Shown: one piece after another, positions 1 through 64,000 of the stretch
Layout of the letters: each line of letters opens with the position of its first letter
How positions within the stretch are numbered: position 1 is the first letter of the stretch
Origin: a virus
Length of the DNA stretch: 64,000 nucleotides
Virus record (IMG/VR): IMGVR_UViG_3300029419_000188
Strand: one strand, 5' to 3'
The notes under the pieces: generated by a model
Databases searched by the model: none
Told to the model about the DNA's origin: nothing
What the model saw: the letters and a program-made list of their open reading frames with translations, nothing else
Program-made: the position numbers and the translations under genes

Positions 1-39
1 TATAATTGACTAGTTAAGAAAGTATTATGTCTTTACATA

Positions 40-252
40 ATGTGGACTTAGGTGGTTGGGATTGTCAGGTATGCTTATGGATAGGCTGTAAGTGATTTGA
101 CTAACAATAGGTGAGAAACAATTTTGTTTCAAGATACTTGAAGACAATGACGCTTGACAAAATGGATATCGTCCAAGATAATCAGACAGATGATTTCTTT
201 GGAACATGAATGCCATGATAGACTTACACTAGAAGTCTGTCTATTTTTTTTC
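40..252 (+). ncRNA. candidate small RNA / 3' structured element: GC-richer segment ending in a rho-independent terminator
   Basis: GC-enriched relative to surroundings; no credible ORF; terminal hairpin agacttacactagaagtct followed by a T-run at ~219-252. Confidence 0.2.
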
Positions 253-598
253 TTTTCATGTTGCAAGGGGATTATCTGCCAAGATATATGAAATGAGTAC
301 GGTGTTTTATATAAAAAATTTGTTTTGAGTAATTTCAATACATTGTATTAAATTTTTACATCTTGGCAGATATTTCTCCCTCGAAGACAAATGTGTATTG
401 TTTTTATATGAAATCAAAAATTGATATCTTGTCTGAGAGGTGAATGCGAAATATACCTATTTAAAATTTTAAATAAAATTATAAATAATAAAAAGCATTC
501 ATCTAATTATATCTGTATATTCTGAAGAATAAATGAAATTGGTTCACGTACTGTGAAAGGATTTGCATAACAACAGAGTGTTTGTTTTGAAGTAATGA

Positions 599-1006
599 TT
601 CCTATCAGAATATATAAAACAAATATGAAATAAATGTTATTCCTATTTTGATATTCATTAAAATCCAATTCTAAATCATAAATATCAAATAGTAATCTGA
701 TAGGATACAAAAAAAATGATTATTGAATTCTAAAACAAACACGAACTCAATAGTGTTTGGTTGTAAGATAGATACCTATCAGAATATTTAAATCTAATCT
801 TAAATGAATGTATTTCAAATATTGATATTCATTAAAATCTAATTGTAAATCGTAAATGACAAATGGTAATCTGATAGGATATCAATCAAATAGTAAATTC
901 ATACCAAACACTATAAAGCAGTGTTAGATTCAAATAGTAATTCCTATCAGGATATAAAACTTATACTCTTATCATAAAAAATACATGATAATCTGATAAG
1001 ATATAT
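599..1006. repeat. three tandem ~110-bp modules, each bounded by inverted repeats (TTCCTATCAGA ... TCTGATAGGA), within a ~1.7 kb non-coding region
   Basis: copy 1 ~599-708, copy 2 ~774-882 (~80% identical to copy 1), shorter copy 3 ~941-1006; additional IR pair tctgccaagat (281-291) / atcttggcaga (362-372). Confidence 0.6.
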
Positions 1007-1678
1007 TACTAAATATTGTAATAATAAACACTGCAAACCCAGTACTGTAGTTGCAAATCCATTCCCTTCTATAGTAACAAGAACAATAGACAAGCTATTG
1101 TTCTATTTTGCGTTTTATGATTTCATTCTTCTATTAAGTATGATAAATTTATATAAAATCAGAAAGTAATAATATATAAAATACATCATACGTTTCGGTA
1201 ATTTTGATTGATAAAAATTATAAATAGAAATTTGTAAAAAAAATGATAAACAATCAAAATACTCCAAAGAACAGATTTAAAACAAGTAATGATTATAGAT
1301 GTTTTGATAAATAAAATATAATTGAAAATATATAAAATAAAATAGTTAACAAAACAAATTAATATATTAAAAACTGTTCTTTGTGATAGATACATCATTT
1401 ATGATAAGTTCTGTGTTCTTTAATAATTTCTTACCGATAAAAAAGAAGAATGATAATAGATGTACTGTTATCTTTAGAAACGCTATAGTATATTGAAATT
1501 ATATTTATATTGTTATATGATAAAACATTTATATATTATATTATTCAGATGAAAACTAATCAAAAATGTTTTTGTGTAATTTACACAAATTAAAATTTAT
1601 CTAAAATTTAAAAATATCTAAACACAAAAAAGTTAATACAGTTTTTTTTGTATTAGATTTCATGTTTTATAAAGTTTT

Positions 1679-1690
1679 ATCTATAATAAA
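1679..1690 (+). promoter_or_regulatory. recurrent promoter motif (T-rich)-ATCTATAATA, representative copy
   Basis: the same extended -10-like motif occurs at ~2557, 3417, 9835, 10296, 10650, 17583, 19174, 21583, 22403, 25792, 30793, 34894 and 46486, each 20-60 bp upstream of a start codon. Confidence 0.55.
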
Positions 1691-1729
1691 AAAATGAAAT
1701 TAAAAAAGAATAAAAAAGGAGGAGTTTTT

Positions 1730-2497
1730 GTGAAAGTTGGATATGCAATTTTATATAAAGATGGTACTTTAACCATTTCTAAAAAACATACTATTTTACA
1801 AAAACCAATTTATAAAGATTATGGTGAGTTTGATGATAATAAGATTCCTTGGGCATGGGGAAAAGATGATAATTGTTTTATCATTGTACAAGTATGGATA
1901 TTGAATCAAGTAAAATCTAATTGTATGAAAGAATGGTTTGCTGATTGTTACAATTTAACTACATTAATAGATTTCCAAAATTTAGATGTATCTGATTGTG
2001 AAGATTTTTCATGTTTATTTTATGATTGTCAAACCTTAAAAGATATATCATCATTAAAGGAGTGGAATGTTTCGAGTGGTAAAAGTTTTTCTAATATGTT
2101 TAGAGATTGTTACTCATTAATAGATATTTCAGCATTAGAAAATTGGAATGTATCAAATGGAAAATATTTTTCTTTCATGTTTTATCGGTGTAAATTATTA
2201 ACAAATATATCATCATTAAAAGATTGGGATGTTTCTAATGGTAGAAAATTTGATAGTATGTTTATAGCTTGCAGTTCATTGACAGACATTTCTGCTTTAG
2301 GAAATTGGCAGATGTCTAATGGTAAAGATTTTAGAACTATGTTTGGAGATTGTATTAATTTGAGAAAAATTCACTTACCAAATACTTTAAATTTTTTAAC
2401 ATTTATCATGTTTGATGGTAGTAATGAAAATTTAAAAATCCATTGGAAAAATCATGTTTATACTTATGATGATTTACTTGAATACAAAAGATTTTAA
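1730..2497 (+). CDS. DUF285 / PARCEL-repeat protein (repeated WNVSNG..F..MF..C.SL.DIS units)
   Basis: tandem ~25-aa repeats with W(D/N)VSNG and MF motifs; start reassigned to GTG 1730, 7 nt after AGGAGG (the ATG at 1694 lies within a few nt of the TATAAT box); N-terminus aligns with the pseudogene copy at 59461. Confidence 0.7.
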   Translation: MKVGYAILYKDGTLTISKKHTILQKPIYKDYGEFDDNKIPWAWGKDDNCFIIVQVWILNQVKSNCMKEWFADCYNLTTLIDFQNLDVSDCEDFSCLFYDCQTLKDISSLKEWNVSSGKSFSNMFRDCYSLIDISALENWNVSNGKYFSFMFYRCKLLTNISSLKDWDVSNGRKFDSMFIACSSLTDISALGNWQMSNGKDFRTMFGDCINLRKIHLPNTLNFLTFIMFDGSNENLKIHWKNHVYTYDDLLEYKRF

Positions 2498-2605
2498 AGA
2501 AATGCAAAAGTTAGAACATTTATTGGTATTAGTTTTTATATCTTTTAAAGTTTTCTCTATAATAAAAAAATGAAATTAAAAAAGAATAAAAAAGGAGGAG
2601 TTTTT

Positions 2606-3361
2606 GTGAAAGTTGGATATGCAATTTTATATGAAGATGGTACTTTAACCATTTCTAAAAAACATACTATTTTACAAACACCAATATATATAGATTTTGG
2701 AGAGTTTGATGATAATAAGATTCCTTGGTATCATGAAATAGAGTTTATTAAAAATGTACAAATTATTGAACCTATGAAAGTTACATGTTTGGTTTATTGG
2801 TTTTATCATTGTACAAATTTAACTACATTAATTGATTTTCAAAATCTAGATGTATCTGATTGTGAAGAATTTTCTTATTTATTTTGTGGTTGTCAATCAT
2901 TAAAGAATATTTTATCATTAAAGAATTGGAATGTTTCTAATGGAAAAGAATTTTCATTTATGTTTGCAAATTGTACATCCTTACAAGATATTTCAGCATT
3001 ATCTAATTGGAATATGTCTAATGGAGAAGAACTTTCTAATATGTTTTGTGGTTGTAATTCTCTAACAGATATTTCAGAATTACAAAATTGGGATGTATCT
3101 AATGGGAAATTCTTTTCATTTATGTTTTGTAGTTGTAAATCTTTAATTAATGTTTCAGCATTACAAAATTGGAATATGTTTAATGGAGAAACTTTTTATT
3201 ATTTGTTTTGTGATTGTTTCAATTTAAAAGAAATTCATTTACCAAATAGGTTAAATTTTTTAACATTTACCATGTTTGATGGTTGTAATGAAAATTTAAA
3301 AATTCATTGGAAAAATAAAATTTATACTTATGAGGATGTAATTGAATATAAAAAATTTTAA
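2606..3361 (+). CDS. DUF285 / PARCEL-repeat protein, tandem paralog of 1730..2497
   Basis: same promoter, leader and N-terminus as upstream copy; same repeat architecture; GTG start after AGGAGG. Confidence 0.7.
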   Translation: MKVGYAILYEDGTLTISKKHTILQTPIYIDFGEFDDNKIPWYHEIEFIKNVQIIEPMKVTCLVYWFYHCTNLTTLIDFQNLDVSDCEEFSYLFCGCQSLKNILSLKNWNVSNGKEFSFMFANCTSLQDISALSNWNMSNGEELSNMFCGCNSLTDISELQNWDVSNGKFFSFMFCSCKSLINVSALQNWNMFNGETFYYLFCDCFNLKEIHLPNRLNFLTFTMFDGCNENLKIHWKNKIYTYEDVIEYKKF

Positions 3362-3447
3362 AACATGAAAAGCTAAGACATTTTTTGTATTAGATTTTAT
3401 ATTTTATAGAGTTTTATCTATAATAAAAAAAATAAAAATTTATTATT

Positions 3448-3562
3448 TGGAAAAGAATACTCCAACTGATTCATGAACAAAACAACGTTTTGTGAATGAC
3501 AGTATTTTCATGAACAACACAATGTTTTGTGAATAATCAGTCAGAGATGAATTTTCCAACTC
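3448..3562 (+). repeat. IS200/IS605 left-end-derived repeat, copy A (contains a ~65-bp internal duplication-bearing insert)
   Basis: shares ggaaaagaatactccaactgatt ... atcagtcagagatgaattttccaactcg with the IS end at 62084-62172; near-perfect inverted copy at 6478-6562. Confidence 0.6.
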
Positions 3563-4220
3563 GTAAGAGTACAAACAGAGAAAATCTTTCTCTGTTTGTT
3601 GTAATTTTAAACAAAAGTAAATAACTTAATGATAAAAATATTGTGTAATTTTCACAAAAAAAATAGATAATGCAATAAATGATTATACATTTATCATAAA
3701 TTGTAATATAATAGAAATTGATAATTCAGAAAAAGATATTATTTTTGAAAAATTTAAGAAATATTGTTTAAAAGAAGTTAGTGAACTACCACAAACCCTC
3801 TAACGAGGGAATGTGGCTTCTATTCAATAGTTCACTAGACCATGACATTAAGAAATTGAGATGATGCAGGGATAGATAGATTATAACACCTACGGTTGTC
3901 GCCTCAGACTGTTGTTCTGTCGTATATATTTAAGTAGAGTTAGCGTAAGCAAAGCTCGGTGATATATACATGTAAGTCTCTTTATCAAGGTCGAGAGGAA
4001 GTACAAATGATATATTGTGGTATAACTTCTTTATACATATGATATATCAGTAGTCATAACAAAATATAGAAAAGTTTTCTTTCCTATATTTTGAATTATC
4101 GTATTCAGTTACTTCATTTTTTATAATTGAACAGAAATTCCATCAGATGTTTAAGAATATTTTAAATTTTTCACAACATATTCTTATACTTCTTTTTCAT
4201 TAACTGAAAGGAAAAAATAA

Positions 4221-4610
4221 ATGAATACAGATATTGATATAATTATTGAAGATTTAGTTATGATTGCAAAAGAACAGATAAACATAAATTATCCAATTCA
4301 AATTGAAGAACTAAAGCCATATATTGTTTCATTTAATTCTGATTTTAAGGATTTATCTTTATTTGATATGTGTTTTGAATTAGGAAAATTTTTGATAGAG
4401 ATGTTAGATTATCATTCAGAAATATTTTCTGATGAACAACTTTATAATAAATTTGCAGCTAGATTTTTATTTCCACCAGAATTATTTGTTGACAATTGTA
4501 GAAAATTTATGAAAAATGGAAAAGTAAATTGTACAAAAGTTGCTGAGTATTATAAAGTACCTATCAAAGTCATTGTACTACGTGGAATGGAATTAAATTT
4601 ATGGACATAA
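4221..4610 (+). CDS. ImmA/IrrE-like (DUF955-type) domain protein with a degenerate metal site
   Basis: C-terminal E..YNKFAARFLFPPELF resembles the ImmA motif (AN.FA..LLMP); the expected HEXXH position reads FELGKFL, suggesting an inactive peptidase; RBS GAAAGGA. Confidence 0.4.
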   Translation: MNTDIDIIIEDLVMIAKEQININYPIQIEELKPYIVSFNSDFKDLSLFDMCFELGKFLIEMLDYHSEIFSDEQLYNKFAARFLFPPELFVDNCRKFMKNGKVNCTKVAEYYKVPIKVIVLRGMELNLWT

Positions 4611-4898
4611 GAAAATTTATAAAAGAGACATGTCTCAACTTGATTTTTTTAATACAGTTGATGAAGACTGAATTGATACAGATATTTTATATCTACACAA
4701 AAATCAATGGACAGATTTTTAAACAACAAAAGATTTAAATGAAGAAAAAAAAAAGAAGATATTCAAGAATATGGACCAAATTCCACTATTATAATTCATT
4801 AAAACAAACCAGTCATCACTGATGGCTGGTTTTAGTCTATTATAAATTATAAAAACAATTAATTAAATTGTATCTACAATTCTTTATTTTTTCTCAAA

Positions 4899-5246
4899 TT
4901 ATCTCATCTCAATTTTTTCTTCAATACCATCAACAACATAGTAGATCATACAATCTTCTGGTTTTACATAAATTTGTAATTCTGTTGCGTTTGGATGTTT
5001 TTCTCTAATTTCTTCTTCAACTTTTCTCAAATCAAATTGAGTATCACCAATTTCAAGATAAAGTTCATTTTTCTTTAATCTCTTCTTCCGTTTCTTCTTT
5101 GGAATTTCTTCTTTCATTTTTTCAACAACTTTTTCACTAGTTGTTTTTTCTTTCTTCTTTTCTACATCCTTTCCCTTTTTCTTAGGTTCTGTAATTTTTT
5201 CAACAGTAGTTTCTTCAACTACATCTGTATTTTCTAATTTTTTCAT
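4899..5246 (-). CDS. hypothetical lysine-rich basic protein
   Basis: ORF with good RBS (aaaggaag) on the minus strand; highly charged N-terminal half. Confidence 0.5.
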   Translation of the reverse strand: MKKLENTDVVEETTVEKITEPKKKGKDVEKKKEKTTSEKVVEKMKEEIPKKKRKKRLKKNELYLEIGDTQFDLRKVEEEIREKHPNATELQIYVKPEDCMIYYVVDGIEEKIEMR

Positions 5247-5556
5247 TTTTTTCTTCCTTTCAAATTTTGATGTTTATAAGTTAAATAATTAACTATAATA
5301 TTTATAGTAACATTGTAGTATAGTATAAATTAAAAAAAAATATTCAAGAAAAATGTATGAATTGGGAAAAGAAGAATAATTAATTGTGTTTAGACATTTT
5401 TAAAAACTAATCAAAAATGCGTTTATGTAATTTGCACAAAATTAAAAAAGATATATGATTTTACAGTGTTTTTTTTAATTTTTGAATAATTTTACATCTT
5501 TCATTTATAATACAAAAAATAAAATATTAAAATTTATAAAAAAAGGAGAGAAAATT

Positions 5557-6138
5557 ATGAATAAAATTTTTTGTATTATGGGTAAATCATCATCTGGAAA
5601 AGATACAATTTATAATCTTATTAAAAATCAATTTGAATTTGAGAATCTTTTGCCTGTGGTAATTTATAGCACTCGTCCAATGAGAGATGGAGAAATTCAA
5701 GATGAAACATATCATTTTATTTCTATGGACAAGATGAATGAACTTGAAAAGAATGGAGAATTAATTGAGAGAAGAAATTATGATACGGTAAATGGTATTT
5801 GGTCTTATGCAACTGGAATTAATTGTTTCAAACATAATAATAATTATCTTATTATTACAACACCAATTGCTTATAAAGAAATGCAGGATAAAATTAATGA
5901 TTTTGAACTTATACCAATCTATATTGAAGTAAATGATTATATTCGACTCACACGTGCATTAAATAGAGAAAAAATGAATGAAAACGAAAATTATGCAGAA
6001 GTGTGTAGAAGATTTTTATCTGATGCAGATGACTTTAGTGAAGAAATTCTTGAAAAATTAAAGATTACAAATAGATTTAATAATGATGAAAATTGTCTAA
6101 AAGAAGTTGAGTCATTTATAAAGCAAAATATAAATTAA
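5557..6138 (+). CDS. guanylate kinase-like nucleoside monophosphate kinase
   Basis: P-loop GKSSSGKDT and VIYSTRPMRDGEI..ETYHFIS match the Gmk pattern (G.SG.GK.T ... TTR.PR.GE..G.DYHF); start moved to the ATG with RBS AAAAAGGAGAGAAAATT. Confidence 0.65.
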   Translation: MNKIFCIMGKSSSGKDTIYNLIKNQFEFENLLPVVIYSTRPMRDGEIQDETYHFISMDKMNELEKNGELIERRNYDTVNGIWSYATGINCFKHNNNYLIITTPIAYKEMQDKINDFELIPIYIEVNDYIRLTRALNREKMNENENYAEVCRRFLSDADDFSEEILEKLKITNRFNNDENCLKEVESFIKQNIN

Positions 6139-6477
6139 AAAAGGAACTACTAACTGTTTGAACTAATTTACACAATTTATATAAAACTGAATATGTTTGA
6201 ATGGTTTTCAATAACAAATATAATTTAAGAGTACATTAAACATTGGTTGTAAAAAAAAGGAAGGAAAAATAAATGAAAAAATGATTGAATAAACAAATGA
6301 GTGCATTTGTTCTTGGATTTTTGGATACAGAAATGAATTATCGTTCTACAACAGATGAGGTTGTAGATGCCATCAAAATTGTAAAAGAACATATTATTAA
6401 AAAATTTTGGACAAGTTAGAAAGAAGTAATTATGAAACAGTAGAATGTGAATGATCTTATACAATTAATGTACATTC

Positions 6478-6562
6478 TTCATTGTGTTGTTCATGAAAAT
6501 ACTGTTATTCACAAAACGTTGTTTTGTTCATGAATCAGTTGGAGTGCTCTTTTGCCATTTTT
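6478..6562 (-). repeat. IS200/IS605 left-end-derived repeat, copy B (inverted relative to copy A)
   Basis: reverse complement matches copy A over ~70 bp with ~1 mismatch; its outer flank tctatc(a/g)aaaatggcaaaagagcactccaactgatt matches the IS end at 62084. Confidence 0.6.
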
Positions 6563-6615
6563 GATAGAAAAGAATTAATTATAAAAAAAATTAAATTTTA
6601 AAAGGAGAGAAAAAA

Positions 6616-7236
6616 ATGAAAGAAAATAAAGAATCTGTAGTTAGTAATGAAGATTTTACAAATATTTATAATAAAAATTCAGAAGAAATCAAAAATTTAA
6701 ATATAAAAAAGTCAGAAAGAAATTTTGAAAAAACAGTAACAAATATGAATGAAATAGATTATTTGAGACGAATATATACAAATCCAATACTTAGAATGAC
6801 AGAAATAGATTGTTCTAGTATTTCAACTGAAAACTGTGAAATGTGTTGTATGTTTATTGGAGATAATATATATTCTAGTGCATATGGTCAAATAAAAGGC
6901 TGTTTTAGATATAAAGATAATCGATTATTTGTATTTAATTGGAATATTCATCAACCAAATCAACCAGCAAAATTAGTAAATAGAATGACAAATATTAAAG
7001 AATTTGTAAAAAAATATGATGCAAGATTTAATTTGGAATATTTTTCATTTGAAGATACTTTATTTGGACTTAAATCATTTTTTATCTATACACCTTATGA
7101 TTCATTAACAACAAATGATGATAAAGATTTGAGAATATTAATGAAAAGTATAAGATCATTTGTAACAAAAGAAGAATTATATAAAAAAATAAAAAAAATG
7201 GATAAGAAATATTTAGAATTAAAAGGAATGGTTTAA
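6616..7236 (+). CDS. hypothetical protein, paralog family A (Cys-rich core CSSIS..NC.MCCMFIGDNIYS)
   Basis: consensus leader and RBS; ~75% identical over the core to 7947..8453. Confidence 0.6.
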   Translation: MKENKESVVSNEDFTNIYNKNSEEIKNLNIKKSERNFEKTVTNMNEIDYLRRIYTNPILRMTEIDCSSISTENCEMCCMFIGDNIYSSAYGQIKGCFRYKDNRLFVFNWNIHQPNQPAKLVNRMTNIKEFVKKYDARFNLEYFSFEDTLFGLKSFFIYTPYDSLTTNDDKDLRILMKSIRSFVTKEELYKKIKKMDKKYLELKGMV

Positions 7237-7237
7237 T

Positions 7238-7816
7238 ATGGAAACGTTGAAGAGTAATTGGAGAAAAATTGAAGAAAAAAAGAAAGAGTGGTTAAATTTT
7301 TATAAAAAAAATACAGAATATAAAAATGTAAATATGAAAGTTTTACAATTCATTAATGAAATTACATTTTTTCCAAATTTGGATTGTACTTCAGATGGAT
7401 GTATTGACAATCTTTTTTTTAATGGATATTGCTATTATTTTGCACAAATTTTAAATACTGCTTTTTCAGGTGGTACCGTTTGTTGGAGCGTAGATCGAGG
7501 TCATATTGTTTGGTTGGATGGTACTGACTTAGAAAATGATATTGCTTATGATATTACTGGTGTTTATGAAGATTATGAAGAACTTCGTCCAGTTTCATAT
7601 CTTGGAACAACAATTGTTGATTTTTTACATAATGGTGAAAAATGGAAATCAAATGATAAAGAATTTGAGAAATATTGTAAAGAAAAAAATGTGGAAGAAA
7701 TTTATGAAATTGAAACAATATGGATGAATATTCCAAAAGAAATATTAAAAAAATATGATAAGACAAATTTAACATTACCAGAAGTTGCATTAGATTATTG
7801 GCATAAAAACAAGTAA
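7238..7816 (+). CDS. hypothetical protein
   Basis: ORF coupled 2 nt after the upstream gene; terminator hairpin at ~7824-7862. Confidence 0.5.
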   Translation: METLKSNWRKIEEKKKEWLNFYKKNTEYKNVNMKVLQFINEITFFPNLDCTSDGCIDNLFFNGYCYYFAQILNTAFSGGTVCWSVDRGHIVWLDGTDLENDIAYDITGVYEDYEELRPVSYLGTTIVDFLHNGEKWKSNDKEFEKYCKEKNVEEIYEIETIWMNIPKEILKKYDKTNLTLPEVALDYWHKNK

Positions 7817-7946
7817 TCCTAACAAAAGAACTTGCAAATTATATTTTGTGAGTTCTTTTGTTTAAAGGTAATATTTTGTTTATAATTATTTATAATATAT
7901 ATATCATAACTATTAAAAATAGAAAGGAGAAAAAATATTAATTAAT

Positions 7947-8453
7947 ATGGATGAAATAAATTATTTAAGAAAAATGTATACAAATAAGATAATGCAAATG
8001 ACAGAAATGGATTGTTCAAGTATATCAACTAAAAATTGTAAAATGTGTTGTATGTTTATTGGTGATAATATATATTCTAATGCATATGGACAAATAAAAG
8101 GTTGTTTTAGATATAAAGATAATAGATTATTTGTATTTAATTGGAATGTTCACAGACCAAATGAACCTGCAAAATTAGCAAACCAAATGACACTTATTCA
8201 AGAATTTTCAAGAAAATATGATTCTGAATTTAATTGTGAATATTTTGCATTTGAGGATACATTGTTTGGTCAGAAAGCATTTTTCTTGTATACACCATAT
8301 ACTTCATTAACAACAGATGAAGAGAAAGATTTAAGATTATTAATGAAAAATGTAAAAAATTTTGTAGTAAAAAAAGAATTATGTAAAAAGTTACGAAAAA
8401 TGGATAAAAAATATTTGAGATTGAAAGAGACACAAGAGACTTATGAAGATTAG
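7947..8453 (+). CDS. hypothetical protein, paralog family A
   Basis: paralog of 6616..7236; RBS AAAGGAGA. Confidence 0.6.
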   Translation: MDEINYLRKMYTNKIMQMTEMDCSSISTKNCKMCCMFIGDNIYSNAYGQIKGCFRYKDNRLFVFNWNVHRPNEPAKLANQMTLIQEFSRKYDSEFNCEYFAFEDTLFGQKAFFLYTPYTSLTTDEEKDLRLLMKNVKNFVVKKELCKKLRKMDKKYLRLKETQETYED

Positions 8454-8784
8454 ATTAGATTTTGTTACAAATTCATCAAGTTCATCATTTATTATTACAA
8501 ATACAAATAATCAATCAATTAATGGATTAGGAATTGCTTTTTAGCTTAAATATGAATTTGAAAATGTTTGTGAAGAACTAGGAATTGATAATTATACATT
8601 TCAAGAATTTATAAATGATACATTTAGTCGTATTTCAAGGAATATTCAACCATGTGAAACTATTACGATTGAGTGTGAAGACAATGGATCTAATATTTTT
8701 GATACAGTTATTTATGAAACAATAAGAAACACATGGAAAGAATTTTCAACATTTTTAATTCAATTTGAAGAAAATCATCATTGA
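8443..8784 (+). pseudogene. ORF interrupted by a single in-frame TAG (8542-8544)
   Basis: ATG 8443 and TGA 8782-8784 share one frame (342 nt) with only one internal stop; no alternative start after the TAG. Confidence 0.3.
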
Positions 8785-8808
8785 TATTTTTAAAAAGGAG
8801 GAGTTTTA

Positions 8809-9495
8809 ATGAATAAAGAAATGATAGAAGCGTTAAATCATATTCAAAAAGATATAAATAATTTGGAAAAACAAAAAGAAACAATAAAAAATATCGATTT
8901 GAATAAATCTGTAACAGAAACAGAATGGCATAATATTTGTTTAACACCACTACGGAATACAACTATTATGAAAAAGCTTTTAAAAAACATATTTCCAAAT
9001 GCAACTGACATTAAAGTTAGAGCAAATGATGTATTATTTACATTATATGGATTTGAATGTTCCATTCCAACATGGATAGGTAAATGTATTAATTTAAATA
9101 TGTCTTGGAATTATGAATTAAAAGAACCAACAATTGAGAGTTTCATGAGTCGTAGTGAATACAGTATGAGATTATACTTTGAAACACTTGATAATCATGG
9201 TCAGTGGGAATTATTATTTAACTATAGATTACCAACTTATAAAAATAGTAAAAAAATAATAAAATTTTTCATGTGGTTTGGAAAATATAAATGGAAAGAT
9301 GTTCATCGAGAAAAATGGGAAGAACAATTCAAAAATACAGAAAACAAATTAAAAACAGAATTAGAAACATATAAACAAAAGAAAAAAAATATAGAAAAAA
9401 AGAGAAAACTACTACATGAAAAATTACTACCAGAACTTTATGATTTTACAAATGAAGTTTCACATATGAATGATCAATCAGTTATAATTTCTTAA
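8809..9495 (+). CDS. hypothetical protein, paralog family B
   Basis: RBS AAAAGGAGGAG; paralog of 19220..19903 (shared NATDIK, LYGF.C..PT, WFGKYKWK.VHREKWEEQFKNTE). Confidence 0.6.
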   Translation: MNKEMIEALNHIQKDINNLEKQKETIKNIDLNKSVTETEWHNICLTPLRNTTIMKKLLKNIFPNATDIKVRANDVLFTLYGFECSIPTWIGKCINLNMSWNYELKEPTIESFMSRSEYSMRLYFETLDNHGQWELLFNYRLPTYKNSKKIIKFFMWFGKYKWKDVHREKWEEQFKNTENKLKTELETYKQKKKNIEKKRKLLHEKLLPELYDFTNEVSHMNDQSVIIS

Positions 9496-9755
9496 AAAAA
9501 ATAAGAAAGGAATAAAATTTTATGAATGATAGATGTTTATATAATGTACAAAAATCAATTATTGAAGAAATTAAACAAGAATTGTTAAAGAAAGCAGAAA
9601 CAGAAAGACAAAAAAATGTAATTAAAGAAGTTTGTAATTCGGTTGCAAGAAAACACAGATTTGATGATTTAAAATAATTTAAGTGTTAAAAAAATGCATT
9701 ATAATTGATATTTTGGTTAACTTGATTCAAAAACTTAACTTCACTATAAAAAATT

Positions 9756-9795
9756 ACTCCACTTGATTTAAACAAGTGGAGTTTTATAACTTTAA
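9756..9795 (+). terminator. rho-independent terminator
   Basis: hairpin actccacttg-attt-aaacaagtggagt followed by TTTTAT. Confidence 0.6.
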
Positions 9796-9886
9796 TAAAA
9801 AATAAACTTTTAAGTTGTAATTATTTTTCTTGTATCTATAATAAAAAAGAACAAGTAATTAATAAGAATAAAAAGGAGAAAATTTT

Positions 9887-10117
9887 ATGAAATTTGAAAA
9901 ATATAATAAAGTATCATTTTTACATCAAAGATATATTCAACAAATACGGACGTATTTAAATTCAGTTGGAAATTTAAATGCAACAGATCTTGAATTAGAA
10001 AATGCTTGGATACAATTTTCAGAGTATTTTCTTAATCAAAATTGGATTGAAGTAACTAATATGCATCTAAAAGTCTTTGCAGAATGGTTACAAAAATATT
10101 GTGATGAAATTGAATAA
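9887..10117 (+). CDS. hypothetical small protein (NATDLELENAW family)
   Basis: promoter tctataat at 9835 and RBS; C-terminal motif shared with the C-terminus of 46978..47478; terminator hairpin at 10161-10196. Confidence 0.5.
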   Translation: MKFEKYNKVSFLHQRYIQQIRTYLNSVGNLNATDLELENAWIQFSEYFLNQNWIEVTNMHLKVFAEWLQKYCDEIE

Positions 10118-10695
10118 AAGATAAGTTTTAATGTTTTTTCTTAAAATGTTTAAAATAATTAAATTGTCTCTATTTTTATGGAGACAATTTAATTTTTGAG
10201 TCATAATGAAAAAAATAAATAGAAATTATGTTTAGATATTTTTTTTAAAAGTAGAAACTCAAACTATTTTTTTTTCATATTTTTCTTACATTTGTCTATA
10301 ATAAAGAAAAATTTCAGAAAGAATTAAAAAAGGAGAAGAAATTATAATTTATGGATGAAAAAGTATTGAGAAAATTTAAGACAAATAATTTGACAACTAT
10401 GAAAAAGATATTTCATAATTGTAGTGAATGCTACTCAAATAATAAAAGAAGAAAGTGTAAGTAAGAATGCTTCTGATTCATTAGATCTAACTTGGATTAT
10501 TAAATAAGATATTTACCATGCAAATTTGCATGGTATTTTTTTTGATAAAATTTGGAAAATGATTTAATTGTCTACACAATTTTATCTAATTTCAATTATT
10601 TCATAATATCTTAAATTTTCTTAAATTCATTATATTTGTCTCATAATTATCTATAATATAAAAAAGAATTTTAAGTTTTTAAAAGGAGAGAAATT

Positions 10696-11340
10696 ATGAA
10701 TATTAATGATTATCTTAAAATGTTTAATGAAACATTAATGAATGCAAAAATTAAAGATACAATAGATATTGATCATTTGAAATATGTTGCAATTCAAACA
10801 ATTGAAAAACAATATAAAGTAAATTATCTTACTTCTGATTCAATATCTGTTTCCTATCCATTTTCAAAATTTACAACAGATGGATATGAAATTAAATGTA
10901 AGTTAAATTTCATATTCAAAATTCAAGTAGGTAAAACAGATAAAAAGGAAATGATATCAGAAAAGAAATTTAAATATCTAAGACATTTGAACGGAATTAA
11001 ATTTGTTAAAAGTACTATTTCTTTAAAAGTTAATATATTTAAATTTGTATCTAATAAAACAATTGCTGCATCTGATTGGTCTGGAATTTCTCCAATTGAT
11101 ATTAAATTGAAAAAAAATCAAGAAATAAAAAATTTCATTGAAGAGTTAGATATTGATAAATTTAAGATTGATACAAAACAGATTGTGTGTTTTCCATTTA
11201 TATTGAAAGCTGAACATGAAAAAGATTTCGCAGATCAACATAATTATAATCAATTCATTATTGGACAGCATAAATATGATTTTGATAAAATGTATCAATA
11301 TATTTTTGATAAATTTGAAGTAAAAAAACAAATAAAATAA
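10696..11340 (+). CDS. hypothetical protein
   Basis: consensus leader TTTTAAAAGGAGAGAAATTATG; promoter tctataat at ~10650. Confidence 0.55.
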   Translation: MNINDYLKMFNETLMNAKIKDTIDIDHLKYVAIQTIEKQYKVNYLTSDSISVSYPFSKFTTDGYEIKCKLNFIFKIQVGKTDKKEMISEKKFKYLRHLNGIKFVKSTISLKVNIFKFVSNKTIAASDWSGISPIDIKLKKNQEIKNFIEELDIDKFKIDTKQIVCFPFILKAEHEKDFADQHNYNQFIIGQHKYDFDKMYQYIFDKFEVKKQIK

Positions 11341-11478
11341 TATAAGAAAAATTAATGGAAAACTTATAAAAACAGATATTGAACAACATGTAATGCAAGA
11401 AAAATATTATTTGAGAGAAGAACTTTCATATAAATTTATATAAATTTGATTAAGTTTTCAAAAGGAGAGAAATTACGA

Positions 11479-11664
11479 ATGAAAGAAATTGAAAAAAAAT
11501 TAAATAATCTTGAAGATGAGTTTGAAAAAATGAGAGAAAAAATTAAAACAAATAATTTATCAAATTGGAAGTGTTCCTGTAATTTAAATATTTCAGAAGA
11601 AGAATTAAAGAATTGGAATACAGATAATCCAGATAATATGTGGAAGATTAAATTTATGAAATAA
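11479..11664 (+). CDS. hypothetical small protein
   Basis: consensus leader AAAAGGAGAGAAATTACGAATG; start moved to the internal ATG with RBS. Confidence 0.45.
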   Translation: MKEIEKKLNNLEDEFEKMREKIKTNNLSNWKCSCNLNISEEELKNWNTDNPDNMWKIKFMK

Positions 11665-11676
11665 GGATAGAAAATT

Positions 11677-11718
11677 ATGGGAAAAGTAATATTTTGTTAT
11701 GGAGGTAGAAACAGTTAG
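11677..11718 (+). pseudogene. remnant of a thymidine kinase 5' end (MGKVIFCYGG..stop)
   Basis: matches the first ~10 codons of the TK gene at 19920 (MGKLIFCYGAMG), then an early stop. Confidence 0.4.
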
Positions 11719-11907
11719 AACATTATTACACAAATATGTACAATTTTTCTTGATTGTACATATTTTTAGTTACATATTTTAATTGGTTGTTATATAATAT
11801 AAAAAAATACAAGAAAAAAGAATCTTATATGTTCAGGTATTGAATATTTAAATAAATTAGATTTTAGAGAAATTAGAAATCATTTAGCAACTTACGAAAA
11901 AGATGAA

Positions 11908-12135
11908 ATGGAAAAATTTCATTTACCAGGTCGAACATGGAAAATGGAATTATCAGAAGTCATTTCAAATGTAAAAACAATGTGGGTAAATACTGCTGAT
12001 GAAATAAAACATTATATCCATGATAATGAGTATCTAACAAGTGAAGATCAACATTATTTATTTTATATATTAAAAAGTACGGATTTATGGACAGAAGCAT
12101 TACAATTTAAAAAAGTATCTGAAACTAAAAATTAA
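11908..12135 (+). CDS. hypothetical small protein
   Basis: ORF only. Confidence 0.35.
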   Translation: MEKFHLPGRTWKMELSEVISNVKTMWVNTADEIKHYIHDNEYLTSEDQHYLFYILKSTDLWTEALQFKKVSETKN

Positions 12136-12216
12136 GTACAATTCAAGTCTCAAAAGATAAATCTTATTTATGATGTTGGTTAAAAACTTCCTAGTAGAAA
12201 ATAATAAAAAAATTTG

Positions 12217-12236
12217 AAATATCTGTTGACAATTGT
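12217..12236. promoter_or_regulatory. 14-bp palindrome TTGACAATTGTCAA-like candidate operator overlapping a -35 element, representative copy
   Basis: further copies at ~36884, 40822, 46417 and 56326, each matching the palindrome at 12-13 of 14 positions. Confidence 0.5.
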
Positions 12237-12284
12237 CTTTAAAAATGGTATTATAAATTCATAAATAAGAAAGGAAAGAAGTTT

Positions 12285-13679
12285 ATGATTCAAATTATTA
12301 TTCCAATTATTGTAGCAATTATTTTAATCTTTTTTATGGGATATGTAAAAGCTCCACCAAATATTGCAATTATTATTTCTGGTTTAAAGAAAGAACCAAG
12401 GTATTTGATTGGACGAGCTGGAATTAAAATTCCATTTCTAGAAAGAAAAGATACTCTAATTGTAAAACAAATTTCAGTTGATATTAAAACAAATGGTGCA
12501 ATTCCAACTGCAGATTTTATTGGTGTTGATGTTGATGCTGTTGCAAAGATTAAAATTAAAACTGATCAAGATGGTATTAAAAAAGCAATGGGAAACTTTC
12601 TTAATATGTCTGAAGATCAAATTATTGAAGCACTCACTGATTCTCTTCAGGGCAACATGAGAGAGATTATTGGTACAATTCCATTAAAAGATATCTGTAA
12701 TGATAGAAAACGTTTTGGAGATGAAGTACAAGAAAAAGCACAAACAGATATGAATGCACTTGGTATTGAAATTATTTCTTGTAATATTCAAAGAGTAGAA
12801 GATGAAAATGATTTAATTAATGCTCTTGGTCAAGATAATATGGAACAAATCAAGAAAGATGCAAGTATTGCTAAAGCAAATGCCAAAAAAGAAGTTGCCA
12901 TTGCAGAAGCTGAAGCAAGAAAAATTGCAAATGAAGCAGATGTTGAAGCTGACAGAATTATTGCAGAAAGAAATAATGAGCTTGAAATTAAGAAATCTGA
13001 ACTTAAAAAACTTGCTGATATGAAGAAAGCAGAAGCTGATGCTGCATATTCAATTCAAGAACAAGAACAAAGAAAATCCATTGAAGTAACAACAGCAAAT
13101 GCAGATATTGCAAAAGAAGAACAATATATTATTCTAAAACAAAAAGAAGCAGATGTTAAAGAACAATCTCTTAATGCTGAAATTAAGAAAAAGGCAGAAG
13201 CAGACAAATTTGCAAAACAACAAGATGCTGAAGCTCAATTATTTGCAAGACAAAAAGCAGCAGAAGCTAAAAAATATGAATTAGAATTAGAATCTGCTGG
13301 TATTAGAGCAAAAGGTGAAGCTGAAGCCGATGCAATTAGAGCAAAAGCAATTGCAGAAGCTGAAGGTATTGAGAAAAAAGCAGAAGCAATGCAAAAATAT
13401 GGTGAAGCTGCTATTCTTGAAATGTTCTTTAATGCATTTCCAGAAGCAGTTAAAAATGCAGCAGAGCCTCTTGGTAATGTTGAATCTATTACCATGTACG
13501 GTAGTGGAAATAATGAAAAAATGATTGATTCAATTATGAATACTGTAACACAAGTATCAGATGGAATTAAAGGATCAACTGGATTAGATGTAAAAGCTAT
13601 TATTGAAGAAATGATTGAGAAAAAGAAAGAAACAAATCAAGATTTCAAAGAAGTTGATGTTGAAGAAACTGTTGAATAG
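12285..13679 (+). CDS. flotillin-like SPFH/Band-7 domain membrane protein
   Basis: N-terminal TM helix, SPFH core, then a long Ala/Glu/Lys-rich coiled coil (AEAEARKIA...) typical of FloT/YuaG-like flotillins; sigma-70-like promoter TTGACA-17-TATTAT upstream, overlapping the palindrome TTGACAATTGTC. Confidence 0.7.
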   Translation: MIQIIIPIIVAIILIFFMGYVKAPPNIAIIISGLKKEPRYLIGRAGIKIPFLERKDTLIVKQISVDIKTNGAIPTADFIGVDVDAVAKIKIKTDQDGIKKAMGNFLNMSEDQIIEALTDSLQGNMREIIGTIPLKDICNDRKRFGDEVQEKAQTDMNALGIEIISCNIQRVEDENDLINALGQDNMEQIKKDASIAKANAKKEVAIAEAEARKIANEADVEADRIIAERNNELEIKKSELKKLADMKKAEADAAYSIQEQEQRKSIEVTTANADIAKEEQYIILKQKEADVKEQSLNAEIKKKAEADKFAKQQDAEAQLFARQKAAEAKKYELELESAGIRAKGEAEADAIRAKAIAEAEGIEKKAEAMQKYGEAAILEMFFNAFPEAVKNAAEPLGNVESITMYGSGNNEKMIDSIMNTVTQVSDGIKGSTGLDVKAIIEEMIEKKKETNQDFKEVDVEETVE

Positions 13680-13681
13680 TT

Positions 13682-13712
13682 AAAGAGAGAGTTTTTAACT
13701 CTCTCTTTTTTA
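13682..13712 (+). terminator. rho-independent terminator
   Basis: hairpin aaagagagagttttt-aactctctcttt plus a T-run. Confidence 0.7.
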
Positions 13713-14162
13713 GTTTAAATTTTTCCCATATAATTTTTTGTTTATAAAGTTTTGATTACAATCCAATTGATATAAATCTGTATTATTATAAGGAATATAA
13801 ACCATATAATATGTTTGTCCAATACGAATTTGATTTAAATTTTCTCTTAAAGTAAAATCTTCCGTTAATTTCAAATTATCATAATTTGAAAAAAGCATTT
13901 TTTGATAAGAACGTTTATGTTTCCCACTAGTTTTATAATGTTGAATATCGATCAATTCAACTTTTTGAATATAAAAATTATTTTCTTTAATTTTTTTTAT
14001 AATTTTTTTTGTAAGAATTTAAAGCAAAATTATAAATTAACAGATATAAAATTGCAATTGTTGCTTCATGAAATGAAAATAAAAGATTATTTGTTATATT
14101 TTTTTTATAAAAATATATAATATAAAAATTAAACTTATAAGAATTTTAAAAGGAGTAAATTT

Positions 14163-14393
14163 ATGAAAAAACCAACTAAACAAGAATATGAAGAAGCTTG
14201 TAATAACATTAATTTTTGTAAAAATACAATTCGTTTAACAAGACAGAAGATTGATAAAAATTTAGATGAACTTTGTTCTTTAAAAAGTCAATTAAACACT
14301 TATCAAGAATTTTTAAATCAATCAATTAAAATCAAAGATAAATATGAAATTTATGAAGGATTAGAAAACGAGAAAAATGAAGAAAATTTGTAA
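14163..14393 (+). CDS. hypothetical small coiled-coil protein
   Basis: RBS AAAGGAGTAAATTT. Confidence 0.45.
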   Translation: MKKPTKQEYEEACNNINFCKNTIRLTRQKIDKNLDELCSLKSQLNTYQEFLNQSIKIKDKYEIYEGLENEKNEENL

Positions 14394-14448
14394 GACAAGT
14401 AGAATAAACAAATGAAAATATTTAAAATTTTCAAAAGGAGAGAAAATT

Positions 14449-15063
14449 ATGGAAAAATTTAAGTTAGAGAAAACTATTGAACTTGGGAAGAAAGTAATTA
14501 TTTCTGATCCTGGATATAATATGGATACTTGGTGTATTGGCATATTAAATGACGTACTACTTGGTACATATGAATGTTTTTATGAAATAATTGAAGATAA
14601 TTCTTGGGGAAGAAGAATTGCTTCAATTGAAGTAAAAAATAAAGATTATGAATTTTATGATTTTTCAGAAAACCTTGATGCAGAGATTGGAGTTGATTCT
14701 GGACAATGTGGAATCTATGATTATGATTATTTTAAGCAGAATAATCAGAAAGAAGATTGGTATGGTCAAATTTGTAATTTAACATATATTGAAGAAGAAA
14801 ATCCAAATTATAAAAATTTTTATGAATCAAAATATTATTTTGATCAAGATATAGATGATTTAAAATGGATTAAATATCAAAAATATGTAGATGATGAAGA
14901 AATTTCAAGAATGTTTTTTTCTAGATTTGCAGCAGATACATTCGAGGATAAATGTCTTGTATCTTCATCTGGATATGGTGATGGTTTATATGATGCATTT
15001 GTAGAAAGAAACAATGATGGAAAAATCATTGGAATAAAAATTTCATTTATTGAAGAAGAGTAA
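14449..15063 (+). CDS. hypothetical protein
   Basis: consensus leader; terminator hairpin at 15069-15100 (aaatacattctaga-ttt-tctagaatgtattt). Confidence 0.5.
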   Translation: MEKFKLEKTIELGKKVIISDPGYNMDTWCIGILNDVLLGTYECFYEIIEDNSWGRRIASIEVKNKDYEFYDFSENLDAEIGVDSGQCGIYDYDYFKQNNQKEDWYGQICNLTYIEEENPNYKNFYESKYYFDQDIDDLKWIKYQKYVDDEEISRMFFSRFAADTFEDKCLVSSSGYGDGLYDAFVERNNDGKIIGIKISFIEEE

Positions 15064-15171
15064 TTTAAAATACATTCTAGATTTTCTAGAATGTATTTTA
15101 CTTAAGATAGATTCCTTTTAATTTTGAATCATTCCACTGATTTTGATTCAAATTATTACTTTGATATCTTT

Positions 15172-15455
15172 ACTACTCAAAAAAGTGGTCACAGTCTCCA
15201 CAATGATAGATCTCAACATTTGGTTTATCAAAACTATCGTATTCAAATTCTTCATTTGTGTAATATTTTCTATCATTGACTGCAATGTAATCTACACCGC
15301 TTGTCCTGTCAAAATCCATTCGAAACTTAAAAATCTTCTTACTACCACAATATGGACATTGACATTATCTGTATTGGGCAAGTGTCTTTAAATGTGAAAG
15401 ATAGTGTTCAGTCAGATATTCAATGTCATCAATATCTTCATCAATCTTGTGAATT
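15172..15455 (-). pseudogene. disrupted paralog of the Zn-ribbon gene 61350..61772, with an in-frame TAA and its 5' part separated by an IS insertion
   Basis: minus-strand translation ...LAQYR*CQCPYCGSKKIFKF...EIYHCGDCDHFF aligns with ...KQYRKCKCPRCGSKKIFKF...EIFHCGECDYLFS; the likely N-terminal remainder lies beyond the IS at ~17257-17330. Confidence 0.5.
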
Positions 15456-17256
15456 ACTCATGACTAAAGTCACGAGTGTCTTTCAAGATACATGTTTATA
15501 ACTCATTAAAAATGAGTATAGGATTAAATGCACAATCCAGATATTTTCTTACCTCATATGCCTGATGCAAATTTTTTGGATTTGTCTTACTCTGGCTCGC
15601 ATAGTTATCCCTTGATAACCATGATCGTACTATATACGATATAAGCTTAAACTACCACCATTCCCAGCGGTACTAAATTTTTTATATAATAATTGATAAA
15701 ATCTATTGTTGATATTTCATTTACATCGTTATATATATATAATTAATTTTATAAAGTTTTTTTATTATAACCTAAAATTTTATATTACAAGAATATTATT
15801 AAGAGACAAAATACTAATACCTTCATCAAATAAATTATTTTTTGCATTTGCATCTCGATCATGATGTACTCCACAAATTGGACATGTCCATTCACGATTA
15901 TTTAATTTCAAATTTACATTCTTATAACCACAATGATTACATAACTTACTAGATGCAAAAAATCTATCTACTTGAAGAAAAATGCCACCTTTCTTTTCCA
16001 TTTTATATTTTACAAATGTTAAAAATTGTCCCCAACCAACTGATGCAATTGCTTTCGCTAACTTATGATTTTTTATCATACCTTTAATATTTAAATCTTC
16101 ACAAATAAAAACATCACATTTATTTACAATTTCTTTACTTAATTTATGATGAAAATCTTTTCTTTGATTTTTAATCTTTTGATGTTCTTTTGCTAATTTG
16201 TATTTTGCTTTTTGATAATTATTAGATCCTTTCTTTTTTCTACTAAGTGATTGACTTAATCTTCTTACTCTTTTTTCATGTACTTTAATAAATTTTGGAT
16301 TTTCAACTTTTTCAGTATAATCTTTATTTCCATAAATAGCAAAATCTTTAATTCCCATATCAGATGCAATAATATTTTTTACATGCACAGTCGTAATAGG
16401 AATTGGTTTATCAACAATTGCTTCCATTTGCAATGAAATAGTATAAGTATCTTTATTTCTTTTTATTGTTGCACTTGTAATATTTGTATTCTCTGGTTGA
16501 ATATCCTGTAAGGTTTTTCTTTTTGGTAAAACAAATCTTACTTTTCCAACTTTAGGAATTTTTACATATGGTAATTTATCAATCATTAATAATTCAATGT
16601 TGTTATTTGTATATTTTGTTGTATAGGAGTTTCCACTTTCTTTATATTTATCTACAAATTTAGGAAATCCTGCTTTTTTACCATTTTTAATATTTTCAAA
16701 AAAATGATTATATGCATCATCAACATGTTCAATTGCACTTTCTAATGCAAATTTATCAGATAATTTTAAGAATCCATTTTCTTTTTTTAATTTTGGTAAA
16801 AAATTCTTTTTATAGTCAGATACAAATAGAGTTTCTTTTGAAGTTTCATAAAGATTTTTACGTTCTGATAAATAATTATTTCTTACAAATCTTGCATTAC
16901 CAATTTGTTGATTAATATTGATTGTTTGCTTTTCATTTGGTAATAAAGACAAAATAATACCATAATTAAAAAGCATTTTTCCATATGGTTCAAGAAGTGT
17001 ATTCTTATCTTTTGTAATAGTGAAACTTCTGCCATGAAAAATATATTTATTATTAATGATTTCTAATGTTAGCATATTTTTTATTCCTTTCATATCTGAT
17101 AAATATCATTCTATTACATTTATTGACAAAAGTCAATAAAAAATTCGTTTTTTAGTATTTTTTTATATTTTTAATAATTTCTTTATACATTAAAAATATC
17201 CTACAATAATAGTATTATTGTAGAAAGAAACTTTACTCATGACTAAAGTCACGAGT
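15455..17256 (-). mobile_element. TnpB-only IS200/IS605-family element (IS1341-like) bracketed by a 23-bp direct repeat containing an imperfect hairpin
   Basis: tactcatgactaaagtcacgagt at 15455-15477 and 17234-17256; tnpB inside; GC-richer 3' region 15480-15780 where a right-end guide (omega) RNA would be encoded. Confidence 0.55.
15780..17075 (-). CDS. tnpB: TnpB (IS605 OrfB family RNA-guided nuclease-like transposon protein)
   Basis: GNARFVRNNYL N-terminal motif and a C-terminal zinc finger CNHCGY...CPICG followed by HDRDANAKNN (RuvC-III-like); start moved to the ATG with RBS GAAAGGA. Confidence 0.7.
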   Translation of the reverse strand: MLTLEIINNKYIFHGRSFTITKDKNTLLEPYGKMLFNYGIILSLLPNEKQTININQQIGNARFVRNNYLSERKNLYETSKETLFVSDYKKNFLPKLKKENGFLKLSDKFALESAIEHVDDAYNHFFENIKNGKKAGFPKFVDKYKESGNSYTTKYTNNNIELLMIDKLPYVKIPKVGKVRFVLPKRKTLQDIQPENTNITSATIKRNKDTYTISLQMEAIVDKPIPITTVHVKNIIASDMGIKDFAIYGNKDYTEKVENPKFIKVHEKRVRRLSQSLSRKKKGSNNYQKAKYKLAKEHQKIKNQRKDFHHKLSKEIVNKCDVFICEDLNIKGMIKNHKLAKAIASVGWGQFLTFVKYKMEKKGGIFLQVDRFFASSKLCNHCGYKNVNLKLNNREWTCPICGVHHDRDANAKNNLFDEGISILSLNNILVI

Positions 17257-17632
17257 ATGCAGTTTCTATTTTAATCAAATGCTGAGTTAATTTCCAATGA
17301 TGTATCAATTACAGCTGCAAATAAAACTGTAAAATTTGAAAAGGTAAATACTTCAACTGCAGACAAAGAAAACACAAATACAGTCAATAATACAACAACT
17401 GATAATCAAAATAAAGTAGATAAAACACAAACAAGCGATAATAATCTTGTTGTAATTATTCAATATTCATTAATATTTATTTTCTGTATTGAATTAGTTT
17501 GATATTTCATAAAGAAAAAAAATTAATCTTTTAAGAAGAATGCAAAAAATTGCATTCTTCTTTTATATTTTTTATATTTTTATCTATAATATAAAAAATA
17601 ATATTTTTGAATTTTAAAAGGAGAGAAAAATT

Positions 17633-18136
17633 ATGAAATATTTAAGCAAATTAACAGATGCAGAACTTACGGAAATTTACAAATCTTTTATGACTTCAAC
17701 TGATAAATTTGTAGATTTAATAATTACAAGAGATGAGAACAGTATTACACTAGAAGGACATATTCGTATTCCAGAAGAAGATAAAGAGTATGCAGATGAA
17801 GAAGGATATTGTCTAATTGATGAAGATTATGAGATTACAGATTACAATGTAACAGCATATCATCATTCTGGAAATATGGATTATAAATTAAGAGAATATT
17901 TATATGAAAAATTTGGAGTTGAATATGCAAAAGATTTCTTATTTATGAATAATAATTTTACTGGGCATTATGATGTAAATGGAAAACCAATCTTCCTCGG
18001 AGATACTATTATTGAAGGTTGTAATGGACTTATCAGTAGTGTTGAATTTAATAAAGAACGTGGTGCATATTGGTTAAAAGGACTTGGTGATGGTTATTCA
18101 ATTGAAAATTCATCTATTGAATGGGAAAAAATTTGA
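17633..18136 (+). CDS. hypothetical protein
   Basis: promoter tctataat at 17583; consensus leader. Confidence 0.5.
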   Translation: MKYLSKLTDAELTEIYKSFMTSTDKFVDLIITRDENSITLEGHIRIPEEDKEYADEEGYCLIDEDYEITDYNVTAYHHSGNMDYKLREYLYEKFGVEYAKDFLFMNNNFTGHYDVNGKPIFLGDTIIEGCNGLISSVEFNKERGAYWLKGLGDGYSIENSSIEWEKI

Positions 18137-18149
18137 AAGGAGTGAAAAT

Positions 18150-18464
18150 ATGTATTGTAAAAAACTGAAAGAAAAGAATTGTTTAAAAATAGGTGGAATC
18201 TATAGTATTGATGATAAATATTTGATTATTCCTATTACAAATGATTTACAAGCAGTACTTCAATTAGATGATATTCTTAAAAAATATAAAAAACAGATAC
18301 CAAGTAATGAATTGATTAATATATTTGTTGAAGATTTTTTTGAAGATACTGAGTTTAAACATTTTGATCAAATATATTATAATGGATATTTAGGTCAACT
18401 TGATAAAAGGAATTTGAATTTGATAGAACTTAATTATCAAACAATTCAAGAAAAAAAGAAATAA
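18150..18464 (+). CDS. hypothetical protein, KIGGIY paralog family
   Basis: N-terminal LKIGGIYSIDDKYLII shared with 34519, 42353 and 53419(-); RBS GAAAGGAGTG. Confidence 0.5.
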   Translation: MYCKKLKEKNCLKIGGIYSIDDKYLIIPITNDLQAVLQLDDILKKYKKQIPSNELINIFVEDFFEDTEFKHFDQIYYNGYLGQLDKRNLNLIELNYQTIQEKKK

Positions 18465-18499
18465 TATTGAAAAATTTAAGATTAAAAAGGAGAAAAATT

Positions 18500-19021
18500 A
18501 TGAAAATTAAATGTACAAAAAAAGTATCATATGAGATGAGTAGATATCCAATAAATTGTAAAGAGTGCCCTTACTTCTCAAAAACACCGTATAGATACAT
18601 GAACGAATGTGGCGAGGAAGGTCATTGTGAACTTGGATATTTTGAAGATGATATGAGAGATTTTTCTGGAATCATTAAATATCCAAAATGTAATATTCAA
18701 AATGATCCACGTGTATCATTGATGAAAAAAGATAGAGAAAAATTAAGAGAATTTCTTCTAGACCAAGATGTATGGGATAGAGAAGTTGATGAAATTCTTG
18801 ATGATTTTACGAATGATGTTACAGTAGATGATTTAAAAATTGTTGTAATATTTAATTCTTTATATGATTTGGCAGAAAATTATATTGACAGTGTAATTGG
18901 TTCATTGGATCATTATATTGACTCTGTTCTTGATTATGAGGAATTAGGTAAAAGAATAGCAGAAAATGGTGATGAATACATGATTCTTTCAACAGGAAGA
19001 ATTGTTGAATTTGAATTATAA
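18500..19021 (+). CDS. hypothetical Cys-rich protein
   Basis: RBS AAAAGGAGAAAAATT; CKECPYF...CGEEGHCELGYF. Confidence 0.45.
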   Translation: MKIKCTKKVSYEMSRYPINCKECPYFSKTPYRYMNECGEEGHCELGYFEDDMRDFSGIIKYPKCNIQNDPRVSLMKKDREKLREFLLDQDVWDREVDEILDDFTNDVTVDDLKIVVIFNSLYDLAENYIDSVIGSLDHYIDSVLDYEELGKRIAENGDEYMILSTGRIVEFEL

Positions 19022-19219
19022 ACTTAAAAGAACAACTGACAATTTGAATTAATTAAAAAAAATATGTACAAATAAAATAAATTTGTACATATTTTTTATT
19101 ATTTGGAAAAGAAATTGATATAAATATTTTTTTACTATTCTTTTAATTTATCTTCATATTTTTCTTTTTTTTATCTATAATATAAAAATTGAAAATCAAG
19201 TTTTTGATAGGAGAAAATT

Positions 19220-19903
19220 ATGAAAATAGAGATACAAGAAGTATTAGAAACTCTTCAATCAGATATTACTGAAAAAGAAAATCAAATTAATTTAATCAAA
19301 AATATTGATTGGACAAAATCTGTAACAGAAGAAGAATGGCATCAAATTTGTGAAACTTTATTACGAACTTCAGATTCATTATGTGATCTCTTAAAAAATA
19401 CTTTTCCAAATGCAACAGATATTAAACTTGGAATGAATTATGTAAATTTTAATTTATATGGATTTAAATGTTTACTTCCAACATCTATTTATGAAGAAAT
19501 ACTTGTTGATATGAGTTGGAATAAAAATCTAAAAAAACCAACACTTGAAAACACAATGAATCAATTTGAGAGAAATATGCGAGAATATTTCAAGTCAGTA
19601 GATTCTCATGAATCTTGGTTAAAATTATTTGATTTAAGATTTTTACAGTTTAAACATTATAAAAAATGGATTAAATTCATTTTATGGTTTGGGAAATATA
19701 AATGGAAAAATGTTCATCGAGAAAAATGGGAAGAACAATTCAAAAATACAGAAGAAAGAGTTACTGAAAAATTAAATTTGTATAAAAAAGAAAAAAGAGA
19801 AATTGAAGAAAAAAATAAAATACTTCATGAGAAATTGTTACCAGAATTATATCAATTTACAAAAAATGTTTATGATAAAGATTACAAAAAAGAAATTATT
19901 TAA
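19220..19903 (+). CDS. hypothetical protein, paralog family B
   Basis: promoter tctataat at 19174; paralog of 8809..9495. Confidence 0.6.
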   Translation: MKIEIQEVLETLQSDITEKENQINLIKNIDWTKSVTEEEWHQICETLLRTSDSLCDLLKNTFPNATDIKLGMNYVNFNLYGFKCLLPTSIYEEILVDMSWNKNLKKPTLENTMNQFERNMREYFKSVDSHESWLKLFDLRFLQFKHYKKWIKFILWFGKYKWKNVHREKWEEQFKNTEERVTEKLNLYKKEKREIEEKNKILHEKLLPELYQFTKNVYDKDYKKEII

Positions 19904-19919
19904 AAAAAGGAGAGAAAAT

Positions 19920-21161
19920 ATGGGAAAGTTAATTTTTTGTTATGGAGCAATGGGTGCATCTAAAAGTGCAGAATTACTTATGTGGCGGTATAACTATGAA
20001 CAATCTGGATACTCAGTATTATTGATGAAACCTAAGATTGATAATAGAGAAGAATTTTTGTCAAATAAAATGGGCGTGATTTCATCTAGAATTGGATTAA
20101 CTGCAGAATGTTTATTAATTGATAAAAAAATTGAAGAATGGGAAAATGAAATACAATGTCATGATATTATTATGGTTGATGAGTCTCAATTTTTAACAGA
20201 ATTACAAGTAGATGAATTATATCAAATTTCTATGAATAAAACTGTTATTTGTTTTGGTCTTAGGACTGATTTTACACAACACTTTTTCTCTGGTAGTAAA
20301 AGACTTATGGAATTGGCAACAGATATCAGAGAATTAAAGACAGTTTGTACTTGTGGGAAAAAAGCAACTATTAATGCTAGATTAAATGGAGATAAATTAG
20401 TAACAGAAGGTGAACAAATACAAATTGGTGCAAATGAATCATATAAAGCAATGTGTAAAGATTGTTTTGAAAAACTAAAAAAAGAAAGTGAAGAAAATCA
20501 TGAAATAACAAAAGAAGAAATTACTAAAATTATTAAAAATGACAATTTGGATTTACAAATTCTTGATGAAGGTATTGATATATCATTTAAAGAATACGCA
20601 GAAAAACATTCATTGGAAGAGTCAATAAATATATTATGGAATATATTTAAAAACGAAAAATCTGCAATAAAAAATGGATATTCAAAAGAACATTATCAAG
20701 ATTATCTATCATTATTTAAAAAAGAAATGCAAAAAGACATTAATAAAACATATAATGCATTAGAAATATCAAAATATATAATAAATAAATGTTTAGAGGA
20801 TAAAAAACCTATCTCGCATATACAACTTCAGAAAATATTATATTCTATTCAATTAGAATTTTTAGAAATCAATAAAGTTTTGTTTTCTGATAATTTTTAT
20901 GCAATTCAAATTGGCCCAGTAATTTTAAGTGTATATAATTATTTTTGTGGATCTGGAGCACAAAAAATCATGACATCTTTTAAAACAGATATTCAGTGGA
21001 ATGAATTAGATAAAATAATCATTGATCAAATTATAAAGGAAAAAAGAGAATTATTGCCATGGGAATTTAATGAAGAGATTATGTATAAAAATTCTCCATA
21101 TGATATTACATGGCAAAATGGAAAAGGAAATTGGAAAATAATTAAATTGACAAAAGGATAA
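19920..21161 (+). CDS. tdk: thymidine kinase with a C-terminal Panacea (DUF4065)-like domain
   Basis: N-terminus has P-loop GAMGASKSAEL, MVDESQFL and a C-terminal CxCG Zn site typical of type II TK; the final ~200 aa contain ISHIQLQKILYSIQLEF...FYAIQIGPVILSVYNYF, matching the Panacea-domain pattern (LQKLLY...AW.yGPV...vY); start at the ATG after AAAAAGGAGAGAAAAT. Confidence 0.6.
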   Translation: MGKLIFCYGAMGASKSAELLMWRYNYEQSGYSVLLMKPKIDNREEFLSNKMGVISSRIGLTAECLLIDKKIEEWENEIQCHDIIMVDESQFLTELQVDELYQISMNKTVICFGLRTDFTQHFFSGSKRLMELATDIRELKTVCTCGKKATINARLNGDKLVTEGEQIQIGANESYKAMCKDCFEKLKKESEENHEITKEEITKIIKNDNLDLQILDEGIDISFKEYAEKHSLEESINILWNIFKNEKSAIKNGYSKEHYQDYLSLFKKEMQKDINKTYNALEISKYIINKCLEDKKPISHIQLQKILYSIQLEFLEINKVLFSDNFYAIQIGPVILSVYNYFCGSGAQKIMTSFKTDIQWNELDKIIIDQIIKEKRELLPWEFNEEIMYKNSPYDITWQNGKGNWKIIKLTKG

Positions 21162-21173
21162 AAAGGTGAAATT

Positions 21174-21347
21174 ATGACAATTTATACAATCTCATATTAT
21201 GAAGAAGATGAACAATTTGGTGGAACACTTACATTAAAAGATTATGTTTATAGTAAAACAGAAGAAAAAGCTCTTGAAAAATTTGATAAAAAACATCCAA
21301 ATACAAAAGTAAGATTTGTTTCAAATTGGATAACTGCTGATTATTAA
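21174..21347 (+). CDS. hypothetical 57-aa protein tightly coupled downstream of TK-Panacea
   Basis: RBS AAAAGGTGAAATT 12 nt after the upstream stop; not in the ORF track (<60 aa); coordinates approximate. Confidence 0.35.
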   Translation: MTIYTISYYEEDEQFGGTLTLKDYVYSKTEEKALEKFDKKHPNTKVRFVSNWITADY

Positions 21348-21617
21348 GTATAATTATTAACTAAATATATACTTATAATAAGATTACTTGGCAAATGCTA
21401 AGTAATCTTATATTTTGTCTAAAAAGAATTTAGTTTCATTTGTCAAAATATCACAATTTTCATATCATTATTGTATCTGATTGTTTCATTGAACTACAAA
21501 TTTGAATTACATTTGTCTAATATTTTAGACTTTATTTTTTTTTAATAAATACATTTTTTTATTATATTTTTTATTTATTTATCTATAATAATAAAAATAA
21601 AATTGAGAGGTGACACT

Positions 21618-22367
21618 ATGTTCAATCAAAGACGAAAACATAGTGCTTATTTGGAATATGATGATGGTAAAATTAAATCAACAGAACCAAATAGCACAAA
21701 AGAAAAAGTACAAAATATTATAAACTCTCATAAAAAGGAAGATTCTTTTACAAGTAAAGATTTTATATCATTATTATTGTTTTTAATTATTACAATTACT
21801 TTTATTTTATTAACATCATTTTTTATAAAATATATTTCAATTAGTATGAATTCAAAAACATCAAATTATAAAGTAAGTAATACTATCTCCAAAACAACAA
21901 GTAACATTAATTTAACAGAAAGAAAGAATAAAGAAAATGTTTATGAAAATATGTCATTATTATTAACATCTGTAAATAATTATAATACAGAAATAACATC
22001 TATCTATTCAACTTTAAAAGGATATATTAGTATTTATTATAATGGGAAGGAAGGTCGAATCATGACACAACGATCTTTAACAGCAATGGAAGATAGAATA
22101 GATTTAGATATTTCAATTATAAAAAATGATGAAATTTTTAAAAATCAAGAAAAACTAAAAAATTTATATATAAATCGATTTGAAAATATCAGAAATTATT
22201 TACAAATTGAAATAAATGATAAAGAAAAAGCCTTAAATGATTTAAATAAAATAATTTTAAAAGAGAATGATTTATATAAAAAATGTGATAATGAAATTTC
22301 AAATATTTTAGAAAACAATCAAACAACTTATGTAATAATGAATAATAAATATCAAATACAAAAATAA
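21618..22367 (+). CDS. hypothetical membrane-anchored protein (single central TM)
   Basis: promoter tctataat at 21583; RBS GAGAGGTG; hydrophobic segment FISLLLFLIITITFILLTSFFI. Confidence 0.5.
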   Translation: MFNQRRKHSAYLEYDDGKIKSTEPNSTKEKVQNIINSHKKEDSFTSKDFISLLLFLIITITFILLTSFFIKYISISMNSKTSNYKVSNTISKTTSNINLTERKNKENVYENMSLLLTSVNNYNTEITSIYSTLKGYISIYYNGKEGRIMTQRSLTAMEDRIDLDISIIKNDEIFKNQEKLKNLYINRFENIRNYLQIEINDKEKALNDLNKIILKENDLYKKCDNEISNILENNQTTYVIMNNKYQIQK

Positions 22368-22435
22368 TTATGCAAATCTAAGTAATAATAAATTTATAAA
22401 AATCTATAATAAAAAAAAAGAAAAGGAGAAAAAAC

Positions 22436-24034
22436 ATGTATGGAAAAAAGAAAAAGATAATAATTGCTGTTATAATTGGTATTGTTTTGTTATCAATTAT
22501 AGGAATTGCAATTCATCTCCTTTCAAATAAAGAGGAGAGATTAGGTATTAAATATATTGGAGGAGATAAATATGTAGATGCTAGATTAACTGCTGAAGAT
22601 TTTGAAGTTACTGATTTAAAATCAGGAAATAAAATTTCTTCTAAAAAATTAAAAATTTCTGCTGAACCATTGAATATGGATGGAACAATTGTAACCATTT
22701 CAACTACATTGGATGGGAATGAATATTCTGGACAAATTACTGTTTATCCAACACTTGTTATTACATCAATAAAAGCAGAATTAATACCTACAAATAAACA
22801 TATTGGTAGTAAAATTTCCCAAAAAGATTTTAAGGTAATTGGGAAAAACAATAATAATAAAGAAGTAAGATTAAAAGATTTTACACTGGATCATTCCACA
22901 TTAAAACAAGCAGAAAATGATGTAAAAATAGAATATAAAACATCTGTTGGAACAGTTAGTACAACATTACATATTAGTGTAACTGAAAATTTTGTAAAAG
23001 GTGTAAAAGCAAAATATAATGGTAAAGCAGCTTTTATAGGACAAGATGTAGACGAAGATGCATTTGATGTTTATGCAATTTGGGATGATGATGAAGAAAC
23101 AAAAATGGAAGAATATAATATAGAAGATCCTACATTAACAAGTAGTACAACAGTTGTTACTGTTTCAATTACAGATGATTTAGGTAAAACATTTTATACA
23201 GATGTAAAAGTAAAAGCAGTTAATTATGTGGTAGATATTGATCATGTTTCCTATGTAGGACAAGAACAAACAATTGGAAATACAGTTGAAAAAAGTGATT
23301 TTGAAGTATATGGAATTTATTATGATGGTTCAATAAAAAAAGTTGATAATTTTAAATTCAAAAGTAGTGCAGTATTAAAAGCAACAGAAAACACAATTAC
23401 AATTGGTTTAACAAATGAAATTGGTTCTTCCATTGAATACCAAGTAGGTGTTAATGCTGAACAAAATATTATATATGTTGGAGATTCAAGAATAAAAGAA
23501 CTACAAGTATATAATAAATCAGAAGAAGCAAAAGAAGCAAATGGATATAATGAAAAAGAAGAAAAATGTTATTATATTTATTCAGATAGAGCAGACTATA
23601 ATTGGTTTGAATCAACAGCAAAAGGACAAATTCAAAGTATTTTAGATAAAAATCCATATACAACATTTAGAATTGTCATTTCAATTGGAACATTTGATTT
23701 TAATAATATTAATAAATATTTGACAAGTTATGAAAAATTAGCTAGAACAACATGGAAAAATCAAAGAATGTATATTGATTCATTAAATCCAGTTGATGAA
23801 ACACAAATGGAAAAATCAGGGGTATATTCTAGAAAAGATATTAATACAACAAAAATTAATGATTTTAATAAACAATTAAATCAATCTATTGCAAATTATA
23901 ATTTAACTAATTTAAAATATATTAATACATATGGATCATTAACAAATAATGCATTTAAAACAAAAGATGGATTTAATTATACAAATGAAACTTATCAAGT
24001 TTTACATGATAGTGTAAAAGAATTATCAATATAA
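22436..24034 (+). CDS. membrane-anchored protein with Ig-like repeats and a C-terminal SGNH/GDSL-like hydrolase domain
   Basis: N-terminal TM; repeated beta-rich ~90-aa segments; C-terminus has IIYVGDSRI (GDS block I) and later ISIGTFD and DGFNY...HD blocks; terminator hairpin at 24041-24071. Confidence 0.45.
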   Translation: MYGKKKKIIIAVIIGIVLLSIIGIAIHLLSNKEERLGIKYIGGDKYVDARLTAEDFEVTDLKSGNKISSKKLKISAEPLNMDGTIVTISTTLDGNEYSGQITVYPTLVITSIKAELIPTNKHIGSKISQKDFKVIGKNNNNKEVRLKDFTLDHSTLKQAENDVKIEYKTSVGTVSTTLHISVTENFVKGVKAKYNGKAAFIGQDVDEDAFDVYAIWDDDEETKMEEYNIEDPTLTSSTTVVTVSITDDLGKTFYTDVKVKAVNYVVDIDHVSYVGQEQTIGNTVEKSDFEVYGIYYDGSIKKVDNFKFKSSAVLKATENTITIGLTNEIGSSIEYQVGVNAEQNIIYVGDSRIKELQVYNKSEEAKEANGYNEKEEKCYYIYSDRADYNWFESTAKGQIQSILDKNPYTTFRIVISIGTFDFNNINKYLTSYEKLARTTWKNQRMYIDSLNPVDETQMEKSGVYSRKDINTTKINDFNKQLNQSIANYNLTNLKYINTYGSLTNNAFKTKDGFNYTNETYQVLHDSVKELSI

Positions 24035-24141
24035 AAAAATAGTCTCAGAATTTTCTGAGACTATTTTTTTTATATTAAACACATTTTCTCTTTAAAAATG
24101 AAACCAAAAAGAATATAATATAAAAAAAGAAAGGGGATTTT

Positions 24142-25119
24142 ATGAAATTTTTAAAATATTTAATGATATGTTTTGTTTTTTATTGTTTATCAATAAATGC
24201 CTCTGCTGCAACTTTAAATGATTTAACAACACAGTTAAATAATGAAACAAAGGAAATTGAAAATTTAAATAATAAGATTACAATAAAAACTGAAGAATTA
24301 TTAGGATTAGAAGCAAATATTAAATCATCAGAACTTAATTTAAAAAAACAATATGCAGATATGAAATTAAGAATTCAATATATGTATGAAAATGGAAATC
24401 CATCTTATTTAGAAAGTTTTTTAACAAATAATAATTTTTCAGAACTTGTCAATGATATTTCATATAAATCAGAAATTGTGAAATATGATAGAGATAAATT
24501 AGAAAAAATACAAGAAACTTTAAATGATATAAAAGAAAAACAAGATAAAATAAATGAAGAAAAGAAATCATTAGAAAAATTAAAAACAGAAAATGAAAAT
24601 AAAAAAACAGAATTAGAAAAAATAATTAAAGAAAAAAAAGAAGAAATAACAAAAGCAGAAGAAAATAAAAAACAAAAGAATGTAATACAATCTAGTGTTA
24701 AACACGCAAATGATGTAATTAATTCAAATACAGAAATTACATATCAAACAGCAAATAATTATGGTTATTCTGATCAACAAATTGATTTAATTTGTGCAAT
24801 TGTTGCACAAGAATCTTGTAGTGATTATAATGGTTCTTTAGCAGTTATAACATGTGCAATGAATAGATGTGATTCACCAAAATGGAAGTATAATGGTACT
24901 GATCCATTATCACAATTATGTGCTAGAGGACAATTTTGTTATTCAATTGATGGGTATCATAGAAAAAGATTGAATGGAAATTATCCATCCTTTGTAAAAG
25001 ATGCAGTTATGGATTGCTTAAACGGTAAAAGAAATCACAAGTTTTTATGTTTTAGAGGATATCCAGGTAATGGTAGTACAACTTGTATTGGTGGAAATTG
25101 GTACTTTTCTTCATTGTAA
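24142..25119 (+). CDS. secreted cell-wall hydrolase, SleB/CwlJ (Hydrolase_2)-like C-terminal domain, with an N-terminal coiled coil
   Basis: signal peptide MKFLKYLMICFVFYCLSINASAA; C-terminus ICAIVAQES...SLAVITCAMNRCDSPKW...ARGQFCYS resembles LiyAEARGE...VAVaaVvlNRv...pgQFs; terminator at 25123-25153. Confidence 0.5.
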   Translation: MKFLKYLMICFVFYCLSINASAATLNDLTTQLNNETKEIENLNNKITIKTEELLGLEANIKSSELNLKKQYADMKLRIQYMYENGNPSYLESFLTNNNFSELVNDISYKSEIVKYDRDKLEKIQETLNDIKEKQDKINEEKKSLEKLKTENENKKTELEKIIKEKKEEITKAEENKKQKNVIQSSVKHANDVINSNTEITYQTANNYGYSDQQIDLICAIVAQESCSDYNGSLAVITCAMNRCDSPKWKYNGTDPLSQLCARGQFCYSIDGYHRKRLNGNYPSFVKDAVMDCLNGKRNHKFLCFRGYPGNGSTTCIGGNWYFSSL

Positions 25120-25154
25120 AATGGACCTCAGTTTTGACTGAGATCCATTTTTGT

Positions 25155-25358
25155 TTAATTATTGTATTGACGATTTACAAATTTTTTAATATTTTCTACA
25201 TTTAAAAAACCATTACTTTTATTTCCAAATTCAACTCCTGCATCTGGAAATTCACGTTCACATAATAGAATTAATTTGACACAGACATCTCTTCCACAAA
25301 ATTTGATTCTACCAGATTTATCAAATACTTCATCATATTGTTTTATTAATTCCTCCAT
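25155..25358 (-). CDS. hypothetical small protein
   Basis: strong minus-strand RBS AAAAAGGAGGAAGAACT. Confidence 0.5.
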   Translation of the reverse strand: MEELIKQYDEVFDKSGRIKFCGRDVCVKLILLCEREFPDAGVEFGNKSNGFLNVENIKKFVNRQYNN

Positions 25359-25841
25359 AGTTCTTCCTCCTTTTTTCTTAAATTAAGAAATTATAAAAAT
25401 TTCATAATATATTTTATAATTTATTAAAAAAAATATTCAAAAAAAATGTATAATTTTTAAAAAAAATGGAATATTTTTTTTAGAATATTATATTATAATA
25501 TAAATAAATAAAAAGGTGATTTTTTTTGAAGAATTCTTAATGGAATTCTTGTGGTAGTGTGAGCCGTTATCACACATAACTGTTTAATTTGTATGGTACA
25601 ATACTTTTTAAACTTTATATAATTTAAATAAATGGGTAAATCATTCATGTCCCACTTAACTAAACTTTGTACCAAGTATAGTAAGAAAGAATGTTAATCC
25701 TTATAGATTAAGAAAATGGGAATCTCATATAATTTTGAGATTCTCTTTTTTTGAAATAATTTCTTTTAAAGTTATATTTTTTATCATTACATCTATAATA
25801 AAATAATTAGAAAAATATAAAAATGTGAAAAGGAGAAAATT

Positions 25842-26888
25842 ATGTATAATTGGAAAGATTTTAAAAAGATAACAACTTATTATAATAATGTTATTTTGGG
25901 AGATAAAGAACAATTTGATATTCGATTTTCTAAAGGGAAAGATGGTATTTTAAAATCTGTTTTAAATTATAGACACATGACATTTTCTATTGAATTTTAT
26001 CCAACAGAAGAAGATGAATGTGTGGATTTTAAAAATATTACAGTTTCCTATATAGAATTTTGTAAAGCATTAGGAACTATCAAAAAAAATAAACTAATTG
26101 ATTTAAAAGTTATAGATAATCAATTGGCTTTACAACCAGATAAAGGATCTACTGTATTTATTCCTTGTAATAAAATTATGACAAGAGATTTTAATGGAAC
26201 AAAAATTGCAAGTATTAATATTGAAAATTTTAATACAGCTTTTTCATTAAATGATATATCATCAAGAGCAGGCATTGCAGATTTTGATAAGAATCTTATT
26301 TTGACATTTGAAAATAACTATACATATTTAAATAGTTATAATGATGGTATTTATGTTGGAAATAAAATTAAATGTAAAACTCAATCAACTTTTTCATGTA
26401 AATTAGTATATGATTATACAAGTACAATAAAAAAATGGTTAAAGTATGCAATCAAACCAACGAATAATATCTTAGATGATGAATTGGAATTATCTGTATT
26501 TCAATCATTTTTAATGATGAAAATTTCACATATATCAACAATTATTCCTATTAATTTAATTCAAGCTGATATTATTGGTGAAAAATTTAAAGAATTAACA
26601 GAATTTCAATATCCAACAAAAGAATTCATTTCAAAGAAAGTAATTGATGAATATTATAGTAATAATTTAAAAGAAAAATCACAAAAAGTTTCTGCTATGA
26701 ATTTGTTTCATGAAGAAAGTACATTATATCGTCCAATGTTTATGAGTCTAATAAAACAATTTTATGATTCAGATTCTGAGTTTCAAACAAAAATTGTAGA
26801 TTCAAAAGATTTAGTTCTTGAATTTGATGCATGTGAAGATGATATGACTTCAAAAATTTTACTATTTGGAATGAAACCTAAAAATTAA
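25842..26888 (+). CDS. hypothetical protein
   Basis: promoter tctataat at 25792; RBS AAAAGGAGAAAATT. Confidence 0.5.
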   Translation: MYNWKDFKKITTYYNNVILGDKEQFDIRFSKGKDGILKSVLNYRHMTFSIEFYPTEEDECVDFKNITVSYIEFCKALGTIKKNKLIDLKVIDNQLALQPDKGSTVFIPCNKIMTRDFNGTKIASINIENFNTAFSLNDISSRAGIADFDKNLILTFENNYTYLNSYNDGIYVGNKIKCKTQSTFSCKLVYDYTSTIKKWLKYAIKPTNNILDDELELSVFQSFLMMKISHISTIIPINLIQADIIGEKFKELTEFQYPTKEFISKKVIDEYYSNNLKEKSQKVSAMNLFHEESTLYRPMFMSLIKQFYDSDSEFQTKIVDSKDLVLEFDACEDDMTSKILLFGMKPKN

Positions 26889-27185
26889 TATGAAGATATT
26901 TCTATTTTAACACCTTGTATATTACAAGGTGTATTTTTATGAATATTATAATTCATTTAATGAAAAATGTTCATAAAATTATCAAAAAATATCGAGAAAA
27001 CATTTTTAATTATATTAAAAATGTTCAAATCATCGCAAACATTTAAATTATATTTTGTATAAAGTTATATTTTAGAAAAATTAAACTATAATAAATTATC
27101 AAAAATAAAAAGAAAAGATATCAAGTAAACTTATTATTTATAAGTTTTGTATTACAAATGAATATTTTGGAAGGAGGAATTTTAG

Positions 27186-27575
27186 ATGAAAAAAGAAGAA
27201 TTTGAAAAATTAGAATTAACTAAAGTAATTACTGCATCTGATTTAATTAATAAGAAAGATAGAACACTATTATATGGATATACATGTACAAGAGAAACAT
27301 TTCATGTATATCTGAAAAACATGAAAATACATGTAGTAATTTATCAAAATTATTATGGATGTGAAATTGTAAAACTTAAAAATATGAGAGAAATTATAGT
27401 AAAATCTAATATTGATTATATTCCAGATAAAAGACTGTATCCTGAAGCTTGTGATTTTGAATTTTGTAAATTATTGGAAGAAAAAAAACTTCATTTACCA
27501 TTTACAAATTTCAATAATAATCGAAAAGTTTCTGATTTTTATGGATTTACACTTGAAGATAGAAAGGATAATTAA
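27186..27575 (+). CDS. hypothetical protein
   Basis: RBS GGAAGGAGGAATTTTAG. Confidence 0.45.
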   Translation: MKKEEFEKLELTKVITASDLINKKDRTLLYGYTCTRETFHVYLKNMKIHVVIYQNYYGCEIVKLKNMREIIVKSNIDYIPDKRLYPEACDFEFCKLLEEKKLHLPFTNFNNNRKVSDFYGFTLEDRKDN

Positions 27576-27667
27576 ATGGCTAAAGGATATCCTATTGATG
27601 TTGAATTTAGAGATATTTTTGGTGAATTTTTGAGTATTTAATGAGATATGAAAAGGAGTATATTTTT

Positions 27668-28123
27668 ATGACAAATAAAAGAAGAATTTCAAAAGATGAA
27701 TATTATTTAAATATTGCAAAAGTAGTAGCAGCTAGAAGTACTTGTCTGAAAAGACAATATGGTGTAGTAATTGTAAATAATGATGAAATTGTTGCAACTG
27801 GTTATAATGGCTCTGCTAGAGGTGAAATAAACTGTTGTGACATTTACACACATTGTCCACGTTATAATGAACCACATAATCAAGGTAATTATACTGATTG
27901 TCCAGCTGTTCATGCAGAACAAAATGCATTGTTATCAGCTTCTAGACATGAAATTGTAGGTGGTACACTGTATTTAAGTGGATATTCTATTGAATATGGG
28001 GAAAACAATGAAATTATTAAAAATGAAATGAAAGAAACAACACCATGTCTTATATGTTCTAGATTAATTAAGAATTCAGGTATTACTAGAATTGTAGGGC
28101 CACAAGGTGATATCAAATTATAA
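27668..28123 (+). CDS. dCMP deaminase (cytidine/deoxycytidylate deaminase zinc-binding family)
   Basis: RSTCLKRQ.G..IV.....V.TGYNG, HAEQNAL (zinc-binding H.E) and PCLICSRLI (PC..C) motifs; start at the ATG with RBS GAAAAGGAG. Confidence 0.7.
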   Translation: MTNKRRISKDEYYLNIAKVVAARSTCLKRQYGVVIVNNDEIVATGYNGSARGEINCCDIYTHCPRYNEPHNQGNYTDCPAVHAEQNALLSASRHEIVGGTLYLSGYSIEYGENNEIIKNEMKETTPCLICSRLIKNSGITRIVGPQGDIKL

Positions 28124-28146
28124 TTTTTTTAAGGAGGAAATTTAAA

Positions 28147-28374
28147 ATGGCAAAAATTAATATGGAAAAACATATTTGGGAAGGTTGGACAGTTAAAGAT
28201 TTCATTGAAGCTTTAGAGTTACAAGTAAAAATGATTATGAATAATGAATCTTGGCAAAAACCGTTTAAAACAAAAGCAGAATTAAAAGATTGGTGTATTC
28301 AAAATCAACCTTATTATAAAAAATACATTCCAGATGTTGTAAATTATTTTGCAAAAACATATGGACTTAAGTAA
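28147..28374 (+). CDS. hypothetical small protein
   Basis: RBS AAGGAGGAAATTT; terminator hairpin at 28381-28420. Confidence 0.45.
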   Translation: MAKINMEKHIWEGWTVKDFIEALELQVKMIMNNESWQKPFKTKAELKDWCIQNQPYYKKYIPDVVNYFAKTYGLK

Positions 28375-28517
28375 TTTTTTACACATACAAAATCATTGAT
28401 TTTGTATGTGTTTTATTTTTTTGTAATAGTTCATAAAAAATATTGTATATTGTCCATATTTTAAGTATAATTTATTTATAATATTATATAATTAAACATA
28501 AATGAAAGGAGTTATTA

Positions 28518-29267
28518 ATGAATTCAAAACATATTTTACCAATTAAAAATAAAAATTGTACTTGTATGAATTGTTTAAAAGAATTTAATGAAAATGAATT
28601 ACATATAATTAAAATAAATGAATTAGGATATGGATCTGCATTTGATGGGTTAAACACACGAATTATTCTTTGTAATAATTGTTTTGAAAAAAGTAATCAA
28701 AATTATTCAGATATTTGGACTTTAAATGTGAAAAAACAATGGGCTTCAGAATGTACAAATTATAAAGATGTTAAAAAAGATTTTATAATAAATGAAGAAT
28801 ATGAACATGAATCTGAAATACTTATTTATATCAATTCATTACCTATTCAATCACAAGAATTAATCTGGAATACTTTTGCAACTGGCTGTTTAGCTGATTA
28901 TAAAATGGAATCTCAAGATTGGATTGATTATGAATTAAATGAATTACCATTTGAAAAATGTCAAGAATATTGTTTGATTTCACCAGAAGAGATTAAAGCA
29001 TATAATGAAAAATTTTCAACTTGTGAATGGGTTGTAAATGTAGAATATAGTGATGGATCGAATATGAGTACTTGTCCATATCATGCATATGGTGATAAAG
29101 ATCAAATCCCTATTAAAAGATATTGTCCAGAGTGTTATATTTGTGAAAATTATAAAAAACGTGAAAATGAAATAAAAACTATTCCATATGAAAATAGAAG
29201 AAATTTTGAAGAAGAAATTTGGATTGAAATGTTGAAAGGAAAAATAAATGAAAAAAATATTAAATAA
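28518..29267 (+). CDS. hypothetical Cys-rich protein
   Basis: RBS AAAGGAG; multiple CxxC pairs; its 3' end overlaps the start of the next gene. Confidence 0.45.
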   Translation: MNSKHILPIKNKNCTCMNCLKEFNENELHIIKINELGYGSAFDGLNTRIILCNNCFEKSNQNYSDIWTLNVKKQWASECTNYKDVKKDFIINEEYEHESEILIYINSLPIQSQELIWNTFATGCLADYKMESQDWIDYELNELPFEKCQEYCLISPEEIKAYNEKFSTCEWVVNVEYSDGSNMSTCPYHAYGDKDQIPIKRYCPECYICENYKKRENEIKTIPYENRRNFEEEIWIEMLKGKINEKNIK

Positions 29268-30720
29268 TAAATACATACATATACCATTATTTGTAATGTT
29301 ATTTACATTCATTGCATATATGGTTTCTGATATTTATTTTGATAATGATGGATATTGGATTATAGCATCTGGAAAGTACATTGTAAATCATGGAATTCCA
29401 ACTAAAAATCCATTTACATTCATAAAAGATTTAAATATTATTATTCAACAATGGCCATGGGCAATTTTTTGTTATAAAGTATATTCACAATTTGGTAATT
29501 TAGGACTTTATATTTGTACATTATTAATTTTTCTTGCAGATGTTATAATGTTTTCTAAATTAGCTAAGTTGAAAAATGCAAATGTAAGCATCAGTACATT
29601 ATTTACACTCTTAATATTTTGTTTCTCATATATATTTATTTCAATACGTCCAACAATGTTAACGGTATTTTTATTAATATCAGAAATCTATGTATTAGAG
29701 TATTATAAACAGACAGAAAAAAAAGGTGTATTGGGATTTTTAATACTGATTTCTTTTTTTGAAATTAATTTACACTCAGCAATTTGGTTTTTCCATTTTG
29801 TTTTTATGCTACCATATATTGTTCCTCCAATTAAAAATCCATTTGTGAAATTTAAAGAAGATAATATGAAAAGAAAACCTTTATTTTTCACAATGATTCC
29901 AATGTTTCTTGTTGGATTTTTAAATCCTTATGGAATAAAAGGAATGTTATATATTGTATATTCTTTTGGTAATCAACTAAAGAATGCAGGAATTAGTGAA
30001 TTAGAATGCTGGACATTAAAGAGTTTTTATGGATTAATAATGATTATTACGATATTAATTGTTACATACATATTAAAGAAGAAAAAAATTGATTCAGCAA
30101 CCTTTTATTTATTTTGTGGAACAACAATTATGGGATTTATGTATAAACGCAATTTAATTTACTTTATCTTTGGTTTAATTATTCTATTTATAGAATTAAT
30201 TAAAGATATAGATTTTGCTAAAATAAATACGTGGTTTGAAAAACAAATAAAATATACTTGTTGTTATGTTTGGTTGGTTATTGTTATATTTTGTATATTA
30301 TTTGGAAAATCAATGATACATACTGTTTTAATAAATCCAGAGGAAATGAATGTACATCCTGTAAAATGTGTACAATATTTAGACAACAAAAATGTTGACA
30401 AACAAACAACTAAAATTTATACTGAATTTAATTCTGGTGGATATTTTGAATTTAAAGACTATCATTGTTTTATTGATGCAAGACCTGAATTATATTTTAA
30501 AAAATTAAATAAAAAACAAGAAGTGTTTAAAGATTATGACACATTACAAATCACTTCAAATATTTCAAAACTTGAAAAAATATTACAAAAATATCAATTT
30601 GATTATTTATGTGTATCTGTTAATACAAATTTAGATACTTATTTAAAATTAAAAAATAATTATAAGATTGTGCAAAAAGATAAAAAAACAGGATTCAATC
30701 TTTATCAAAAAATTAATTAA
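29248..30720 (+). CDS. polytopic membrane protein, possible GT-C-fold (ArnT/PMT-like) glycosyltransferase
   Basis: ~11 predicted TM helices in the first 340 aa; first loop DNDGYWIIASGKYIVNHGIP resembles the DE..Y....ASG.WivP loop of ArnT/PMT; soluble C-terminal ~150 aa; terminator at 30727-30775. Confidence 0.35.
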   Translation: MKKILNNKYIHIPLFVMLFTFIAYMVSDIYFDNDGYWIIASGKYIVNHGIPTKNPFTFIKDLNIIIQQWPWAIFCYKVYSQFGNLGLYICTLLIFLADVIMFSKLAKLKNANVSISTLFTLLIFCFSYIFISIRPTMLTVFLLISEIYVLEYYKQTEKKGVLGFLILISFFEINLHSAIWFFHFVFMLPYIVPPIKNPFVKFKEDNMKRKPLFFTMIPMFLVGFLNPYGIKGMLYIVYSFGNQLKNAGISELECWTLKSFYGLIMIITILIVTYILKKKKIDSATFYLFCGTTIMGFMYKRNLIYFIFGLIILFIELIKDIDFAKINTWFEKQIKYTCCYVWLVIVIFCILFGKSMIHTVLINPEEMNVHPVKCVQYLDNKNVDKQTTKIYTEFNSGGYFEFKDYHCFIDARPELYFKKLNKKQEVFKDYDTLQITSNISKLEKILQKYQFDYLCVSVNTNLDTYLKLKNNYKIVQKDKKTGFNLYQKIN

Positions 30721-30845
30721 TATAAATAACTTCTAGATTTTCAATTTCTAGAAGTTATTTTTTTTATTTTTGTTATTTTTTTTTTAATATAATCTATAAT
30801 TTATAAATGATATTTAATAAAATATTTTTTAGGAGGAATTTTTAT

Positions 30846-31436
30846 ATGAAATTATTAGAAATGTTTAAAAATGATTTAAAACAAAGTGGAGAAGAAACAA
30901 TTGACACAATTATGCATGCATTAAAAATTGTTGAGAATTTTGTGCAAAATTCTTCAAATGAAGATATTATTGAATTTGGTTCTTATTTTTTAGATCATTA
31001 TGATGATTTAACAAAAGAAAGACGGTTATCAGATTATAATGGAATGGAACCAATTTCTATTGGTACATTTAAATTTATAGAATCAAATAGAATGGATTTA
31101 GAATTCTTTGATATATATCAAAGGGATTTTACAAAAAATGAACAATTTGAATTAATTTCATTCAAAAAAGAATTAAATGAGTTATTTATCAGATATAAAG
31201 AACTTATTATATCAAAAGAAATTAAATTAGGAGAATCATTTTTGTCAAATTATTTTATTGTAGCTCCAATAAAAGATTTTAATCTTATGGATAATGCATT
31301 AGTTGATGTATTCGTTAAAAACGCAATTTTATCAGATACAGCAGAAGTTACCATTCTTCTTCCATATACAAATCATAAATTAAATTATTCATTTGTGAAT
31401 GGACATTGGATTAGTGAAAATGGAAGAAAATGTTAA
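30846..31436 (+). CDS. hypothetical protein
   Basis: promoter tctataat at 30793; RBS AGGAGGAATTTTTAT. Confidence 0.45.
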   Translation: MKLLEMFKNDLKQSGEETIDTIMHALKIVENFVQNSSNEDIIEFGSYFLDHYDDLTKERRLSDYNGMEPISIGTFKFIESNRMDLEFFDIYQRDFTKNEQFELISFKKELNELFIRYKELIISKEIKLGESFLSNYFIVAPIKDFNLMDNALVDVFVKNAILSDTAEVTILLPYTNHKLNYSFVNGHWISENGRKC

Positions 31437-31449
31437 GAGATGCTATATT

Positions 31450-31665
31450 TTTAATATTGACAACCTCCCACGGATAAATCCGTGGGATTCCTTAGATTCG
31501 ACAATCGCACTAGCATTCCTAAGAACACTAGATATAAATTGTCTCTTTCAGGATTTCGTGCATTTCGTTCAAGGCAAAGCCTTTTACTAGATATCTTGTT
31601 TTCACAAGAACAACGCGGTTGATGTCTGAACCGTTTTTTATTTATTTATATGTTAATTAATTAAA
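31450..31665 (-). ncRNA. putative TnpB guide (omega/right-end) RNA scaffold region
   Basis: GC-rich structured non-coding DNA immediately 3' of tnpB with several hairpins, where IS605-family TnpB omega RNAs are encoded. Confidence 0.4.
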
Positions 31666-33235
31666 ATCCAAAACAATTTTTATAACTAATTTTTTTTGCT
31701 TTCATATCTGCAATCAATTCATTTTGCAACTTTATAAAATTATCAAATTCTGCAATACACTTATCTCTATCAACATGTTTAAAACTTATATCTGCATTAT
31801 GGTATAAAAATGCACTATATAAATCTCGTTGTACTTTTTGTCCATCAATTATTTTTTCTCTTTGGTTTAATGGTATTTTTACATAAGTATCTGTATCATG
31901 ATTATATTGACTACCTTTATATGTGATAGGATTCACATAAACAATTTTTCCCTCCATTTGTTTTACTTTTTCTTCTAACAATTTTAAAAATCTAGCTGGT
32001 GATCTATCATTAATTGTTTTTCCAAAACGTTTACATCTATTTTTATTATTATTTGATTTTATTTGTTTATCATTATTTTCAAATGTTGTATTTGTTTCTT
32101 TTTTATTATTGACATTTTGTTCATTTGAACAATCTTTTGTTTCTACAAGTTTCTTTTTTTCCTTCTTTTTTAATGCATTAAAATTCATATCTTCAATAAT
32201 AAAAAATAATGAGTCTTTTACTATTTCATTTACTTGAGTTCTGTGTGAATGTGTTGTATATTCAGATTTTTGTCGATACAAATTTTTTAATTTATTTCTT
32301 AACATACAATATCTTTTTGAATATACCCATTTATCTTTACTTCTCTTTTTTATTGTTCCATCTTCATTATATTTCTTTGGATTTGTTATACGCTTTGAAT
32401 ATTCCATCTTTTTTTGAATTTTTGCAATTTTTCTATTATAATTTTTACATTTTGGTGCTAATTCATTTAAAACAGTTTTTGTCTCTGAATATCCAGCAAC
32501 AGTTGAAATACTTGGATCCATTCCCATTGTGGAACCTTTTGATGTTATATTTCGTTTTGGTGGTTCTCCTTTGACATAAATTAGCGCATAATAGTGCCAA
32601 CCATTATTAAACATTCTACGTTTAATTTCACAATAAGAAATTTTATTTTCTAAAGATTCAAACAAATACACATCTTCAAGATTATATTTGGATATTTTGC
32701 ATTTTAAGTTAAGACCTAAATATTCAATTGTATAAGTATTTTTGTCAAATTTAATTCCATTTTTTAGACTTTTACTTGGAAGTGTATTAAAATCACGGAC
32801 TTTTTTATAATGAATTGTTTTTCCAGTTGAAAACAAAACCTTTTGAACACCATTCCAAACATTATCTACCTCTTTTTGAACTTGTGAGGATGCCAACATT
32901 TTAGAAAATTGACTACCACAAACTTTCATATAAGACTCTAATCCAGTTTTTGTGAGTCCGATTTCATACTTTATTTGATTCATGATATCTGATAATTCTT
33001 TTTTCCGTTTTTGTTTTTTTTCTTTATCAGATTTTGTATTTGGTTTTGATTCATTTAATTTAATATATTCTGTCAAAGCATTTTGATATTTTTTATTTGT
33101 TTTTAATGAGTTGATAAGTTTTTTTGTATGAGATACACATACATTATGAACATGTTCTAATGCAAAAAATCGATTTGCTAACTCTCTATGATCATATTTT
33201 GTTGTATCAATTAATAATTCTACAGTATACATCAT
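31661..33235 (-). CDS. tnpB: TnpB (IS605 OrfB family)
   Basis: 524-aa protein in the canonical position downstream of tnpA within paired IS ends. Confidence 0.65.
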   Translation of the reverse strand: MMYTVELLIDTTKYDHRELANRFFALEHVHNVCVSHTKKLINSLKTNKKYQNALTEYIKLNESKPNTKSDKEKKQKRKKELSDIMNQIKYEIGLTKTGLESYMKVCGSQFSKMLASSQVQKEVDNVWNGVQKVLFSTGKTIHYKKVRDFNTLPSKSLKNGIKFDKNTYTIEYLGLNLKCKISKYNLEDVYLFESLENKISYCEIKRRMFNNGWHYYALIYVKGEPPKRNITSKGSTMGMDPSISTVAGYSETKTVLNELAPKCKNYNRKIAKIQKKMEYSKRITNPKKYNEDGTIKKRSKDKWVYSKRYCMLRNKLKNLYRQKSEYTTHSHRTQVNEIVKDSLFFIIEDMNFNALKKKEKKKLVETKDCSNEQNVNNKKETNTTFENNDKQIKSNNNKNRCKRFGKTINDRSPARFLKLLEEKVKQMEGKIVYVNPITYKGSQYNHDTDTYVKIPLNQREKIIDGQKVQRDLYSAFLYHNADISFKHVDRDKCIAEFDNFIKLQNELIADMKAKKISYKNCFGF

Positions 33236-33247
33236 TTCATCTCTTTC

Positions 33248-33649
33248 TTAAGGTCTTGTTTTTTGTGTATTAATATAATTTTTAATTGTTAAACTACTAA
33301 CATTTTCAGCAGTTGAAACAAAATAACTTCTAGTCCATAAACTTGGCATTTTACTAAGTTGTGGAAATGTATCTCTTAATATTTTAGATGATGAACCTTT
33401 AATCCATTTCATAACATCTTGTGGTGATTGAGTTGGCAAACATTTCACAAATAAATGGACATGATCTTTATGACATTCCATAGTTAATATTTGAATGTTT
33501 CGTCTTTTGTATTCATTTATTGTTAATTGTTTAAACATATCTTCTACACCTTTAATTAAAAATATTTTTCTTCTATATCTTGGACAAAATACGAAATGAT
33601 AATGAATCATTGAAACTGTTGTTTTGGTTGAAATATAATCATTTTGCAT
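33248..33649 (-). CDS. tnpA: IS200-type Y1 (HUH) transposase TnpA
   Basis: HYHFVFCPRYRR, HxH motif HKDHVHLFV and catalytic-Tyr region RSYFVSTAENVS. Confidence 0.75.
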   Translation of the reverse strand: MQNDYISTKTTVSMIHYHFVFCPRYRRKIFLIKGVEDMFKQLTINEYKRRNIQILTMECHKDHVHLFVKCLPTQSPQDVMKWIKGSSSKILRDTFPQLSKMPSLWTRSYFVSTAENVSSLTIKNYINTQKTRP

Positions 33650-33946
33650 AATATTTATTTTAAAATAGATGTCTTTGTTTGATACATCTATTTGTTCCTT
33701 TCATTTGTTAATAATATTAACATGTTTATTGACATTTATCAACGAGTTTTTCGAAAAATATTTCATTTGCAACAATTCATCCCACGATTAAAATTGTGGG
33801 CATTCTTGTTGAATCATAGTAAAGAATTTAACCTATGCAAAATTTGTATAGGTTAAAGATTTATTTATAAAAATTGATTATATTTTCAATTAAATCATTT
33901 ATAATGAAAAAAGAATATTAAAAAATATTTAAAAGGAGACAAATTT

Positions 33947-34522
33947 ATGTATAAAAATATGAGTAAATTATTAAAAGATGGAAAAGTTGGTGATTTTAAA
34001 TTAGAGCATTTTGAAATCAAAAATAATGATTTATATGCCTTATTACATGGTATACAACCTGGAACTTATGTTAAATTAACACAAAATAATGAAGTTGTAA
34101 TGTCTAATACACAAATGGAACAACATACAAATATTGATTTTGTTGAAAATGCTCATGGAAATGTTTTAATTGGTGGATTAGGAATTGGAATGATTATTCT
34201 TGCAATTCAAGAAAAGGAAACTGTAAAATCAATTACAGTTATTGAAAAAAATAAAGAGGTAATTGAATTGATTCAACAACAATTGCCATTAAATGAAAAA
34301 GTAAAAGTTATAAATGATGATGTATTCAATTATAAACCAGCTCAAAAATTCAATACTATTTATATGGATATTTGGAATTATATAAATGAAGATGTTTATG
34401 AAAATGAAATGAAACCATTAATGAAATATTATAGAAAATATTTAATTTCAAAGACTGAAGATAAAAATAGATATATTGATTGTTGGTGTAAAAAACAAGC
34501 AAAAAATGGTGAAAGAATATGA
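33947..34522 (+). CDS. putative class I SAM-dependent methyltransferase (spermidine-synthase-like fold)
   Basis: Gly-rich motif I VLIGGLGIGMI, acidic INDDVF, and IYMDIW resembling the proximal motifs of PABS-like methyltransferases. Confidence 0.35.
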   Translation: MYKNMSKLLKDGKVGDFKLEHFEIKNNDLYALLHGIQPGTYVKLTQNNEVVMSNTQMEQHTNIDFVENAHGNVLIGGLGIGMIILAIQEKETVKSITVIEKNKEVIELIQQQLPLNEKVKVINDDVFNYKPAQKFNTIYMDIWNYINEDVYENEMKPLMKYYRKYLISKTEDKNRYIDCWCKKQAKNGERI

Positions 34523-34842
34523 TTAAAATTGGTGGTATTTATAAAAGTAAAGAAGATAATGATGTATATTTTTTAATTCTTGATGTTGATAAAAGATATC
34601 TTTATGATTATATCTTAATTGAACCATTTGAAACAATTTCAAATTTGGATATTAATAATCAATTAGATGCTGTTGAAAACTTCACAGATTTTTTTGACAT
34701 AAATAATTTTTCATTTCTGACTAAGAAATCTTTAATGAAAATTATTGATGGATATTTAGGTGAATTAACAGAAGAAAATTTAACATTTATAAAAGATACT
34801 TTTAAAACAACAGAAATATATGAAAAAATTTATAACAGATAA
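34519..34842 (+). CDS. hypothetical protein, KIGGIY paralog family
   Basis: MIKIGGIYKSK... and IIDGYLGELTEENL shared with 42353; start overlaps the upstream stop. Confidence 0.5.
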   Translation: MIKIGGIYKSKEDNDVYFLILDVDKRYLYDYILIEPFETISNLDINNQLDAVENFTDFFDINNFSFLTKKSLMKIIDGYLGELTEENLTFIKDTFKTTEIYEKIYNR

Positions 34843-34958
34843 ACAATTATATCATGAAATTCATTAATATTTTTTAAATTTTTTTATATTTTTCAGATAC
34901 TCATCTATAATAAATTATCAAGTAAAATTATAAAAAATTTAAAAAGGAGGATTTTTGG

Positions 34959-35306
34959 ATGTTAAATAGGAGTGATGTACATTATATTGAAATGATGTAT
35001 GGAAAGAAAAGCACAGAATATTCAATTGCAGAACAATTAAACATTATTAATGAAAGATTAAATGAAACAAATACTGTTTCTTTAATTAAAGATTGCAAGA
35101 TGGAAACAATTTCTTATATTGCAACAATTGTTGATAAAAATGATGAAAGTTATTTTATATTAAAAAAACTGTATAAAAATAAAAATTCTGGAAAAGTAAA
35201 AGAAAAAGTAACGGAAGAAAAAAATGCTAAAAAATATCAAGTTTTAGATCATTTCATAAACTTTACAGCTTATGATTTGTTACTAAAAGGTTACAAATTA
35301 GTGTAA
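34959..35306 (+). CDS. hypothetical protein
   Basis: promoter tctataat at 34894; RBS AAAAAGGAGGATTTTTGG. Confidence 0.45.
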   Translation: MLNRSDVHYIEMMYGKKSTEYSIAEQLNIINERLNETNTVSLIKDCKMETISYIATIVDKNDESYFILKKLYKNKNSGKVKEKVTEEKNAKKYQVLDHFINFTAYDLLLKGYKLV

Positions 35307-35334
35307 GAAATATTTCATTTAAGGAGAAATTATT

Positions 35335-35493
35335 ATGAAAAATTATGGAATTGAAGTTGATAAAAACGGTAATCAAACTGATTTTTTTGGATACTATACT
35401 GAAGACAATAGTACAAAAAGAACATATATTTGCCAAGCTTATACTGAAGAAGCTTGTAAAGAAATGTTAAATAAGATCCAAAAAAAGAAATAA
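35335..35493 (+). CDS. hypothetical 52-aa protein
   Basis: RBS TAAGGAGAAATTATT; bidirectional terminator at 35498-35540; not in the ORF track (<60 aa); coordinates approximate. Confidence 0.35.
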   Translation: MKNYGIEVDKNGNQTDFFGYYTEDNSTKRTYICQAYTEEACKEMLNKIQKKK

Positions 35494-35554
35494 TAAAAAG
35501 AACTATTACCTTATATATTTAGGTAGTAGTTCTTTTTTTTTCAAGTTAGTTCTA

Positions 35555-36796
35555 TTATTTTTTTTTAATTTTTTTCCAATATTCTTCATACATTTTTTCC
35601 ATTTGACTTGTTCCAAAATGATAATATTGTTTATTCTTTAATTTTTCTGGCATATATTCTTGTTCTACATAATGATTTGGATAATCATGTGGATATAAAT
35701 ATCCATTTCCATGATTTATATTTTTTGCATTAGAATAATGACTATCTTTCAAATGATGAGGAACTTCTTCTACATTTACATCTTTCATAGCTTCTTCAAT
35801 CGCTAAATAGCATTTGTTACTCTTAGGTTGAAGTGTTAAATATACAACAGCTTCTGATAGTGGAAGTCTACATTCTGGATATCCTAGTTGTATTGCAGTA
35901 TCTACTAATGATTTAACAACTACAATGGCATTGAAATTTGCTGATCCAACATCTTCACATGCAGAACAAAGTAATCTACGTATAATTACTGGTAGGGCAT
36001 TATTTCCACCTTGCAAAAGTAAAGATAAATAATGTAGTGCTGCATCTGTTGCTGATCCACGTAAAGACTTCATAAATGCACTAGCTAGATCATAATATCT
36101 ATCATTTTGTGAATCAAGACTTAAATTAATAGCTAGTTCATTTAAATCTTCAGTATGTAAAAATACATCATTAGAAAATGGATTTTTATTTTTAAAAAAA
36201 CATGTTTCAAATTTGTTCAAACAATTTCTTAAATCTCCATTTGTTCTCATAATTAATTCTTCAATGAAATTATCATCCATTTTAATTTTACAATTGAAGT
36301 CTTTCTCAATTTTCTCTACAATTAAATTTAATCTTTTACTAATATCTTCTTGATTTAATTCTTTAAATTCAAAAATAATACAACGTGAAAGAATTGCTTT
36401 GTTAATTGTGAAATATGGATTTTCTGCAGTGCTACCAATGAGTATTACATTTCCATTTTCTACAGATTCTAATAGTACTTGCTGAGTTCGTTTTGAGATT
36501 AAATGTAATTCATCAATATATACAATTTTTTCTTCATCATTTTCATTTATTATATCTTTTAAATCTTTTACAGATAAATCAACAGCATTTAATTGAATAA
36601 AATGTTTATTCAATTCCTTTGCTAATATTCTTGCTAATGTTGTTTTTCCTGTACCTGGTGGTCCATATAAAATAATAGATTGAATATACTGATTTGTAAT
36701 AAATCCTTGAATGATACTATTTTTGTGTAAAAGATGCTTCTGTCCAACCATTTCTTCAATTTTTTTTGGTCTATATTTTGTTGCAAATGGTTCCAT
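35555..36796 (-). CDS. rarA: RarA/MgsA-family AAA+ ATPase (replication-associated recombination protein A homolog)
   Basis: N-terminal KYRPKKIEEMVGQKHLL, Walker A GPPGTGKTTLA, Walker B IVYIDELH, and the MgsA C-terminal helical domain (DRYYDLASAFMKSLRGS.TDAALHYLSLLL.GG ... LAIEEA); start at MEPF with RBS GAAAGGGGA. Confidence 0.75.
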   Translation of the reverse strand: MEPFATKYRPKKIEEMVGQKHLLHKNSIIQGFITNQYIQSIILYGPPGTGKTTLARILAKELNKHFIQLNAVDLSVKDLKDIINENDEEKIVYIDELHLISKRTQQVLLESVENGNVILIGSTAENPYFTINKAILSRCIIFEFKELNQEDISKRLNLIVEKIEKDFNCKIKMDDNFIEELIMRTNGDLRNCLNKFETCFFKNKNPFSNDVFLHTEDLNELAINLSLDSQNDRYYDLASAFMKSLRGSATDAALHYLSLLLQGGNNALPVIIRRLLCSACEDVGSANFNAIVVVKSLVDTAIQLGYPECRLPLSEAVVYLTLQPKSNKCYLAIEEAMKDVNVEEVPHHLKDSHYSNAKNINHGNGYLYPHDYPNHYVEQEYMPEKLKNKQYYHFGTSQMEKMYEEYWKKIKKK

Positions 36797-36926
36797 AAAA
36801 TTTCCCCTTTCTATTATCAATTATTATCTAAGTATAATATGTTCAACTTGAAAAATATTTCAATTTATGATAAAATCATAAATGAAATAAAGACAATTGT
36901 CAATAAAAAATAGAAAGGATTAAAAA

Positions 36927-38558
36927 ATGATTACAGATTTTATAGTTGGGTTTGTCCAATTTTTAAATAAAAATGAATATACCATTTCACAAGAACAAAT
37001 TTCTAGATTTTTTTCATTAATCTATTCTTTAAGAATTTCATTTATAAATGAACAAGATATTATTGATTTAATGAAAACAGTTTTTTGTTCAACTAAACTA
37101 CAATCAGAGTATATTCAAAAATATTTTAAGGAATATACAGATATTTATTTAAAAGAAAATTTAAATAAAAAAAATAAAAAAGATTTAGAACAAAAAAAAG
37201 AAACAGAATATCAAAAATTTCATAAAAACATACAAAACAAAGAAATTTTCTTAAAAGAACTTGACAATGAAATTAATAAAAAAATCCTTGAAGTAAAAAA
37301 TGAAGCTGTTGATTATCAAAAAATAATGACAAATAAAGATAAAAAATTTGTAAAACAAAATTTAGAAAAATTGAAAGAAATTAATCATGATAATAAAAAT
37401 ATGATAAAATTTTTAGATGAATTTGAAAAAGATTCAGATTGTTTTGCAATTAGTTCAATATTTGAAAAAGAAAGTGAAAATTTAATAGAAAAGGCTGAAA
37501 AATTATTATTTGATGGTAAAATTAAAGAATTTGAATTAGAAGAAGAGTTTTATCAAATATCTAAACGTTTAAAAAATAAAATTGAAAAAACTGATATTGA
37601 GTCAAGAATTCAAAAAGAAACAAGAAGTTTAAAAACACAACAGAAAAAAATTCAAAAAGAAATAGAACAAGAAAAAGAAGAACATACAAAAATTATGAAT
37701 CAAATTGAACAGATTCTTCAAAATCAAAGATTAGAAACAGAATCAAAAATTATAAAAAAGGAAGAATCCATTAATCATAGAGAAATATTTATTGGTGGTA
37801 ATAGTTTTGTACAAACAGATAAAAATACAAAAGAACTGTTTACAAAAAATATTGGAAGTTTAAATAAAGACGAAAGAAATCAAATTATTAGATATATTAA
37901 ACGAAACATTCTAAAATTTAAAACAAAAATGAACAGAAGTATTCATACAAACCAAAGACTTGATTTTAATATAAAAGATACCATTCAAAATGCATGTAAA
38001 ACAAGTGGTTTACCAATGCAATTAATTTTTGATAAACCAATGAATAATAAATCAAATCTTGTATTGATGTTAGATGTCTCAGGGTCTTGTTCAACTGCAT
38101 CAAAAATGATGTTAACATTTATGTATCTTTTAAAAGATGTTTTCCCAAGAGGCTGTGATACTTTTGCATTTGTAAATTCATTATATGATATTTCAGATAT
38201 CATGAAAACATCAAATATTGAAACAGCAATTGATTCTGTGTTAAATGCAATTCCAAGAAAAGGTGTTTATTCTAATTATTATAAACCTTTGGAAACATTA
38301 TGGACTGAATATAAAAAGACAATCACGAAAGATAGTATTGTTATTTTTATGGGAGATGCCCGTAATAATAAAAATAATACTGCTGAAGAATTTATGAAAA
38401 ATATTGGACATCGTGCAAAAAAATGCTATTGGTTAAATACAGAAAAATATGATAAATGGAACAAAGCAGATTCTCTTGCATCATTATATGGAAAATATGC
38501 AACTATGTATGAAGTAGTTAATATTGGAGAATTAATTAATTTTATTGAGAATATATAG
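36927..38558 (+). CDS. coiled-coil protein with a C-terminal von Willebrand factor A (VWA) domain
   Basis: MIDAS-type DVSGSCS (DxSxS) followed by a conserved T and GDARNN; ~330-aa K/E-rich coiled-coil N-terminus; NorD/CbbO-like architecture; palindrome AGACAATTGTCAA ~40 bp upstream. Confidence 0.6.
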   Translation: MITDFIVGFVQFLNKNEYTISQEQISRFFSLIYSLRISFINEQDIIDLMKTVFCSTKLQSEYIQKYFKEYTDIYLKENLNKKNKKDLEQKKETEYQKFHKNIQNKEIFLKELDNEINKKILEVKNEAVDYQKIMTNKDKKFVKQNLEKLKEINHDNKNMIKFLDEFEKDSDCFAISSIFEKESENLIEKAEKLLFDGKIKEFELEEEFYQISKRLKNKIEKTDIESRIQKETRSLKTQQKKIQKEIEQEKEEHTKIMNQIEQILQNQRLETESKIIKKEESINHREIFIGGNSFVQTDKNTKELFTKNIGSLNKDERNQIIRYIKRNILKFKTKMNRSIHTNQRLDFNIKDTIQNACKTSGLPMQLIFDKPMNNKSNLVLMLDVSGSCSTASKMMLTFMYLLKDVFPRGCDTFAFVNSLYDISDIMKTSNIETAIDSVLNAIPRKGVYSNYYKPLETLWTEYKKTITKDSIVIFMGDARNNKNNTAEEFMKNIGHRAKKCYWLNTEKYDKWNKADSLASLYGKYATMYEVVNIGELINFIENI

Positions 38559-38568
38559 AGGTGAAATT

Positions 38569-40767
38569 ATGGGAAAAAGTAAAGGTGGAACAACTTTATT
38601 TCAAAAATTTATAAAAAATAATATAAATGAATTAAACAATGAAATTAATCTTTTAATCAAAGATTATCCACAAATTAACTCATTAGAATCTATTACTTTA
38701 ACATCAAAGACAGAAGCAGAAGCTATTTTTAAATTAAAAACAGGATTTTATGTGAAAACTGAAATTAGAAAATGCAAAATAAATAGATGTATCAGTGAAC
38801 TAAAGAAATTTTTGGATAAGTATTTTTCAATAGAAACGCCATTCCAAAAATACTTAAAAAATAATTTAGATGAATTAAAATGTGATATTAATAATTTATT
38901 AATTATCTATCCAGATATAGATTCATTAGAAACTATTATATTAACATCTAATAAGACTGCAAATGTTAAATTCAATCTAAAAAGTGGAAAACATATTGAA
39001 ATAGAAATAAAAAGATGTAGTACTGATAAGTGTATCAAAGAATTAAAAAATTCATTAATAAAAACCATTGAAAACAAAGAAATATTTGAAATTTATATAG
39101 AAAACAATTTAGAATCATTAAAAAATGAAATAAATACTTTGATTGTAGATTATCCATATATTGATTCTTTAGTAAATATCACATTGATATCAAAAAAGGC
39201 TGCAAATGTGAAATTTAAATTAAAAACAGGAAAAATAATTGAAACTGAAATTAGAAAATGTACAGTAAATAACTGTATAAAAGATATCAATAATTATTTA
39301 ACTTATTATTTTATGAATAATCAGAAACTCATTGAAAAGGACTTAGTTCAAGACATTTTAACAAATAATGATTATAATGAAATTGAAAATAGAATAAACA
39401 ATATACTTGATGATAAAAGAATACATATAAAAATTTCAAAAAATGTTCAAGTCTATTATGATACAAAAAAAGTATATACAAAATCATTTTTTGATTTAAT
39501 CAATTTAATGGACTATTTTGAATTAAAGTTTTCAGAAAACAAAAAAGAGACTATTCTCAAAAAACCAAAAGAAAAGATGTATACAAGTATTTCTAAAAAA
39601 TTAAAAACAAAATTAAAGAATGTAAATATTGATGTACCAAAAGAAAATAAAATTGTAAAAGAAGCTGAAAAAATTTACAATGATTATAAATTAAAAAATA
39701 ATACAATGTTAAATACAAAACAATATAAAACAAAAACTATGAATTGTAGTCATTCATTATTAGATTTGTCAGAGCTTAAAATAGACACAAAAGAATTCAA
39801 AATTATAGATAGTAAAAATGAACTACACATAAATTATAAGCCTAGTTTTAAAAATTATAATGATATTGTAAATTCAGATTTATTTCAAAGAGCTAATACA
39901 ATGTTAAAAAATTACATTAAAAACTCAGAATACAATTTTACAGAATTTAAAGGTCTTGGATTTTGGTTTGGTTCAACAACATTTTTGGTTAGTAATTCTA
40001 AATGGGAACAATCTTATTTAATTAAAATTGATTCTCCATATTCTGAAAAAATGAATGTAGAAGATTGGATGACGGATGTTACAAATAAAACAACATCAAA
40101 GATTGTTGATATTGAAAGAAAAATTGAAGAAAAAAGGCAGAAAATTTATAAACAAACTACAAAATATCGAAACAGTTTTTTAGCAAGAGATATTGTATCA
40201 TTTATAAAAAAGAATGAAGAATATATTACAGAAAATGCAGTTATTCAATATATGAAGGGAAATACTGTTCAATTAAATACAGTTATTCATGATTTACCAG
40301 ATTTCATACCATATAAAAATTATACAAAAGATGAAATTTCTAAAATCATAAAATCATTGGTAAATAATAATATTATAGAAGAATGGGCATATAAAGGTAC
40401 GTATGGAACATTTTATACTTTACATTTAACAAATAATAATTATAAACAAATTCTTTTAACTGTAAAGGAAACTGGTATTACTCTTGATCCATTTTCCAAA
40501 ACTGTATTCACAGATTTTGAAGCTGAAAAAATATTTTTTGATTATGAAAATAAGATTCATTTAGCAATAAGAGATTATATAATGTTATTTAATTTAAGTT
40601 CTTCAAAAGGATTCTTGATTAGATATTATGATGAATATATTTCTATTTTACAAAATGCACCAAAAGAAGTAAAAAAACTTTGGAAAATGAAAATAGATAT
40701 GGAGCAAAATAAATTTATAAAAAAATTTTTAAAAGAAATTATAAAAACTCCAAAAGTTCATAATTAA
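38569..40767 (+). CDS. large hypothetical protein with three N-terminal tandem ~83-aa repeats and a C-terminal winged-helix-like segment
   Basis: repeats FQK(F/Y)(I/L)KNN..EL...IN.L...YP.I.SLE.I.LTS...A...F.LK.G......EI(R/K)(R/K)C....CI.ELK occur three times; the start overlaps the VWA gene end, suggesting translational coupling; terminator at 40784-40812. Confidence 0.5.
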   Translation: MGKSKGGTTLFQKFIKNNINELNNEINLLIKDYPQINSLESITLTSKTEAEAIFKLKTGFYVKTEIRKCKINRCISELKKFLDKYFSIETPFQKYLKNNLDELKCDINNLLIIYPDIDSLETIILTSNKTANVKFNLKSGKHIEIEIKRCSTDKCIKELKNSLIKTIENKEIFEIYIENNLESLKNEINTLIVDYPYIDSLVNITLISKKAANVKFKLKTGKIIETEIRKCTVNNCIKDINNYLTYYFMNNQKLIEKDLVQDILTNNDYNEIENRINNILDDKRIHIKISKNVQVYYDTKKVYTKSFFDLINLMDYFELKFSENKKETILKKPKEKMYTSISKKLKTKLKNVNIDVPKENKIVKEAEKIYNDYKLKNNTMLNTKQYKTKTMNCSHSLLDLSELKIDTKEFKIIDSKNELHINYKPSFKNYNDIVNSDLFQRANTMLKNYIKNSEYNFTEFKGLGFWFGSTTFLVSNSKWEQSYLIKIDSPYSEKMNVEDWMTDVTNKTTSKIVDIERKIEEKRQKIYKQTTKYRNSFLARDIVSFIKKNEEYITENAVIQYMKGNTVQLNTVIHDLPDFIPYKNYTKDEISKIIKSLVNNNIIEEWAYKGTYGTFYTLHLTNNNYKQILLTVKETGITLDPFSKTVFTDFEAEKIFFDYENKIHLAIRDYIMLFNLSSSKGFLIRYYDEYISILQNAPKEVKKLWKMKIDMEQNKFIKKFLKEIIKTPKVHN

Positions 40768-41131
40768 TGTATGTTTTGAATTTGAAACCATTGAAATTTC
40801 AATGGTTTCATTTCATTAAACATTTGACTATTGTCAATAATCATGATAAAATAAAAAAATATAAAAAGATTAATTTTTATAAAAAACAATAAATATAACT
40901 TCAGCAATCATTAAAGTGAATTAAAGAATACTGAGAGAAATTGTGAAAATGACAAAAGAAGAAAAAGACAATATAAGAAAAGAATTAAATCAATATACTA
41001 AAGAAGAGTTAATTGAAAAAATAATTATTGAAAGAGAAGAAAATCAGAATCAATTACTTTTTCTTGAAATGAAAATTGATGAAATAGGAACTTTATTAAA
41101 ACTTTGAAATAATTAGAAAGGTGAAAAATTA

Positions 41132-42037
41132 ATGAATATAATTGAGATTAAAAAAGGATTAAAAAATGTCAATTATATGGCATCTAATGATATTATTTTT
41201 GCAGCAGCAGGTACAATTAATGAACAAATCCCATTATTAATAGAAGGTGCACCAGGCGCAGGGAAGACTGCATTAGCAAAAGCTGTTTCAGAAATGTTAG
41301 GATATAAATTGATAAGAGTACAATTTTATGAAGGTTTAACAGCTGATAAAATTTTATATGATTATGATTATCAAAGACAATTACTTACTATTGAATCTAT
41401 AAAAAGTGTTTTAGCAAAAGAATTAAATGATAAAAATATTGAAGAAGCAATTGATGCAACAAAAGATATTAATTTTTATGGGAAATCATTTTTAATTCAA
41501 AGACCAATTTTAGAGTCTATTATGAGTGATGAACGATGTGTATTACTTTTGGATGAAATTGATAAAGCTTCTGAAGAAATTGAATATACATTATTACAAT
41601 TTCTAGATGAATTTTCATTGTCAATCCCACAATATGGAACAATTACTGCAGATGAAAATAAAAAACCAATTGTATTTTTAACATCTAATAATTATAGAGA
41701 TTTATCTGATGCATTAAAGAGAAGATGTAATTATCTTTATATAAATAATAAAACAAAAGAAGAAATGATGGAAATTTTAAAAATGAAAGCAAATATATCT
41801 GATCAACTTGTAAATGGTGTAGCATCTTGTTTAGTTGATATTCAGAAATTAAATTTAAAACAAATGCCATCCATTGATGAAGGTATTAAATGGGCAACTT
41901 ATCTTCAAAAGAATTTTAGTGAAATTAATGAAGATAATATTGATTATACCATTTGTATGCTTGCAAAAAATAATGATGATGTAAAGGAAATTTTAAAAGC
42001 AAATGTAGTGAAAAAAAACATTGGAAAACAATTCTGA
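41132..42037 (+). CDS. MoxR-family AAA+ ATPase (CbbQ/NorQ/GvpN-like subgroup)
   Basis: Walker A GAPGAGKTALAK, ...LIRVQFYEGL...LYDYDYQRQLL resembling CbbQ/NorQ, Walker B VLLLDEIDKAS; palindrome TTGACTATTGTCAA in its promoter region at ~40822. Confidence 0.65.
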   Translation: MNIIEIKKGLKNVNYMASNDIIFAAAGTINEQIPLLIEGAPGAGKTALAKAVSEMLGYKLIRVQFYEGLTADKILYDYDYQRQLLTIESIKSVLAKELNDKNIEEAIDATKDINFYGKSFLIQRPILESIMSDERCVLLLDEIDKASEEIEYTLLQFLDEFSLSIPQYGTITADENKKPIVFLTSNNYRDLSDALKRRCNYLYINNKTKEEMMEILKMKANISDQLVNGVASCLVDIQKLNLKQMPSIDEGIKWATYLQKNFSEINEDNIDYTICMLAKNNDDVKEILKANVVKKNIGKQF

Positions 42038-42352
42038 AAAAGAAGGGAAATATTATGAGAATTTCGTATAGAAAGTGAATTAAACAGCTTAAAGGTCAGA
42101 GTTTTAACTGAACAATTTTCAGATGGTCGACCTAAAATAATACACTTAAAGTTTAATATAGATGATATTTTGAAATTGGAATGTTAACTCTGTGTAGAAG
42201 AACAGAATTGATATCTATAATTAATTATTGAAATTTTGTTTTGTAATTTATACACTCCTTTTATTTTTTTCTTAAATTTTTTTTATATTTTTCTCAAAAT
42301 TATATATAATTCATTAAAAAAATTAAAAAATATAAAAAAGGAGAAAATTTTT

Positions 42353-42655
42353 ATGACATTAAAAATAGGTGGAATTTATAAATCTAAGACTATATACAAT
42401 TTATATTATATTGTACTGACAGCTGATAACAAATACATATATGTTTATGAATTTAAAACAAATCAATATTCAAATATGGAAATTAATAATCAAATTAAAG
42501 TTTCAGATTCATCTAATTTTTCATATTACACAAAATCAATATTTCCCAATATTATTGATGGATATTTAGGTGAATTAACAGAAGAGAATTTAAATCAATT
42601 ATCAATAATTTTCAAAAAAACATTATATTATAAATGTATGTATGATAAGAATTAA
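42353..42655 (+). CDS. hypothetical protein, KIGGIY paralog family
   Basis: MTLKIGGIYKSK...IIDGYLGELTEENLNQL; RBS AAAAAGGAGAAAATTTTT. Confidence 0.5.
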   Translation: MTLKIGGIYKSKTIYNLYYIVLTADNKYIYVYEFKTNQYSNMEINNQIKVSDSSNFSYYTKSIFPNIIDGYLGELTEENLNQLSIIFKKTLYYKCMYDKN

Positions 42656-42668
42656 AAAGGAGCAAATT

Positions 42669-43262
42669 ATGAAAAAAATTATTTTTGATGTAGATGATAC
42701 ATTATGGTCCTTAAATAAGAAAGTTTGTACGAATCTTAATATTCCATATGAAAAAATTATTACATTTTCTGTGTATGAAAATCCATTATTAACAAAAAAT
42801 GAAAAGAAAAAAATGGTAAATGCATATGGTAATCCTGAACTATTTAAGGATATTTTGTGGTTTGATGGAATTAAAAGAATTAATCAATTAAATGATGTTG
42901 ATATTTATATTAATTCAAACAGTGTCAATGAAGAATGTACAAAATGTAAATATAAACAATTGACTTCAATTCTAAAGATACCAAGTAATCATATTTTAAT
43001 TAATACAATTGGTATTAAAAATGAAAATGTAACAAAAAAGGATATTGATAAAGATACGTATATTTTTGTAGATGATTCAGTACACAATGTTTCATTATCC
43101 AATGCAAAGTACAACATTATGATAAAAACACCATGGAATCAATCTGCATCAGCAAAACAATTAATCAAAAATAAAAATGTTATTTTTTGTGAAAATTTAA
43201 ATGAAGTAATTGATGTCATTGAACATTTAATTTCTGAAGAAAATGTGAAATCTATTAGTTAA
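42669..43262 (+). CDS. HAD-superfamily 5'(3')-deoxyribonucleotidase-like protein (NT5C/YorS-type)
   Basis: N-terminal KKIIFDVDDTLW (DxDxT motif I) and later IFVDDS (motif IV-like); ~197 aa, as in phage YorS-type deoxyribonucleotidases; terminator at 43267-43300. Confidence 0.55.
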   Translation: MKKIIFDVDDTLWSLNKKVCTNLNIPYEKIITFSVYENPLLTKNEKKKMVNAYGNPELFKDILWFDGIKRINQLNDVDIYINSNSVNEECTKCKYKQLTSILKIPSNHILINTIGIKNENVTKKDIDKDTYIFVDDSVHNVSLSNAKYNIMIKTPWNQSASAKQLIKNKNVIFCENLNEVIDVIEHLISEENVKSIS

Positions 43263-43392
43263 GAGTATCCGCCATTTATAAATAAAGTGGCGGATTTTTT
43301 ATTATTTTATAAAATTTAAAGTTATATTTTTTATATATTTATTTATAATGTATTATTGAAAATAATTTAAGTTTTTAAAAGGAGGAAATTTC

Positions 43393-43974
43393 ATGAAAGA
43401 GAAAAATCTCTATAGATTATTAAACAATTTTTGTGAAGAATTTGGTCATAAAGGGAGATACATTATTAATGATGTTGATAACAATGCAATATACGTTAAA
43501 ATTCAATTTGATGATTTACTGACAAATAAAGATGAAATTAAAAAAGATCAAGTATGGGCAATGGGATATTGTTTTGTTGAGAAAAATAGTTGTATGTGTA
43601 AAATATTTGTAGATCAAAAAACAACTAATACTAGACCAACTTTTAGATTTTCAAGTCATCCAATAATCAGTAATGATAATAGTTTATATATAAACTATTA
43701 TCTGATGCCAGATTATAATATTGCAAAACAATGGAGTACAGCATTAAAAACTTATTCTAAAAATTCAATTTATGAAACAAATGTATACATTTCAAATAAG
43801 ATGTTACATACATTTATTCAAAATTGTGAACAAACTATTAAAAAATACAAAAATATGATAACATTGGAAAATTTAGATGACATTGAAACATATGCAAAAC
43901 ATTTGACTGAAACTATTAAAATGTATCGGTTGTTAAAACTTGAAGAACAGTATCGTATGAATTCAAAAAATTAA
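43393..43974 (+). CDS. hypothetical protein
   Basis: consensus leader TTTTAAAAGGAGGAAATTTCATG. Confidence 0.5.
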   Translation: MKEKNLYRLLNNFCEEFGHKGRYIINDVDNNAIYVKIQFDDLLTNKDEIKKDQVWAMGYCFVEKNSCMCKIFVDQKTTNTRPTFRFSSHPIISNDNSLYINYYLMPDYNIAKQWSTALKTYSKNSIYETNVYISNKMLHTFIQNCEQTIKKYKNMITLENLDDIETYAKHLTETIKMYRLLKLEEQYRMNSKN

Positions 43975-43984
43975 CATATAAAAT

Positions 43985-44220
43985 AGTTGGAGAGCTTCAT
44001 TAGATACTTTATATTTAGGTGATTGGGACTTTTCTAATGGAGAAAGTTTTGATTACATTTTTTCTAATTGTAAAAATTTAAAAGATATATATTTATCAGA
44101 TACCTTTCCACAATTAACAGAAGATATGTTTTTTAATTGCAATCCAAATTTAAAAATTCATTGGAAAGATAAGATTTATACATACCAAGATTTAATTGAA
44201 TATTCAATATTTGAAAATTA
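43985..44220 (+). pseudogene. C-terminal remnant of a DUF285/PARCEL family gene
   Basis: translates to ...LGDWDFSNGESFDYIFSNCKNLKDIYLSDTF...NLKIHWKDKIYTYQDLIEYSIFEN*, matching the C-termini of 1730..2497 and 2606..3361; no start or N-terminus. Confidence 0.55.
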
Positions 44221-44233
44221 AGGGGAAATAATT

Positions 44234-44962
44234 ATGAATAATTTTAAACAACAATTAAAATCAACAGAATATGATTTTCTTAGAACAAATCCATTATTCG
44301 GAAAACAGTTACAAATGTTGTGTTTATCAGGCAGTAATTCATATGGAACAGCTATTAATAATTCTGATTTGGATATTAGAGGTATAGCATTAGAATTGCC
44401 AAAGGATTTATTATTATTGAAACAATCAAGAAATATTGCAGATAATAATACAGATACCACTATTTATCAATTTAACTCATTTTTAGATTTGTTAATAAAG
44501 GGACAACCAAATGCAATTGAATTATTGGGACTTCGTGAACAAGATTATTTGTTTAAAACTTATATTTTTGAAGAAATATTGAAAAACAAAGACATGTTTT
44601 TATCTCAACATATTCTTCACAGAATAAAAGGATATGCAGAAGATGAATATAAGAATAATCCCAAAATAAGTAATGATAAGAAAAGAAATAAATCTTTAAT
44701 GCATATTATTCGGTTATATACATTTGGAATTGAAATTGCAAATGGAAATATTGTAACCTACAGAGATAAAGAACAATCATTACTCTTAGATATTCGAAAT
44801 GGTAAATTTACTGATATTGAATTTGAAAATATTTTAAGAAAATATAAAGAAAGATTTGAAATTGCAACAAATAAGTCAATAATTCCAGAAGATGCAAATT
44901 TGGAAGAAATTGAAAAAATAAGAATAAAGATTAATAAAAGAAATATTTGTGAATGTATTTGA
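44234..44962 (+). CDS. polymerase-beta-superfamily nucleotidyltransferase (PF10127 Nuc-transf-like)
   Basis: CLSGSNSYGTAINNSDLDIRGI matches the GS-x(9-13)-DxD nucleotidyltransferase motif, in the form typical of ~250-aa predicted nucleotidyltransferases. Confidence 0.5.
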   Translation: MNNFKQQLKSTEYDFLRTNPLFGKQLQMLCLSGSNSYGTAINNSDLDIRGIALELPKDLLLLKQSRNIADNNTDTTIYQFNSFLDLLIKGQPNAIELLGLREQDYLFKTYIFEEILKNKDMFLSQHILHRIKGYAEDEYKNNPKISNDKKRNKSLMHIIRLYTFGIEIANGNIVTYRDKEQSLLLDIRNGKFTDIEFENILRKYKERFEIATNKSIIPEDANLEEIEKIRIKINKRNICECI

Positions 44963-44977
44963 AAAGGAGAGAAAATT

Positions 44978-45163
44978 ATGACAGTTCAAGAATTATTAAG
45001 TCATTTTGATAATGAAAACTTATATGTAGATATGTGTATGCCATCAATAAGGATGTGCGGATCAATTAAAGAGATAATGAATCCAACAAATTCATTATTT
45101 TTCAATTTATCAGTTTCAAAATGGAAATTGACAGATAAAAATATATTAAAAATTGATATTTAA
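44978..45163 (+). CDS. hypothetical small protein
   Basis: RBS GAAAAGGAGAGAAAATT; bidirectional terminator at 45169-45202. Confidence 0.4.
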   Translation: MTVQELLSHFDNENLYVDMCMPSIRMCGSIKEIMNPTNSLFFNLSVSKWKLTDKNILKIDI

Positions 45164-45201
45164 ACAAAAATACTATCTGCAAAATGCAGATAGTATTTTT
45201 C

Positions 45202-46377
45202 TTATATTTTTTCAATCAATAATTCTTTAATTTTTTCAACATTACTATTTCCACAATGAAGCAATTTTGTATTTGTTTGTTTACAAATTTCTTTAACATG
45301 ATAATAAGTTGTATGATTTACATAATTTGTAAAAACAACTACATAATCAGATTTTGGAATACTATTTTCATAATTTTTAAATGCAATTTTTGCAGTAGGA
45401 AATGCATTTTGTAATTCATTTAAAAATGTACATCTGTCTGAAATGATAAATAATAATTGATAATCATTAATATTTTTATCAAAAGTTGTAATCATTTCTT
45501 CTTCTTTTTCTTCTTCTGTAATGGTTATTTCTTGTGAAGTTTGTTTCTTTAATTTTTCTCTCAATTCTTCATTATTTTTTAATAATTCATAATTTTCTTT
45601 TCTCAATTCTTCTGTATTTCTTTTTATCAATAATCTAGTTTCTTCATTTTTTTTCTGCAAATCATTTTTTAATTTTTCAATTATTATTTCTCGTTCTGTA
45701 AGTTTTTCTTCTAATTTTTCATTTTCATGCATTGTGTCAAACATCTGCTTTGTAACATCTAATAATTCTTCACCATTGTCTCCTTTATAATCCTCATTAA
45801 TTAAAATTAAATGTTCAAATGATACGATTATTTTATAAAAAGCTTCATTTAATATCTTTAATTGATCTGGATCAGATAGAGGTAACAATTCTCGAATATA
45901 ATTAACTTCATTGATTGTTGGATTTTTTGCTGATAAATATGCAATATATTCTTGATATACATTTTCTAATTCATGATGTATCATTTTATAAATTACTGGT
46001 CCTTGTGTAAATACATCTTTTACTTCTTCTAAATCCTTTTTTGCAATTAAAATAGATGGAATTTCTGGTAAATGAAAGAGATGTAATAGTACTTTCATTT
46101 TTTTATAATCTTCATTCAAACTATGTACATATATTACCATATTTGCTAAAAGATAATCATCAATATTTGTTATTTTAAATGGTCCATTATGATAAATTTT
46201 ATCAAATGAAGGTGTATTATCTTTCACATATTTAAATAAATCCAATTTTGCCTTTGTTACAAATCTCGAAAATCTTTTACCTTTGAAATCTTCATCCATT
46301 GCAAAAGAATGAAGATAATTTTCATCCATATTATTCATAGTATCTAAAGCTTTTTCTAATATTTTTTCTAAATCCAT
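45202..46377 (-). CDS. hypothetical coiled-coil protein with a C-terminal domain resembling DUF2325
   Basis: RBS AAAGGAGTG; long coiled coil; C-terminus DYVVVFTNYVNHTTYYHVKEICKQTNTKLLHCG; palindrome AGACAATTGTCAA ~40 bp upstream of the start. Confidence 0.45.
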   Translation of the reverse strand: MDLEKILEKALDTMNNMDENYLHSFAMDEDFKGKRFSRFVTKAKLDLFKYVKDNTPSFDKIYHNGPFKITNIDDYLLANMVIYVHSLNEDYKKMKVLLHLFHLPEIPSILIAKKDLEEVKDVFTQGPVIYKMIHHELENVYQEYIAYLSAKNPTINEVNYIRELLPLSDPDQLKILNEAFYKIIVSFEHLILINEDYKGDNGEELLDVTKQMFDTMHENEKLEEKLTEREIIIEKLKNDLQKKNEETRLLIKRNTEELRKENYELLKNNEELREKLKKQTSQEITITEEEKEEEMITTFDKNINDYQLLFIISDRCTFLNELQNAFPTAKIAFKNYENSIPKSDYVVVFTNYVNHTTYYHVKEICKQTNTKLLHCGNSNVEKIKELLIEKI

Positions 46378-46532
46378 ACTATCACTCCTTTATTATATTT
46401 ATATTGTATCATATTTACAGACAATTGTCAAAAATATTGTAAAATTTAAAACAATATAAAAAAATAAGAATATTTTTTATTTAAGAATCTATAATAAAGA
46501 AAAAAAATGTAAGTTTTGAAAAGGAGAGAATT

Positions 46533-46823
46533 ATGAAAAAAATGAATTTTATAAATGGAGTTTTAATTGCACTAATTATTTTTGTTTCAGTTATTGGAAT
46601 TGGTGGAGTTATCTATCAACGAGTTGTATTGGATCAAAAAGAAACAGCTACAATAAGTAATACTGAAGTTGATACTACAAATATTAATTCCAATACGTCA
46701 AATGTTATTGACAATGGAAATGGTACACATACACATACTTATATAGATGAAAATGGTGAAACAGTAAAAGAAACACATAATGATACAGATCATTTAACAT
46801 CAGAACAGAATGAAACTGAATAA
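46533..46823 (+). CDS. small membrane-anchored protein (N-terminal TM, Thr/Asn-rich tail)
   Basis: promoter tctataat at 46486; consensus leader. Confidence 0.45.
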   Translation: MKKMNFINGVLIALIIFVSVIGIGGVIYQRVVLDQKETATISNTEVDTTNINSNTSNVIDNGNGTHTHTYIDENGETVKETHNDTDHLTSEQNETE

Positions 46824-46977
46824 AAAATAAATCTAAAATATTCCTTGAAAAAATGTAAATTACTAGAAAGACAAAAACATTTTCGTTTTTTGGAATAAAT
46901 TAAAACTTACTATTTATAATAACTATAGAATTTATACAAAAACAAATTTATTCAAGTTTTTAAAAGGAGAAAAAATT

Positions 46978-47478
46978 ATGAAAAAACGAGAGATTTATAC
47001 AATTAATAATAATCATGGTATTATTATTATTATAAATGAAAAACAATATCTTTATATGTCTAGTTTTATTAGATCTGTTAGATCTGAATCATATTCATTA
47101 ACAGAAACAGATATAAATATGTTGTTTTCATCATTAAAACGGTATATATCTTATATGCCATTGAAAAAGCTATCAAGATTAACTGTTGAAGATTACAAAT
47201 ATATTGGAATGATTGATGAAAAATTATTTTTATCAGTATTTCCAGAATCAAAATATCAAAAATGTGAAACTTCAAATATTATAATACATAATGCAAATTA
47301 TTTAGAATTACAAAGATTACGAAATTTTTTGGAAGAGAATGGAATATTAAATGCTACAGATGAAGATCTTGAAAATGCATGGATCAAATTTTCAAATGAA
47401 AAAATCTTTACAAATTGGGCGGATATGGATGGGTATAATTTGAAAAGATTTTTACAGTGTAGCCACAGATATTTATAA
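46978..47478 (+). CDS. hypothetical protein (C-terminus shares the NATDEDLENAW motif with 9887..10117)
   Basis: consensus leader; terminator at 47488-47521 with the same hairpin arms as the one at 35498. Confidence 0.5.
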   Translation: MKKREIYTINNNHGIIIIINEKQYLYMSSFIRSVRSESYSLTETDINMLFSSLKRYISYMPLKKLSRLTVEDYKYIGMIDEKLFLSVFPESKYQKCETSNIIIHNANYLELQRLRNFLEENGILNATDEDLENAWIKFSNEKIFTNWADMDGYNLKRFLQCSHRYL

Positions 47479-47733
47479 AAAACATCAAAGAACTATTACT
47501 TTAAAAGTAGTAGTTCTTTTTAAAGAGTAATTTTAAAAATCATGAAATAATGATAGAGAAAAATTTAAGAAATGTTCGTGAAAGTATCAAAAAATATCGA
47601 TGTTAGAATTTTAAGAGTAAGAAAAAGGTTCGTAAAGAAACGAATATTCAAAAAACAGAATAATTAAATTCAAAAAATGGAATAAATAAAAAAAATTCAT
47701 ATATAATATTAAAAATTGAAAGGAAAGATAAAC

Positions 47734-48414
47734 ATGAAAAAATGTATTAAAAAATTAGTAAACATCTTATTTGTTATTTCATTTCTTTTGACATTATGTG
47801 TTCCAATTCATGTAAATGCTATTTCAACAGATGATTTAGCTAAAAGTGGTGACATTGGATACATGAGAATGAAATTATTTATAAAAGAAAATCCAAATGA
47901 AATTATTGTACATTTGTTAAAAAATGATAGTGGAGAAATTATTGATTTATATACCTATCCACAAGATGATTATATTATTGATGCTACATTACCAGTTGGT
48001 CAATATACAGTACAAGATATCTCATCTAAAGAAAAAATTTCTTTTGATATTGGTCAAACTTTTACAATTGAAAAAAATGGTATATCAACTGTAAAGATAC
48101 CACAAAGCAAAATGACTTTTGAAGATTTTGATGAGCCACTTTCTTCTGATGGAATAGGTGAAGATATTTCTCTTATTTCTGAAAACTCAAATAAAGTAGT
48201 TGATACTGAAGAAATTGAAGATAATGAGATTAAACCAAGAGATGTGGAAACTAATGAAATTGCACTTTATGCAGAAGATACTGGAATAAGTAAATCAACA
48301 CAAAGTGAAAATGTAAATAAAATTATTATAATTGGTGTTTGTGTAATTGTTGGAATTATGGGAATATCTTTTATATTTAAGAAAAAAAAGAAAGAAGAAA
48401 AGACAGAAAATTAA
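47734..48414 (+). CDS. cell-surface protein with an N-terminal signal peptide and a C-terminal TM anchor
   Basis: signal-like KKLVNILFVISFLLTLCVPIHVNA; C-terminal IIIIGVCVIVGIMGISFIF followed by a KKKKKEEK tail; terminator at 48421-48458. Confidence 0.5.
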   Translation: MKKCIKKLVNILFVISFLLTLCVPIHVNAISTDDLAKSGDIGYMRMKLFIKENPNEIIVHLLKNDSGEIIDLYTYPQDDYIIDATLPVGQYTVQDISSKEKISFDIGQTFTIEKNGISTVKIPQSKMTFEDFDEPLSSDGIGEDISLISENSNKVVDTEEIEDNEIKPRDVETNEIALYAEDTGISKSTQSENVNKIIIIGVCVIVGIMGISFIFKKKKKEEKTEN

Positions 48415-48518
48415 GTTTTAAAACTCTCAATATTATTGAGAGTTTTTTATTTTTTTATAAAAAATTCCACACAAAAATTCCAACTAAAAACAAGAGGCTG
48501 TACCTCTTGTTTTTAGTT

Positions 48519-50321
48519 CTATATATTTTTTTCCATTTTGGAATATATGATATAAATCAAGAAACATAAAGAACCAGCAATAATAAACCCAATTGCTTTT
48601 TGTATTGTATTTTGTAGTGAAAGATCACATAATATTAATTTAAAACAACTAAAAAATGTTAATCCAAGAGAGTATATTCTAAACATTTTTAGTTTAAATT
48701 TAAATCCAATACAAACAAAAATAATTGCTAAGAAAATTAATGTTAGCGTAATTATCAAGTTTAAAGTATTTATCAAATCTAATACATACCATATATATGC
48801 TGTATATTTTAATCCAATCCAAACAATTCCATAATTTTTATTTAAACATTCTTTCACAGAAACTGTTAATAAAGCAAAACCTATCAATATATAATACAGT
48901 AATTTTATAGTTGATGGATGATAAGCACTCAATGAAATTGAGACAATAATTAATAAATACACATTGAAAATTCTTCTTAAAATTATCAAATATTTTTCTT
49001 CTTTATCAGTAAACAAAAATACATATACTTGAATACCTAATCCCATCAAAAGAGGAATCGCAAAATAAGAATTTAAATTCATATAGAATATCCATAATAT
49101 AAGTAATATGTATGTTGTTAACAAATCTTTCTTTTGATTTACATATGTAATAATCAATATTGATATTGGAACAATTGAAAAATAAATTGGATAATAACTC
49201 ATTATAAAAGTGAACATTCCAATTATTATAAACTTAGTCCATTTATAAACATTTTCATTTGTTAAATGTTCTCTAACTGCAAAGAAAATATAAATGATAG
49301 ATATAATAATAAAAGTTATAAATGGATAGAGTGTTTTTTCATTCAAAAGTAATAGAGAAGATATATTCGCGAATAAAGAATAACAGAGAAAAATATATGG
49401 AATGTTTTGTGTAAATTTCTTTTCTCTTATTCTTATAAACAGTATTAATGATATTGCTGTAATTATAATCTCTATTAAATTTGAAATATCATTTATTTCT
49501 TTTGTTGTTAATCCATGAGTAAAAATATAAGGTATTGTTAGATTAATAATTGTTAGAGATTGACAAAATGCAGCAATAATGTTTACTGAATCTTCTTCAT
49601 TTTTAAAAGAAAATGAATAAATAATAAAAGGAATAATAATTAAAACAGTTAATTTACTATTAATAGAAAGATATAAAATTGTTGCAATAATCAGCATAAA
49701 ACTATTCACATATTTTTTCCATTTTGTATCAATTCTAAAAATATTTGAAAGAAGAATGAAAGAGAAACAACTCAATAATTCTTTTTTTATATAAATTCCG
49801 AATATAGACACAATAGTTAAACCTAATATACCTGTAAGAGAAAATGTCTCATCTTTTTTTTGTTCGTAAAACAGTGCAAATAGCCACAACAAAATTAATA
49901 TATAAAAAACGATCTCAGGAATTAATTTAAAATATCCATATGTGGTAAAAAATGATAAATAAATTGACATATAACCACAGTGTTGAATTACTTGATAATT
50001 TTTCTTTTTACCCAAAAGTAATAATCCAATACTGATAAGATACATAATTACTACTTTTATAACAACTGAATCCATTGCAATCACAAGAAAAGATATTCCA
50101 CACAAAATCAAACAAGCAGCAATAATTCCAATAATTTTTCCAATATTTTTTTCAATATTTTCAAAAGTAAATGATTTTTTCTTTTGTTTTTTCAGTAGTT
50201 GTGTCTCATATGTTGAATGTTTAAATTCTTTTACGGTTTTAGACTGTTCTTTTTCTTCCAACATTTTTTCTAATTTTAGAACTCTTTGTTCTAATTCTTC
50301 AATTCTTTTTTCTGTATCCAT
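48519..50321 (-). CDS. large polytopic integral membrane protein with an N-terminal cytoplasmic coiled coil
   Basis: RBS GAAGGGGATTT; MDTEKRIEELEQRVLKLEKMLEEKEQ followed by >12 hydrophobic helices; terminator hairpin at 48487-48522. Confidence 0.5.
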   Translation of the reverse strand: MDTEKRIEELEQRVLKLEKMLEEKEQSKTVKEFKHSTYETQLLKKQKKKSFTFENIEKNIGKIIGIIAACLILCGISFLVIAMDSVVIKVVIMYLISIGLLLLGKKKNYQVIQHCGYMSIYLSFFTTYGYFKLIPEIVFYILILLWLFALFYEQKKDETFSLTGILGLTIVSIFGIYIKKELLSCFSFILLSNIFRIDTKWKKYVNSFMLIIATILYLSINSKLTVLIIIPFIIYSFSFKNEEDSVNIIAAFCQSLTIINLTIPYIFTHGLTTKEINDISNLIEIIITAISLILFIRIREKKFTQNIPYIFLCYSLFANISSLLLLNEKTLYPFITFIIISIIYIFFAVREHLTNENVYKWTKFIIIGMFTFIMSYYPIYFSIVPISILIITYVNQKKDLLTTYILLILWIFYMNLNSYFAIPLLMGLGIQVYVFLFTDKEEKYLIILRRIFNVYLLIIVSISLSAYHPSTIKLLYYILIGFALLTVSVKECLNKNYGIVWIGLKYTAYIWYVLDLINTLNLIITLTLIFLAIIFVCIGFKFKLKMFRIYSLGLTFFSCFKLILCDLSLQNTIQKAIGFIIAGSLCFLIYIIYSKMEKNI

Positions 50322-50496
50322 AAATCCCCTTCTTTCTTTTCTTTTATTATAGATAAAAGGAGAAGATTTATAAGAAAAAAATGATTCATTTTTTCTTATA
50401 AAAAATTTATTTTTTTAATTATGAATAATTTTTTAAAAAATATTTATAATGATGATAACTAAAAATAAAAATAAGTTTTGAAAAGGAGAGAAAAAC

Positions 50497-51063
50497 ATGA
50501 AATATTTAGCAGATGATGGAAAAGTTTTTGAAAAAGAAAATGATTGTAGAGAATATGAGGAATCCTTAAAAAAGAAAAAGAATGAAGAAATTCTAGAAGA
50601 AATGAAAGAATTAGATTTAAGAATTTGGAGAACATTTCATCCAGAAGATATAAGTACTAATGAACCATCTTTAGTACTTGCTCCAATTTGGTTAAAAACA
50701 GACATTTGTTCCATTTTTATTGATTTTGAAAATAGTAAAGAAACTATTCTTGAAATGATTCATGATTCAAAATATGGAAGAGAAATTCTTGATAAATATT
50801 TAAAATGGTCAGATATTGAAAAAAATGTTGAAGTAAGAAAAGATTTTACTACTGCATTTAAAAATGTAAAATATGGAACTGATCTATCTAAGATTCTAGA
50901 TTATGCTTTTAACAAACGTGATTTAAAAAATCTTGCAAGTTTACATAAGAAAAACAAATATAGAAGAAAAATTGAAGAATTATTATCAGATTGTAATTTT
51001 CATCATGTAATTGCAGATTTTCATGATAAAAATTATGATAAATATTTGAAAGAAGAAAGATAA
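50497..51063 (+). CDS. hypothetical protein (a decayed paralog fragment lies at 60415-60525)
   Basis: consensus leader TTTTGAAAAGGAGAGAAAAACATG. Confidence 0.5.
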   Translation: MKYLADDGKVFEKENDCREYEESLKKKKNEEILEEMKELDLRIWRTFHPEDISTNEPSLVLAPIWLKTDICSIFIDFENSKETILEMIHDSKYGREILDKYLKWSDIEKNVEVRKDFTTAFKNVKYGTDLSKILDYAFNKRDLKNLASLHKKNKYRRKIEELLSDCNFHHVIADFHDKNYDKYLKEER

Positions 51064-51099
51064 TATAATTTGTTTAAGTTTTTAAAAGGAGAAAAAAAT

Positions 51100-52143
51100 A
51101 TGCTAAAAAATTATGAAGATGGAAAAATGGTGAAAGAAAGTGTAGTATCAAATATGAATACATTTGAGATGGTCAAGTTCTTTTTTAAGAATGCAATTCC
51201 ACATACAAATTATGATATTCCAATTATCGTAGATGAAGAGAAAATGAAAAAATATTCTTATCCAACAAATAATCAATTTTCTGTTGGATATGAATTACCA
51301 TTGATTTCAAAATCTATTTTTGATTTTCATGAATTCATTGATAAAAATAAAATAGATTTAAAACATGATCAAATTGATTGTTACCTGCAAGCTTATAGTA
51401 AAAATGATCGAATGATTTGGAATTGGTCATCAAAAGAAACTTTATCACCTATGGGATTGGATATTATGAAAAAAATCATGACATCAAAACAAGGTATGAT
51501 TTCTTTATATCCATGTAAAAATAGTTTTAAGGCAGAGTTTGGTATATCTTATGACAATGATAAAGTTCGGTTTTCATTTTATTTACCTGTATATATTTAC
51601 ACGAATGAAAATGATTCACCTAAACTTGCATTTGATGAACTTCCAAATTATATAAAATGCTGGTCTGCAATAAAAGAATATTTCCCAACTGAGAATCGAG
51701 ATGTTGTCATTGAACCAATTCATACAAATTTAGAAAATAATTTTTGTATCAAGCAAGATTGGGATTGGGATGGTTCTCATGATATTTTACCATTTGTACC
51801 ATTTGCTCAAAATATAATGTGGCCAAAGAATGAAGATTTACAAACTGTTCTTCAAAAATCTTATCCTCATTTACTTCCATATTTTGATAGTATCAAGGAA
51901 ATAATTTTTCATCGACCATATTCATTTTGCTGCAACATTGAACGATACAACGAGTATAATAAAAACATTGTTGATCCAATTGAAGAAACAAAATATTCAA
52001 ATCTTATCCCAAAGTTTCTTCAAGCAAAAAAATTATATGCAACACTAACACAAAGAGAAGATGCAATTCAAGTAGCATATAAATTTTCAGCATTTGGATT
52101 TCAATTATCTTTTCCTGTATATATTTATATGGATGAAAAATAA
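51100..52143 (+). CDS. hypothetical protein
   Basis: consensus leader; terminator at 52152-52185. Confidence 0.5.
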   Translation: MLKNYEDGKMVKESVVSNMNTFEMVKFFFKNAIPHTNYDIPIIVDEEKMKKYSYPTNNQFSVGYELPLISKSIFDFHEFIDKNKIDLKHDQIDCYLQAYSKNDRMIWNWSSKETLSPMGLDIMKKIMTSKQGMISLYPCKNSFKAEFGISYDNDKVRFSFYLPVYIYTNENDSPKLAFDELPNYIKCWSAIKEYFPTENRDVVIEPIHTNLENNFCIKQDWDWDGSHDILPFVPFAQNIMWPKNEDLQTVLQKSYPHLLPYFDSIKEIIFHRPYSFCCNIERYNEYNKNIVDPIEETKYSNLIPKFLQAKKLYATLTQREDAIQVAYKFSAFGFQLSFPVYIYMDEK

Positions 52144-52299
52144 TATTTAAAATAGACATGGTGTAATTGCCATGTCTATTTTATGTGTATCATATTTTAC
52201 TTTATTTTTTTCAAATATTTTTTCTTAACTCATTCTTGATATTGTAATATTTCTCAAACAATTATTTATAATTTAGAAAAAAATGAATGAGGTGTAAAC

Positions 52300-52500
52300 A
52301 TGAAATTTGGAATGAGAAAACCAAGTTTTAAAAAATCAATTGCAGCTAGAACAACTGGAAAAATCAAAAAATCAATTAAAAAGACATTAATTCCTGGATA
52401 TGGTAAAAAAGGAATGGGATTAATAAAAAATCCAAAGAAATCAATGTACAACAAGATATACAAAAAAACAACTTTTTCAATTTTTGATTTGTTTAAATAA
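52300..52500 (+). CDS. small, very basic protein (possible nucleic-acid-binding)
   Basis: 66 aa with >30% Lys/Arg; RBS TGAGGTG; preferred over the antisense ORF 52266..52628. Confidence 0.4.
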   Translation: MKFGMRKPSFKKSIAARTTGKIKKSIKKTLIPGYGKKGMGLIKNPKKSMYNKIYKKTTFSIFDLFK

Positions 52501-52599
52501 TTTATAAAATTAAGAACTGAAAAAATGAAGTATATAATTAAATGATGTGGAAAAATTCTTGAACAAAATAATACATATTTAAAGAAGAAAGGAAACAAT

Positions 52600-53280
52600 A
52601 TGAAAATTACTATTAATACAACTGGCACAGCAAATCAAATGCCAACAATAATACACTTAACTTTTAAATTCAATGCAACTAATAAAGAAAAAGAACGTGT
52701 TATTAATTTTGGTTCAAAACAAATTTTAAAATTTAAAGAAATATTGAAAAAATTAAATATTTCAGAAGAAACAATGGAAACAATATCTTATGATTTAAAA
52801 GAAAAAACAAAAAGAGTTGAAAATACAAAAGGATTTGTAAATAAAGAATTAACTACTGAATATGTTTTTGATCATTATGAGTTAATACAAACAATTTCTA
52901 TTGATATTCCTTATGATTTAGAATTATTTTCTCAATTAATTGCAGAAAAAGAAAAATCAAATGATAAAATTACTTGTAATTTTTCATTTACATTAACAAA
53001 AGAAGAATTTGAAATTCTAGAAGCTGAAGCTATTTCAAATGCAATTACAAATGCAACAAAAAAAGCAGAAATAATTAAAGATAATTTAAAGAAAGAAAAT
53101 CTAGAATGTATTTCAATGAATTATCAAGAATATCAAAATTATGGATATGCAAGAACTGCTGTTAATTTTGAACAGGCAATTGAACAACAAGATATTAATA
53201 CAAAAGACTTAGAAAGTAGTTTATATCCACAAAAAATTAAGAAAAATGTAAATTTGACTGTAAATTTTAAACTAAATTAA
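52600..53280 (+). CDS. hypothetical protein, possibly SIMPL (DUF541)-like
   Basis: RBS GAAAGGAAAC; two-lobed pattern loosely resembling SIMPL/BP26 proteins. Confidence 0.3.
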   Translation: MKITINTTGTANQMPTIIHLTFKFNATNKEKERVINFGSKQILKFKEILKKLNISEETMETISYDLKEKTKRVENTKGFVNKELTTEYVFDHYELIQTISIDIPYDLELFSQLIAEKEKSNDKITCNFSFTLTKEEFEILEAEAISNAITNATKKAEIIKDNLKKENLECISMNYQEYQNYGYARTAVNFEQAIEQQDINTKDLESSLYPQKIKKNVNLTVNFKLN

Positions 53281-53418
53281 AAATAGTTTGAAAATATTTT
53301 TAAGTAAAAGTAATTGTTTTACAATTTAATATTTTTTCTTTTTATATATACAATTATTATTATTGAATCAAAAATGAAAACAATTTAAAATAATTAAAGA
53401 GATGTTATTAACATCTCT

Positions 53419-53913
53419 TTAATCTCTTGTTTCAAAGTTTTTACAATTAGAAACTTTCATATCATCAATATATCCATTTATTGTATCATCTTTATTGCAA
53501 AAATAATAAAGTTCTGTTCCTGTATAATCAAAAGTTTGTGTTAGATGTTTGCAATTCATACAAGTATATTGTTTAAAACAATAATCATAAGTATATTCAA
53601 ACTTAGTAACATCTACAATATCAAATATCTTATTACCTATTTGTAAAATTTCTTCATCAATTTGTCCAATATATCCAGATATATTAGATTTCAAAATGTC
53701 TTCTGGTCCATAACACCATTGAACGTAATTTTTATATGAATCATATTCTAGAGAATATTCTTTTAATTGATTTTTAATGCTTTTTTGCAATTTTTCATTA
53801 TTTTGAAAACTTGAAAAAAAACAAAATCCATAATAATCTTCTGCAAATCCTTTATCAAAAATTACAATATATAAATTATTACTCAAACTATAGATTCCAC
53901 CTATTTTTAACAT
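53419..53913 (-). CDS. hypothetical protein, KIGGIY paralog family with a Cys-rich C-terminal extension
   Basis: MLKIGGIYSLSNNLYIVIFD; SGYIGQIDEEILQ; RBS AAAGGACAAG. Confidence 0.5.
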   Translation of the reverse strand: MLKIGGIYSLSNNLYIVIFDKGFAEDYYGFCFFSSFQNNEKLQKSIKNQLKEYSLEYDSYKNYVQWCYGPEDILKSNISGYIGQIDEEILQIGNKIFDIVDVTKFEYTYDYCFKQYTCMNCKHLTQTFDYTGTELYYFCNKDDTINGYIDDMKVSNCKNFETRD

Positions 53914-53965
53914 TTCTTGTCCTTTCTAATTTTTCTCAATTGTTTTCTTTATTATAGATTTTTTT

Positions 53966-54418
53966 TTGTGTATTATTCAGTTTTTGTCTATTATTTTTAC
54001 ATATTCACTTGTGGAAAAGATAGATTTAAAAACAACAAAAAGGAAAAGTACCTATCAAAATAAGAAATTAAATAAAATCACACATACAATTCCATACGCA
54101 AGATATTTAGAAATGGTAAATTATCTTGGTTATAAATTTGAATTTTTGATTATTAAAGTTCATCTTGCCTATACTAGTCAAATTGGAAAAATAAAATATC
54201 AAGACAAAATGAAAATTCCATCTCATATTGCTGCTAGTTATGTAATTGCAAGACGTGGAATGAAATATAGTCATAATGAACATATTCCAAAAGAATATAA
54301 ACATTTCATTCAAGATATAAAAGAAAAACATTATTGGAGTAAATTTAATAAAATTTACAAGGAACTAGAAAACAAAAAAAGGCAACTAAAAAACATAAAA
54401 CTAAACAACAAACCATAA
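53966..54418 (+). pseudogene. truncated, degenerate TnpB-like C-terminal fragment
   Basis: LAYTSQ (RuvC-II ..YTSQ-like) followed directly by HIAASYVIARRG (RuvC-III D.D.NAA.NI.RRG-like, with D replaced by H); no zinc finger or N-terminal domains. Confidence 0.4.
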
Positions 54419-54780
54419 ATAATAAATAAACTTATATATAGGAAGTACTCAGTTCTTTGAAGGACTTGTTAATGAATTGCTATGTATCAACCTGTAAATC
54501 TGATAGGAAGTTGTTTTTTGTGCCGACTTGATTTTCTCTCCATGGGATTAGAAAATAGTGAAAAAAACACATTTCTATCAGAATACAAAAAGTCTACCGC
54601 GATGTAGATAGTAAGATTGTAAGACTCAAATTCTTAAACTGTACTCATGTGTGGGTATAAGTAAGAATCTTCCCACTTCAGCACAATAAACAACTGGTCA
54701 CAGTTGATTATTGTGTAAGTGGGAGTAGTTCAATCTAGGAAAATCTAAAAATCAAACTAAAGTATAAAATTAAACATATA
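54419..54780 (+). ncRNA. GC-rich structured non-coding region, candidate IS right-end/omega-RNA remnant
   Basis: long hairpin tcttcccacttcagcacaataa-[caactggtcacagttg]-ttattgtgtaagtgggag with a nested hairpin; lies immediately 3' of the TnpB-like fragment. Confidence 0.35.
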
Positions 54781-55020
54781 AAAAAATACATAACAAACAG
54801 AGATATTCAAAATGGATATCTCTATTTTATATGTTTTTTTTAACATTTAAATACAAAACTATTTATTATATGTATGCTTTTTACAATAGCAATTGGTATT
54901 ATAAATTTATTACAAGACAATGCAAATGAAATTAATTTTAGAAAATCTGCATTAACAGAATATTACATAAGGAAAAACAAGAAATAAGGAGTGAATCCAG
55001 CGTTCCTTATTTTTCACCTT

Positions 55021-55731
55021 CTAACATTCCAAAATTTGAATACTATCATATGTTTCCAAATTCAATGTACCATAACTACCATTCATTCTTCCAAATAGAA
55101 TGATATTATATTCCTTTTCTTCATTAATTCTTCCTTCAAATTTCGTGAGATAAATATTACATAAAAACCTATTGCCTTGATATACAGACAAAAAGTAATA
55201 GTTTCCAAATTTTTTTCCCTCTTTTTTTCTTAATTTTAATCTCACTTTTCTACCATAGTATAAGTAGAGAGAATCATCTGTTTTGTCCAAGAATCTTAAA
55301 GATTTTCTGCGTATAGTTTTCTTTGATGTCTGTCCCTTCTCACTTCTCTTTTCATTTTCTTCTATCAAAAATGGGTTTACAGTTTCTATGTTGTCTTCAG
55401 TCTTTATTTTCTCTTCAAACAAGCTTCTGTAAAAAACAGATAATTTCTCTTGTATGTTTCCATTTTTCTTCAATTTATCCACATACTTCATCATTGTACG
55501 ATTGCTAACTTGGTTGTAATTATTAATACAATTCTCTTCATGATGATTATCTATCAATTGTCCATTTGTGGAAAGATATCCCTCTTTTCCATGATAATAG
55601 ACCAATTTTGCTTTTTTACAAACAGGACAGAGAATATGTCCTTTCTGTATTTTTTTAAAATTTTCATCTTCTAATTCTTCAATCATATGATATTGTCCAT
55701 CCAAATTACTGTAAAATTGTTCATATTTCAT
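55021..55731 (-). CDS. hypothetical Zn-ribbon (CPVCKK) protein
   Basis: RBS AATAGGAGAGATAAAG on the minus strand. Confidence 0.5.
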   Translation of the reverse strand: MKYEQFYSNLDGQYHMIEELEDENFKKIQKGHILCPVCKKAKLVYYHGKEGYLSTNGQLIDNHHEENCINNYNQVSNRTMMKYVDKLKKNGNIQEKLSVFYRSLFEEKIKTEDNIETVNPFLIEENEKRSEKGQTSKKTIRRKSLRFLDKTDDSLYLYYGRKVRLKLRKKEGKKFGNYYFLSVYQGNRFLCNIYLTKFEGRINEEKEYNIILFGRMNGSYGTLNLETYDSIQILEC

Positions 55732-56461
55732 CTTTATCTCTCCTATTTTTTTCTTTCATTATAGATGAAATTGTTTTTTTTATTCCTATTTTTTCATTCC
55801 TCCTCGGTTTCTCTTTCCCATAGAGGTCCTTCTACACAAACATTGGGAATGGTTTCAACCATTCCCTATGTCCTCACTTCTCCCTTTCAACAAAAGCGAC
55901 TATCTGTTAGAAGTCCTTTCCCCATTTTTTCAAACATCTTTTCTCGAATCTATCCAATTCTTCTCCTTTCTTCCATTTTTCAAAAATTCTTTCCTTCTCT
56001 TTCTTATTTTCTTCTTCAATCTCTCTAATTCTTTTCCCTAGTAAATCAATAAGATTATCAGTCCATTCTGCCACTTCTTCTTCTGTAGTATCTAGTTCAA
56101 TTGGATTATCAAGATCAAGAACACTTGCAGACAAGTGGTTATGAACAATTCTTCTCGGCACTAAAGTACCGAGGATGCTTGTTCAATAATCCTTAAAGTG
56201 TATAAATACCTTCATTTCAAATAGACATTCCTATTTCATAAATTCTTTCTATTTCATGGGACTGTTTTGTTTTGCATCAACAAAGTGTACAAAAATTTCT
56301 GTCAAAATGAAAGAAAATTTGTGACAATTGTCAATAGACAAGTGAAACCACAAATGATATGATGTGTAAATACATTAAGTGAAAGGAGAAAATTTGCTGA
56401 TGAAAACAAAAAAATTGGATGATGTAAGAAAAATGAATGAAAAATTTTGGAGGGAAAATAG

Positions 56462-56815
56462 ATGGATATAGAAAAATTAATCATTATCGTTTTGTTTTAT
56501 CTTGTACTTTTTGCAGTGTTTTTCATTATTGTTCTAAGTAAAATTGGAAACCCCACTATTTATGCACTTTGTCCATTTGCAGACGGAAGATATATCCACT
56601 ACAACAAAGACAAAAATACATTAACAATGTTGCAATATATTGACAAAGAAAATACTACATATAAGTATATTTCTTATAGTCTTAATGACGATGTAATCTT
56701 TAAGATTGCAGAAACAGCAAGTATCATCAAAACAACAGCATTGGATAGTCCCATTATTTGTCTTCCAAATTTGGATGAAGAACAAGTATTCATTGCAGAA
56801 AAAGAAAATAGCTAA
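56462..56815 (+). CDS. small membrane protein
   Basis: N-terminal TM IIVLFYLVLFAVFFIIVL; palindrome GTGACAATTGTCAA ~130 bp upstream. Confidence 0.4.
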   Translation: MDIEKLIIIVLFYLVLFAVFFIIVLSKIGNPTIYALCPFADGRYIHYNKDKNTLTMLQYIDKENTTYKYISYSLNDDVIFKIAETASIIKTTALDSPIICLPNLDEEQVFIAEKENS

Positions 56816-56848
56816 AACTTAAATTTGAAAAAGAAAGGTGGTTTTGAG

Positions 56849-57049
56849 TATGGCAAAGACATATCATCACATTCAAGGGAAGGATACTTATGATCAATAG
56901 GCAGAACTGACAATTTACACTGAGCATGGCAATGTTAATATCCTTTCTAGTGAGGAAGGTAACTCAGTTGTGCTCTCCAAAAAACAAACAAAAGAACTGA
57001 TTGAGATTTTGAAAAAATGTTTGAAAGAAGATTGCAAGTTTTTCCCATG
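56849..57049 (+). pseudogene. 66-codon ORF with a good RBS, interrupted by one in-frame TAG (56897-56899)
   Basis: AAAGGTGG RBS then ATG; translation MAKTYHHIQGKDTYDQ-TAG-AELTIYTEHGNVNILSSEEGNSVVLSKKQTKELIEILKKCLKEDCKFFP-TGA, all in one frame. Confidence 0.3.
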
Positions 57050-57110
57050 AATAAAAAAATAAAAAAACTCCAATTATATATAATACAAAAAATATAAAAG
57101 GAGTTTTTTT

Positions 57111-57578
57111 ATGGATTTTATTACATTTTTAAAAACATATTTCAATCAAATTAGTACTATTTGTGATACAAGACAACAATCAAAAGTCATTTATCATATA
57201 AGTAATATTTTAATTTTAATTATCATTGCTATGATGTGTGATTATAAAAATATTTTGACAATTCAACAATTTGTTGAACAAAATAAATCAATTTTATACA
57301 AACATCATTTATTGGAAAATGAAAAACAAATACCTAGTAAAAATACATTTTATAGAATACTAGATATTGTAAATTGGAAACAATTAAAATCAATATCTAG
57401 AATTATTATGTATGAATTACCATCTGAAATTCAAAATTTATTAAAAACAAATCAAATTTCAAAAATAATGGATGGTAAGTTCATAAAAGGAAATAAAAGA
57501 AATTCTATAAGAGCTGTAAATATAGTATCTTTATTTGATACTGCATTAGGGAGAAATATACCATTCACTACATCGTAG
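57111..57578 (+). pseudogene. ISAs1-family (H-repeat-associated) transposase, N-terminal fragment
   Basis: N-terminal region resembles the DDE_Tnp_1-associated N-terminal domain; ends at ~155 aa, whereas full-length ISAs1 transposases are ~370 aa. Confidence 0.5.
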
Positions 57579-58131
57579 AAGGATGTCTACTCTACTTTGT
57601 AACTGTACCAAGAGAGAAAAAAATTCAACAATCACTTTTTCTAGATGTACTGTCTTTGGTAAAAGAAGAAAAACAGAGAAAAAAGATTGAAGAATATGTG
57701 AAAGATAAATATACACCATTGAAAACAGAAGAGAACTCCTAACAGCTAGGAGTTCTCTATTTATTCCATTTCTTTCAAAAAAAGAACCCCCATTTCTAGG
57801 AGTTCTCTTTGATTTTACATCTATGACTCTATGTCTACAGTCATAGGTATAATGAGTGGCTGTTTTAGCATCTCTACAACATATCCTAATGCGTCGCAGT
57901 ACATGCTGATTATTTCATCTTTGGAAAAGGTCAGCCCATCCATTTCTGTTGTTGCGTTTTTAAACATTTCTTCCATTTTCTTCTCCTTCTCCTGACTTTC
58001 ACAGGCACAACTGATTGGCACAATCAGTTGTGGTATTATTCCTACCTTTTTGTTTCAACTGCTGTATTATAGATATGTATACAAAATATATTCCATTTTT
58101 TTTAATTTTTTCATTTTTTTCACAATTTCTC

Positions 58132-59250
58132 CTACTTCACTTCATACAACATTTCTGTAATTTTTTCTCCAGCTTCTCGATCCATTTCTTTTAATGTATG
58201 AGCGTAGATGTTAAGAGTAGTTGTAATATTACTGTGTCCAAGTCTGTCAGATACAATCTTAGAATTCACATTCTTCTGAATTAACAAAGTTGCATGTGCA
58301 TGTCTTAAATCATGAAAACGAATTTGTTTTAATTCTTTTTTTATTAAAAATCTTCTAAAACGTTGTGAAATACAATCTTCTCCAATTGGATTTCCTTTTT
58401 TATCAAAGAAAATTAATTCATCATTTATTCTTTCACCTTTTAATCTTTTTTGAATTTGTTTCTTACGTTCTTTCTTTAACATTTCAAAAATTTCTTGTGG
58501 TCCTGATAAATCACGGATAGAACTTTCTGTCTTTGGTTCTTTTAATATTACTTCACCATTTACTCTTGCAGTAATTTGTCTAACATGTATCACTTTATTT
58601 TCAAAATCAATATCTTGCCATCGAAGACCAAGTATTTCACTAATTCTTAAACCAAATCCAACTGCTAGATGTATTGGTAATTCAATATTTTTATCTTTCA
58701 CTTTTTCAAATAATATTTTCAAATCTTCTTCTGTATAAATTTCATTCTTAAATTTATTATTCTTTGGTATCATAATCCTATCAACAATTTTATCATCAAT
58801 TATTTGAAGTTTATATGCATAAGTAAGTGCAATACTTAATATATTTAAATGAATTTTTACTGTTTGTGGCTTTAATTCTAATATTTTTAAATCTACATAT
58901 TTTTGTAAATGAATGGGCTGCAACTCAGATAGCTTCAATTTACCAAGTATTGGATAAATATGTTTGATTAATATTTTTATATATTGTTCATATGTTGTAA
59001 TACTTATATTTCGTTTATATGAATTCATAAATTCATTCATATAATTTTCTAATGTTTGTTCATTTGGTAATTGCAATTTATTTATATCTTTTAAATATGA
59101 TAATTCTCGTTTTCGTTTTTCTGCATCTTTCTTATTCGTATAAGTTCCCATATTCTTCTGACTTCTTTTCTTAAACTCATCTTCAGATGTAAGATATACA
59201 TAATATTTACTGTTTCGTTCTCGTATAAATATACTCACTATTCTTTCCAT
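58132..59250 (-). CDS. tyrosine recombinase / phage-type integrase
   Basis: C-terminal catalytic region HDLRHAHATLLIQ...GHSNITTTLNIYAH (R..H..R..Y signature); N-terminal SAM-like core-binding region; RBS GAAAGGAGTATATT. Confidence 0.8.
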   Translation of the reverse strand: MERIVSIFIRERNSKYYVYLTSEDEFKKRSQKNMGTYTNKKDAEKRKRELSYLKDINKLQLPNEQTLENYMNEFMNSYKRNISITTYEQYIKILIKHIYPILGKLKLSELQPIHLQKYVDLKILELKPQTVKIHLNILSIALTYAYKLQIIDDKIVDRIMIPKNNKFKNEIYTEEDLKILFEKVKDKNIELPIHLAVGFGLRISEILGLRWQDIDFENKVIHVRQITARVNGEVILKEPKTESSIRDLSGPQEIFEMLKKERKKQIQKRLKGERINDELIFFDKKGNPIGEDCISQRFRRFLIKKELKQIRFHDLRHAHATLLIQKNVNSKIVSDRLGHSNITTTLNIYAHTLKEMDREAGEKITEMLYEVK

Positions 59251-59460
59251 AATATACTCCTTTCTATAAACAATTCTTTAAATTGTATATACTTATAATA
59301 CAATTATATCATATACTCTGAAAATTAACATCTCTAGCCATAAGTACTAGTTAGTGCATGAATATATAATAAATGACATAAAAAACTACTATAATGAGAT
59401 ATAAAATTTATATCAAAACATATAATTAAAGAAAAAAAGGAGCTATTAAAGAAAAAAATT

Positions 59461-60069
59461 ATGATTGTTGGATATGCAGTACTTTATAAAGATGGAACTC
59501 TTGTAATTTCAAAAAAACATAGTATTTTATCAAAAAAAGTGAGAAAAGATTATGGTCAATTTGAAGATACAAATGTGTCATGGAAAAATGAAATAAAAAA
59601 AATAGAAAAGGTTCATATTTTAGATTAAATAAAATCAAATTATCTAAAAAAATGGTTTGAAGATTGTATCAATTTAACTACATTGATTGATTTTCAAAAT
59701 TTAGATACTTCTGATTGTACCAATTTTTCAAGAATGTTTACTTATTGTAAATCCTTACAAAATATAAATGAATTACAAAATTGGAATGTTTCCAATGGTA
59801 CTAATTTTTCATGTATGTTTTCATTTTGTGAATCATTACAAAACATACAATCTCTTAAATTATTTAATGTGTCCAATGGTATGAATTTTATAAGTATGTT
59901 TGAGGGCTGTAAAAACATTATAACACTTGAATATCTAAAAGATTGGGATGTATCAAACGGAACATTGTTTGGAGAAATGTTTAAAGATTGTATAAATTTA
60001 ATAGATATATCTGCTGTAGATCAGTGGAATATTTCTAAAGGAAAAGATATTGAAGATATGTTTGATTGA
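59461..60069 (+). pseudogene. DUF285/PARCEL family gene with an in-frame TAA (59626-59628)
   Basis: MIVGYAVLYKDGTLVISKKH...VHILD-TAA-IKSNYLKKWFEDCINLTTLIDFQNLDTSDC... aligns with the 1730..2497 protein; the stop falls where the paralog has Gln/Asn. Confidence 0.6.
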
Positions 60070-60414
60070 TGGTGAAAAAAAGAGAAAAATATTTGAAAAA
60101 AAACACTTGAACAATGTTCAAGTGTTTTTATTTATAATGAAAAAATCTTTGTATTATCCATAAAATATAGGAAAAAAGACAATATCAGAAAAGAGAAGAA
60201 ATAGTATAAGCAATATTGATAAAATGAAAAATATTTTCATATTCAACCTTCTTTCTTTTTTTATAATACACAAATATCAAAAAAATTATAAAAAAAATGA
60301 AGAACCTGAATCAGATTATCTTGTAAAAAAATTTGATTTTTTTTGGAAATTATGAATAATTTTATAAAAAATTTTTATAATCATAAAAAGTGAAAATTAA
60401 GTTTTCAAAAGGAG

Positions 60415-60525
60415 AGAAGATTATACAATATTTAGCAGATGATGAAAAAATTTTTAAAAAAGAAAATGATTGTAGAGAATATGAGGAATCTTTAAAAAAA
60501 ATAAGAAGCGAATGGATGATATGAT
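60415..60525 (+). pseudogene. 5' fragment of a paralog of 50497..51063 with the start codon mutated (ATA)
   Basis: leader and first ~30 codons (IQYLADDEKIFKKENDCREYEESLKK) match those of 50497, but ATG is replaced by ATA and a stop follows. Confidence 0.45.
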
Positions 60526-60695
60526 TAAAATACTTATTAAATCCAAAGGTGCCATTGTGGAATGTATTATTATCAATCAAAAACATTTCCACGGATTTAA
60601 GAAAATCTTTTGTTTTGGAGATGAACAATTTGAATTGGTAAATACAGAAAACTTTTAAGAAATGCTAGAAAAGAGTGGAAAAAAGGAGAGAAATT

Positions 60696-61202
60696 ATGAA
60701 GAAATTATTGAAGAAAAGTATGTTAATGTTAAGTGGATTAAGTCTTTTGAATTTCACTACATCAAACATTGTAAAAGGAGAAGAAGTAATGAAAATAAAT
60801 GAGACAGATGTTTCAAAATTAAATGTCAATAAAGTTTCCAATAAACAGTGGAGTAAAATGTTTAATGAAAATATATATTTGAATGAAAAAGAAACAGTAG
60901 AAGAAGTAATTGAAAAAATTAATGAAAATATTAAGAATGTTGATAACATTACTTCATTATTAGTAATTGCAGGGAAAAATGATTACACAAGAAAGAATCA
61001 AATATTTCCATTGAAAGAGATTTCATTAAAATATAATGATTCTAATGAGATTATTGATATTGAATTTCTTTCACCAGAGATGGATACCTTAAATATCAAT
61101 GAGAAAGAATTAGATTACTTACTTGTGAATTATAAGAATGACAAAATAGATACTGTTCATTTTATCTTCAAAAATTACACAAATTACACAATATTTTTTT
61201 AA
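60696..61202 (+). CDS. secreted hypothetical protein (signal peptide)
   Basis: consensus leader; MKKLLKKSMLMLSGLSLLNFTTS; terminator at 61206-61237. Confidence 0.5.
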   Translation: MKKLLKKSMLMLSGLSLLNFTTSNIVKGEEVMKINETDVSKLNVNKVSNKQWSKMFNENIYLNEKETVEEVIEKINENIKNVDNITSLLVIAGKNDYTRKNQIFPLKEISLKYNDSNEIIDIEFLSPEMDTLNINEKELDYLLVNYKNDKIDTVHFIFKNYTNYTIFF

Positions 61203-61349
61203 CAAATTAACTGGCTGTATTGCAGCCAGTTAATTTTCATAAGTATTTCAAATTGTCTATGCAATTTCCTATATTTTTTTTAATTGTTTGAATAATTGAA
61301 GAAATAAAAATGGAATCATTGGTGTTAAATTAAAACAACATCCTTTTTC

Positions 61350-61772
61350 TTGCCTATCTCATATTTTCCATTTTCAAACACAAAAGGAATTTCAGTCATC
61401 AATCTGGCATCTGATGAACTTACGTACTATGTTAGTGAAGATGTTCCTGCAAAAGAATACACATTAACACAAATAGTACAACTATGCTTTGATACAATTG
61501 ATGAGGCTATTGATGAGAGCGAAAAAAATATTGTAAAACAATTATCAAGTTTAGATAAATTGAAACAATATCGTAAATGTAAGTGTCCACGTTGTGGAAG
61601 TAAAAAAATCTTTAAATTTTGTTTGGATTCAGATTTGACATCAAGGGCTGGTGATTATTGTCCAGTAAATGAAGAAACATACTATACAAAAGAAGAATAC
61701 CATGTTGATGCATTTGATAGACCAGATATTGAGATTTTTCATTGTGGAGAATGTGATTATTTATTTTCGTAG
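61350..61772 (+). CDS. hypothetical Zn-ribbon protein (CKCPRCG...HCGECDY)
   Basis: intact paralog of the disrupted gene at 15172-15455; weak RBS. Confidence 0.45.
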   Translation: MPISYFPFSNTKGISVINLASDELTYYVSEDVPAKEYTLTQIVQLCFDTIDEAIDESEKNIVKQLSSLDKLKQYRKCKCPRCGSKKIFKFCLDSDLTSRAGDYCPVNEETYYTKEEYHVDAFDRPDIEIFHCGECDYLFS

Positions 61773-62172
61773 TAATTATAAAGAGTGGACATATTTTTGT
61801 TCACTTTTTTTCTTATATTTTTTTCAAATAATTATCATTATCAAACTGAATACAAATACTATATTGTAAAAATTTTGACTCTCTAAAATCAATTCTAAAC
61901 CCTTTTCAAGATTGTCTTAATGTATTTATATCATGACTGAGATTATAATTGTCTTAATTGTTTCTAGTATGTTTTCCGAAATTTAATAAAAATAGGTTTA
62001 CATAATTACATTATAGTTAACTTATTTGGTACTTGTGAATATTGTATCTTGATTTTTATCAATTGATTATCATTTCTATCGAAAATGGCAAAAGAGCACT
62101 CCAACTGATTTTTTAAATCAGTCGGAGATGAATTTTGCTCAACTTGAAAAGTTGGTTGAATAAATAGTTTAT

Positions 62173-62592
62173 TTATTCAACTTTTTGATTTTTGATATAT
62201 TCTTCCACTATTTTTGTGTTTCTTTCACTAACAGTACAAATAAAATAAGAATGACTCCAAAAATATGGTTTCCAATAATATTTATTTAATTGTTGTTGAA
62301 AGTTTTTTCTTATGTTCCTTGATGAAGCACTTTTAAATGCATTTATAAACTGAGATAAATTTACATTTGTACCACATTCAAATAATATATGAATATGATC
62401 AATATTTGTATTTATTTCAAGTAAATGAAAATCTCTTTCACTAAAATATGTATTTGTATAGTTTATTAAAAATTTTTCTAAATCATTATTAATTATAGGT
62501 TTTCTGTATTTTGTAACTAACACTAAATGGTATTGTAATAAAAAGCAACTATGTCGATTTAAATAATATGTATTGTTGTTATTTTTTTTCAT
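62173..62592 (-). CDS. tnpA: IS200-type Y1 (HUH) transposase TnpA
   Basis: HxH motif IDHIHILFE and Tyr region HSYFICTVSE; start at MKKNNNN with RBS AGGAAGGAG. Confidence 0.7.
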   Translation of the reverse strand: MKKNNNNTYYLNRHSCFLLQYHLVLVTKYRKPIINNDLEKFLINYTNTYFSERDFHLLEINTNIDHIHILFECGTNVNLSQFINAFKSASSRNIRKNFQQQLNKYYWKPYFWSHSYFICTVSERNTKIVEEYIKNQKVE

Positions 62593-62783
62593 TTTTTTAT
62601 ACTCCTTCCTATTTCTTGAATATTTTTTATGATACAATATATAATACAAATGTAACAACTGATAAATTTATTATATATATAATAACATATAAGTATTGAA
62701 AATTCAACACTTTTATATTGACAAATTGTATAACAACTGATATAATATAATTACAAAATATTAAATAGAAAGGAAGTGAGAAA

Positions 62784-64000
62784 ATGTATTACCAACAAGA
62801 TGAAAATAAAATGTATCAAGCTCAAACAATTGTAGTAAACAAACTAAAAGAACAAAAATTATTTCATTATTGTGAAGAACAATGTCATGCTGCAAAATTA
62901 TTAAGGAATGCAACTGTATTTCGTGGACGGCAATTACTTTTTGCATATAATAATGATTATAAAAATTTAAAAAATCATCAAATAGAAGTCATTGATGAAT
63001 TTAATACCTATATATCTGATAAGTATGGAAAGATTTCAAAAAATCACTATTTACCATATTCTCAAGAGTTTGAATATTTATATAAACAGAGTAATAATCC
63101 TGATTATTTTAATCCAATTTTAACATCTCAAACAAGAACTAGAGTTGTAAAACAAGCAATGGAAGATTTTAGTTCCTTTTTTAAGAATACAAAAAAATAT
63201 TATTCAGATTCTAAAAATTATACAGGCAAACCAAACTATCCAAAATATACAAAAGTTGAAACAATTACAGTCGATTATTCTAATCAAGATTGTACTATTT
63301 ATGAAATAGATGGTATTACTTATTTAAAATTACCACATATGCAAAAAAATAAAAATGCAAAATTGAAACCTAAAAAATGTGGTTATATTAATCTTGGTAA
63401 ATTAAAAATTAGAAAATTAATGAATTTAAAAATTTCACCTTATTATGACACTTATAAAATCAGTCTTGTTTATGAAATTGAAAAATTCACTACTTCATTA
63501 GATAATACAAGAATTTTAGGTCTTGATCCAGGACTAAATAACTTTTTAACTTCAAGTAATAACTGTGGATTACATCCATTTATTATTAATGGAAGAGATA
63601 TGAAGTCTTACAATCAACACTATAATGAAAAACTTGCTTATTTAAGAAGTAGATTACCAAAGAAACAATACACTTCTAAACAAATACAAAGATTATCAAA
63701 AAAACGAGACTGTTATTTTAACAATAAATTTCATAAAATAATAAATTATATCATCCAATATTGTATAAAAAATAACATTGGTACAATTGTTATTGGACAC
63801 AATAAATTACAAAAACAAAATTATAATAACGGTAAAATTCAAAATCAACATTTTTGTTTTATGCCAAATTATAAATTTCTTAAAATGTTTAAATTAAAAT
63901 GTGCAGTTTATAACTTAAACATAATAGAAACAGAAGAAAGTTATACCTCTCAAGCAAGTTTTTTAGATATAGATAAAATTCCAACTTATAAAAAGGGAAA
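62784..64000 (+). CDS. tnpB: TnpB (IS605 OrfB family), partial; continues beyond the window
   Basis: LGLDPGLNNF (RuvC-I D) and ESYTSQ (RuvC-II E) motifs; no stop before position 64000. Confidence 0.7.
   Translation, partial: MYYQQDENKMYQAQTIVVNKLKEQKLFHYCEEQCHAAKLLRNATVFRGRQLLFAYNNDYKNLKNHQIEVIDEFNTYISDKYGKISKNHYLPYSQEFEYLYKQSNNPDYFNPILTSQTRTRVVKQAMEDFSSFFKNTKKYYSDSKNYTGKPNYPKYTKVETITVDYSNQDCTIYEIDGITYLKLPHMQKNKNAKLKPKKCGYINLGKLKIRKLMNLKISPYYDTYKISLVYEIEKFTTSLDNTRILGLDPGLNNFLTSSNNCGLHPFIINGRDMKSYNQHYNEKLAYLRSRLPKKQYTSKQIQRLSKKRDCYFNNKFHKIINYIIQYCIKNNIGTIVIGHNKLQKQNYNNGKIQNQHFCFMPNYKFLKMFKLKCAVYNLNIIETEESYTSQASFLDIDKIPTYKKG

What the first reader, a model, noticed from the sequence alone, without database searches (positions are those of the whole stretch)
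12217..56345. 14-bp palindrome TTGACAATTGTCAA at five promoters
Near-perfect copies (12-13 of 14 positions) lie upstream of the flotillin gene (~12223), between rarA and the VWA gene (~36884), upstream of the MoxR gene (~40822), upstream of the coiled-coil gene 45202..46377 (~46417) and upstream of the membrane-protein gene 56462 (~56326). Five copies of a 14-mer in 64 kb are unexpected by chance even in AT-rich DNA. Each copy overlaps a -35-like TTGACA, consistent with a dimeric repressor operator defining a regulon that includes the flotillin, RarA and MoxR/VWA genes.
Basis: seen in the sequence. Interest (0 to 1): 0.6.

Follow-up and report, generated by a model that had tools for sequence, protein, structure and literature searches.

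The report
Conserved palindromic operator at cargo-gene promoters
A 14-base palindrome (core GACAATTGTC) sits on or beside the promoters of five to six genes in this AT-rich human-gut mobile-element-like DNA and is kept at the same promoters in diverged relatives, so it is very probably the binding site of one dimeric repressor; this is a real but ordinary kind of regulatory motif whose binding protein is still unknown.

Summary
Five copies with 12-13 of 14 matches lie at 12226, 36890, 40824, 46418 and 56321. The exact core GACAATTGTC occurs 4 times against at most 0.07 expected. All copies are intergenic.

In four copies the left half is the -35 hexamer of a near-consensus TTGACA-17-TAnnAT promoter (flotillin, rarA, 54-aa/MoxR, DUF2325). 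The 36890 copy also lies just downstream of the start site of a separate VWA promoter. The fifth copy abuts a TAGACA-17-TATGAT promoter. A sixth, variant copy (TTGACAAAAGTCAA, 17123) is the -35 of a TnpB promoter.

Metagenomic relatives (63-88% protein identity) carry the palindrome, often perfect, at the orthologous VWA, MoxR, flotillin and DUF2325 promoters and at unrelated genes. The flanks have diverged, and the site has moved relative to the promoter (downstream of the start site versus over the -35). That points to an operator rather than a promoter quirk. More distant relatives lack it.

The half-sites match the known Crp/Fnr-type box TTGAC-N4-GTCAA, but no Crp/Fnr or other HTH gene was found in about 71 kb here or in the related loci.

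Best reading: operator of an unidentified dimeric repressor that co-regulates self-contained, host-like cargo genes of an uncharacterised phage- or plasmid-like element. It is a new member of a known kind, of moderate interest.

The parts
12226..12239 (.). Site 1, TTGACAATTGTCTT. Its left half is the -35 of the flotillin promoter (TTGACA-17-TATTAT with TG, 12226-12254, + strand).
   Evidence: The orthologous promoter in L248 (88% flotillin identity) has TTGACAAAAGTCAA-17-TATAAT.
12285..13679 (+). Flotillin (Band_7 + Flot) gene, followed by a terminator-like hairpin at 13682-13708. It forms a self-contained promoter-gene-terminator unit.
   Evidence: It is 62-66% identical to Lachnospiraceae flotillins.
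17123..17136 (.). Probable sixth site, a variant with centre AAAA (TTGACAAAAGTCAA). On the minus strand it is the -35 of TTGACT-17-TAGAAT in front of the IS605-type TnpB gene (15780-17093, minus strand).
   Evidence: The same centre variant is found at the L248 flotillin promoter.
36890..36903 (.). Site 2, AAGACAATTGTCAA. On the minus strand it is the -35 of the rarA promoter (TTGACA-17-TATGAT, 36903-36875). On the plus strand it lies about +8 to +21 downstream of the VWA promoter (TTGAAA-17-TAAAAT with TG, 36848-36876) and 23 nt before the VWA start codon.
35555..36796 (-). RarA/MgsA AAA+ gene. The true start is the ATG at 36796; that product is an exact match to called genes in the public contigs.
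36927..40767 (+). VWA_CoxE gene (36927-38558) and a 740-aa unknown gene (38545-40767), ending at the terminator hairpin 40783-40810.
   Evidence: The cassette is conserved in L007, L008 and L009.
40824..40837 (.). Site 3, TTGACTATTGTCAA. Its left half is the -35 of TTGACT-17-TAAAAT with TG (40824-40852, + strand), directly after a terminator. It drives the 54-aa ORF (40943-41107) and MoxR (41132-42037).
41132..42037 (+). MoxR-type AAA+ ATPase (AAA_5) gene.
   Evidence: It is 83-89% identical in L007, L008 and L009.
46418..46431 (.). Site 4, CAGACAATTGTCAA. On the minus strand it is the -35 of TTGACA-17-TACAAT with TG (46431-46403), driving the coiled-coil/DUF2325 gene (45202-46377, minus strand).
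   Evidence: An identical promoter and operator are present in L252-L255 (82% protein identity).
56321..56334 (.). Site 5, GTGACAATTGTCAA. It abuts a + strand promoter TAGACA-17-TATGAT with TG (56335-56363), so its centre is at about -42.5. That promoter leads to a 23-aa ORF and the 117-aa membrane-protein ORF (56462-56815). On the minus strand a perfect TTGACA faces the 84-aa ORF (55907-56161) but has only a weak -10. The regulated strand is ambiguous.

Best explanation
The palindrome TTGAC-W4-GTCAA (here mostly TTGACAATTGTCAA, with invariant G3, C5, G10 and C12) is a cis-acting operator for one homodimeric DNA-binding protein. The protein recognises the two GAC/GTC half-sites one helical turn apart.

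At most targets the left half-site coincides with the -35 hexamer of a near-consensus sigma-A/sigma-70-type promoter (TTGACA, 17 nt, TAnnAT, often with an extended -10 TG). The site then covers -35 to -22. At the VWA operon it lies between the transcription start and the ribosome-binding site. A bound dimer would therefore exclude or block RNA polymerase and hold otherwise constitutively strong promoters off until the protein is inactivated or diluted.

The controlled units are self-contained, host-like cargo genes: flotillin, RarA, the VWA-unknown-MoxR cassette, a DUF2325 protein and a TnpB. They sit in an uncharacterised 23% G+C human-gut element with phage- and plasmid-like gene content.

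Shown: the motif, its enrichment, its promoter register and its conservation. Inferred: protein binding, dimer, repression. Unknown: the protein. I put about 45% on an element-encoded factor with no recognisable domain or lying outside the sequenced pieces, about 30% on a host Crp/Fnr-like factor, and leave the rest open.
For: 1. Enrichment. There are 9 hits against 2.2 expected. The exact core occurs 4 times against at most 0.07 expected. All GAC-W4-GTC occurrences are intergenic.

2. Independent enrichment in relatives. The exact core occurs 3, 2 and 3 times in L007, L008 and L009, with P of 1e-4 to 1e-6 each. Every GAC-N4-GTC occurrence in those loci is a motif site.

3. Footprints at orthologous promoters. 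The palindrome is kept while flanks diverge, upstream of VWA (alignment A3) and upstream of MoxR (A4). The flotillin promoter of L248 keeps TTGAC....GTCAA with a different centre.

4. The site moves relative to the promoter but is retained. It lies downstream of the -10 in the window, L007, L008 and L009, and over the -35 in L095.

5. The second half-site (TTGTCAA) is perfectly kept at 10 promoters that are unidirectional, with no usable -10 on the other strand. Polymerase recognition does not explain it.

6. The palindrome-bearing promoters are the top-scoring promoter-like sites in their regions. They have exact 17-nt spacers, so they need no activator.

7. The half-site architecture equals a documented transcription-factor box: wyTTGACnnnnGTCAArw for HcpR (PMC1274295) and the Anr box TTGac-N4-gtCAA overlapping a -35 (PMC4974557).
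Against: No candidate regulator was found. Pfam scans of 70 window ORFs found no HTH, Crp, Xre or RHH domain apart from the transposase's own HTH_OrfB_IS605. The precomputed Pfam tables of the related loci also show none.

Part of the conservation is explained simply by the left half being a -35 hexamer.

At the four VWA sites the half facing away from VWA is always the perfect TTGACA. This could mean a conserved divergent promoter rather than pure operator symmetry.

The DUF2325 promoter is identical in the relative and so carries no footprint information.

The relatives are few and phylogenetically related. There are no expression or binding data.
Confidence: 0.65

Rival explanations
1. The site binds a Crp/Fnr-family regulator that acts as an activator or co-activator (class-II-like) and responds to a host signal such as redox, NO or a cyclic nucleotide, rather than as a repressor.
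For: The motif is identical in architecture to FNR/Anr/HcpR boxes. At 56321 the palindrome centre is about -42.5 relative to the adjacent TAGACA-17-TATGAT promoter, the classical class-II position.
Against: At 15 of 21 sites the centre is about -28.5, inside a promoter that already has TTGACA, a 17-nt (once 18-nt) spacer and a -10 hexamer matching 5 or 6 of 6 positions. At the four VWA sites it lies downstream of the start site. These positions block polymerase. No cNMP-binding or HTH_Crp domain protein is present in the window.
Confidence: 0.1
2. No dedicated protein binds the site. The palindrome is a promoter signature of this lineage: an optimal -35 plus a preferred spacer sequence, or two back-to-back -35 hexamers giving divergent transcription, spread by duplication of a promoter cassette.
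For: Both halves read TTGACA on their own strand. At 36890 the minus-strand half is used as the rarA -35. The downstream spacer (TAAATATGATAnAAT) is also similar among sites, suggesting copies of one cassette. At the VWA sites the perfect half always faces away from VWA.
Against: Most perfect palindromes have a good -10 on one strand only. The VWA sites sit downstream of a separate complete promoter, and in L009 the upstream gene is co-directional, so no divergent gene is served. The flanks and spacers of orthologous promoters have diverged while the G/C positions of both half-sites are invariant. The C. botulinum copy of the related IS200/IS605 promoter lacks the second half.
Confidence: 0.12
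3. The palindromes are recombination or insertion scars marking the 5' boundaries of mobile gene cassettes (target or core sites of a recombinase or transposase).
For: The sites lie at the 5' edges of self-contained, host-like units. The VWA-MoxR cassette sits in different neighbourhoods in different relatives. An integrase and IS200/IS605 elements are present.
Against: A site also lies inside the cassette, before MoxR. The register to the -10 is fixed at 17 nt. A 5-4-5 palindrome is too short for tyrosine-recombinase core sites and unlike the IS605 ends, which are seen separately at 15460 and 17239. There is no matching site at the 3' boundaries.
Confidence: 0.03
4. Chance clustering of an AT-rich word that contains the common -35 hexamer.
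For: The window is 23% G+C and promoter-like hexamer pairs are no more frequent than in shuffles. Four of the nine hits are weak.
Against: None of 100 shuffles reaches the observed count. The exact core has P of about 1e-6. The same enrichment recurs in three relatives and at orthologous promoters.
Confidence: 0.01

Closest known systems
Crp/Fnr-family boxes of the TTGAC-N4-GTCAA type: the HcpR1 motif wyTTGACnnnnGTCAArw (Rodionov et al. 2005, PMC1274295) and the Pseudomonas Anr box (PMC4974557). The Listeria PrfA box tTAACAnnTGTtAa is related (from my own knowledge).
   Same: It is a 14-bp palindrome with 5-4-5 architecture and identical half-sites TTGAC/GTCAA. It is bound (in those systems) by a homodimer with a C-terminal HTH. 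The sites often overlap the -35 region.
   Different: Here the centre is at about -28.5 or about +13 rather than -41.5. The promoters already have consensus -35, spacer and -10. The central four bases are strongly AATT. The context is a Firmicute-style AT-rich mobile element, not nitrogen-oxide or anaerobic genes. No Crp/Fnr gene was found.
Dispersed operators of phage immunity repressors: Cluster A mycobacteriophage 'stoperators' (PMC9283540, PMC6550527). The P1 C1 operators and the phiC31 conserved inverted repeats are cited from my own knowledge.
   Same: One short motif recurs at many intergenic places of a single mobile genome, at or next to promoters, is shared by related elements and is absent from more distant ones.
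   Different: Stoperators and P1 operators are asymmetric. Stoperators are bound by a monomer and act in an orientation-dependent way on elongation. Here the site is a true palindrome in fixed register with the -35. No repressor gene has been identified, and the temperate status of the element is unknown.
IncP-1 (RK2) KorA/KorB global regulon (PMC2680271, PMC11790492).
   Same: Palindromic operators are embedded at a fixed position in several promoters of one extrachromosomal element. [quoted passage not shown]
   Different: RK2 is a Gram-negative plasmid. Its operators have different sequences. KorB is a ParB-type clamp acting at a distance, and its regulators are known and encoded on the plasmid. 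No ParB or KorA homologue was seen here.
Phage 'morons' (autonomous promoter-gene-terminator units in phage genomes; from my own knowledge).
   Same: Flotillin, the MoxR unit and the 84-aa ORF are bracketed by their own promoter and a terminator-like hairpin. The genes look host-derived.
   Different: Classical morons are not known to share a common operator. Here the units are tied together by one motif.

Membership tests
Crp/Fnr-family binding site (FNR/Anr/HcpR-type box) | 14-bp inverted repeat TTGAY-N4-RTCAA with a weakly constrained 4-bp centre | tested here: met
   The position weight matrix from 17 sites has invariant G3, A4, C5 and G10, T11, C12. The centres seen are AATT, TATT, ATTT, AAAT and AAAA. 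The consensus equals wyTTGACnnnnGTCAArw.
Crp/Fnr-family binding site (FNR/Anr/HcpR-type box) | A cognate Crp/Fnr protein (cNMP-binding-like domain plus HTH_Crp) encoded in the same genome, often near a site | tested here: not met
   No such domain was found in 70 window ORFs or in the precomputed Pfam tables of the related loci. The host genome and the rest of the element are not available, so absence is not proven.
Crp/Fnr-family binding site (FNR/Anr/HcpR-type box) | Site centred near -41.5 (class II) or -61.5 and further upstream (class I) at activated promoters | tested here: not met
   The centre is about -28.5 at 15 of 21 sites, about +13 at the four VWA sites, and about -42.5 only at 56321. 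Start sites are predicted, not mapped.
Operator set of a mobile-element global or immunity repressor (P1 C1, Cluster A gp71, KorA/KorB type) | Multiple dispersed copies of one motif in intergenic regions of a single element, at or near promoters | tested here: met
   There are 5-6 copies in 64 kb, all intergenic and all at promoter-like sites, and 2-4 copies per 12-22 kb in relatives.
Operator set of a mobile-element global or immunity repressor (P1 C1, Cluster A gp71, KorA/KorB type) | Motif shared by closely related elements and lost or changed in more distant ones | tested here: met
   The motif is present in L007, L008, L009, L095, L114, L115, L248 and L252-L255 (23-30% G+C, VWA identity 63% or more). 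It is absent in L010-L022, L091-L094, L096-L113, L246, L247 and L250. L090, a 65%-clade fragment, carries the two-mismatch VWA-upstream copy AAGACTATTGTCAA, which the filter missed. No replacement palindrome was detected in L091 or L094.
Operator set of a mobile-element global or immunity repressor (P1 C1, Cluster A gp71, KorA/KorB type) | Repressor gene encoded on the element, usually itself preceded by an operator | tested here: inconclusive
   No recognisable DNA-binding gene lies next to any site. The DUF2325 protein was tested by AlphaFold2 (pLDDT 79) and Foldseek against the PDB and shows no DNA-binding fold. Only about 71 kb of the element is available.
Sigma-70/sigma-A promoter -35 element | TTGACA-like hexamer 16-18 nt upstream of a TAnnnT -10 hexamer, in front of a gene | tested here: met
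   This holds for sites 12226, 36903(-), 40824, 46431(-) and 17136(-): 10-11 of 12 matches, 17-nt spacers, and TG in three of them. It does not hold for 56321 or for the VWA-side reading of 36890.
MerR-type operator | Palindrome lying within an over-long (19-20 nt) -35/-10 spacer | tested here: not met
   The spacers are 17 nt.
Firmicute LexA (Cheo) box or restriction-modification controller C-box | CGAAC-N4-GTTCG for LexA; GACT-N3-AGTC pairs next to restriction-modification genes for the C-box (consensus sequences from my own knowledge) | tested here: not met
   Sequence and spacing differ. No restriction-modification genes are adjacent. CAATTG, the centre of the motif, is not avoided in the window: 53 observed against 35-38 expected.

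The most novel reading that the evidence does not exclude
The palindrome is the operator of a DNA-binding protein with no recognisable domain, encoded by a previously undescribed family of very AT-rich human-gut giant phage- or plasmid-like elements. The protein would act as a master switch that keeps a set of host-derived cargo modules (flotillin, RarA, VWA-MoxR, DUF2325, secreted CAP proteins) silent or on together. That would make it a KorA/C1-like global circuit in an uncultivated Firmicute element, built on a Crp/Fnr-like box but used for repression.
Probability: 0.25. Interest if true: 0.55.

Novelty: new member of a known kind. Interest (0 to 1): 0.38.

Why it matters
The motif gives a concrete handle on gene regulation in an uncultivated, unannotated, AT-rich element that recurs in human-gut metagenomes. 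It is a 14-bp site that can be used for DNA-affinity capture or DAP-seq to fish out the regulator. It can also be used to delimit the co-regulated cargo set in complete assemblies and to test in metatranscriptomes whether flotillin, RarA and the VWA-MoxR cassette are switched together. It does not change any general concept: palindromic operators overlapping -35 elements and element-wide operator sets are well known.

Tried and rejected
1. Known phage or plasmid. Megablast of 20 kb against the phage and plasmid collections matched only IS200/IS605 transposase genes. IMG/VR has no relative of the flotillin, DUF2325 or VWA proteins.

2. Regulator hunt. Pfam on 70 ORFs, PHROGs on 20 and PADLOC on 10 found no HTH, Crp, Xre or RHH regulator. 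The 7 kb to the right of the window (L117) has no site and no annotated regulator.

3. DUF2325 protein as an autoregulator. The AlphaFold2 model (pLDDT 79) is a helical bundle, a long coiled coil and a small alpha/beta domain. Foldseek against the PDB gave no hit at E of 0.001 or better and no DNA-binding fold, and the profile search of PDB sequences returned only coiled coils.

4. RNA element. There are no Rfam or tRNA hits, and the palindrome's stem is too short to fold.

5. Restriction-site or methylation idea (CAATTG is the MunI/MfeI site). CAATTG is not depleted.

6. Generic IS-promoter feature. The related C. botulinum tnpA promoter has TTGACT-17-TATAAT without the second half-site.

7. 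Exact 14-mer scan of IMG/VR. It returned essentially chance singletons, plus one unrelated high-G+C phage with heptad arrays.

8. Literature. No paper contains the 12- or 14-mer.

9. Replacement palindrome in distant relatives. None was detected in L091, L094 or L011.

10. Extending the window leftwards by exact-protein look-up gave only a 1.9-kb contig.

Full report
**Observation.** The window is 22-26% G+C. A search for TTGACAATTGTCAA with up to two mismatches finds 9 sites against 2.19 expected, and none of 100 dinucleotide-preserving shuffles reaches 9.
- 12226 TTGACAATTGTCTT
- 36890 AAGACAATTGTCAA
- 40824 TTGACTATTGTCAA
- 46418 CAGACAATTGTCAA
- 56321 GTGACAATTGTCAA

The shared core is the 10-bp palindrome GACAATTGTC. 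It is exact at four sites and has one mismatch at the fifth. Its expected count is 0.04-0.07 under Markov orders 0-3, giving P of about 1e-6. It is the commonest G/C-containing palindromic 10-mer in the window. Relaxing the centre, GAC-W4-GTC occurs 8 times against 0.74 expected, and all 8 are intergenic. Five of these are the motif. One is a variant at 17123 (TTGACAAAAGTCAA). Two (15460 and 17239, ATGACTAAAGTCAC) are the end hairpins of an IS605-type element and are unrelated. The hits at 4489 and 28951 lie in ORFs, and 33729 lacks the invariant G10; I treat these three as chance or marginal.

**Genes and element.** Pfam confirms flotillin (12285-13679), RarA/MgsA (35555-36796, minus strand), a VWA_CoxE protein (36927-38558), a MoxR-type AAA_5 ATPase (41132-42037) and a coiled-coil protein ending in DUF2325 (45202-46377, minus strand).

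The rest of the window is mostly ORFs without any family. The exceptions include thymidine kinase fused to a SocA/Panacea domain, a guanylate-kinase-like protein, DUF285/LRR proteins, a YunG-like phage protein, an RlaP nucleotidyltransferase (phrog_388), a SIMPL protein, a tyrosine integrase, a truncated DDE transposase and several IS200/IS605 TnpA/TnpB genes. A dCMP deaminase appears in the precomputed annotation. There are no tRNAs and no Rfam hits.

The DNA is absent from the phage, plasmid and IMG/VR collections. It recurs in metagenome assemblies, and related contigs are labelled human-gut metagenome. Motif-bearing relatives add gyrB, a 5'-3' exonuclease, thymidylate synthase, NAD-dependent DNA ligase and a Replic_Relax protein. 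The flotillin is 62-66% identical to Lachnospiraceae flotillins.

I conclude that this is an uncharacterised phage- or plasmid-like element of a low-G+C Firmicute, probably Clostridia. Its exact nature is not settled.

**Anatomy of the sites.** Read in the direction of the adjacent gene, four sites have the same layout: TTGACA (or TTGACT) as the -35 hexamer, a 17-nt spacer that begins with ATTGTC, and then a good -10 hexamer, three times with the extended -10 TG.
- 12226(+): TTGACA-17-TATTAT, leading to flotillin.
- 36903(-): TTGACA-17-TATGAT, leading to rarA.
- 40824(+): TTGACT-17-TAAAAT. It lies directly after a terminator hairpin (40783-40810) and leads to a 54-aa ORF and MoxR.
- 46431(-): TTGACA-17-TACAAT, leading to the DUF2325 gene.

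These are the top-scoring promoter-like sites of their regions, although such matches as a class are not enriched in this AT-rich DNA. With these -10 elements the palindrome spans -35 to -22, centred at -28.5.

The 36890 site is also 23 nt upstream of the VWA start codon and downstream of a separate promoter, TTGAAA-17-TAAAAT (36848-36876). For VWA it therefore lies at about +8 to +21.

The 56321 site is different. It abuts a TAGACA-17-TATGAT promoter with TG (56335-56363), which puts its centre at about -42.5. On the other strand it has only a weak -10.

The variant at 17123 is the -35 of TTGACT-17-TAGAAT in front of TnpB.

**Comparative test.** Homologues of the VWA protein form an identity series. 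Contigs carrying the 75%, 65% and 63% homologues (L007, L008, L009) share with the window only the VWA-unknown-MoxR cassette, plus RarA in L009. Each nevertheless carries the palindrome 3-4 times, mostly as the perfect 14-mer, always intergenic, and typically as TTGACAATTGTCAA-TAAATATGA-TAnAAT.

The sites lie at the orthologous VWA and MoxR promoters. They also lie before unrelated genes: two secreted CAP/lipoprotein-like proteins, a YdjM-like membrane protein and a 213-aa protein.

Alignments of the orthologous intergenic regions show the promoter hexamers and the palindrome conserved within diverged flanks. Upstream of VWA the palindrome keeps a constant distance to the start codon (18-23 nt) while its distance to the -10 varies from 8 to 13 nt. 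In L095 (72% identity) it has moved to overlap the -35 instead.

The flotillin promoter of L248 (88% identity) reads TTGACAAAAGTCAA-17-TATAAT. Both half-sites are kept, the centre is changed, and the outer AA is restored. The DUF2325 promoter and operator are identical in L252-L255 (82% identity).

More distant relatives have no copy. These are VWA homologues at 46% identity or less, the L091 fragment (67% identity over a partial match), flotillin homologues at 68-69%, and loci of higher G+C. The 65%-clade fragment L090 carries the same two-mismatch VWA-upstream copy as L008, which the filter missed. No replacement palindrome was detected in the distant loci.

A matrix built from 17 sites has invariant G3/A4/C5 and G10/T11/C12, an A/T centre and weaker outer TT/AA.

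**Interpretation.** Chance is excluded. A pure promoter signature does not explain three things:
- The second half-site is perfectly conserved at promoters that are unidirectional.
- The site is retained when it moves relative to the promoter.
- It is present downstream of a complete promoter at VWA in four lineages, including L009, where no divergent gene exists.

A two-fold symmetric site with G/C contacts ten base pairs apart is what a homodimeric DNA-binding protein recognises. The positions (over the -35 and spacer of already consensus promoters, or just downstream of the start site) are those of repression by occlusion or roadblock. The 17-nt spacers exclude a MerR-like mechanism.

The half-sites equal a documented Crp/Fnr-family box: HcpR wyTTGACnnnnGTCAArw (PMC1274295) and the Anr box TTGac-N4-gtCAA overlapping a -35 (PMC4974557). 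This is a lead for how the binder may work. Membership is not established, because no Crp/Fnr gene is present and the positions are not the activator positions, except at 56321.

Functionally the arrangement resembles element-wide operator sets. [quoted passage not shown]

The controlled units here are self-contained, host-like cargo genes with their own promoters and often their own terminators. This is reminiscent of phage morons.

**What remains open.** The binding protein was not found.
- No HTH-type domain was found in 70 window ORFs or in the annotation of the related loci.
- The only conserved regulon member of unknown function, the DUF2325 protein, models as a helical bundle, a coiled coil and a small alpha/beta domain, with no DNA-binding fold.
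- Whether the factor is encoded elsewhere on the element or by the host cannot be decided with the sequence available.
- The consistent asymmetry of the VWA sites, where the perfect TTGACA always faces away from VWA, leaves room for a conserved divergent promoter there. In the window that promoter is the rarA promoter.

**Verdict.** The thing itself is a new member of a known kind: a palindromic repressor-type operator of Crp/Fnr-like sequence architecture, reused at several promoters of an uncharacterised gut mobile element. Interest is moderate (0.38).

Noticed in passing
L130 and L166 (IMG/VR contig IMGVR_UViG_3300031949_000082, 55-58% G+C), e.g. L130:2640-2670, 3801-3835, 9171-9205, 10272-10300; L166:620-650, 938-970: An unrelated high-G+C viral contig has intergenic arrays of 2-5 contiguous heptads TTGACAA/TTGTCAA, in direct and inverted orientation, immediately upstream of start codons. 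This resembles the heptad iterons bound by omega-type ribbon-helix-helix repressors. The heptad equals the half-site of the motif studied here, possibly by coincidence of the search word.
   Followed up: partly
window 17123-17136, with 15780-17093 (minus strand): The IS605-type TnpB gene has a promoter whose -35 is embedded in a variant of the palindrome (TTGACAAAAGTCAA). A transposon-associated nuclease gene may therefore be under the same control. The related tnpA promoter in C. botulinum lacks the second half-site.
   Followed up: partly
window 15460-15473 and 17239-17252: Identical ATGACTAAAGTCAC palindromes within longer hairpins flank the TnpB gene. They are probably the left and right end structures of the IS200/IS605-family element.
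   Followed up: no
window 36927-42037; L007, L008, L009 and L121-L125: The cassette VWA_CoxE, one or two large unknown proteins (weakly repetitive; 740 aa here, 2 x ~570-630 aa in relatives), a small coiled-coil ORF and MoxR is the only block shared between otherwise unrelated neighbourhoods. More distant versions occur in Lachnospiraceae and Erysipelotrichaceae genomes. It resembles the vWA-MoxR conflict-system modules described by Kaur et al. 2020 (from my own knowledge) and matches no PADLOC system.
   Followed up: partly
window 18084-18464, 34519-34842, 42236-42655 and 53419-53913 (minus strand): Four small ORFs share an N-terminal 'KIGGIY(K/S)' motif. They form a paralogous family of unknown function scattered through the element.
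   Followed up: no
L008:1-250, L090:1-100 and L121-L125 upstream of the VWA gene: All contigs of the 65%-identity clade break at or contain a TTATG pentanucleotide tandem repeat just upstream of the VWA promoter. This could be an assembly breakpoint, an element end or a repeat region.
   Followed up: no
L246:995-4404 and L250:4235-8628: Elements carrying the 68-69% flotillin homologue have an anaerobic ribonucleotide reductase gene (nrdD) split by NUMOD4/HNH homing-endonuclease genes, plus PhoH and T5orf172. These are hallmarks of large virulent phages. These loci lack the palindrome.
   Followed up: partly
window 19803-21161: A thymidine kinase is fused to a C-terminal SocA/Panacea (antitoxin-like) domain, an unusual domain combination.
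   Followed up: no
window 55765-56300: This stretch is locally richer in G+C and has few ORFs. It holds an 84-aa ORF (55907-56161, minus strand) with its own terminator-like hairpin (55866-55845), next to a truncated DDE transposase and an integrase. It may be an inserted mobile segment that contains palindrome site 5.
   Followed up: partly
window 1694-2497 and 2570-3361: Two tandem DUF285/BspA-like leucine-rich-repeat genes have identical N-termini (MKLKKNKKGGVFVKVGYAILY...), indicating a recent tandem duplication.
   Followed up: no

Follow-up and report, generated by a model that had tools for sequence, protein, structure and literature searches.

An ISDra2-like TnpB-only element inserted 3′ of TTGAT in a zinc-ribbon-type gene, with signs of a later rearrangement on its left side

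The 64-kb window (the whole stretch of DNA that was analysed) contains a lone tnpB gene on the minus strand, which lies between two exact copies of the 23-mer TACTCATGACTAAAGTCACGAGT. The features of the locus and their coordinates are presented in Table 1. That a direct, hairpin-containing 23-bp repeat brackets a single gene had been stated in the initial annotation and is borne out here: the two copies are identical, 100 shuffles of the window gave 0 matches to the 23-mer, and tnpB is the only ORF between the copies. No third copy was found in the window at up to three mismatches. On the tnpB-sense strand, the 23-mer forms a stem of 9 bp that contains a single G.T mismatch (read from the sequence), which becomes A.C on the opposite strand; this difference is the sole pointer to strand-specific, single-strand transposition. 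Beside the element, the minus strand encodes the C-terminal part of a homologue of the gene at 61350..61772, as had also been annotated: 15448..15176 matches residues 50-139 of the latter at 55.6% identity over 90 aa (tblastn, E 1e-27). The TAA codon reported in place of a Lys of the paralog is likewise present (15367..15365, QYR*CQCP vs QYRKCKCP).

Table 1. Features of the locus, with the blocks aligned by blastn between the window and the element-free locus L156
Feature	Position in window	Strand	Remarks
tnpB	15780..17093	-	437 aa from ATG 17093
Left end	17209..17273	-	aligns with the left end of locus L018 from TTGAT/ on
TTGAT target / transposon-associated motif	17274..17278	-	abuts the left end; reads GCATTTGAT/TAAAATAG
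Outer left-end stem	AGAAACT 17267..17261 / AGTTTCT 17232..17226	-	encloses the hairpin
Left-end hairpin	17256..17235	-	ACTCGTGAC-TTTA-GTCATGAGT
Palindrome in left end	17232..17209	-	read from sequence
23-bp repeat, copy 2 (left-end hairpin)	17234..17256	.	exact match
23-bp repeat, copy 1 (right-end hairpin)	15455..15477	.	exact; conserved in 30 distinct right ends
Last 6 nt of right end, ATTCAC	15449..15454	-	related right ends finish TTCA(C/T); L156 homology stops at 15448
Putative omega-RNA (reRNA) scaffold, ending in right-end hairpin	15449..15674	-	conserved structure, 226 nt
Predicted 16-nt guide-encoding flank	15433..15448	-	AAGATTGATGAAGATA; from the ISDra2 rule (PMC8612924)
Interrupted zinc-ribbon-type gene, 3′ two-thirds (pseudogene)	15173..15448	-	stop 15173-15175; TAA 15365-15367
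Non-native left flank, 140 nt	17274..17413	.	without counterpart in L156
Paralog	61350..61772	+	itself 5′-truncated; TTGAT 61489-61493 at the homologous spot
Unoccupied target TTGAT	53854..53858	-	inside ORF 53419..53913; matches the right-end junction of L015
blastn block	14400-15175		L156 4916-5694, 94.6%
blastn block	15388-15448		L156 5713-5773, 93.4%
blastn block	17414-18200		L156 6145-6926, 93.9%

The TnpB protein matches the Pfam domains OrfB_IS605 (7e-25), Cas12f1-like_TNB (8e-20) and HTH_OrfB_IS605 (3e-7), scores 279.6 bits against the NCBIfam model guided_TnpB (cut-off 100) and matches the ISDra2 TnpB structures 8H1J and 8EXA over its full length (E ~1e-74). The RuvC motifs SDMGIKD, ICEDLN and HDRDANA are present with an intact catalytic D-E-D, as are both CxxC pairs of the zinc finger. 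Concerning the start of the gene, ATG 17075 (431 aa) is probably the true one, because homologues begin with MLTLE and AAAGGA precedes this second ATG. A search for relatives of TnpB returned 3,571 proteins at E<1e-20, and about 80 loci were gathered with their flanks; a scan of GTDB species genomes with TnpB found no close relative.

The interrupted gene belongs to a small, unnamed family, of which 1.84 billion sequences yielded 45 representatives. These were found by a full HMMER search with the paralog, which was needed since a word-indexed search with the C-terminal part of the gene returned nothing. The full-length members are 150-173 aa long, and the profile of the family covers the C-terminal part in the window at positions 65-162 (126.9 bits). 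CxxC knuckles are present (CPYC...HCGDC), the zinc-ribbon Pfam matches of family members are sub-threshold (E 0.01-0.2), and PADLOC and Pfam yielded nothing usable for the family. The paralog has lost its own front part: P0121, a full-length member 97% identical to it, reads MKNEYHGRTDFRYHFEMYVIDIEKFNGEWCYQV before ASDELTYY, and at that point the paralog diverges into unrelated sequence which lacks a ribosome-binding site and offers no start codon but a TTG. An earlier resemblance between FTFSN and FPFSN falls within this non-native part and is discarded.

The borders of the element were drawn by comparison with some 45 relatives of it and with two sites that are naturally empty. The hairpin is kept at both ends even in copies whose TnpB is only ~50% identical, and since dozens of independent copies, set in unrelated flanks, carry it at their ends, it is part of the element itself. 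In all of 28 distinct left flanks, TTGA(N) stands 16-19 nt 5′ of the hairpin, and the flanks are unrelated farther out; the right ends of 30 distinct copies continue from the hairpin with (T/A)(C/A)TTCA(C/T) and then diverge. On this comparison the element is delimited to 17273..15449 on the minus strand (1,825 bp), and thus reaches 17 nt past the repeat at its left end and 6 nt past that at its right end. The repeats, which had been taken as the edges of the element, are its subterminal hairpins, placed in direct orientation at these two distances from the borders. The left-end hairpin is enclosed by a further stem, which reads AGAAACT...AGTTTCT here and AGCCGTC...GACGGCT in relatives (pairings read from the sequences); these compensating changes show that the pairing is kept.

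Both empty sites place the insertion on an exact base (a slash marks each junction). The first is found in L156, which was reached via an orthologue, 92% identical, of the neighbour gene on the right-hand side. This locus has the same gene order as the window (flotillin-like gene, DUF4241 gene and a gene of 167 aa) and flanks 97-98% identical to it, and it does not contain the element. Collinearity between the two ends exactly at 15448, and in L156 TTGAT immediately precedes that base: the sequence across the right-end junction is ...TGTTTTGAT/AAGATTGAT..., and the DNA around it, ...AAATGTTTTGAT/AAGATTGATAAAGAT..., is in frame as Cys-Phe-Asp/Lys-Ile-Asp. Since TTGAT is found at 0.37% of the window's positions, this breakpoint is not a matter of chance. 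The second empty site lies in the window itself. L015 carries a 97.6%-identical copy of the element at a different site, and its right-end flank corresponds to the window from 53853 downward; it reads ...AATTCAC/AAAGGATTTGCAG, and the minus strand of the window reads TTTTGAT/AAAGGATTTGCAG. Together the L156 and L015 comparisons are direct support for an insertion into the gene, for TTGAT as the target and for a right end in TTCAC, and we read the locus as a zinc-ribbon-type gene into which the element inserted. Orthologues of the 167-aa gene at 87% identity have other genes around them. For the flotillin-like neighbour, identity to its counterparts in rumen 'Eubacterium sp.' MAGs is no more than 62-65%. 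The region had no match in the phage collection.

Based on these data, the element is best classified in the IS200/IS605 family, as a TnpB-only, non-autonomous element and a close relative of ISDra2, in agreement with the initial annotation, which is sustained by the intact TnpB, the end hairpins and the unduplicated target. As far as sequence can show, all the features of the family are present: the ends carry subterminal imperfect palindromes with no terminal inverted repeats, and at the two empty sites the insertion is 3′ of a 4-5 nt target that is not duplicated. A check of the end against a TTAC-like target rule had been suggested; a target rule does apply, but the motif is TTGAT, as in ISDra2 (PMC8612924). 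Elements of the family insert with no duplication of the target (PMC8612924). There is no tnpA inside the element, which places it in the tnpB-only subgroup, and no cognate tnpA was found in the window. The two tnpA genes that the window does contain (33248..33649 and 62173..62658) belong to elements with other hairpins, since a further copy of the 23-mer is lacking even when three mismatches are allowed. An autonomous relative is found in L022, where tnpA lies between the left end and tnpB; it has a TTGAT flank and its hairpin differs by one base. In the lineage of the window the element is known from one site only: when TnpB and the proteins of the flanks were looked up by exact match, the same occupied locus alone was returned, and all long contigs with the neighbour genes at ~100% identity carry the element. 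With one site seen in the lineage, present-day mobility of the element is putative.

The 226 nt that precede the right end form a conserved structure, which is read as the predicted omega-RNA. In an RNAalifold consensus of 15 family members, 45 pairs are predicted, 22 of them with compensatory changes, and the single-sequence fold of the region has z = -4.1; no Rfam family matched it. In ISDra2, the last ~16 nt of the reRNA derive from the flank (PMC8612924), and by this rule the guide here would be AAGATTGATGAAGATA. The empty site of L156 has TTGAT followed by a 16-mer which matches this guide with 1 mismatch, and the site of the paralog differs from it at four positions. Two features of RNA-guided TnpB systems thus appear to be present: a structured RNA which runs 3′ of tnpB through the right end into the flank, and a transposon-associated motif that equals the target motif, with a predicted guide that matches the donor joint (in L156).

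The left side of the element is different. The initial annotation had placed a likely N-terminal piece of the gene beyond 17257; the first part of this segment (17257-17273) belongs to the element, and 17274-17413 bears no likeness to the N-terminal half. A tblastn search with the paralog beyond 17257 found nothing, and the family profile did not detect the N-terminal domain (64 positions) in any frame of 17274-17700. The real front half of the gene is found on the minus strand of L156, MKVNF*GKNVNIVNKLKGQHNEFLCHWNMYVLQVKKVD...SAKTCKLSDAVQKCFD, and matches the N-terminal domain of the full-length members. When it is joined to the C-terminal part in the window at TTGAT/AAG, the profile matches from end to end (181.6 bits, against 126.9 bits for a reconstruction from the window alone). 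The proposal that an insertion occurred and that the gene before it can be rebuilt therefore holds for the insertion, which L156 documents, but the gene can be rebuilt only with the N-terminal half from L156; the segments outside the element do not align as one contiguous homologue of 61350..61772, the left flank being foreign. The element and the 140 nt to its left (15449-17413) stand opposite 371 nt of L156 (5774-6144), which comprise the N-terminal half and its upstream region and have no similarity above that of shuffles to 17274-17413. The absence of these 371 nt from the window shows that there was a second rearrangement, on the left-end side, in which the N-terminal half and the upstream region were lost.

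The origin of the 140 nt was sought elsewhere in the window, in the fetched loci and in viral contigs, with no match, and the segment has no hairpin structure. On the plus strand, 17275-17502 is a coding-like open frame of 76 codons with a codon-usage score of 0.4-0.5 per codon throughout. Its last ~28 codons are common to L156, L153-155 and L157-158; set against those of L156, they show 5 non-synonymous substitutions and 2 synonymous ones (counted from the sequences); the whole looks like a gene remnant. The junction reconstructed with this flank reads through in frame into an open minus-strand frame of 44 codons, with a decent codon score beside the junction.

This reading-through touches on a simpler model, in which the minus strand from 17257 on is the N-terminal piece of the gene (MTVFVFSLSAVEVFTFSNFTVLFAAVIDTSLEINSAFD) and removal of the element alone restores the gene. 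With the correct borders, the left flank does join the C-terminal part in frame (...EINSAFD/KIDEDIDD), the FD at the junction fits the family motif CFDxID, the 15 codons beside the junction score as coding and TTTGAT occurs at the corresponding place in the paralog. The FD, however, is merely the TTTGAT target, and farther upstream the minus frame is non-coding by score, whereas the plus frame is coding throughout; a TTG at 17387 has no ribosome-binding site. Given also the failure of the profile at the 64 N-terminal positions and the existence in L156 of an orthologous N-terminal half unlike 17274-17413, we regard this model as very improbable: the insertion is not a clean one-step event, as the left flank is non-native. 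A comparably slim chance is given to the view that the gene received no insertion at all, and that a deletion or recombination brought a resident element beside a fragment of it. The left-end side is demonstrably rearranged, and so is that of the L015 copy, whose truncated left end is fused to sequence like that at window 33862; the right-end junction, however, falls on the exact base after the TTGAT of the orthologue, which a random breakpoint would hit in ~0.4% of cases. To read the 23-bp repeats as a duplicated target site, or as the attachment sites of another integrating element with tnpB as cargo, would account for an exact direct repeat around a single gene, but this reading can be dismissed in view of a hairpin that dozens of independent copies in unrelated flanks carry, with compensating changes, at their left and right ends, of empty sites (L156 and 53854-53858) which hold no copy of the 23-mer, and of a family that duplicates no target (PMC8612924).

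The preferred account is that an ISDra2-like element inserted 3′ of TTGAT in a small zinc-ribbon-type gene and that its left side was rearranged later, and as a whole we consider it highly probable. The element entered between the Phe-Asp and Lys codons with the target left unduplicated; afterwards the left side was rearranged, with loss of the N-terminal half and of what lay upstream of it, and unrelated DNA (140 nt) now adjoins the left end. If this two-step history is true, the junction of the native N-terminal half with the left end would have read TGTTTTGAT/TAAAATAGAAACTGCAT. The host gene is dead in every lineage seen: the window gene has the insertion, the TAA and no front half; in that of L156, codon 6 is TAA and a ~200-nt deletion took the zinc-ribbon part; and in L157 and L158 the gene is deleted outright.

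Concerning the second event, the new left flank also ends in TTGAT, which favours either recombination between direct copies (with a second copy at that TTGAT) or an aberrant strand transfer by TnpA from the left end to another TTGAT; one of these is most likely, and an unrelated deletion is less likely. On the left side, a further TTGAT (17409..17405) may directly precede the point at which the homology between the window and L156 stops. The left end of the L015 copy is truncated at the position that corresponds to 17208, and the sequence joined to it there matches window 33862, where another IS has its edge; both known copies (the window and L015) combine a pristine right-end/guide junction with a rearranged left-end side. 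That TnpA, when acting in trans on tnpB-only elements, makes one-ended strand transfers on the left-end side to nearby TTGAT sites is a speculative suggestion which we think improbable. If true, such transfer would give IS200/IS605 elements a way to delete adjacent DNA and to swap their flanks; we know of no description of such a route.

The subterminal hairpins of IS200/IS605 elements are the handles which are bound by the Y1 transposase TnpA on the single top strand. By the example of ISDra2 (PMC8612924), the hairpins on the tnpB-sense strand would be recognised by a TnpA that acts in trans; the enzyme would cleave 3′ of TTGAT and 3′ of TTCAC, the excised strand would be closed into a circle, and its reinsertion would follow behind another TTGAT. 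Loaded with the omega-RNA (15674..15449 plus the ~16 nt AAGATTGATGAAGATA), TnpB would cut TTGAT-flanked sites that lack the element, and cleavage of the empty donor site would favour re-copying and retention of the element. Both the RNA-guided cleavage and the mobilisation in trans are thus proposed by analogy.

With ISDra2 of Deinococcus radiodurans, the element shares the full-length TnpB homology given above, TTGAT as target and transposon-associated motif, subterminal hairpins at both ends, the lack of a target duplication and a predicted guide RNA that comes from the right end with its guide in the flank. It differs in that it has no tnpA, its TnpB has a family-specific N-terminal extension of ~40 aa, and the scaffold of its omega-RNA lies wholly downstream of the tnpB stop, which stands ~330 nt before the right end; its host is a gut Clostridia-like organism of 23% G+C, found in metagenomes only. 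One stem-loop found in GC-richer relatives is absent from its omega-RNA. Like elements of the IS1341 type (tnpB-only), it has a lone tnpB between end hairpins and needs TnpA in trans; its closest relatives found are metagenomic copies with a TnpB identity of 50-97%, among which L022 retains tnpA. The single-strand 'peel and paste' architecture is shared with IS608 of Helicobacter pylori, but the target of IS608 is TTAC and its right end TCAA, whereas those of the element are TTGAT and TTCAC.

As a kind of mobile element this is an ordinary and well understood one. Two lessons may be drawn from the locus: a repeat that seems to mark the edge of an element can be an internal end hairpin, and a neat story of gene insertion needed an element-free relative as its test. 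For the mining of TnpB variants, the compact omega-RNA and a TnpB of high AT content may have some small value. The gain is mainly one of annotation, as an ISDra2-like element of a very AT-rich, uncultured gut bacterium now has its borders fixed to the base, its target motif named and its guide predicted, with two natural empty sites in support.

The zinc-ribbon-type gene interrupted by the TnpB-only element belongs to a rare family without a name, with 45 representatives among 1.84 billion, and neither Pfam nor PADLOC gave an assignment for it. The core of the family spans approximately 62 amino acids (CPxCGSKKIFKF...DSDW..G.GDY...RPD...HCxxC); an extra N-terminal domain of roughly 75 amino acids is found in some members and a membrane segment in others. 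The paralog in the window, which the initial annotation had used as the reference for reconstructing the interrupted gene, is itself 5'-truncated: it parts from P0121, a full-length member 97% identical to it, upstream of ASDELTYY. TTG is its only start, and it has no ribosome-binding site.

Concerning the left side of the element, the homology between the window and L156 (a syntenic contig without the element) fades, at 17405-17413 (-), within about 10 nt of another TTGAT, 17409..17405 (-); the alignment there is ambiguous owing to an indel. L008 and L009, two short contigs from different assemblies, share a break within the left-end hairpin: position 1 of each corresponds to window 17240. 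The break is a hint of strain variation or of a repeat at this point. The 97.6%-identical element copy in L015, from a related genome, has lost its left-end hairpin. That copy is joined to sequence which in the window borders the IS comprising a tnpA and a 524-aa ORF, and the genes surrounding it stand in a scrambled order compared with the window. The CCGTGGTGAAAGTCCAC stem-loop is absent from the omega-RNA of both the window copy (15449-15674, -) and L015; every GC-richer relative has it in the omega-RNA.

Coordinates of the features, by group
Feature	Coordinates	Strand	Remark
Element copy in L015 and sequence beside it	L015:2188-4690		matches window 34542-33862, 17208-15447, 53853-53791
IS200-type tnpA	33248..33649	-
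524-aa ORF	31661..33235	-	directly after the preceding tnpA
Second IS200 tnpA	62173-62658	-	~400 nt past stop of paralog 61350..61772
Further tnpB (GLDPGLNN...ETEESYTSQ)	about 63400-64000	+	incomplete, continues beyond window end
Inverted repeat pair	3451-3524 / 6480-6553		95-96% identity range across both pairs
Inverted repeat pair	6533-6573 / 62070-62110		95-96% identity range across both pairs
Host-gene family	15173-15448	-	remnant
Host-gene family	61350-61772	+	paralog
Host-gene family	P0121-P0165
Promoter-like block	3397-3466, 10275-10344, 14094-14163, 17563-17632, 19148-19216, 21536-21602, 43322-43391		and others

Many of the window's small plus-strand genes have a conserved promoter-like block upstream of them (TTATATTTTTTATATTTTTATCTATAAT...AAAGGAG).

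IS200/IS605 elements are dense in the window. The 524-aa ORF appears to be a strongly diverged TnpB-like partner of the adjacent tnpA: it has no Pfam match, reaches only 29 bits against NCBIfam guided_TnpB (cut-off 100), carries a long Lys/Asn-rich insert and has no obvious CxxC finger. A Y1 transposase in another contig (L150) is adjoined by an ORF of 526 aa. Since one of the repeat arms, 62070-62110, is close to the second IS200 tnpA on its downstream side, the two inverted repeat pairs are probably copies of the end of that IS, or a small derivative element.

Follow-up and report, generated by a model that had tools for sequence, protein, structure and literature searches.

An in-frame fusion of thymidine kinase and a Panacea domain in a phage-like element from gut metagenomes

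Stand-alone Panacea (DUF4065) proteins directly neutralise membrane toxins, and N-terminal additions to the domain are common (PMC8832971, PMC10440598). Panacea is known for its unusual promiscuity as an antitoxin domain, but the part it plays when some other element does the neutralising is still unexplained (PMC10440598). Here, we describe a gene that places a type II thymidine kinase (TK), a lineage-specific extension, and a Panacea module on one 413-aa polypeptide, followed after 12 nt by a 57-aa open reading frame (ORF). The locus raises the questions of whether the fusion is genuine, whether the small ORF is its toxin, and what a Panacea domain might do when attached to a metabolic enzyme.

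Modules of the fusion gene

The window (the whole stretch of DNA analysed, 64,000 nt) belongs to a very AT-rich (23% G+C), phage-like element from gut metagenomes. PHROG matches in the element included nucleotide-metabolism genes, an integrase, and transposases, which suggest that it is a phage; structural genes were sought and none was identified. The features discussed below are as follows.

11677-11718, + strand: TK 5'-end remnant (28 nt of TK start, then unrelated sequence, with a stop after 13 codons)
19220-19903, + strand: upstream 227-aa gene, no family assigned, ending 16 nt before the TK start
19908-19912, + strand: Shine-Dalgarno-like AGGAG of the fusion gene, 7 nt ahead of the start codon (direct sequence reading)
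19920-21161, + strand: fusion ORF, 413 aa, from ATG (19920) to TAA (21159-21161)
19920-20477, + strand: TK module, type II/TK1-like, aa 1-186 (PF00265, phrog_592, alignment to solved TKs)
20478-20726, + strand: lineage-specific C-terminal TK extension, aa 187-269, common to Panacea-less TK relatives
20727-21158, + strand: complete Panacea/DUF4065 module, aa 270-413, whose first codon is the former start M270
21163-21169, + strand: Shine-Dalgarno-like AAGGTGA of the 57-aa ORF (direct sequence reading)
21174-21347, + strand: 57-aa ORF, 12 nt past the fusion stop, last gene of the transcription unit
21378-21411, + strand: terminator-like hairpin (15-bp stem and T-rich tail) closing the transcription unit

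The N-terminal part was recognised from the outset as a type II TK, and profile searches agreed: PF00265 matched aa 2-183 over its full length (profile positions 1-176 of 176) with 130.8 bits (E value, 6e-38; cut-off, 20.6), and phrog_592 (thymidine kinase) matched at 2.5e-58. The first 186 aa aligned end to end with type II TKs (PF00265; T4 Tk, E. coli Tdk; 1XX6, 2JA1, 2ORW), sharing with them the P-loop Lys and Ser, the Walker B Asp-Glu (D87-E88), and the four zinc-site cysteines (C143, C145, C179, and C182; these and D87-E88 align with the 1xx6 and 2ja1 residues), and the module also carried GLRTDF at aa 113-118. Unlike those enzymes, the fusion continues past the kinase with 83 aa of extension and 144 aa of Panacea, and its P-loop (aa 9-16, GAMGASKS) keeps Lys15 and Ser16 but has Ser14 in place of the usual Gly (GxxxxGK[ST]). 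The module is 87% identical to relatives. The GAMGASKS variant was invariant among all close relatives and also occurred in distant ones such as P0034 and P0025. Catalysis is presumed from the intact residues, as aligned with solved TKs.

The original prediction assigned the C-terminal ~200 aa to Panacea. The domain itself stood, with PF13274 (SocA_Panacea) matching aa 303-384 at 28.3 bits, above its gathering cut-off of 25.7 (E value, 3.7e-6), and phrog_1281 matching aa 275-385 at 1e-18, but its size shrank to about 144 aa (aa 270-413). The remainder, aa 187-269, proved to be a separate extension that is present in Panacea-less TK relatives (P0002-P0021), has no match in Pfam and no known family, and is predicted by AlphaFold2 (AF2) to be mostly helical with a beta hairpin (pLDDT, about 63 to 81). 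Long phmmer alignments and a phrog_10390 match spanning aa 186-362 hinted that this extension is the N-terminal element of longer Panacea proteins; the idea was rejected when the extension, as sequence or profile, matched 0 of 149 Panacea representatives at an E value of ≤10.

With aa 186-413 as the query, an exhaustive phmmer search returned 1,384 proteins at an E value of ≤1e-3 and 263 at ≤1e-10, almost all of them stand-alone Panacea proteins of 130 to 160 aa, and those at ≤1e-10 were themselves PF13274 proteins. Against a profile built from 95 relatives, the module scored 175 bits. It carries LQKILY at aa 303-308 and the GPV motif, a conserved Panacea signature (PMC8832971), at G332-P333-V334, columns that were 100% conserved in 87 partnered relatives. 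The AF2 models (covering aa 186-413 and the 57-aa ORF) gave aa 270-413 a predicted fold of seven helices and a short hairpin (pLDDT, 91 to 98); the published description of Panacea is a compact fold with some seven helices and a pair of short strands (PMC10440598). The predicted fold matched viral Panacea models and DarG chain 7yk3_D. A search of PDB sequences with the Panacea alignment profile found none at an E value of ≤0.1.

Origin and spread of the fusion

The fusion's 90% identity cluster had 29 members, mostly of 413 aa, on dozens of contigs (up to 97 kb) from independent ENA, Logan, and JGI samples. Among the full-length members listed, which came from many samples and two genome arrangements, there were no stops or frameshifts. 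The fusion is thus a genuine in-frame gene, intact in a circulating population. A separate Panacea protein started internally at M270 was considered and discarded, since this codon has no ribosome-binding site (RBS) and encodes Ile in the majority of alleles, namely 12 of the 13 full-length cluster members listed (the window's own sequence excluded) and also L006 and L007.

The closest TK relatives (66 to 76% identity; 275 to 296 aa) lack Panacea and stop 0 to 5 residues past E269, and nucleotide homology to locus L008 ceased at window position 20726. A complete, once separate Panacea gene was therefore joined in frame at precisely the point where the TK reading frame ends. Since these relatives end exactly at the junction, Panacea was captured at the TK 3' end, which is demonstrably recombination-prone. 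A 55-aa ORF behind the TK in L004 and L005 was considered as a possible relative of the 57-aa ORF but proved to be a duplicated remnant of the tail of the TK extension.

Local rearrangement, read in the original prediction from a decayed TK start at 11677-11718, was borne out: 25 of 28 nt at 11677-11704 were identical to the TK gene's opening 28 nt (0 such matches expected by chance), and the remnant was closer still to the relatives' version of the TK start. In L001 and L003, a different gene lies behind the same RBS as that of the remnant. The upstream 227-aa gene (19220-19903) is a paralogue of the gene at 8809-9495 (69.6% nucleotide identity to 8809-9460); Pfam, PHROG, and PADLOC placed it in no family.

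The suspicion that TK-Panacea is an undescribed architecture held up: no description was found in the literature searched, no GenBank phage record covered at least 80% of the fusion protein, and among 93 homologue clusters, only the fusion's own 90% cluster had both Pfam domains. Scans of IMG/VR and GTDB genomes gave no matches to the fusion or to the TK-extension family. This pairing of domains is new but restricted to one lineage, and because it is confined to one 90% identity cluster, the fusion is of recent origin and may be selectively neutral.

The usual membrane partner and the 57-aa ORF

The nearest stand-alone relatives of the module lie directly upstream of a phrog_5763-type protein (about 300 aa, multi-pass, with 3 to 5 transmembrane segments) at 18 of 23 IMG/VR loci and 68 of 80 bacterial loci; the two genes, taken as stop-to-stop ORFs, are offset by -54 to +18 nt at most bacterial loci. 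This layout, about 145 aa directly upstream of a membrane protein, is that of the validated membrane PanAT pairs of Bartonella, Helicobacter, and E. coli, whose Panacea belongs to the same domain family (PMC8832971, PMC10440598). Unlike in those pairs, Panacea is here fused and without an adjacent membrane partner: no phrog_5763-type gene was present in the window or the 7.8 kb beyond it (about 72 kb; cluster contigs reach 97 kb). Pfam, PHROG, and PADLOC found no toxin families among the neighbouring genes, and PADLOC had no match to the fusion gene, the genes around it, or the partner family.

The module has also changed where partnered proteins are constrained. At 43 columns with 85% or more conservation in partnered relatives, it differed at 14, compared with a mean of 2.0 for the partnered proteins; other partner-less homologues differed at 8 to 30 and remain intact ORFs in compact phage genomes. 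Near-invariant residues were replaced at I329 (from W), I387-M388 (from T-H), and Y394 (from W). LQKILY, GPV, and W381, the motifs of the fold core, were kept. With no conserved partner gene beside it and partnered-type residues not retained, sequence and gene context do not support reading the fused Panacea as the antitoxin of a PanAT pair.

The small downstream ORF had been put forward as a possible cognate partner. It is a real co-transcribed gene: it has its own RBS (AAGGTGA), as predicted, always accompanies the fusion, and precedes the only terminator-like site (21378-21411) in 19000-22500, where 0.2 would be expected. A PanA-PanT type II pair, in which the fusion's Panacea would counteract the 57-aa product of the ORF lying 12 nt downstream, would fit the tight bicistron with its shared terminator and the invariable company of the two genes. 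It would also fit the only distant homologue (65%), which at L019 also comes second in a tight pair, there behind a different gene, as in the partner swapping typical of toxin-antitoxin systems. We nonetheless regard such a pair as very unlikely. The upstream ORF at L019 is not Panacea, no homologue of the 57-aa ORF was found by tblastn and family scans at any of 103 other Panacea loci, and the strongly conserved partner of this Panacea subfamily is the phrog_5763-type protein. Nor does the 57-aa protein look like a toxin: it has no transmembrane segment and no match to a toxin family in Pfam, PHROG, or PADLOC, and its modelled fold, soluble and beta-beta-alpha-beta, was likened to eL20/LX and small phage inhibitors (T7 Gp2, p56, AcrIE2, and Dmd), not to known toxins. 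Scans of IMG/VR, JGI metagenome contigs, and GenBank phages with the ORF found nothing. It is probably an independent small phage protein, and the case is a warning for annotation that a Panacea match plus any small downstream ORF does not make a toxin-antitoxin pair.

Possible roles of the fused Panacea module

Our leading, though tentative, reading is a working TK joined to an orphan, protein-binding Panacea that acts in trans, possibly in counter-defence, with the 57-aa ORF as a separate gene. The TK module would be an ordinary salvage enzyme, supplying the dTMP needed to replicate a genome of 23% G+C. The orphan Panacea would bind a protein in trans, most plausibly a toxin or defence effector of the host or of a resident prophage, which would make it a counter-defence module that mimics an antitoxin. 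Through its link to TK, Panacea could be expressed early, at a fixed stoichiometry, and gain multivalency from an oligomeric enzyme; the 57-aa ORF would share the transcript as a separate small phage protein and not as the toxin of a pair. T4 Dmd, an orphan phage antitoxin against host RnlA/LsoA, is a parallel in that its cognate toxin gene is likewise missing from the phage. It differs in having an unrelated sequence and fold and an experimentally shown activity, where that of the fusion is inferred. The residues lost at I329, I387-M388, and Y394 may be the ones that bind the usual membrane toxin; simple mimicry against the phrog_5763-type family is therefore doubtful, and the true target of the module may be something else.

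Several accounts compete with this orphan-antitoxin reading. Panacea may be a neutral or decaying passenger, functionless, tolerated, and heading for loss, created when loss of the last TK codons, stop, and spacer joined two adjacent genes. The single 90% cluster, the recombination-prone TK 3' end, and the 14 of 43 partnered-type conserved residues lost all suit this account, as does the finding that amino acids vary at 8 of 144 Panacea sites and at 5 of 186 TK sites, roughly a twofold difference. We nevertheless think it unlikely: the full-length members listed were all intact across samples and both genome arrangements, other partner-less Panacea ORFs also stay intact in compact phage genomes, and the module is confidently modelled with its core motifs kept. 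In addition, the Panacea part had 5 synonymous and 4 non-synonymous variable codons, against a ratio of roughly 1:3 expected without selection, although these counts are small.

An improbable account, on which we place the same weight as on the passenger, is that Panacea works in cis on the enzyme it is joined to, as a sensor, regulator, or stability element governing how active TK is, how it oligomerises, or how fast it turns over. Such a role has been proposed for Panacea in multidomain antitoxins, and the proteolytic adaptor SocA is a parallel. Panacea can also be an accessory to an attached N-terminal domain that does the acting, and a sensory role has been proposed (PMC10440598). A protein of the same Panacea subfamily (P0182) is independently fused to another deoxypyrimidine enzyme, 5'-3' deoxyribonucleotidase, and in Enterococcus phage EF1, a stand-alone homologue lies four genes downstream of DHFR and two downstream of FolD. 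However, the closest TK relatives work without Panacea, and no TK lies within 2.5 to 3 kb of the 103 other Panacea loci. Moreover, large phages carry many nucleotide-metabolism genes in their early regions, and fusion driven by adjacency alone would therefore favour such partners anyway. A TK domain acting as a toxin neutralised in cis was rejected, as close relatives have the same TK without Panacea.

Comparison with DarG suggests another account, in which Panacea binds a toxin and TK reverses the damage by restoring the thymidine nucleotide pool. The DarG macrodomain removes the DNA ADP-ribosylation made by DarT, and the DarG C-terminal domain binds DarT. DUF4065 proteins are homologous to this DarT-binding domain (PMC13621843), and the order of an N-terminal enzyme and a C-terminal Panacea-like domain is the same. 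Even so, we hold this account to be highly improbable. DarG of DarTG (PDB 7YK3; Deep et al. 2023, as cited in PMC13621843) has a macrodomain glycohydrolase as its enzyme, whereas that of the fusion is a kinase. DarG is encoded beside its toxin DarT and the fusion has no adjacent toxin gene, its Panacea has no detectable sequence similarity to DarG, no toxin is known that thymidine kinase specifically counteracts, and TK relatives lack the Panacea domain.

More speculatively, and in our view very unlikely, orphan Panacea domains of phages may be recurrently fused to deoxypyrimidine enzymes (TK here; the deoxyribonucleotidase of P0182) as a sensor or clamp tying thymidine-nucleotide supply to a host toxin or defence effector. 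If true, this would amount to a DarG-like, two-pronged counter-defence combining effector binding with pool repair, and would offer a concrete, testable case for the unexplained non-neutralising role of Panacea. Multidomain PanA proteins (HTH, PAD1, and MqsA-type; PMC8832971, PMC10440598) likewise carry Panacea C-terminal to an independently active part. Their N-terminal additions are DNA-binding or toxin-neutralising, and a metabolic enzyme in that position was unreported in the papers searched. As a TK fusion without the usual toxin, the gene is a simple natural construct for separating Panacea action in trans from regulation of its own polypeptide.

The comparison with the phrog_5763-type family may outweigh the fusion itself in usefulness. 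Panacea and this membrane protein form a highly conserved two-gene module, widespread in gut Bacillota and the phages of these bacteria, and the positions kept only when the partner is present are likely to be the interaction surface. The partner was also found in a Helicobacter prophage.

Modules of the fusion gene

The gene under study and a small ORF behind it close one transcription unit, because the hairpin that follows is the only terminator-like site in the region (0.2 expected):

19920-21161, +, fusion ORF of 413 aa (ATG at 19920, TAA at 21159-21161; AGGAG 7 nt 5' of the start)
21174-21347, +, 57-aa ORF (first codon 12 nt 3' of the fusion stop; preceded by AAGGTGA, the ribosome-binding site [RBS] originally predicted)
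21378-21411, terminator-like hairpin directly 3' of the 57-aa ORF

The original prediction, a type II thymidine kinase (TK) followed by a Panacea domain of some 200 aa, was upheld for both identities by Pfam (PF00265, aa 2-183, 130.8 bits; PF13274 [SocA_Panacea], aa 303-384, 28.3 bits, above the curated cut-off of 25.7) and by PHROGs (phrog_592, thymidine kinase, 2.5e-58; phrog_1281, unknown function, aa 275-385, 1e-18). An exhaustive phmmer search with aa 186-413 against 1.84 billion representatives returned 263 proteins at E<=1e-10, and the Panacea signal lies well beyond chance. The predicted extent needed correction: Panacea covers aa 270-413, and aa 187-269 form a separate extension, so that the protein has three modules rather than two.

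The kinase module (aa 1-186), aligned to solved TKs (1xx6, 2ja1), retains Lys and Ser of the P-loop, D87-E88, and all four zinc cysteines. Its P-loop, GAMGASKS (window 19944-19967, aa 9-16), with Ser replacing the usual Gly before Lys, is invariant among all close TK relatives and recurs in the more distant TKs P0025 and P0034. The extension had no family match and is common to all close TK relatives. Residues 270-413 correspond to a whole stand-alone Panacea protein, end to end: most of the best 150 phmmer matches were proteins of 130 to 160 aa aligned from their own residue 2-5, and residues 12-145 of P0094 (155 aa) align with fusion aa 278-411 (42% identity). Panacea's GPV signature (PMC8832971) occupies aa 332-334. 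For aa 186-413, an AF2 model (95 homologues as input) reached a pLDDT of 85.9 (91-98 in the Panacea part) and a pTM of 0.80, and also matched viral predicted structures of 147-157 aa.

Capture of Panacea at the TK 3' end

The trimodular protein arose when the 3' end of a TK gene took up an orphan Panacea gene in frame, and the population maintains it. The closest relatives (P0002-P0021; 66-76% identity, 275-296 aa) comprise TK and extension and end 0 to 5 residues past the position of E269. Nucleotide homology between the window and the comparison locus L008 ceases at 20726, the final base of codon 269, downstream of which the genes are wholly different. Proteins 98.5 to 100% identical to the fusion are encoded on ENA, Logan, and JGI contigs of up to 97 kb; the 90% cluster of the fusion comprises 29 proteins, almost all 413 aa long, and none of the listed full-length ones carries a stop or frameshift. 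At residue 270, presumably once the start codon, the window has Met, and L006, L007, and most cluster members have Ile (ATT); no RBS precedes codon 270; the Panacea part is therefore not separately producible. The fusion is young and limited to one lineage.

The TK locus is a recombination hot spot. Immediately 3' of the TK stop, L003 (6947-7054), L004 (1014-1181), and L005 (1119-1286) carry a 55-aa ORF, a leftover copy of an alternative, short-type extension tail (57% identical to aa 234-269), and the extension tail has therefore been exchanged at this site. The decayed TK 5' remnant on which local rearrangement had been predicted was confirmed as 28 nt behind another gene's RBS (11677-11704; 25/28 matches, 0 expected). 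L016 lacks window 9461-19219 (9.76 kb) through recombination between paralogues at 8809-9495 and 19220-19903 (227/228 aa, 69.6% nucleotide identity). Fusion-bearing and Panacea-less phages occurred within one sample twice (ERZ27242617, L003 and L016; ERR11564314, L004 and L018).

The segment missing from L016 holds SPFH/flotillin, DUF4241, and TnpB genes and the TK 5' remnant. Among TK relatives, P0004 (L009-L013) has a 22-aa insertion within the kinase domain after residue 47, and in those of 292 aa (P0005/P0008 type; L001, L003) the extension is longer and contains a Cys-rich insert, GCIGICCQIGENAFYF.

Panacea partners and the 57-aa ORF

Relatives of aa 270-413 were taken from 23 IMG/VR loci and from the best 80 of 265 matches in species-representative bacterial genomes (mostly gut Lachnospiraceae, Oscillospiraceae, and Negativicutes). 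Mutually homologous proteins were encoded directly 3' of Panacea at 18/23 viral and 68/80 bacterial loci (best 80 of 265), offset in most bacterial loci by -54 to +18 nt between stop-to-stop ORFs; several loci without this partner stop at a contig edge.

L023-L043, L046-L124, Panacea (~145 aa) + phrog_5763 module (e.g., L024:3007-4359; L056; L081, Schaedlerella arabinosiphila; L112, Selenomonas sputigena)

The partner (phrog_5763, unknown function; no Pfam or PADLOC match) is mostly 250-430 aa long, with a soluble N-terminal half and 3 to 5 predicted transmembrane segments; the motifs RHxYS and KLYDH lie in the soluble half. The pair is also present in a Helicobacter rodentium prophage. In some experimentally validated PanAT pairs, the antitoxin is Panacea standing alone, and it acts directly on a membrane toxin to neutralise it (PMC8832971, PMC10440598). 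Gene arrangement is the same here, and the pair is a candidate widespread membrane-toxin PanAT family of gut Bacillota.

At a threshold as loose as E<=10, the partner profile had no match in the window or in the 7.8 kb past its right end. At 43 columns, each at least 85% conserved across 87 partnered Panacea proteins, the window deviates 14 times against a partnered mean of 2.0 (N to H300, W to I329, F to I331, V to N384, T-H to I387-M388, and W to Y394 are among its substitutions). In other homologues lacking the partner the count is 8 to 30, and in loci whose partner is missing merely through a contig end it is 0 to 3. Given these deviations and the missing partner, the fused module is an orphan freed of the pair's constraints.

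The 57-aa ORF, originally proposed as a cognate partner, is a genuine gene: all contigs with the fusion conserve it, and its codons vary synonymously as well as non-synonymously. It forms only three clusters in 5.8 billion proteins, and its sole distant homologue (65%) is the last gene ahead of a terminator on a 684-bp contig of higher GC (L019), where the ORF upstream is not Panacea. Partner swapping could in principle account for L019, but a toxin role found no positive support and is highly improbable; the protein has no hydrophobic segment and no match in Pfam, PHROG, or PADLOC, and its predicted fold is a generic small one, common in phage inhibitor proteins and unlike known toxin folds.

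Interpretation and genome background

The TK module would serve thymidine salvage for a genome of 23.4% G+C, and the Panacea module would be a protein-binding unit working in trans, possibly on a host or prophage toxin, with TK supplying expression timing and multivalency. That the fused Panacea is a neutral passenger is unlikely; between the window and L006, 5 of its codons differ synonymously and 4 non-synonymously, small numbers but not what dead sequence would show. Regulation of TK in cis is likewise doubtful, and a dual mechanism like that of DarG, the enzyme-antitoxin fusion of DarTG, is very improbable. The preference for action in trans over these alternatives, and over a toxin role of the 57-aa ORF, comes from comparative evidence.

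Each domain is well known on its own, and Panacea often carries additions at its N-terminus. As originally supposed, the architecture is undescribed: a metabolic kinase N-terminal to Panacea was absent from the literature searched, and the fusion from GenBank phages. Three long proteins were among the best 150 Panacea matches:

P0134, 332 aa, DUF3841 + Panacea
P0101, 347 aa, tandem Panacea
P0182, 569 aa (L020:5001-6710), Panacea + 5'-3' deoxyribonucleotidase, on a 45-kb phage-like contig

Enterococcus phage EF1 (MF001358.1, 142 kb) encodes a partner-less Panacea homologue (L021:3019-3471) four genes downstream of DHFR and two downstream of FolD, thus amid thymidylate-cycle genes. P0182 and EF1 hint at a tie between Panacea and thymidylate metabolism, and may equally be explained by the gene content of phage early regions; TK lay within 2.5-3 kb at 0/103 other Panacea loci.

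The phage identity of the element is unproven, because no tRNA or phage structural gene was recognised in the window. Most of its genes are unrecognisable; those recognised include guanylate kinase, dCMP deaminase, and the following:

1694-3361, +, two DUF285 proteins
12285-13679, +, SPFH/flotillin
15780-17093, -, TnpB/IS605 OrfB, 436 aa, Cas12f-like TNB domain
31661-33235, -, second, weaker TnpB-like ORF (phrog_506, 2.4e-16)
35555-36820, -, MgsA/clamp-loader-like AAA+ ATPase
36927-38558, +, VWA (CoxE-like)
58132-59250, -, tyrosine integrase
L126:10824-12841, Y1 transposase + TnpB pair, just past the window's right end

Follow-up and report, generated by a model that had tools for sequence, protein, structure and literature searches.

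We found that positions 31457-33818 of the window (the whole 64-kb stretch of viral DNA analyzed here), on the minus strand, are an intact insertion sequence of the IS200/IS605 family, IS605 group, with an IS608-like transposase and IS608-like ends. The element carries a divergent TnpB without a zinc finger, and its right end is predicted to encode an omega-RNA scaffold; we put the probability of this reading as a whole at roughly 0.85. The element is otherwise ordinary, a textbook case of the IS605 group with the end grammar of IS608.

An Intact IS605-Group Element with IS608-Like Ends

Read on the minus strand, tnpA is followed by the tnpB-like gene, and both ORFs are intact (table 1). An earlier note, made from the sequence alone, had placed tnpA and tnpB between paired hairpins in phage-like surroundings, and both points held, with the limits of the element now refined. 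The assignment of tnpA to the Y1 HUH transposases was likewise borne out by Pfam Y1_Tnp (PF01797; 4.2e-34, 117.7 bits, cut-off 23), by NCBIfam IS200 (NF033573; 5.9e-37, 126.7 bits, cut-off 55), and by alignment to the ISHp608 TnpA structure 2a6m (E = 5e-22), in which H63-V-H65 and Y125...Q129 (YxxxQ) match. The earlier note had named disrupted catalytic motifs as a reason to abandon its reading; the HUH motif, the tyrosine, and the RuvC D-E-D residues could all be aligned and were conserved, and the invariant residues were all kept in both TnpA and the TnpB-like protein. A promoter scan was uninformative (25 sites, compared with 22.7 expected by chance).

Table 1. Features of the element and its flanks, in window coordinates; LE, left end; RE, right end
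Feature	Position	Strand	Remarks
TTAC target / left cleavage site, predicted TAM	33819..33822	-	outside the element, directly 5' of LE
Left end (LE)	33650..33818	-	18-nt spacer, AATG, imperfect hairpin, untranslated leader to tnpA
AATG guide tetranucleotide of LE	33804..33801	-	5' of hairpin 33800..33781
tnpA, 133-aa Y1 HUH transposase	33248..33649	-	HUH = H63/H65, catalytic Y125, Q129
tnpB-like gene, 524 aa	31661..33235	-	RuvC triad D240/E348/D471; SQYNH...IDGQ replaces zinc finger
Predicted omega-RNA scaffold = right end (RE)	31457..31634	-	P1, variable P2, nested P3/P4, P5 = RE hairpin
P1, 5' hairpin of omega RNA	31633..31616	-	
Pseudoknot 5' strand GACAUC, in P1 loop	31621..31626	-	pairs with 31464..31459
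GAAT guide tetranucleotide of RE	31490..31487	-	5' of RE hairpin
RE subterminal hairpin (P5)	31467..31486	-	predicted TnpA site as ssDNA, last omega-RNA stem as RNA
Pseudoknot 3' strand GUUGUC	31459..31464	-	overlaps TCAA cleavage site
TCAA right cleavage site	31457..31460	-	last 4 nt of element, 10 nt past hairpin foot
Predicted 16-nt omega-RNA guide UAUUAAAAAUAUAGCA	31441..31456	-	flanking phage DNA; ISDra2/ISGst paradigm

The RE hairpin reads CCCACGGATAAATCCGTGGG at 31467-31486 and the LE hairpin CCCACGATTAAAATTGTGGG at 33781-33800, both in plus-strand letters. The motif CCCAC-N10-GTGGG had just two matches in 64 kb, both at the element ends, with 0.05 expected. The two hairpins are present as quoted in the earlier note, which had called them near-identical; they lie in direct orientation and share 71% identity over 28 nt, and thus "similar" is the better word. 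The RE hairpin has nine perfect pairs and a DNA fold of z = -4.1; the LE hairpin includes one A.C mismatch, and its fold is weak (z = -1.5). Subterminal imperfect palindromes in the same orientation, without terminal inverted repeats, are found at the two ends, as in the IS200/IS605 family.

The right limit, 31457, is where homology ends to the nearest other copy of the element (L001), which is 96.5% identical and lies in a different flank. All relatives end in TCAA, or in TCAG in the four most distant matches, and are followed by unrelated flanks. The minus strand across the LE junction reads ...TTCTTTAC/TATGATTCAACAAGAATG-CCCAC..., the slash marking the junction, and TTAC ends every LE junction resolved in relatives; from the position of TTAC and from these relatives, the element probably starts at 33818, next to TTAC. 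As in the IS200/IS605 family, the junctions also place the element just 3' of a constant tetranucleotide, with the cleavage sites at set distances from the hairpins and no duplication of the target, the left limit of the window copy itself being a prediction.

IS608 (ISHp608 of Helicobacter pylori, IS605 group) likewise has tnpA and then tnpB on the top strand, direct-orientation subterminal hairpins, and no target duplication. TTAC stands outside LE in both elements, its distance to the hairpin being 18 nt in the window element and 19 nt in IS608; in both, TCAA forms the last 4 nt and ends 10 nt past the RE hairpin, with GAAT 5' of that hairpin (PMC3201880). The LE guide differs, being AATG in the window element and AAAG in its relatives and in IS608.

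Copies and Mobility of the Element

The earlier note had described the system as recently active. For this copy the comparisons do not establish recent activity: the element is single-copy within the 64-kb window, its nearest other copy is 96.5% identical, and no empty site was found when the exact joined-flank pattern was sought in viral contigs and a gapped pattern in metagenome contigs. A search of IMG/VR with the exact LE or RE hairpin gave no further copies, so that none of these searches turned up this exact element a second time together with its LE. The sequence upstream in L001 had no match to the 3' end of the window's tnpA. Among relatives, copies are multiple within one genome and share their boundaries at TTAC/ and TCAA/. 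A sister element at 26 gut-metagenome loci has at least 14 different right flanks, with TTAC always at the left junction, and mobile copies that lack tnpA and carry only tnpB occur at many insertion sites.

It is unlikely, in our judgment, that the window copy is a fixed, immobile relic in a phage lineage, with its genes intact or its DNA ends only recently disabled. Its single copy number, the missing empty site in the viral and metagenome collections, and the identical TnpB protein on three long contigs, where similar places mark one and the same locus, would fit such a relic, but the 96.5% identical copy in a different flank argues against it. The A.C mismatch and weak fold of the LE hairpin could point to disabled ends, but the hairpins of IS608 are themselves imperfect (PMC3201880); similarly, the LE guide AATG departs from the AAAG of the family, but by the IS608 pairing rule AATG still predicts TTAC, and TTAC stands at the junction. 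A U.U mismatch in the pseudoknot of the right end, absent from the 96.5% relative, could also be taken as a sign of decay, but the invariant residues of both proteins are all retained and dN/dS between the window copy and the 96.5% copy is 0.17, which indicates purifying selection. The related phages, found at 48 loci through a neighboring methyltransferase-like gene, carry neither the insertion sequence nor the window's upstream genes; the missing insertion beside a homologous neighbor speaks against a relic, but since the upstream region in these phages is not homologous to the window, the loci do not provide a precise empty site. Thus, sequence comparison indicates that close members of the family are mobile and that the window copy is intact and under purifying selection.

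A Divergent TnpB without a Zinc Finger

The product of the second gene, some 500 aa long, is a divergent TnpB that keeps the RuvC D-E-D site intact but has no zinc finger. Its earlier designation as tnpB stands as far as the TnpB/Cas12f fold and the conserved RuvC triad are concerned, but not as a routine assignment: the protein has no C4 zinc finger and scores below the cut-offs of both Pfam OrfB_IS605 (PF01385; 16 bits vs. 30.5) and NCBIfam guided_TnpB (NF040570; 29.4 bits vs. 100). Two of its homologues bear the source name "hypothetical protein." Because a profile search of solved structures (PDB) by sequence returned no TnpB or Cas12 match, a fold comparison was needed. The AlphaFold (AF2) model (pLDDT 87.9) had ISFba1 TnpB as its top Foldseek match in the PDB (8iaz, E = 1.4e-12, TM 0.70); Cas12f, ISDra2 TnpB (8h1j, TM 0.64; 8exa, TM 0.69), and Fanzor2 were the other leading matches, and all 38 matches at E <= 0.001 were TnpB, Cas12, or Fanzor structures. 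By this model, the protein has a WED-REC-RuvC fold with a RuvC domain of RNase H type.

The same 64-kb window also encodes a canonical TnpB, to which the protein was aligned with hhalign. D240, E348, and D471 stood opposite its D, E, and DRD; among 65 homologues D240 and E348 were invariant and D471 was at least 90% conserved, and in the AF2 model the three residues lie at strand ends or a helix start, as in the RNase H fold. The RuvC-III motif is QRDLY where DRDxN is typical. The CxxC...CxxC of the canonical TnpB aligned to SQYNH...IDGQ, and all four cysteines are absent, with no zinc-finger cysteine pair across the TnpB-like clade; several large TnpB branches that are presumably active have been reported to lack the zinc finger as well (PMC10691335). 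Clustering at 50% identity divides the clade into about 3,300 clusters, and the window protein falls in a gut Lachnospiraceae/Erysipelotrichaceae subgroup whose members end in CFGF.

ISDra2 TnpB has a similar predicted fold and the same RuvC D-E-D triad. However, its identity to the window protein is 11-12%, with no sequence-level match, and it has 408 aa compared with 524 aa here and carries the CCCC zinc finger that the TNB region of the window protein lacks. The TnpB of IS608 is likewise of the typical 300-450-aa zinc-finger kind, unlike the zinc-finger-less protein of about 500 aa described here (PMC10691335).

We consider it quite improbable that this protein is domesticated or altered as a nuclease, acting as a TldR-type RNA-guided repressor or on a changed substrate and not as a DNA-cutting homing nuclease. 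Loss of the zinc finger would agree with such a change, but so would it with the zinc-finger-less branches noted above. A large disordered insert (residues 363-401, K/N-rich and basic, pLDDT < 50 in the AF2 model), about 100 extra residues, QRDLY in place of DRDxN, and the report that, in one interference assay, HpyTnpB of IS608 showed no activity (10.1101/2023.03.14.532601) point the same way. They are opposed by the conservation of the D-E-D triad in the 65 sequences and by the setting of the gene within transposon ends, beside tnpA or in mobile tnpB-only copies at many sites. TldRs are immobile and no longer have their catalytic residues; membership of the window protein among them was rejected, since its triad is kept and its gene lies between IS ends beside tnpA.

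A Structured Right End Predicted to Encode an Omega RNA

The earlier note had pointed to a GC-rich, hairpin-rich region 3' of tnpB, and this was confirmed. The 178-nt block between the stop codon and the element end has 41% GC where the background lies near 20%; windows of 100 nt spanning 31400-31650 gave 35-38%, compared with 11-26% in neighboring phage DNA. The stretch folds at -57.4 kcal/mol (z = -5.1), and 0 of 200 shuffles folded as well. A block of this kind is present 3' of every TnpB-like homologue examined. The note had also suggested a covariance-model search; Rfam recognized no omega RNA here: neither 30500-35000, searched permissively (E <= 1), nor the whole window, searched at gathering score, gave a relevant match. 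By contrast, a covariance model built here had a single match in the window, at the block (119.8 bits, E = 1.2e-21), and its matches elsewhere lay solely 3' of tnpB.

When RNAalifold was given a raw MAFFT alignment with long outliers still in it, it recovered just the two terminal hairpins. For the later covariation analysis the set was trimmed, pseudoknots were taken into account in the counting, and the sequences were realigned with the covariance model, from which the variable domain P2 was excluded as not consistently alignable. Counted on two sets of 15 and 39 sequences, 92.7-92.8% of cells were paired, compared with 28-44% in controls with slid partners; double changes occurred in 19-27 pairs, and none of 500 shuffles reached the observed covariation values. 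The two loop-proximal pairs of the RE hairpin were among those that covary. A pseudoknot between the P1 loop and the last nucleotides of the element (table 1) was found though absent from the covariance model; among homologues 96.6-98.9% of its helix is paired, with one position switching between C-G (16 sequences) and A-U (13 sequences). In L001 the 3' strand is GAUGUC, which gives a U-A pair where the window copy has its U.U mismatch. G.U outnumbered A.C by 93 to 28, suggesting that the folded strand is the tnpB-sense strand. Thus, the right end, conserved, covarying, and structured 3' of every homologue examined, agrees with the omega-RNA-type region that had been supposed, and we predict from its sequence that the 178-nt block is the omega-RNA scaffold.

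To our knowledge, TnpA does not contact so long an RE region as the 160-200 nt, with five further helices, over which conservation and covariation extend. It is therefore very improbable that the right end serves as DNA only, as a TnpA-binding RE plus a tnpB transcription terminator with no guide-RNA scaffold: if IS608 is a guide, TnpA reads the RE hairpin, GAAT, and TCAA as signals in DNA (PMC3201880), conservation of the terminal 42 nt reaches 97.6% even between elements with 43%-identical TnpB, P1 looked terminator-like in a consensus scan, and the lack of an Rfam match would suit this explanation, but the predominance of G.U relative to A.C is consistent with a tnpB-sense transcript, the block is retained in the copies without tnpA, and the long-range pseudoknot joins the loop of the 5' hairpin to the last nucleotides before the boundary, a hallmark of TnpB/Cas12 guide RNAs (PMC10097598).

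The predicted scaffold also resembles that of ISDra2, which likewise builds its guide RNA from the right end of the element, has a last stem whose UUUA-type loop lies some 17-21 nt away from the boundary, and has a pseudoknot in which nucleotides just 5' of the guide (-6..-2 in ISDra2, -8..-3 here) pair to the 5' region next to stem 1 (PMC10097598). It differs in that the scaffold lies wholly downstream of the stop codon here but overlaps the ORF in ISDra2, and the predicted TAM is TTAC here compared with TTGAT in ISDra2. The guide was predicted according to the ISDra2 and ISGst paradigm (PMC10097598; 10.1101/2023.03.14.532601), and the DNA just 3' of RE is unrelated between copies.

Proposed Mechanism and Implications

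On the model of IS608, TnpA would bind both subterminal hairpins on the single-stranded top strand and make one cut just past the flanking TTAC and the other just past the terminal TCAA, the cleavage sites being presented by the 4-nt DNA guides 5' of the hairpins, AATG at LE and GAAT at RE. The element would move by peel-and-paste without target duplication, and its excision would leave the donor joint TTAC/TATTAAAAAT. A transcript running out of the element would gain about 16 nt of flank as its guide, and the complex of TnpB and omega RNA may then cut the donor joint, TTAC plus flank, left after excision, which would force restoration of the copy by recombination (homing). Within this scheme, expression and processing of the omega RNA, the identity of the TAM, cleavage by the nuclease, and mobility of the window copy today are what we infer.

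More broadly, we tentatively propose that the zinc-finger-free clade of proteins of about 500 aa may form a biochemically uncharacterized lineage of RNA-guided nucleases. These would have a metal-free TNB domain, a TTAC TAM, and an omega RNA of 160-200 nt that is wholly intergenic and has no Rfam entry; the hairpin bound by TnpA would also serve as the last stem of this RNA, and the cleavage site as a pseudoknot strand. Phages of gut Firmicutes may be spreading the lineage. A sizeable branch of TnpB, with its catalytic site conserved without a zinc finger, is largely missed by standard annotation (Pfam, NCBIfam), and for this branch we provide an omega-RNA structure supported by covariation and a working covariance model, of which Rfam has none. 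The last 40 nt or so would be doubly constrained, serving TnpA as a signal in DNA and TnpB as an RNA stem and pseudoknot, which may explain why they are near-identical between elements whose proteins differ so widely. If the nuclease is active, an enzyme with a TTAC TAM from a very AT-rich phage could be of interest for genome-editing screens.

Related Proteins in Other Viruses

The TnpB clade RIIIr-4, which is enriched in viruses, likewise has no C4 zinc finger (Altae-Tran et al. 2023; PMC10691335). In RIIIr-4, however, the RuvC-III Asp is replaced by His and the gene is linked to RHH/MazE-like genes (PMC10691335), whereas here D471 is kept and the partner is a Y1 TnpA; membership was rejected because the RuvC-III Asp is retained in QRDLY.

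Proteins annotated as "ORFB IS605-like transposase" in Firmicutes phages, namely GP155 of Geobacillus virus E3, that of Clostridioides phage phiCD211, and OrfB of Clostridium phage c-st, belong to the same clade as the window protein, with 24-30% identity over 98-100% of the length, and are distant members relative to its gut subgroup. No omega RNA is annotated in the E3, phiCD211, and c-st records. SQYNH and QRDLYSAFL occur in E3 GP155 and the phiCD211 gene, the two that were inspected, both without a zinc finger. The gene upstream is an IS200-type tnpA in E3 and in c-st; in phiCD211 it is a short CDS named "Transposase."

Organization and Ends of the Element

As an insertion sequence of the IS605 group, the element is of an ordinary kind. 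The analysis established its anatomy, the predicted fold of its TnpB-like protein, the conservation of its motifs, and covariation in its predicted RNA, and supported the interpretation of the element in the earlier note. Less ordinary are its TnpB, from an under-annotated clade without a zinc finger, and its omega RNA, which lies outside all public models.

Features of the element (top seven rows) and recognized genes elsewhere in the window
Feature	Position	Strand	Remarks
TTAC	33822..33819	minus	5' of LE, outside the element
18-nt spacer		minus	between TTAC and LE hairpin; last 4 nt AATG
LE hairpin	33800..33781	minus	imperfect; CCCACAATTTTAATCGTGGG
tnpA	33649..33248	minus	133 aa
tnpB-like ORF	33235..31661	minus	524 aa; 12-nt gap after tnpA
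A-rich spacer		minus	between the 524-aa ORF and the GC-rich block
GC-rich block	31634..31457	minus	178 nt, 41% GC; terminus GAAT-CCCACGGATTTATCCGTGGG-AGGTTGTCAA
Guanylate kinase	5482-6138	plus	
Thymidine kinase	19803-21161	plus	fused to a domain of unknown function
MgsA/RarA-type AAA+ ATPase	35555-36820	minus	
Tyrosine integrase	58132-59250	minus	

As previously claimed, the tnpA product is unambiguously assigned to the Y1 HUH transposases: it matched Pfam Y1_Tnp (4.2e-34) and NCBIfam IS200 (5.9e-37), and in an alignment with the ISHp608 TnpA structure 2a6m (E = 5e-22), its H63-V-H65 and Y125-x3-Q129 stood opposite the HUH and YxxxQ motifs. The paired end hairpins and the GC-rich right end were likewise present. 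The pattern CCCAC-N10-GTGGG matched the window only twice (0.05 expected), at the two end hairpins, and the GC content over 31400-31650 was 35-38%, compared with 11-26% in the adjoining phage DNA. The hairpins, which had been called near-identical, are rather similar, forming a direct repeat with 71% identity over 28 nt; the LE hairpin, interrupted by an A.C mismatch, forms only a weak DNA fold (z = -1.5), and all nine pairs of the RE hairpin are perfect (z = -4.1).

The RE boundary was placed at 31457 by comparison with L001, an ENA contig carrying a 96.5%-identical copy of the tnpB-like gene and the downstream block, whose homology with the window ends there after ...GTCAA, the flanks diverging. 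Boundaries were likewise defined for homologous elements from Lachnospiraceae, Oribacterium, and other genomes, and copies at 90-98% identity shared them. In these relatives, the left boundary follows TTAC and precedes 20-21 nt, AAAG, and the hairpin, and the right end consists of GAAT, the hairpin, and 10 nt closing with TCAA. In IS608, 19 nt separate TTAC from the foot of the left hairpin, on its 5' side, and TCAA is found 10 nt from the foot of the right hairpin, on its 3' side; four nucleotides of DNA 5' of each hairpin (AAAG at the LE) serve as the guide that reads the respective cleavage site (PMC3201880). Judged from sequence, the end layout of the window element and its relatives is that of IS608. 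The LE guide of the window element is AATG, with TTAC present at the junction, and presumably still specifies TTAC under the IS608 pairing scheme. Target duplication was absent: the left flank ends in ...TTAC and the right flank starts with TATT....

A TnpB-Like Protein without the Zinc Finger

The tnpB-like gene is the least routine part of the element, and its product is by sequence barely recognizable as a TnpB. Pfam OrfB_IS605 gave 16 bits against a gathering score of 30.5, NCBIfam guided_TnpB gave 29.4 bits against a cut-off of 100, and a profile of 15 homologues matched no PDB chain of TnpB, Cas12, or Fanzor by sequence. An AlphaFold2 model (65-sequence alignment; mean pLDDT 87.9) was compared with the PDB by Foldseek, and all 38 matches with E <= 0.001 were TnpB, Cas12, or Fanzor structures, including ISFba1 TnpB (8iaz; E = 1.4e-12, TM 0.70), ISDra2 TnpB (8h1j and 8exa; TM 0.64 and 0.69), several Cas12f structures, and Fanzor2 (9b0l). 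In a profile-to-sequence alignment with the canonical TnpB from elsewhere in the window, D240 (GMDPS), E348 (IIEDMNF), and D471 (QRDLY) stood opposite the RuvC-I Asp, the RuvC-II Glu, and the DRD, respectively, and SQYNH...IDGQ stood opposite the CxxC...CxxC zinc finger. D240, E348, H446, and R470 were invariant in 65 homologues, and D471 was at least 90% conserved; a cysteine pair at the zinc-finger position was found in none of the homologues examined. On closer alignment, the catalytic motifs of both proteins (D240/E348/D471, and the HUH and tyrosine of TnpA) were thus intact, and the model and alignments indicate a RuvC nuclease of the TnpB superfamily that keeps the whole triad and whose TNB region is zinc-free. 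A low-complexity K/N-rich insert at residues 363-401 (window ~32035-32150), between RuvC-II and the RFGK helix, was predicted to be disordered (pLDDT < 50); the relatives have a basic KRSKK...KYKRKKRFGK segment instead, which is shorter and less AT-biased.

The protein belongs to a coherent family: more than 266 homologues of ~500 aa were found, and a profile search with a threshold of E <= 1e-3 gave 3,305 clusters (50% identity), 1,036 of them at E <= 1e-30; most homologues have no Pfam match on record, and two have the source name "hypothetical protein." Distant members (24-30% identity) in Geobacillus virus E3 and phage phiCD211 share the SQYNH and QRDLYSAFL motifs; distant members have long been deposited as "ORFB IS605-like transposase" or "Transposase," and OrfB of phage c-st is a homologue similarly distant by identity. 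The zinc finger has been lost in some large TnpB branches, and in one zinc-finger-less clade, RIIIr-4, the RuvC-III Asp is replaced by His (PMC10691335); the window family does not match the description of RIIIr-4, because it retains this Asp.

A Covarying RNA Structure at the Right End

A noncoding block of 148-222 nt followed the tnpB stop in 31 of 33 extracted homologous loci, starting with GGYYCAGACRUMRRCC and ending with GAAU-hairpin-AG(G/U)A(U/C)GUCAA; a motif search did not find it at the other two loci (L024 and L044). Its structure comprises five nested helices and a pseudoknot, and pairs were first counted in a 15-sequence alignment, where standard pairs occupied 92.7% of cells, compared with 28-44% with slid partners, and double-sided changes occurred at 19 pairs, values reached by none of 500 shuffles. 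The block matched no Rfam family. For the covariance-model search suggested earlier, a model was built from the nested helices only. This model matched the window once, at the RE (31457-31634, minus strand; 119.8 bits, E = 1.2e-21), and its other matches in 68 sources lay only just 3' of tnpB homologues, ~17 of these loci being outside the seed. With 39 sequences aligned, 92.8% of cells were paired (controls, 31-44%), with double changes at 27 pairs.

The pseudoknot is formed between GACAUC in the 5' hairpin loop (31626..31621) and the six nucleotides 31464..31459 (-8 to -3 from the boundary). Because it was absent from the covariance model, the pseudoknot constitutes independent evidence: its helix was 96.6% paired, one position alternating between C-G (16 sequences) and A-U (13) and another varying among A-U, G-C, and G-U. 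The window has one U.U mismatch where the 96.5% relative has U-A. G.U pairs outnumbered A.C in the block alignment (93 vs 28), and therefore the folded strand is the tnpB-sense strand. Taken together, the covarying structure, the guide-adjacent pseudoknot, and the fold of the window block, far better than that of shuffles (z = -5.1), bear out the proposal of an omega-RNA-type right end, an assignment made by sequence comparison.

In the ISDra2 omega RNA, positions -5 to -3 pair with -103 to -105 beside stem 1, and a UUUA loop at -20 to -17 caps the last stem (PMC10097598). The same guide-pseudoknot-stem architecture was observed here, with the UUUA loop of the RE hairpin at approximately -21 to -18. 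Because the TCAA cleavage site and the 3' strand of the pseudoknot overlap, and the putative TnpA-binding hairpin is also the last RNA stem, the last ~40 nt are constrained as both DNA and RNA.

Mobility of the Family and of the Window Copy

A search with the shared RE segment recovered 26 human-gut metagenome loci of a sister element (L141-L166), whose TnpB and TnpA are 43-44% and 64% identical to those of the window element, and whose last 42 nt of the RE are 97.6% identical, which the double constraint would explain. The LE hairpin lay ~2154 nt upstream of the RE motif in sister elements with tnpA and 1825 nt upstream in those without. At least 14 different right flanks were observed, TTAC was present at every left junction resolved, and multi-copy genomes occur among the relatives. 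The distribution of copies clearly points to a mobile element family. Within two groups of contigs (L148/L155/L159/L160/L164 and L153/L165), the same left flank was accompanied by different right flanks, which could stem from chimeric assembly across the repeat or from genuine rearrangement between copies.

The genes and ends of the window element are intact and under purifying selection (dN/dS = 0.17 for the tnpB-like gene compared with the 96.5% copy), and this one other copy sits in a different flank. Related phages lack the insertion beside the homologous neighboring gene, and the upstream region there is also nonhomologous. An identical tnpB-like protein on three long contigs was reported from similar places, that is, the same locus. 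Neither an empty site of the window element nor a further copy in IMG/VR was found; thus, the claim of recent activity was not sustained for the window copy, whose own support is indirect. Upstream of the 96.5% copy (L001, 1-100), there was no match to the 3' end of the window tnpA; a different short ORF ending in ...KKQNIRKEMK was present, and this copy may have a different upstream partner or be tnpB-only.

On the basis of work on IS608, ISDra2, and ISGst (PMC3201880, PMC10097598, 10.1101/2023.03.14.532601), we propose that TnpA would excise the top strand as a circle, cutting after TTAC and after TCAA, and that the circle would be reinserted 3' of another TTAC in single-stranded DNA. The tnpA-tnpB or a read-through transcript would yield the omega RNA, with 31634..31457 as its scaffold and the adjoining flank (31456..~31441) as its guide. 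TnpB with this RNA would read TTAC as the TAM and cut the donor joint left by excision, and recombination at the cut joint would then restore the element.

Genomic Context and a Second Element

The window, which has ~20% GC, comes from a JGI metagenome contig of 73 kb; its ORFs are mostly on one strand and mostly without a family match, and tRNA genes were absent. A dCMP deaminase gene was also recognized among the nucleotide-metabolism genes. Homologues of a neighboring gene, at 59-70% identity, were found on 48 viral contigs in IMG/VR, the longest of 129 kb. The earlier description of the genome as phage-like is reasonable, although no structural phage gene, and no capsid or terminase gene, was found among 20 ORFs scanned. 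The replicon may represent a large temperate phage or an integrative element of another kind. On one side of the element is the stop codon of a 209-aa ORF (30807-31436, plus strand), and on the other a terminator-like hairpin of 14 pairs followed by a T-rich tail (33827-33857, plus strand); the insertion looks intergenic and has apparently separated a gene from its terminator.

A second, unrelated IS200/IS605-family element without tnpA (IS1341-like) was observed at 15450-17260 on the minus strand. It encodes a canonical 437-aa TnpB (15780-17093) that matched Pfam OrfB_IS605 (7e-25), a Cas12f1-like zinc ribbon of the TNB region (8e-20), and an HTH domain. Identical 22-nt hairpins, ACTCGTGACTTTAGTCATGAGT, occupy 17256..17235 and 15477..15456, and the stretch at 15450-15680, where GC is 30-36%, is probably the omega RNA of this second element.
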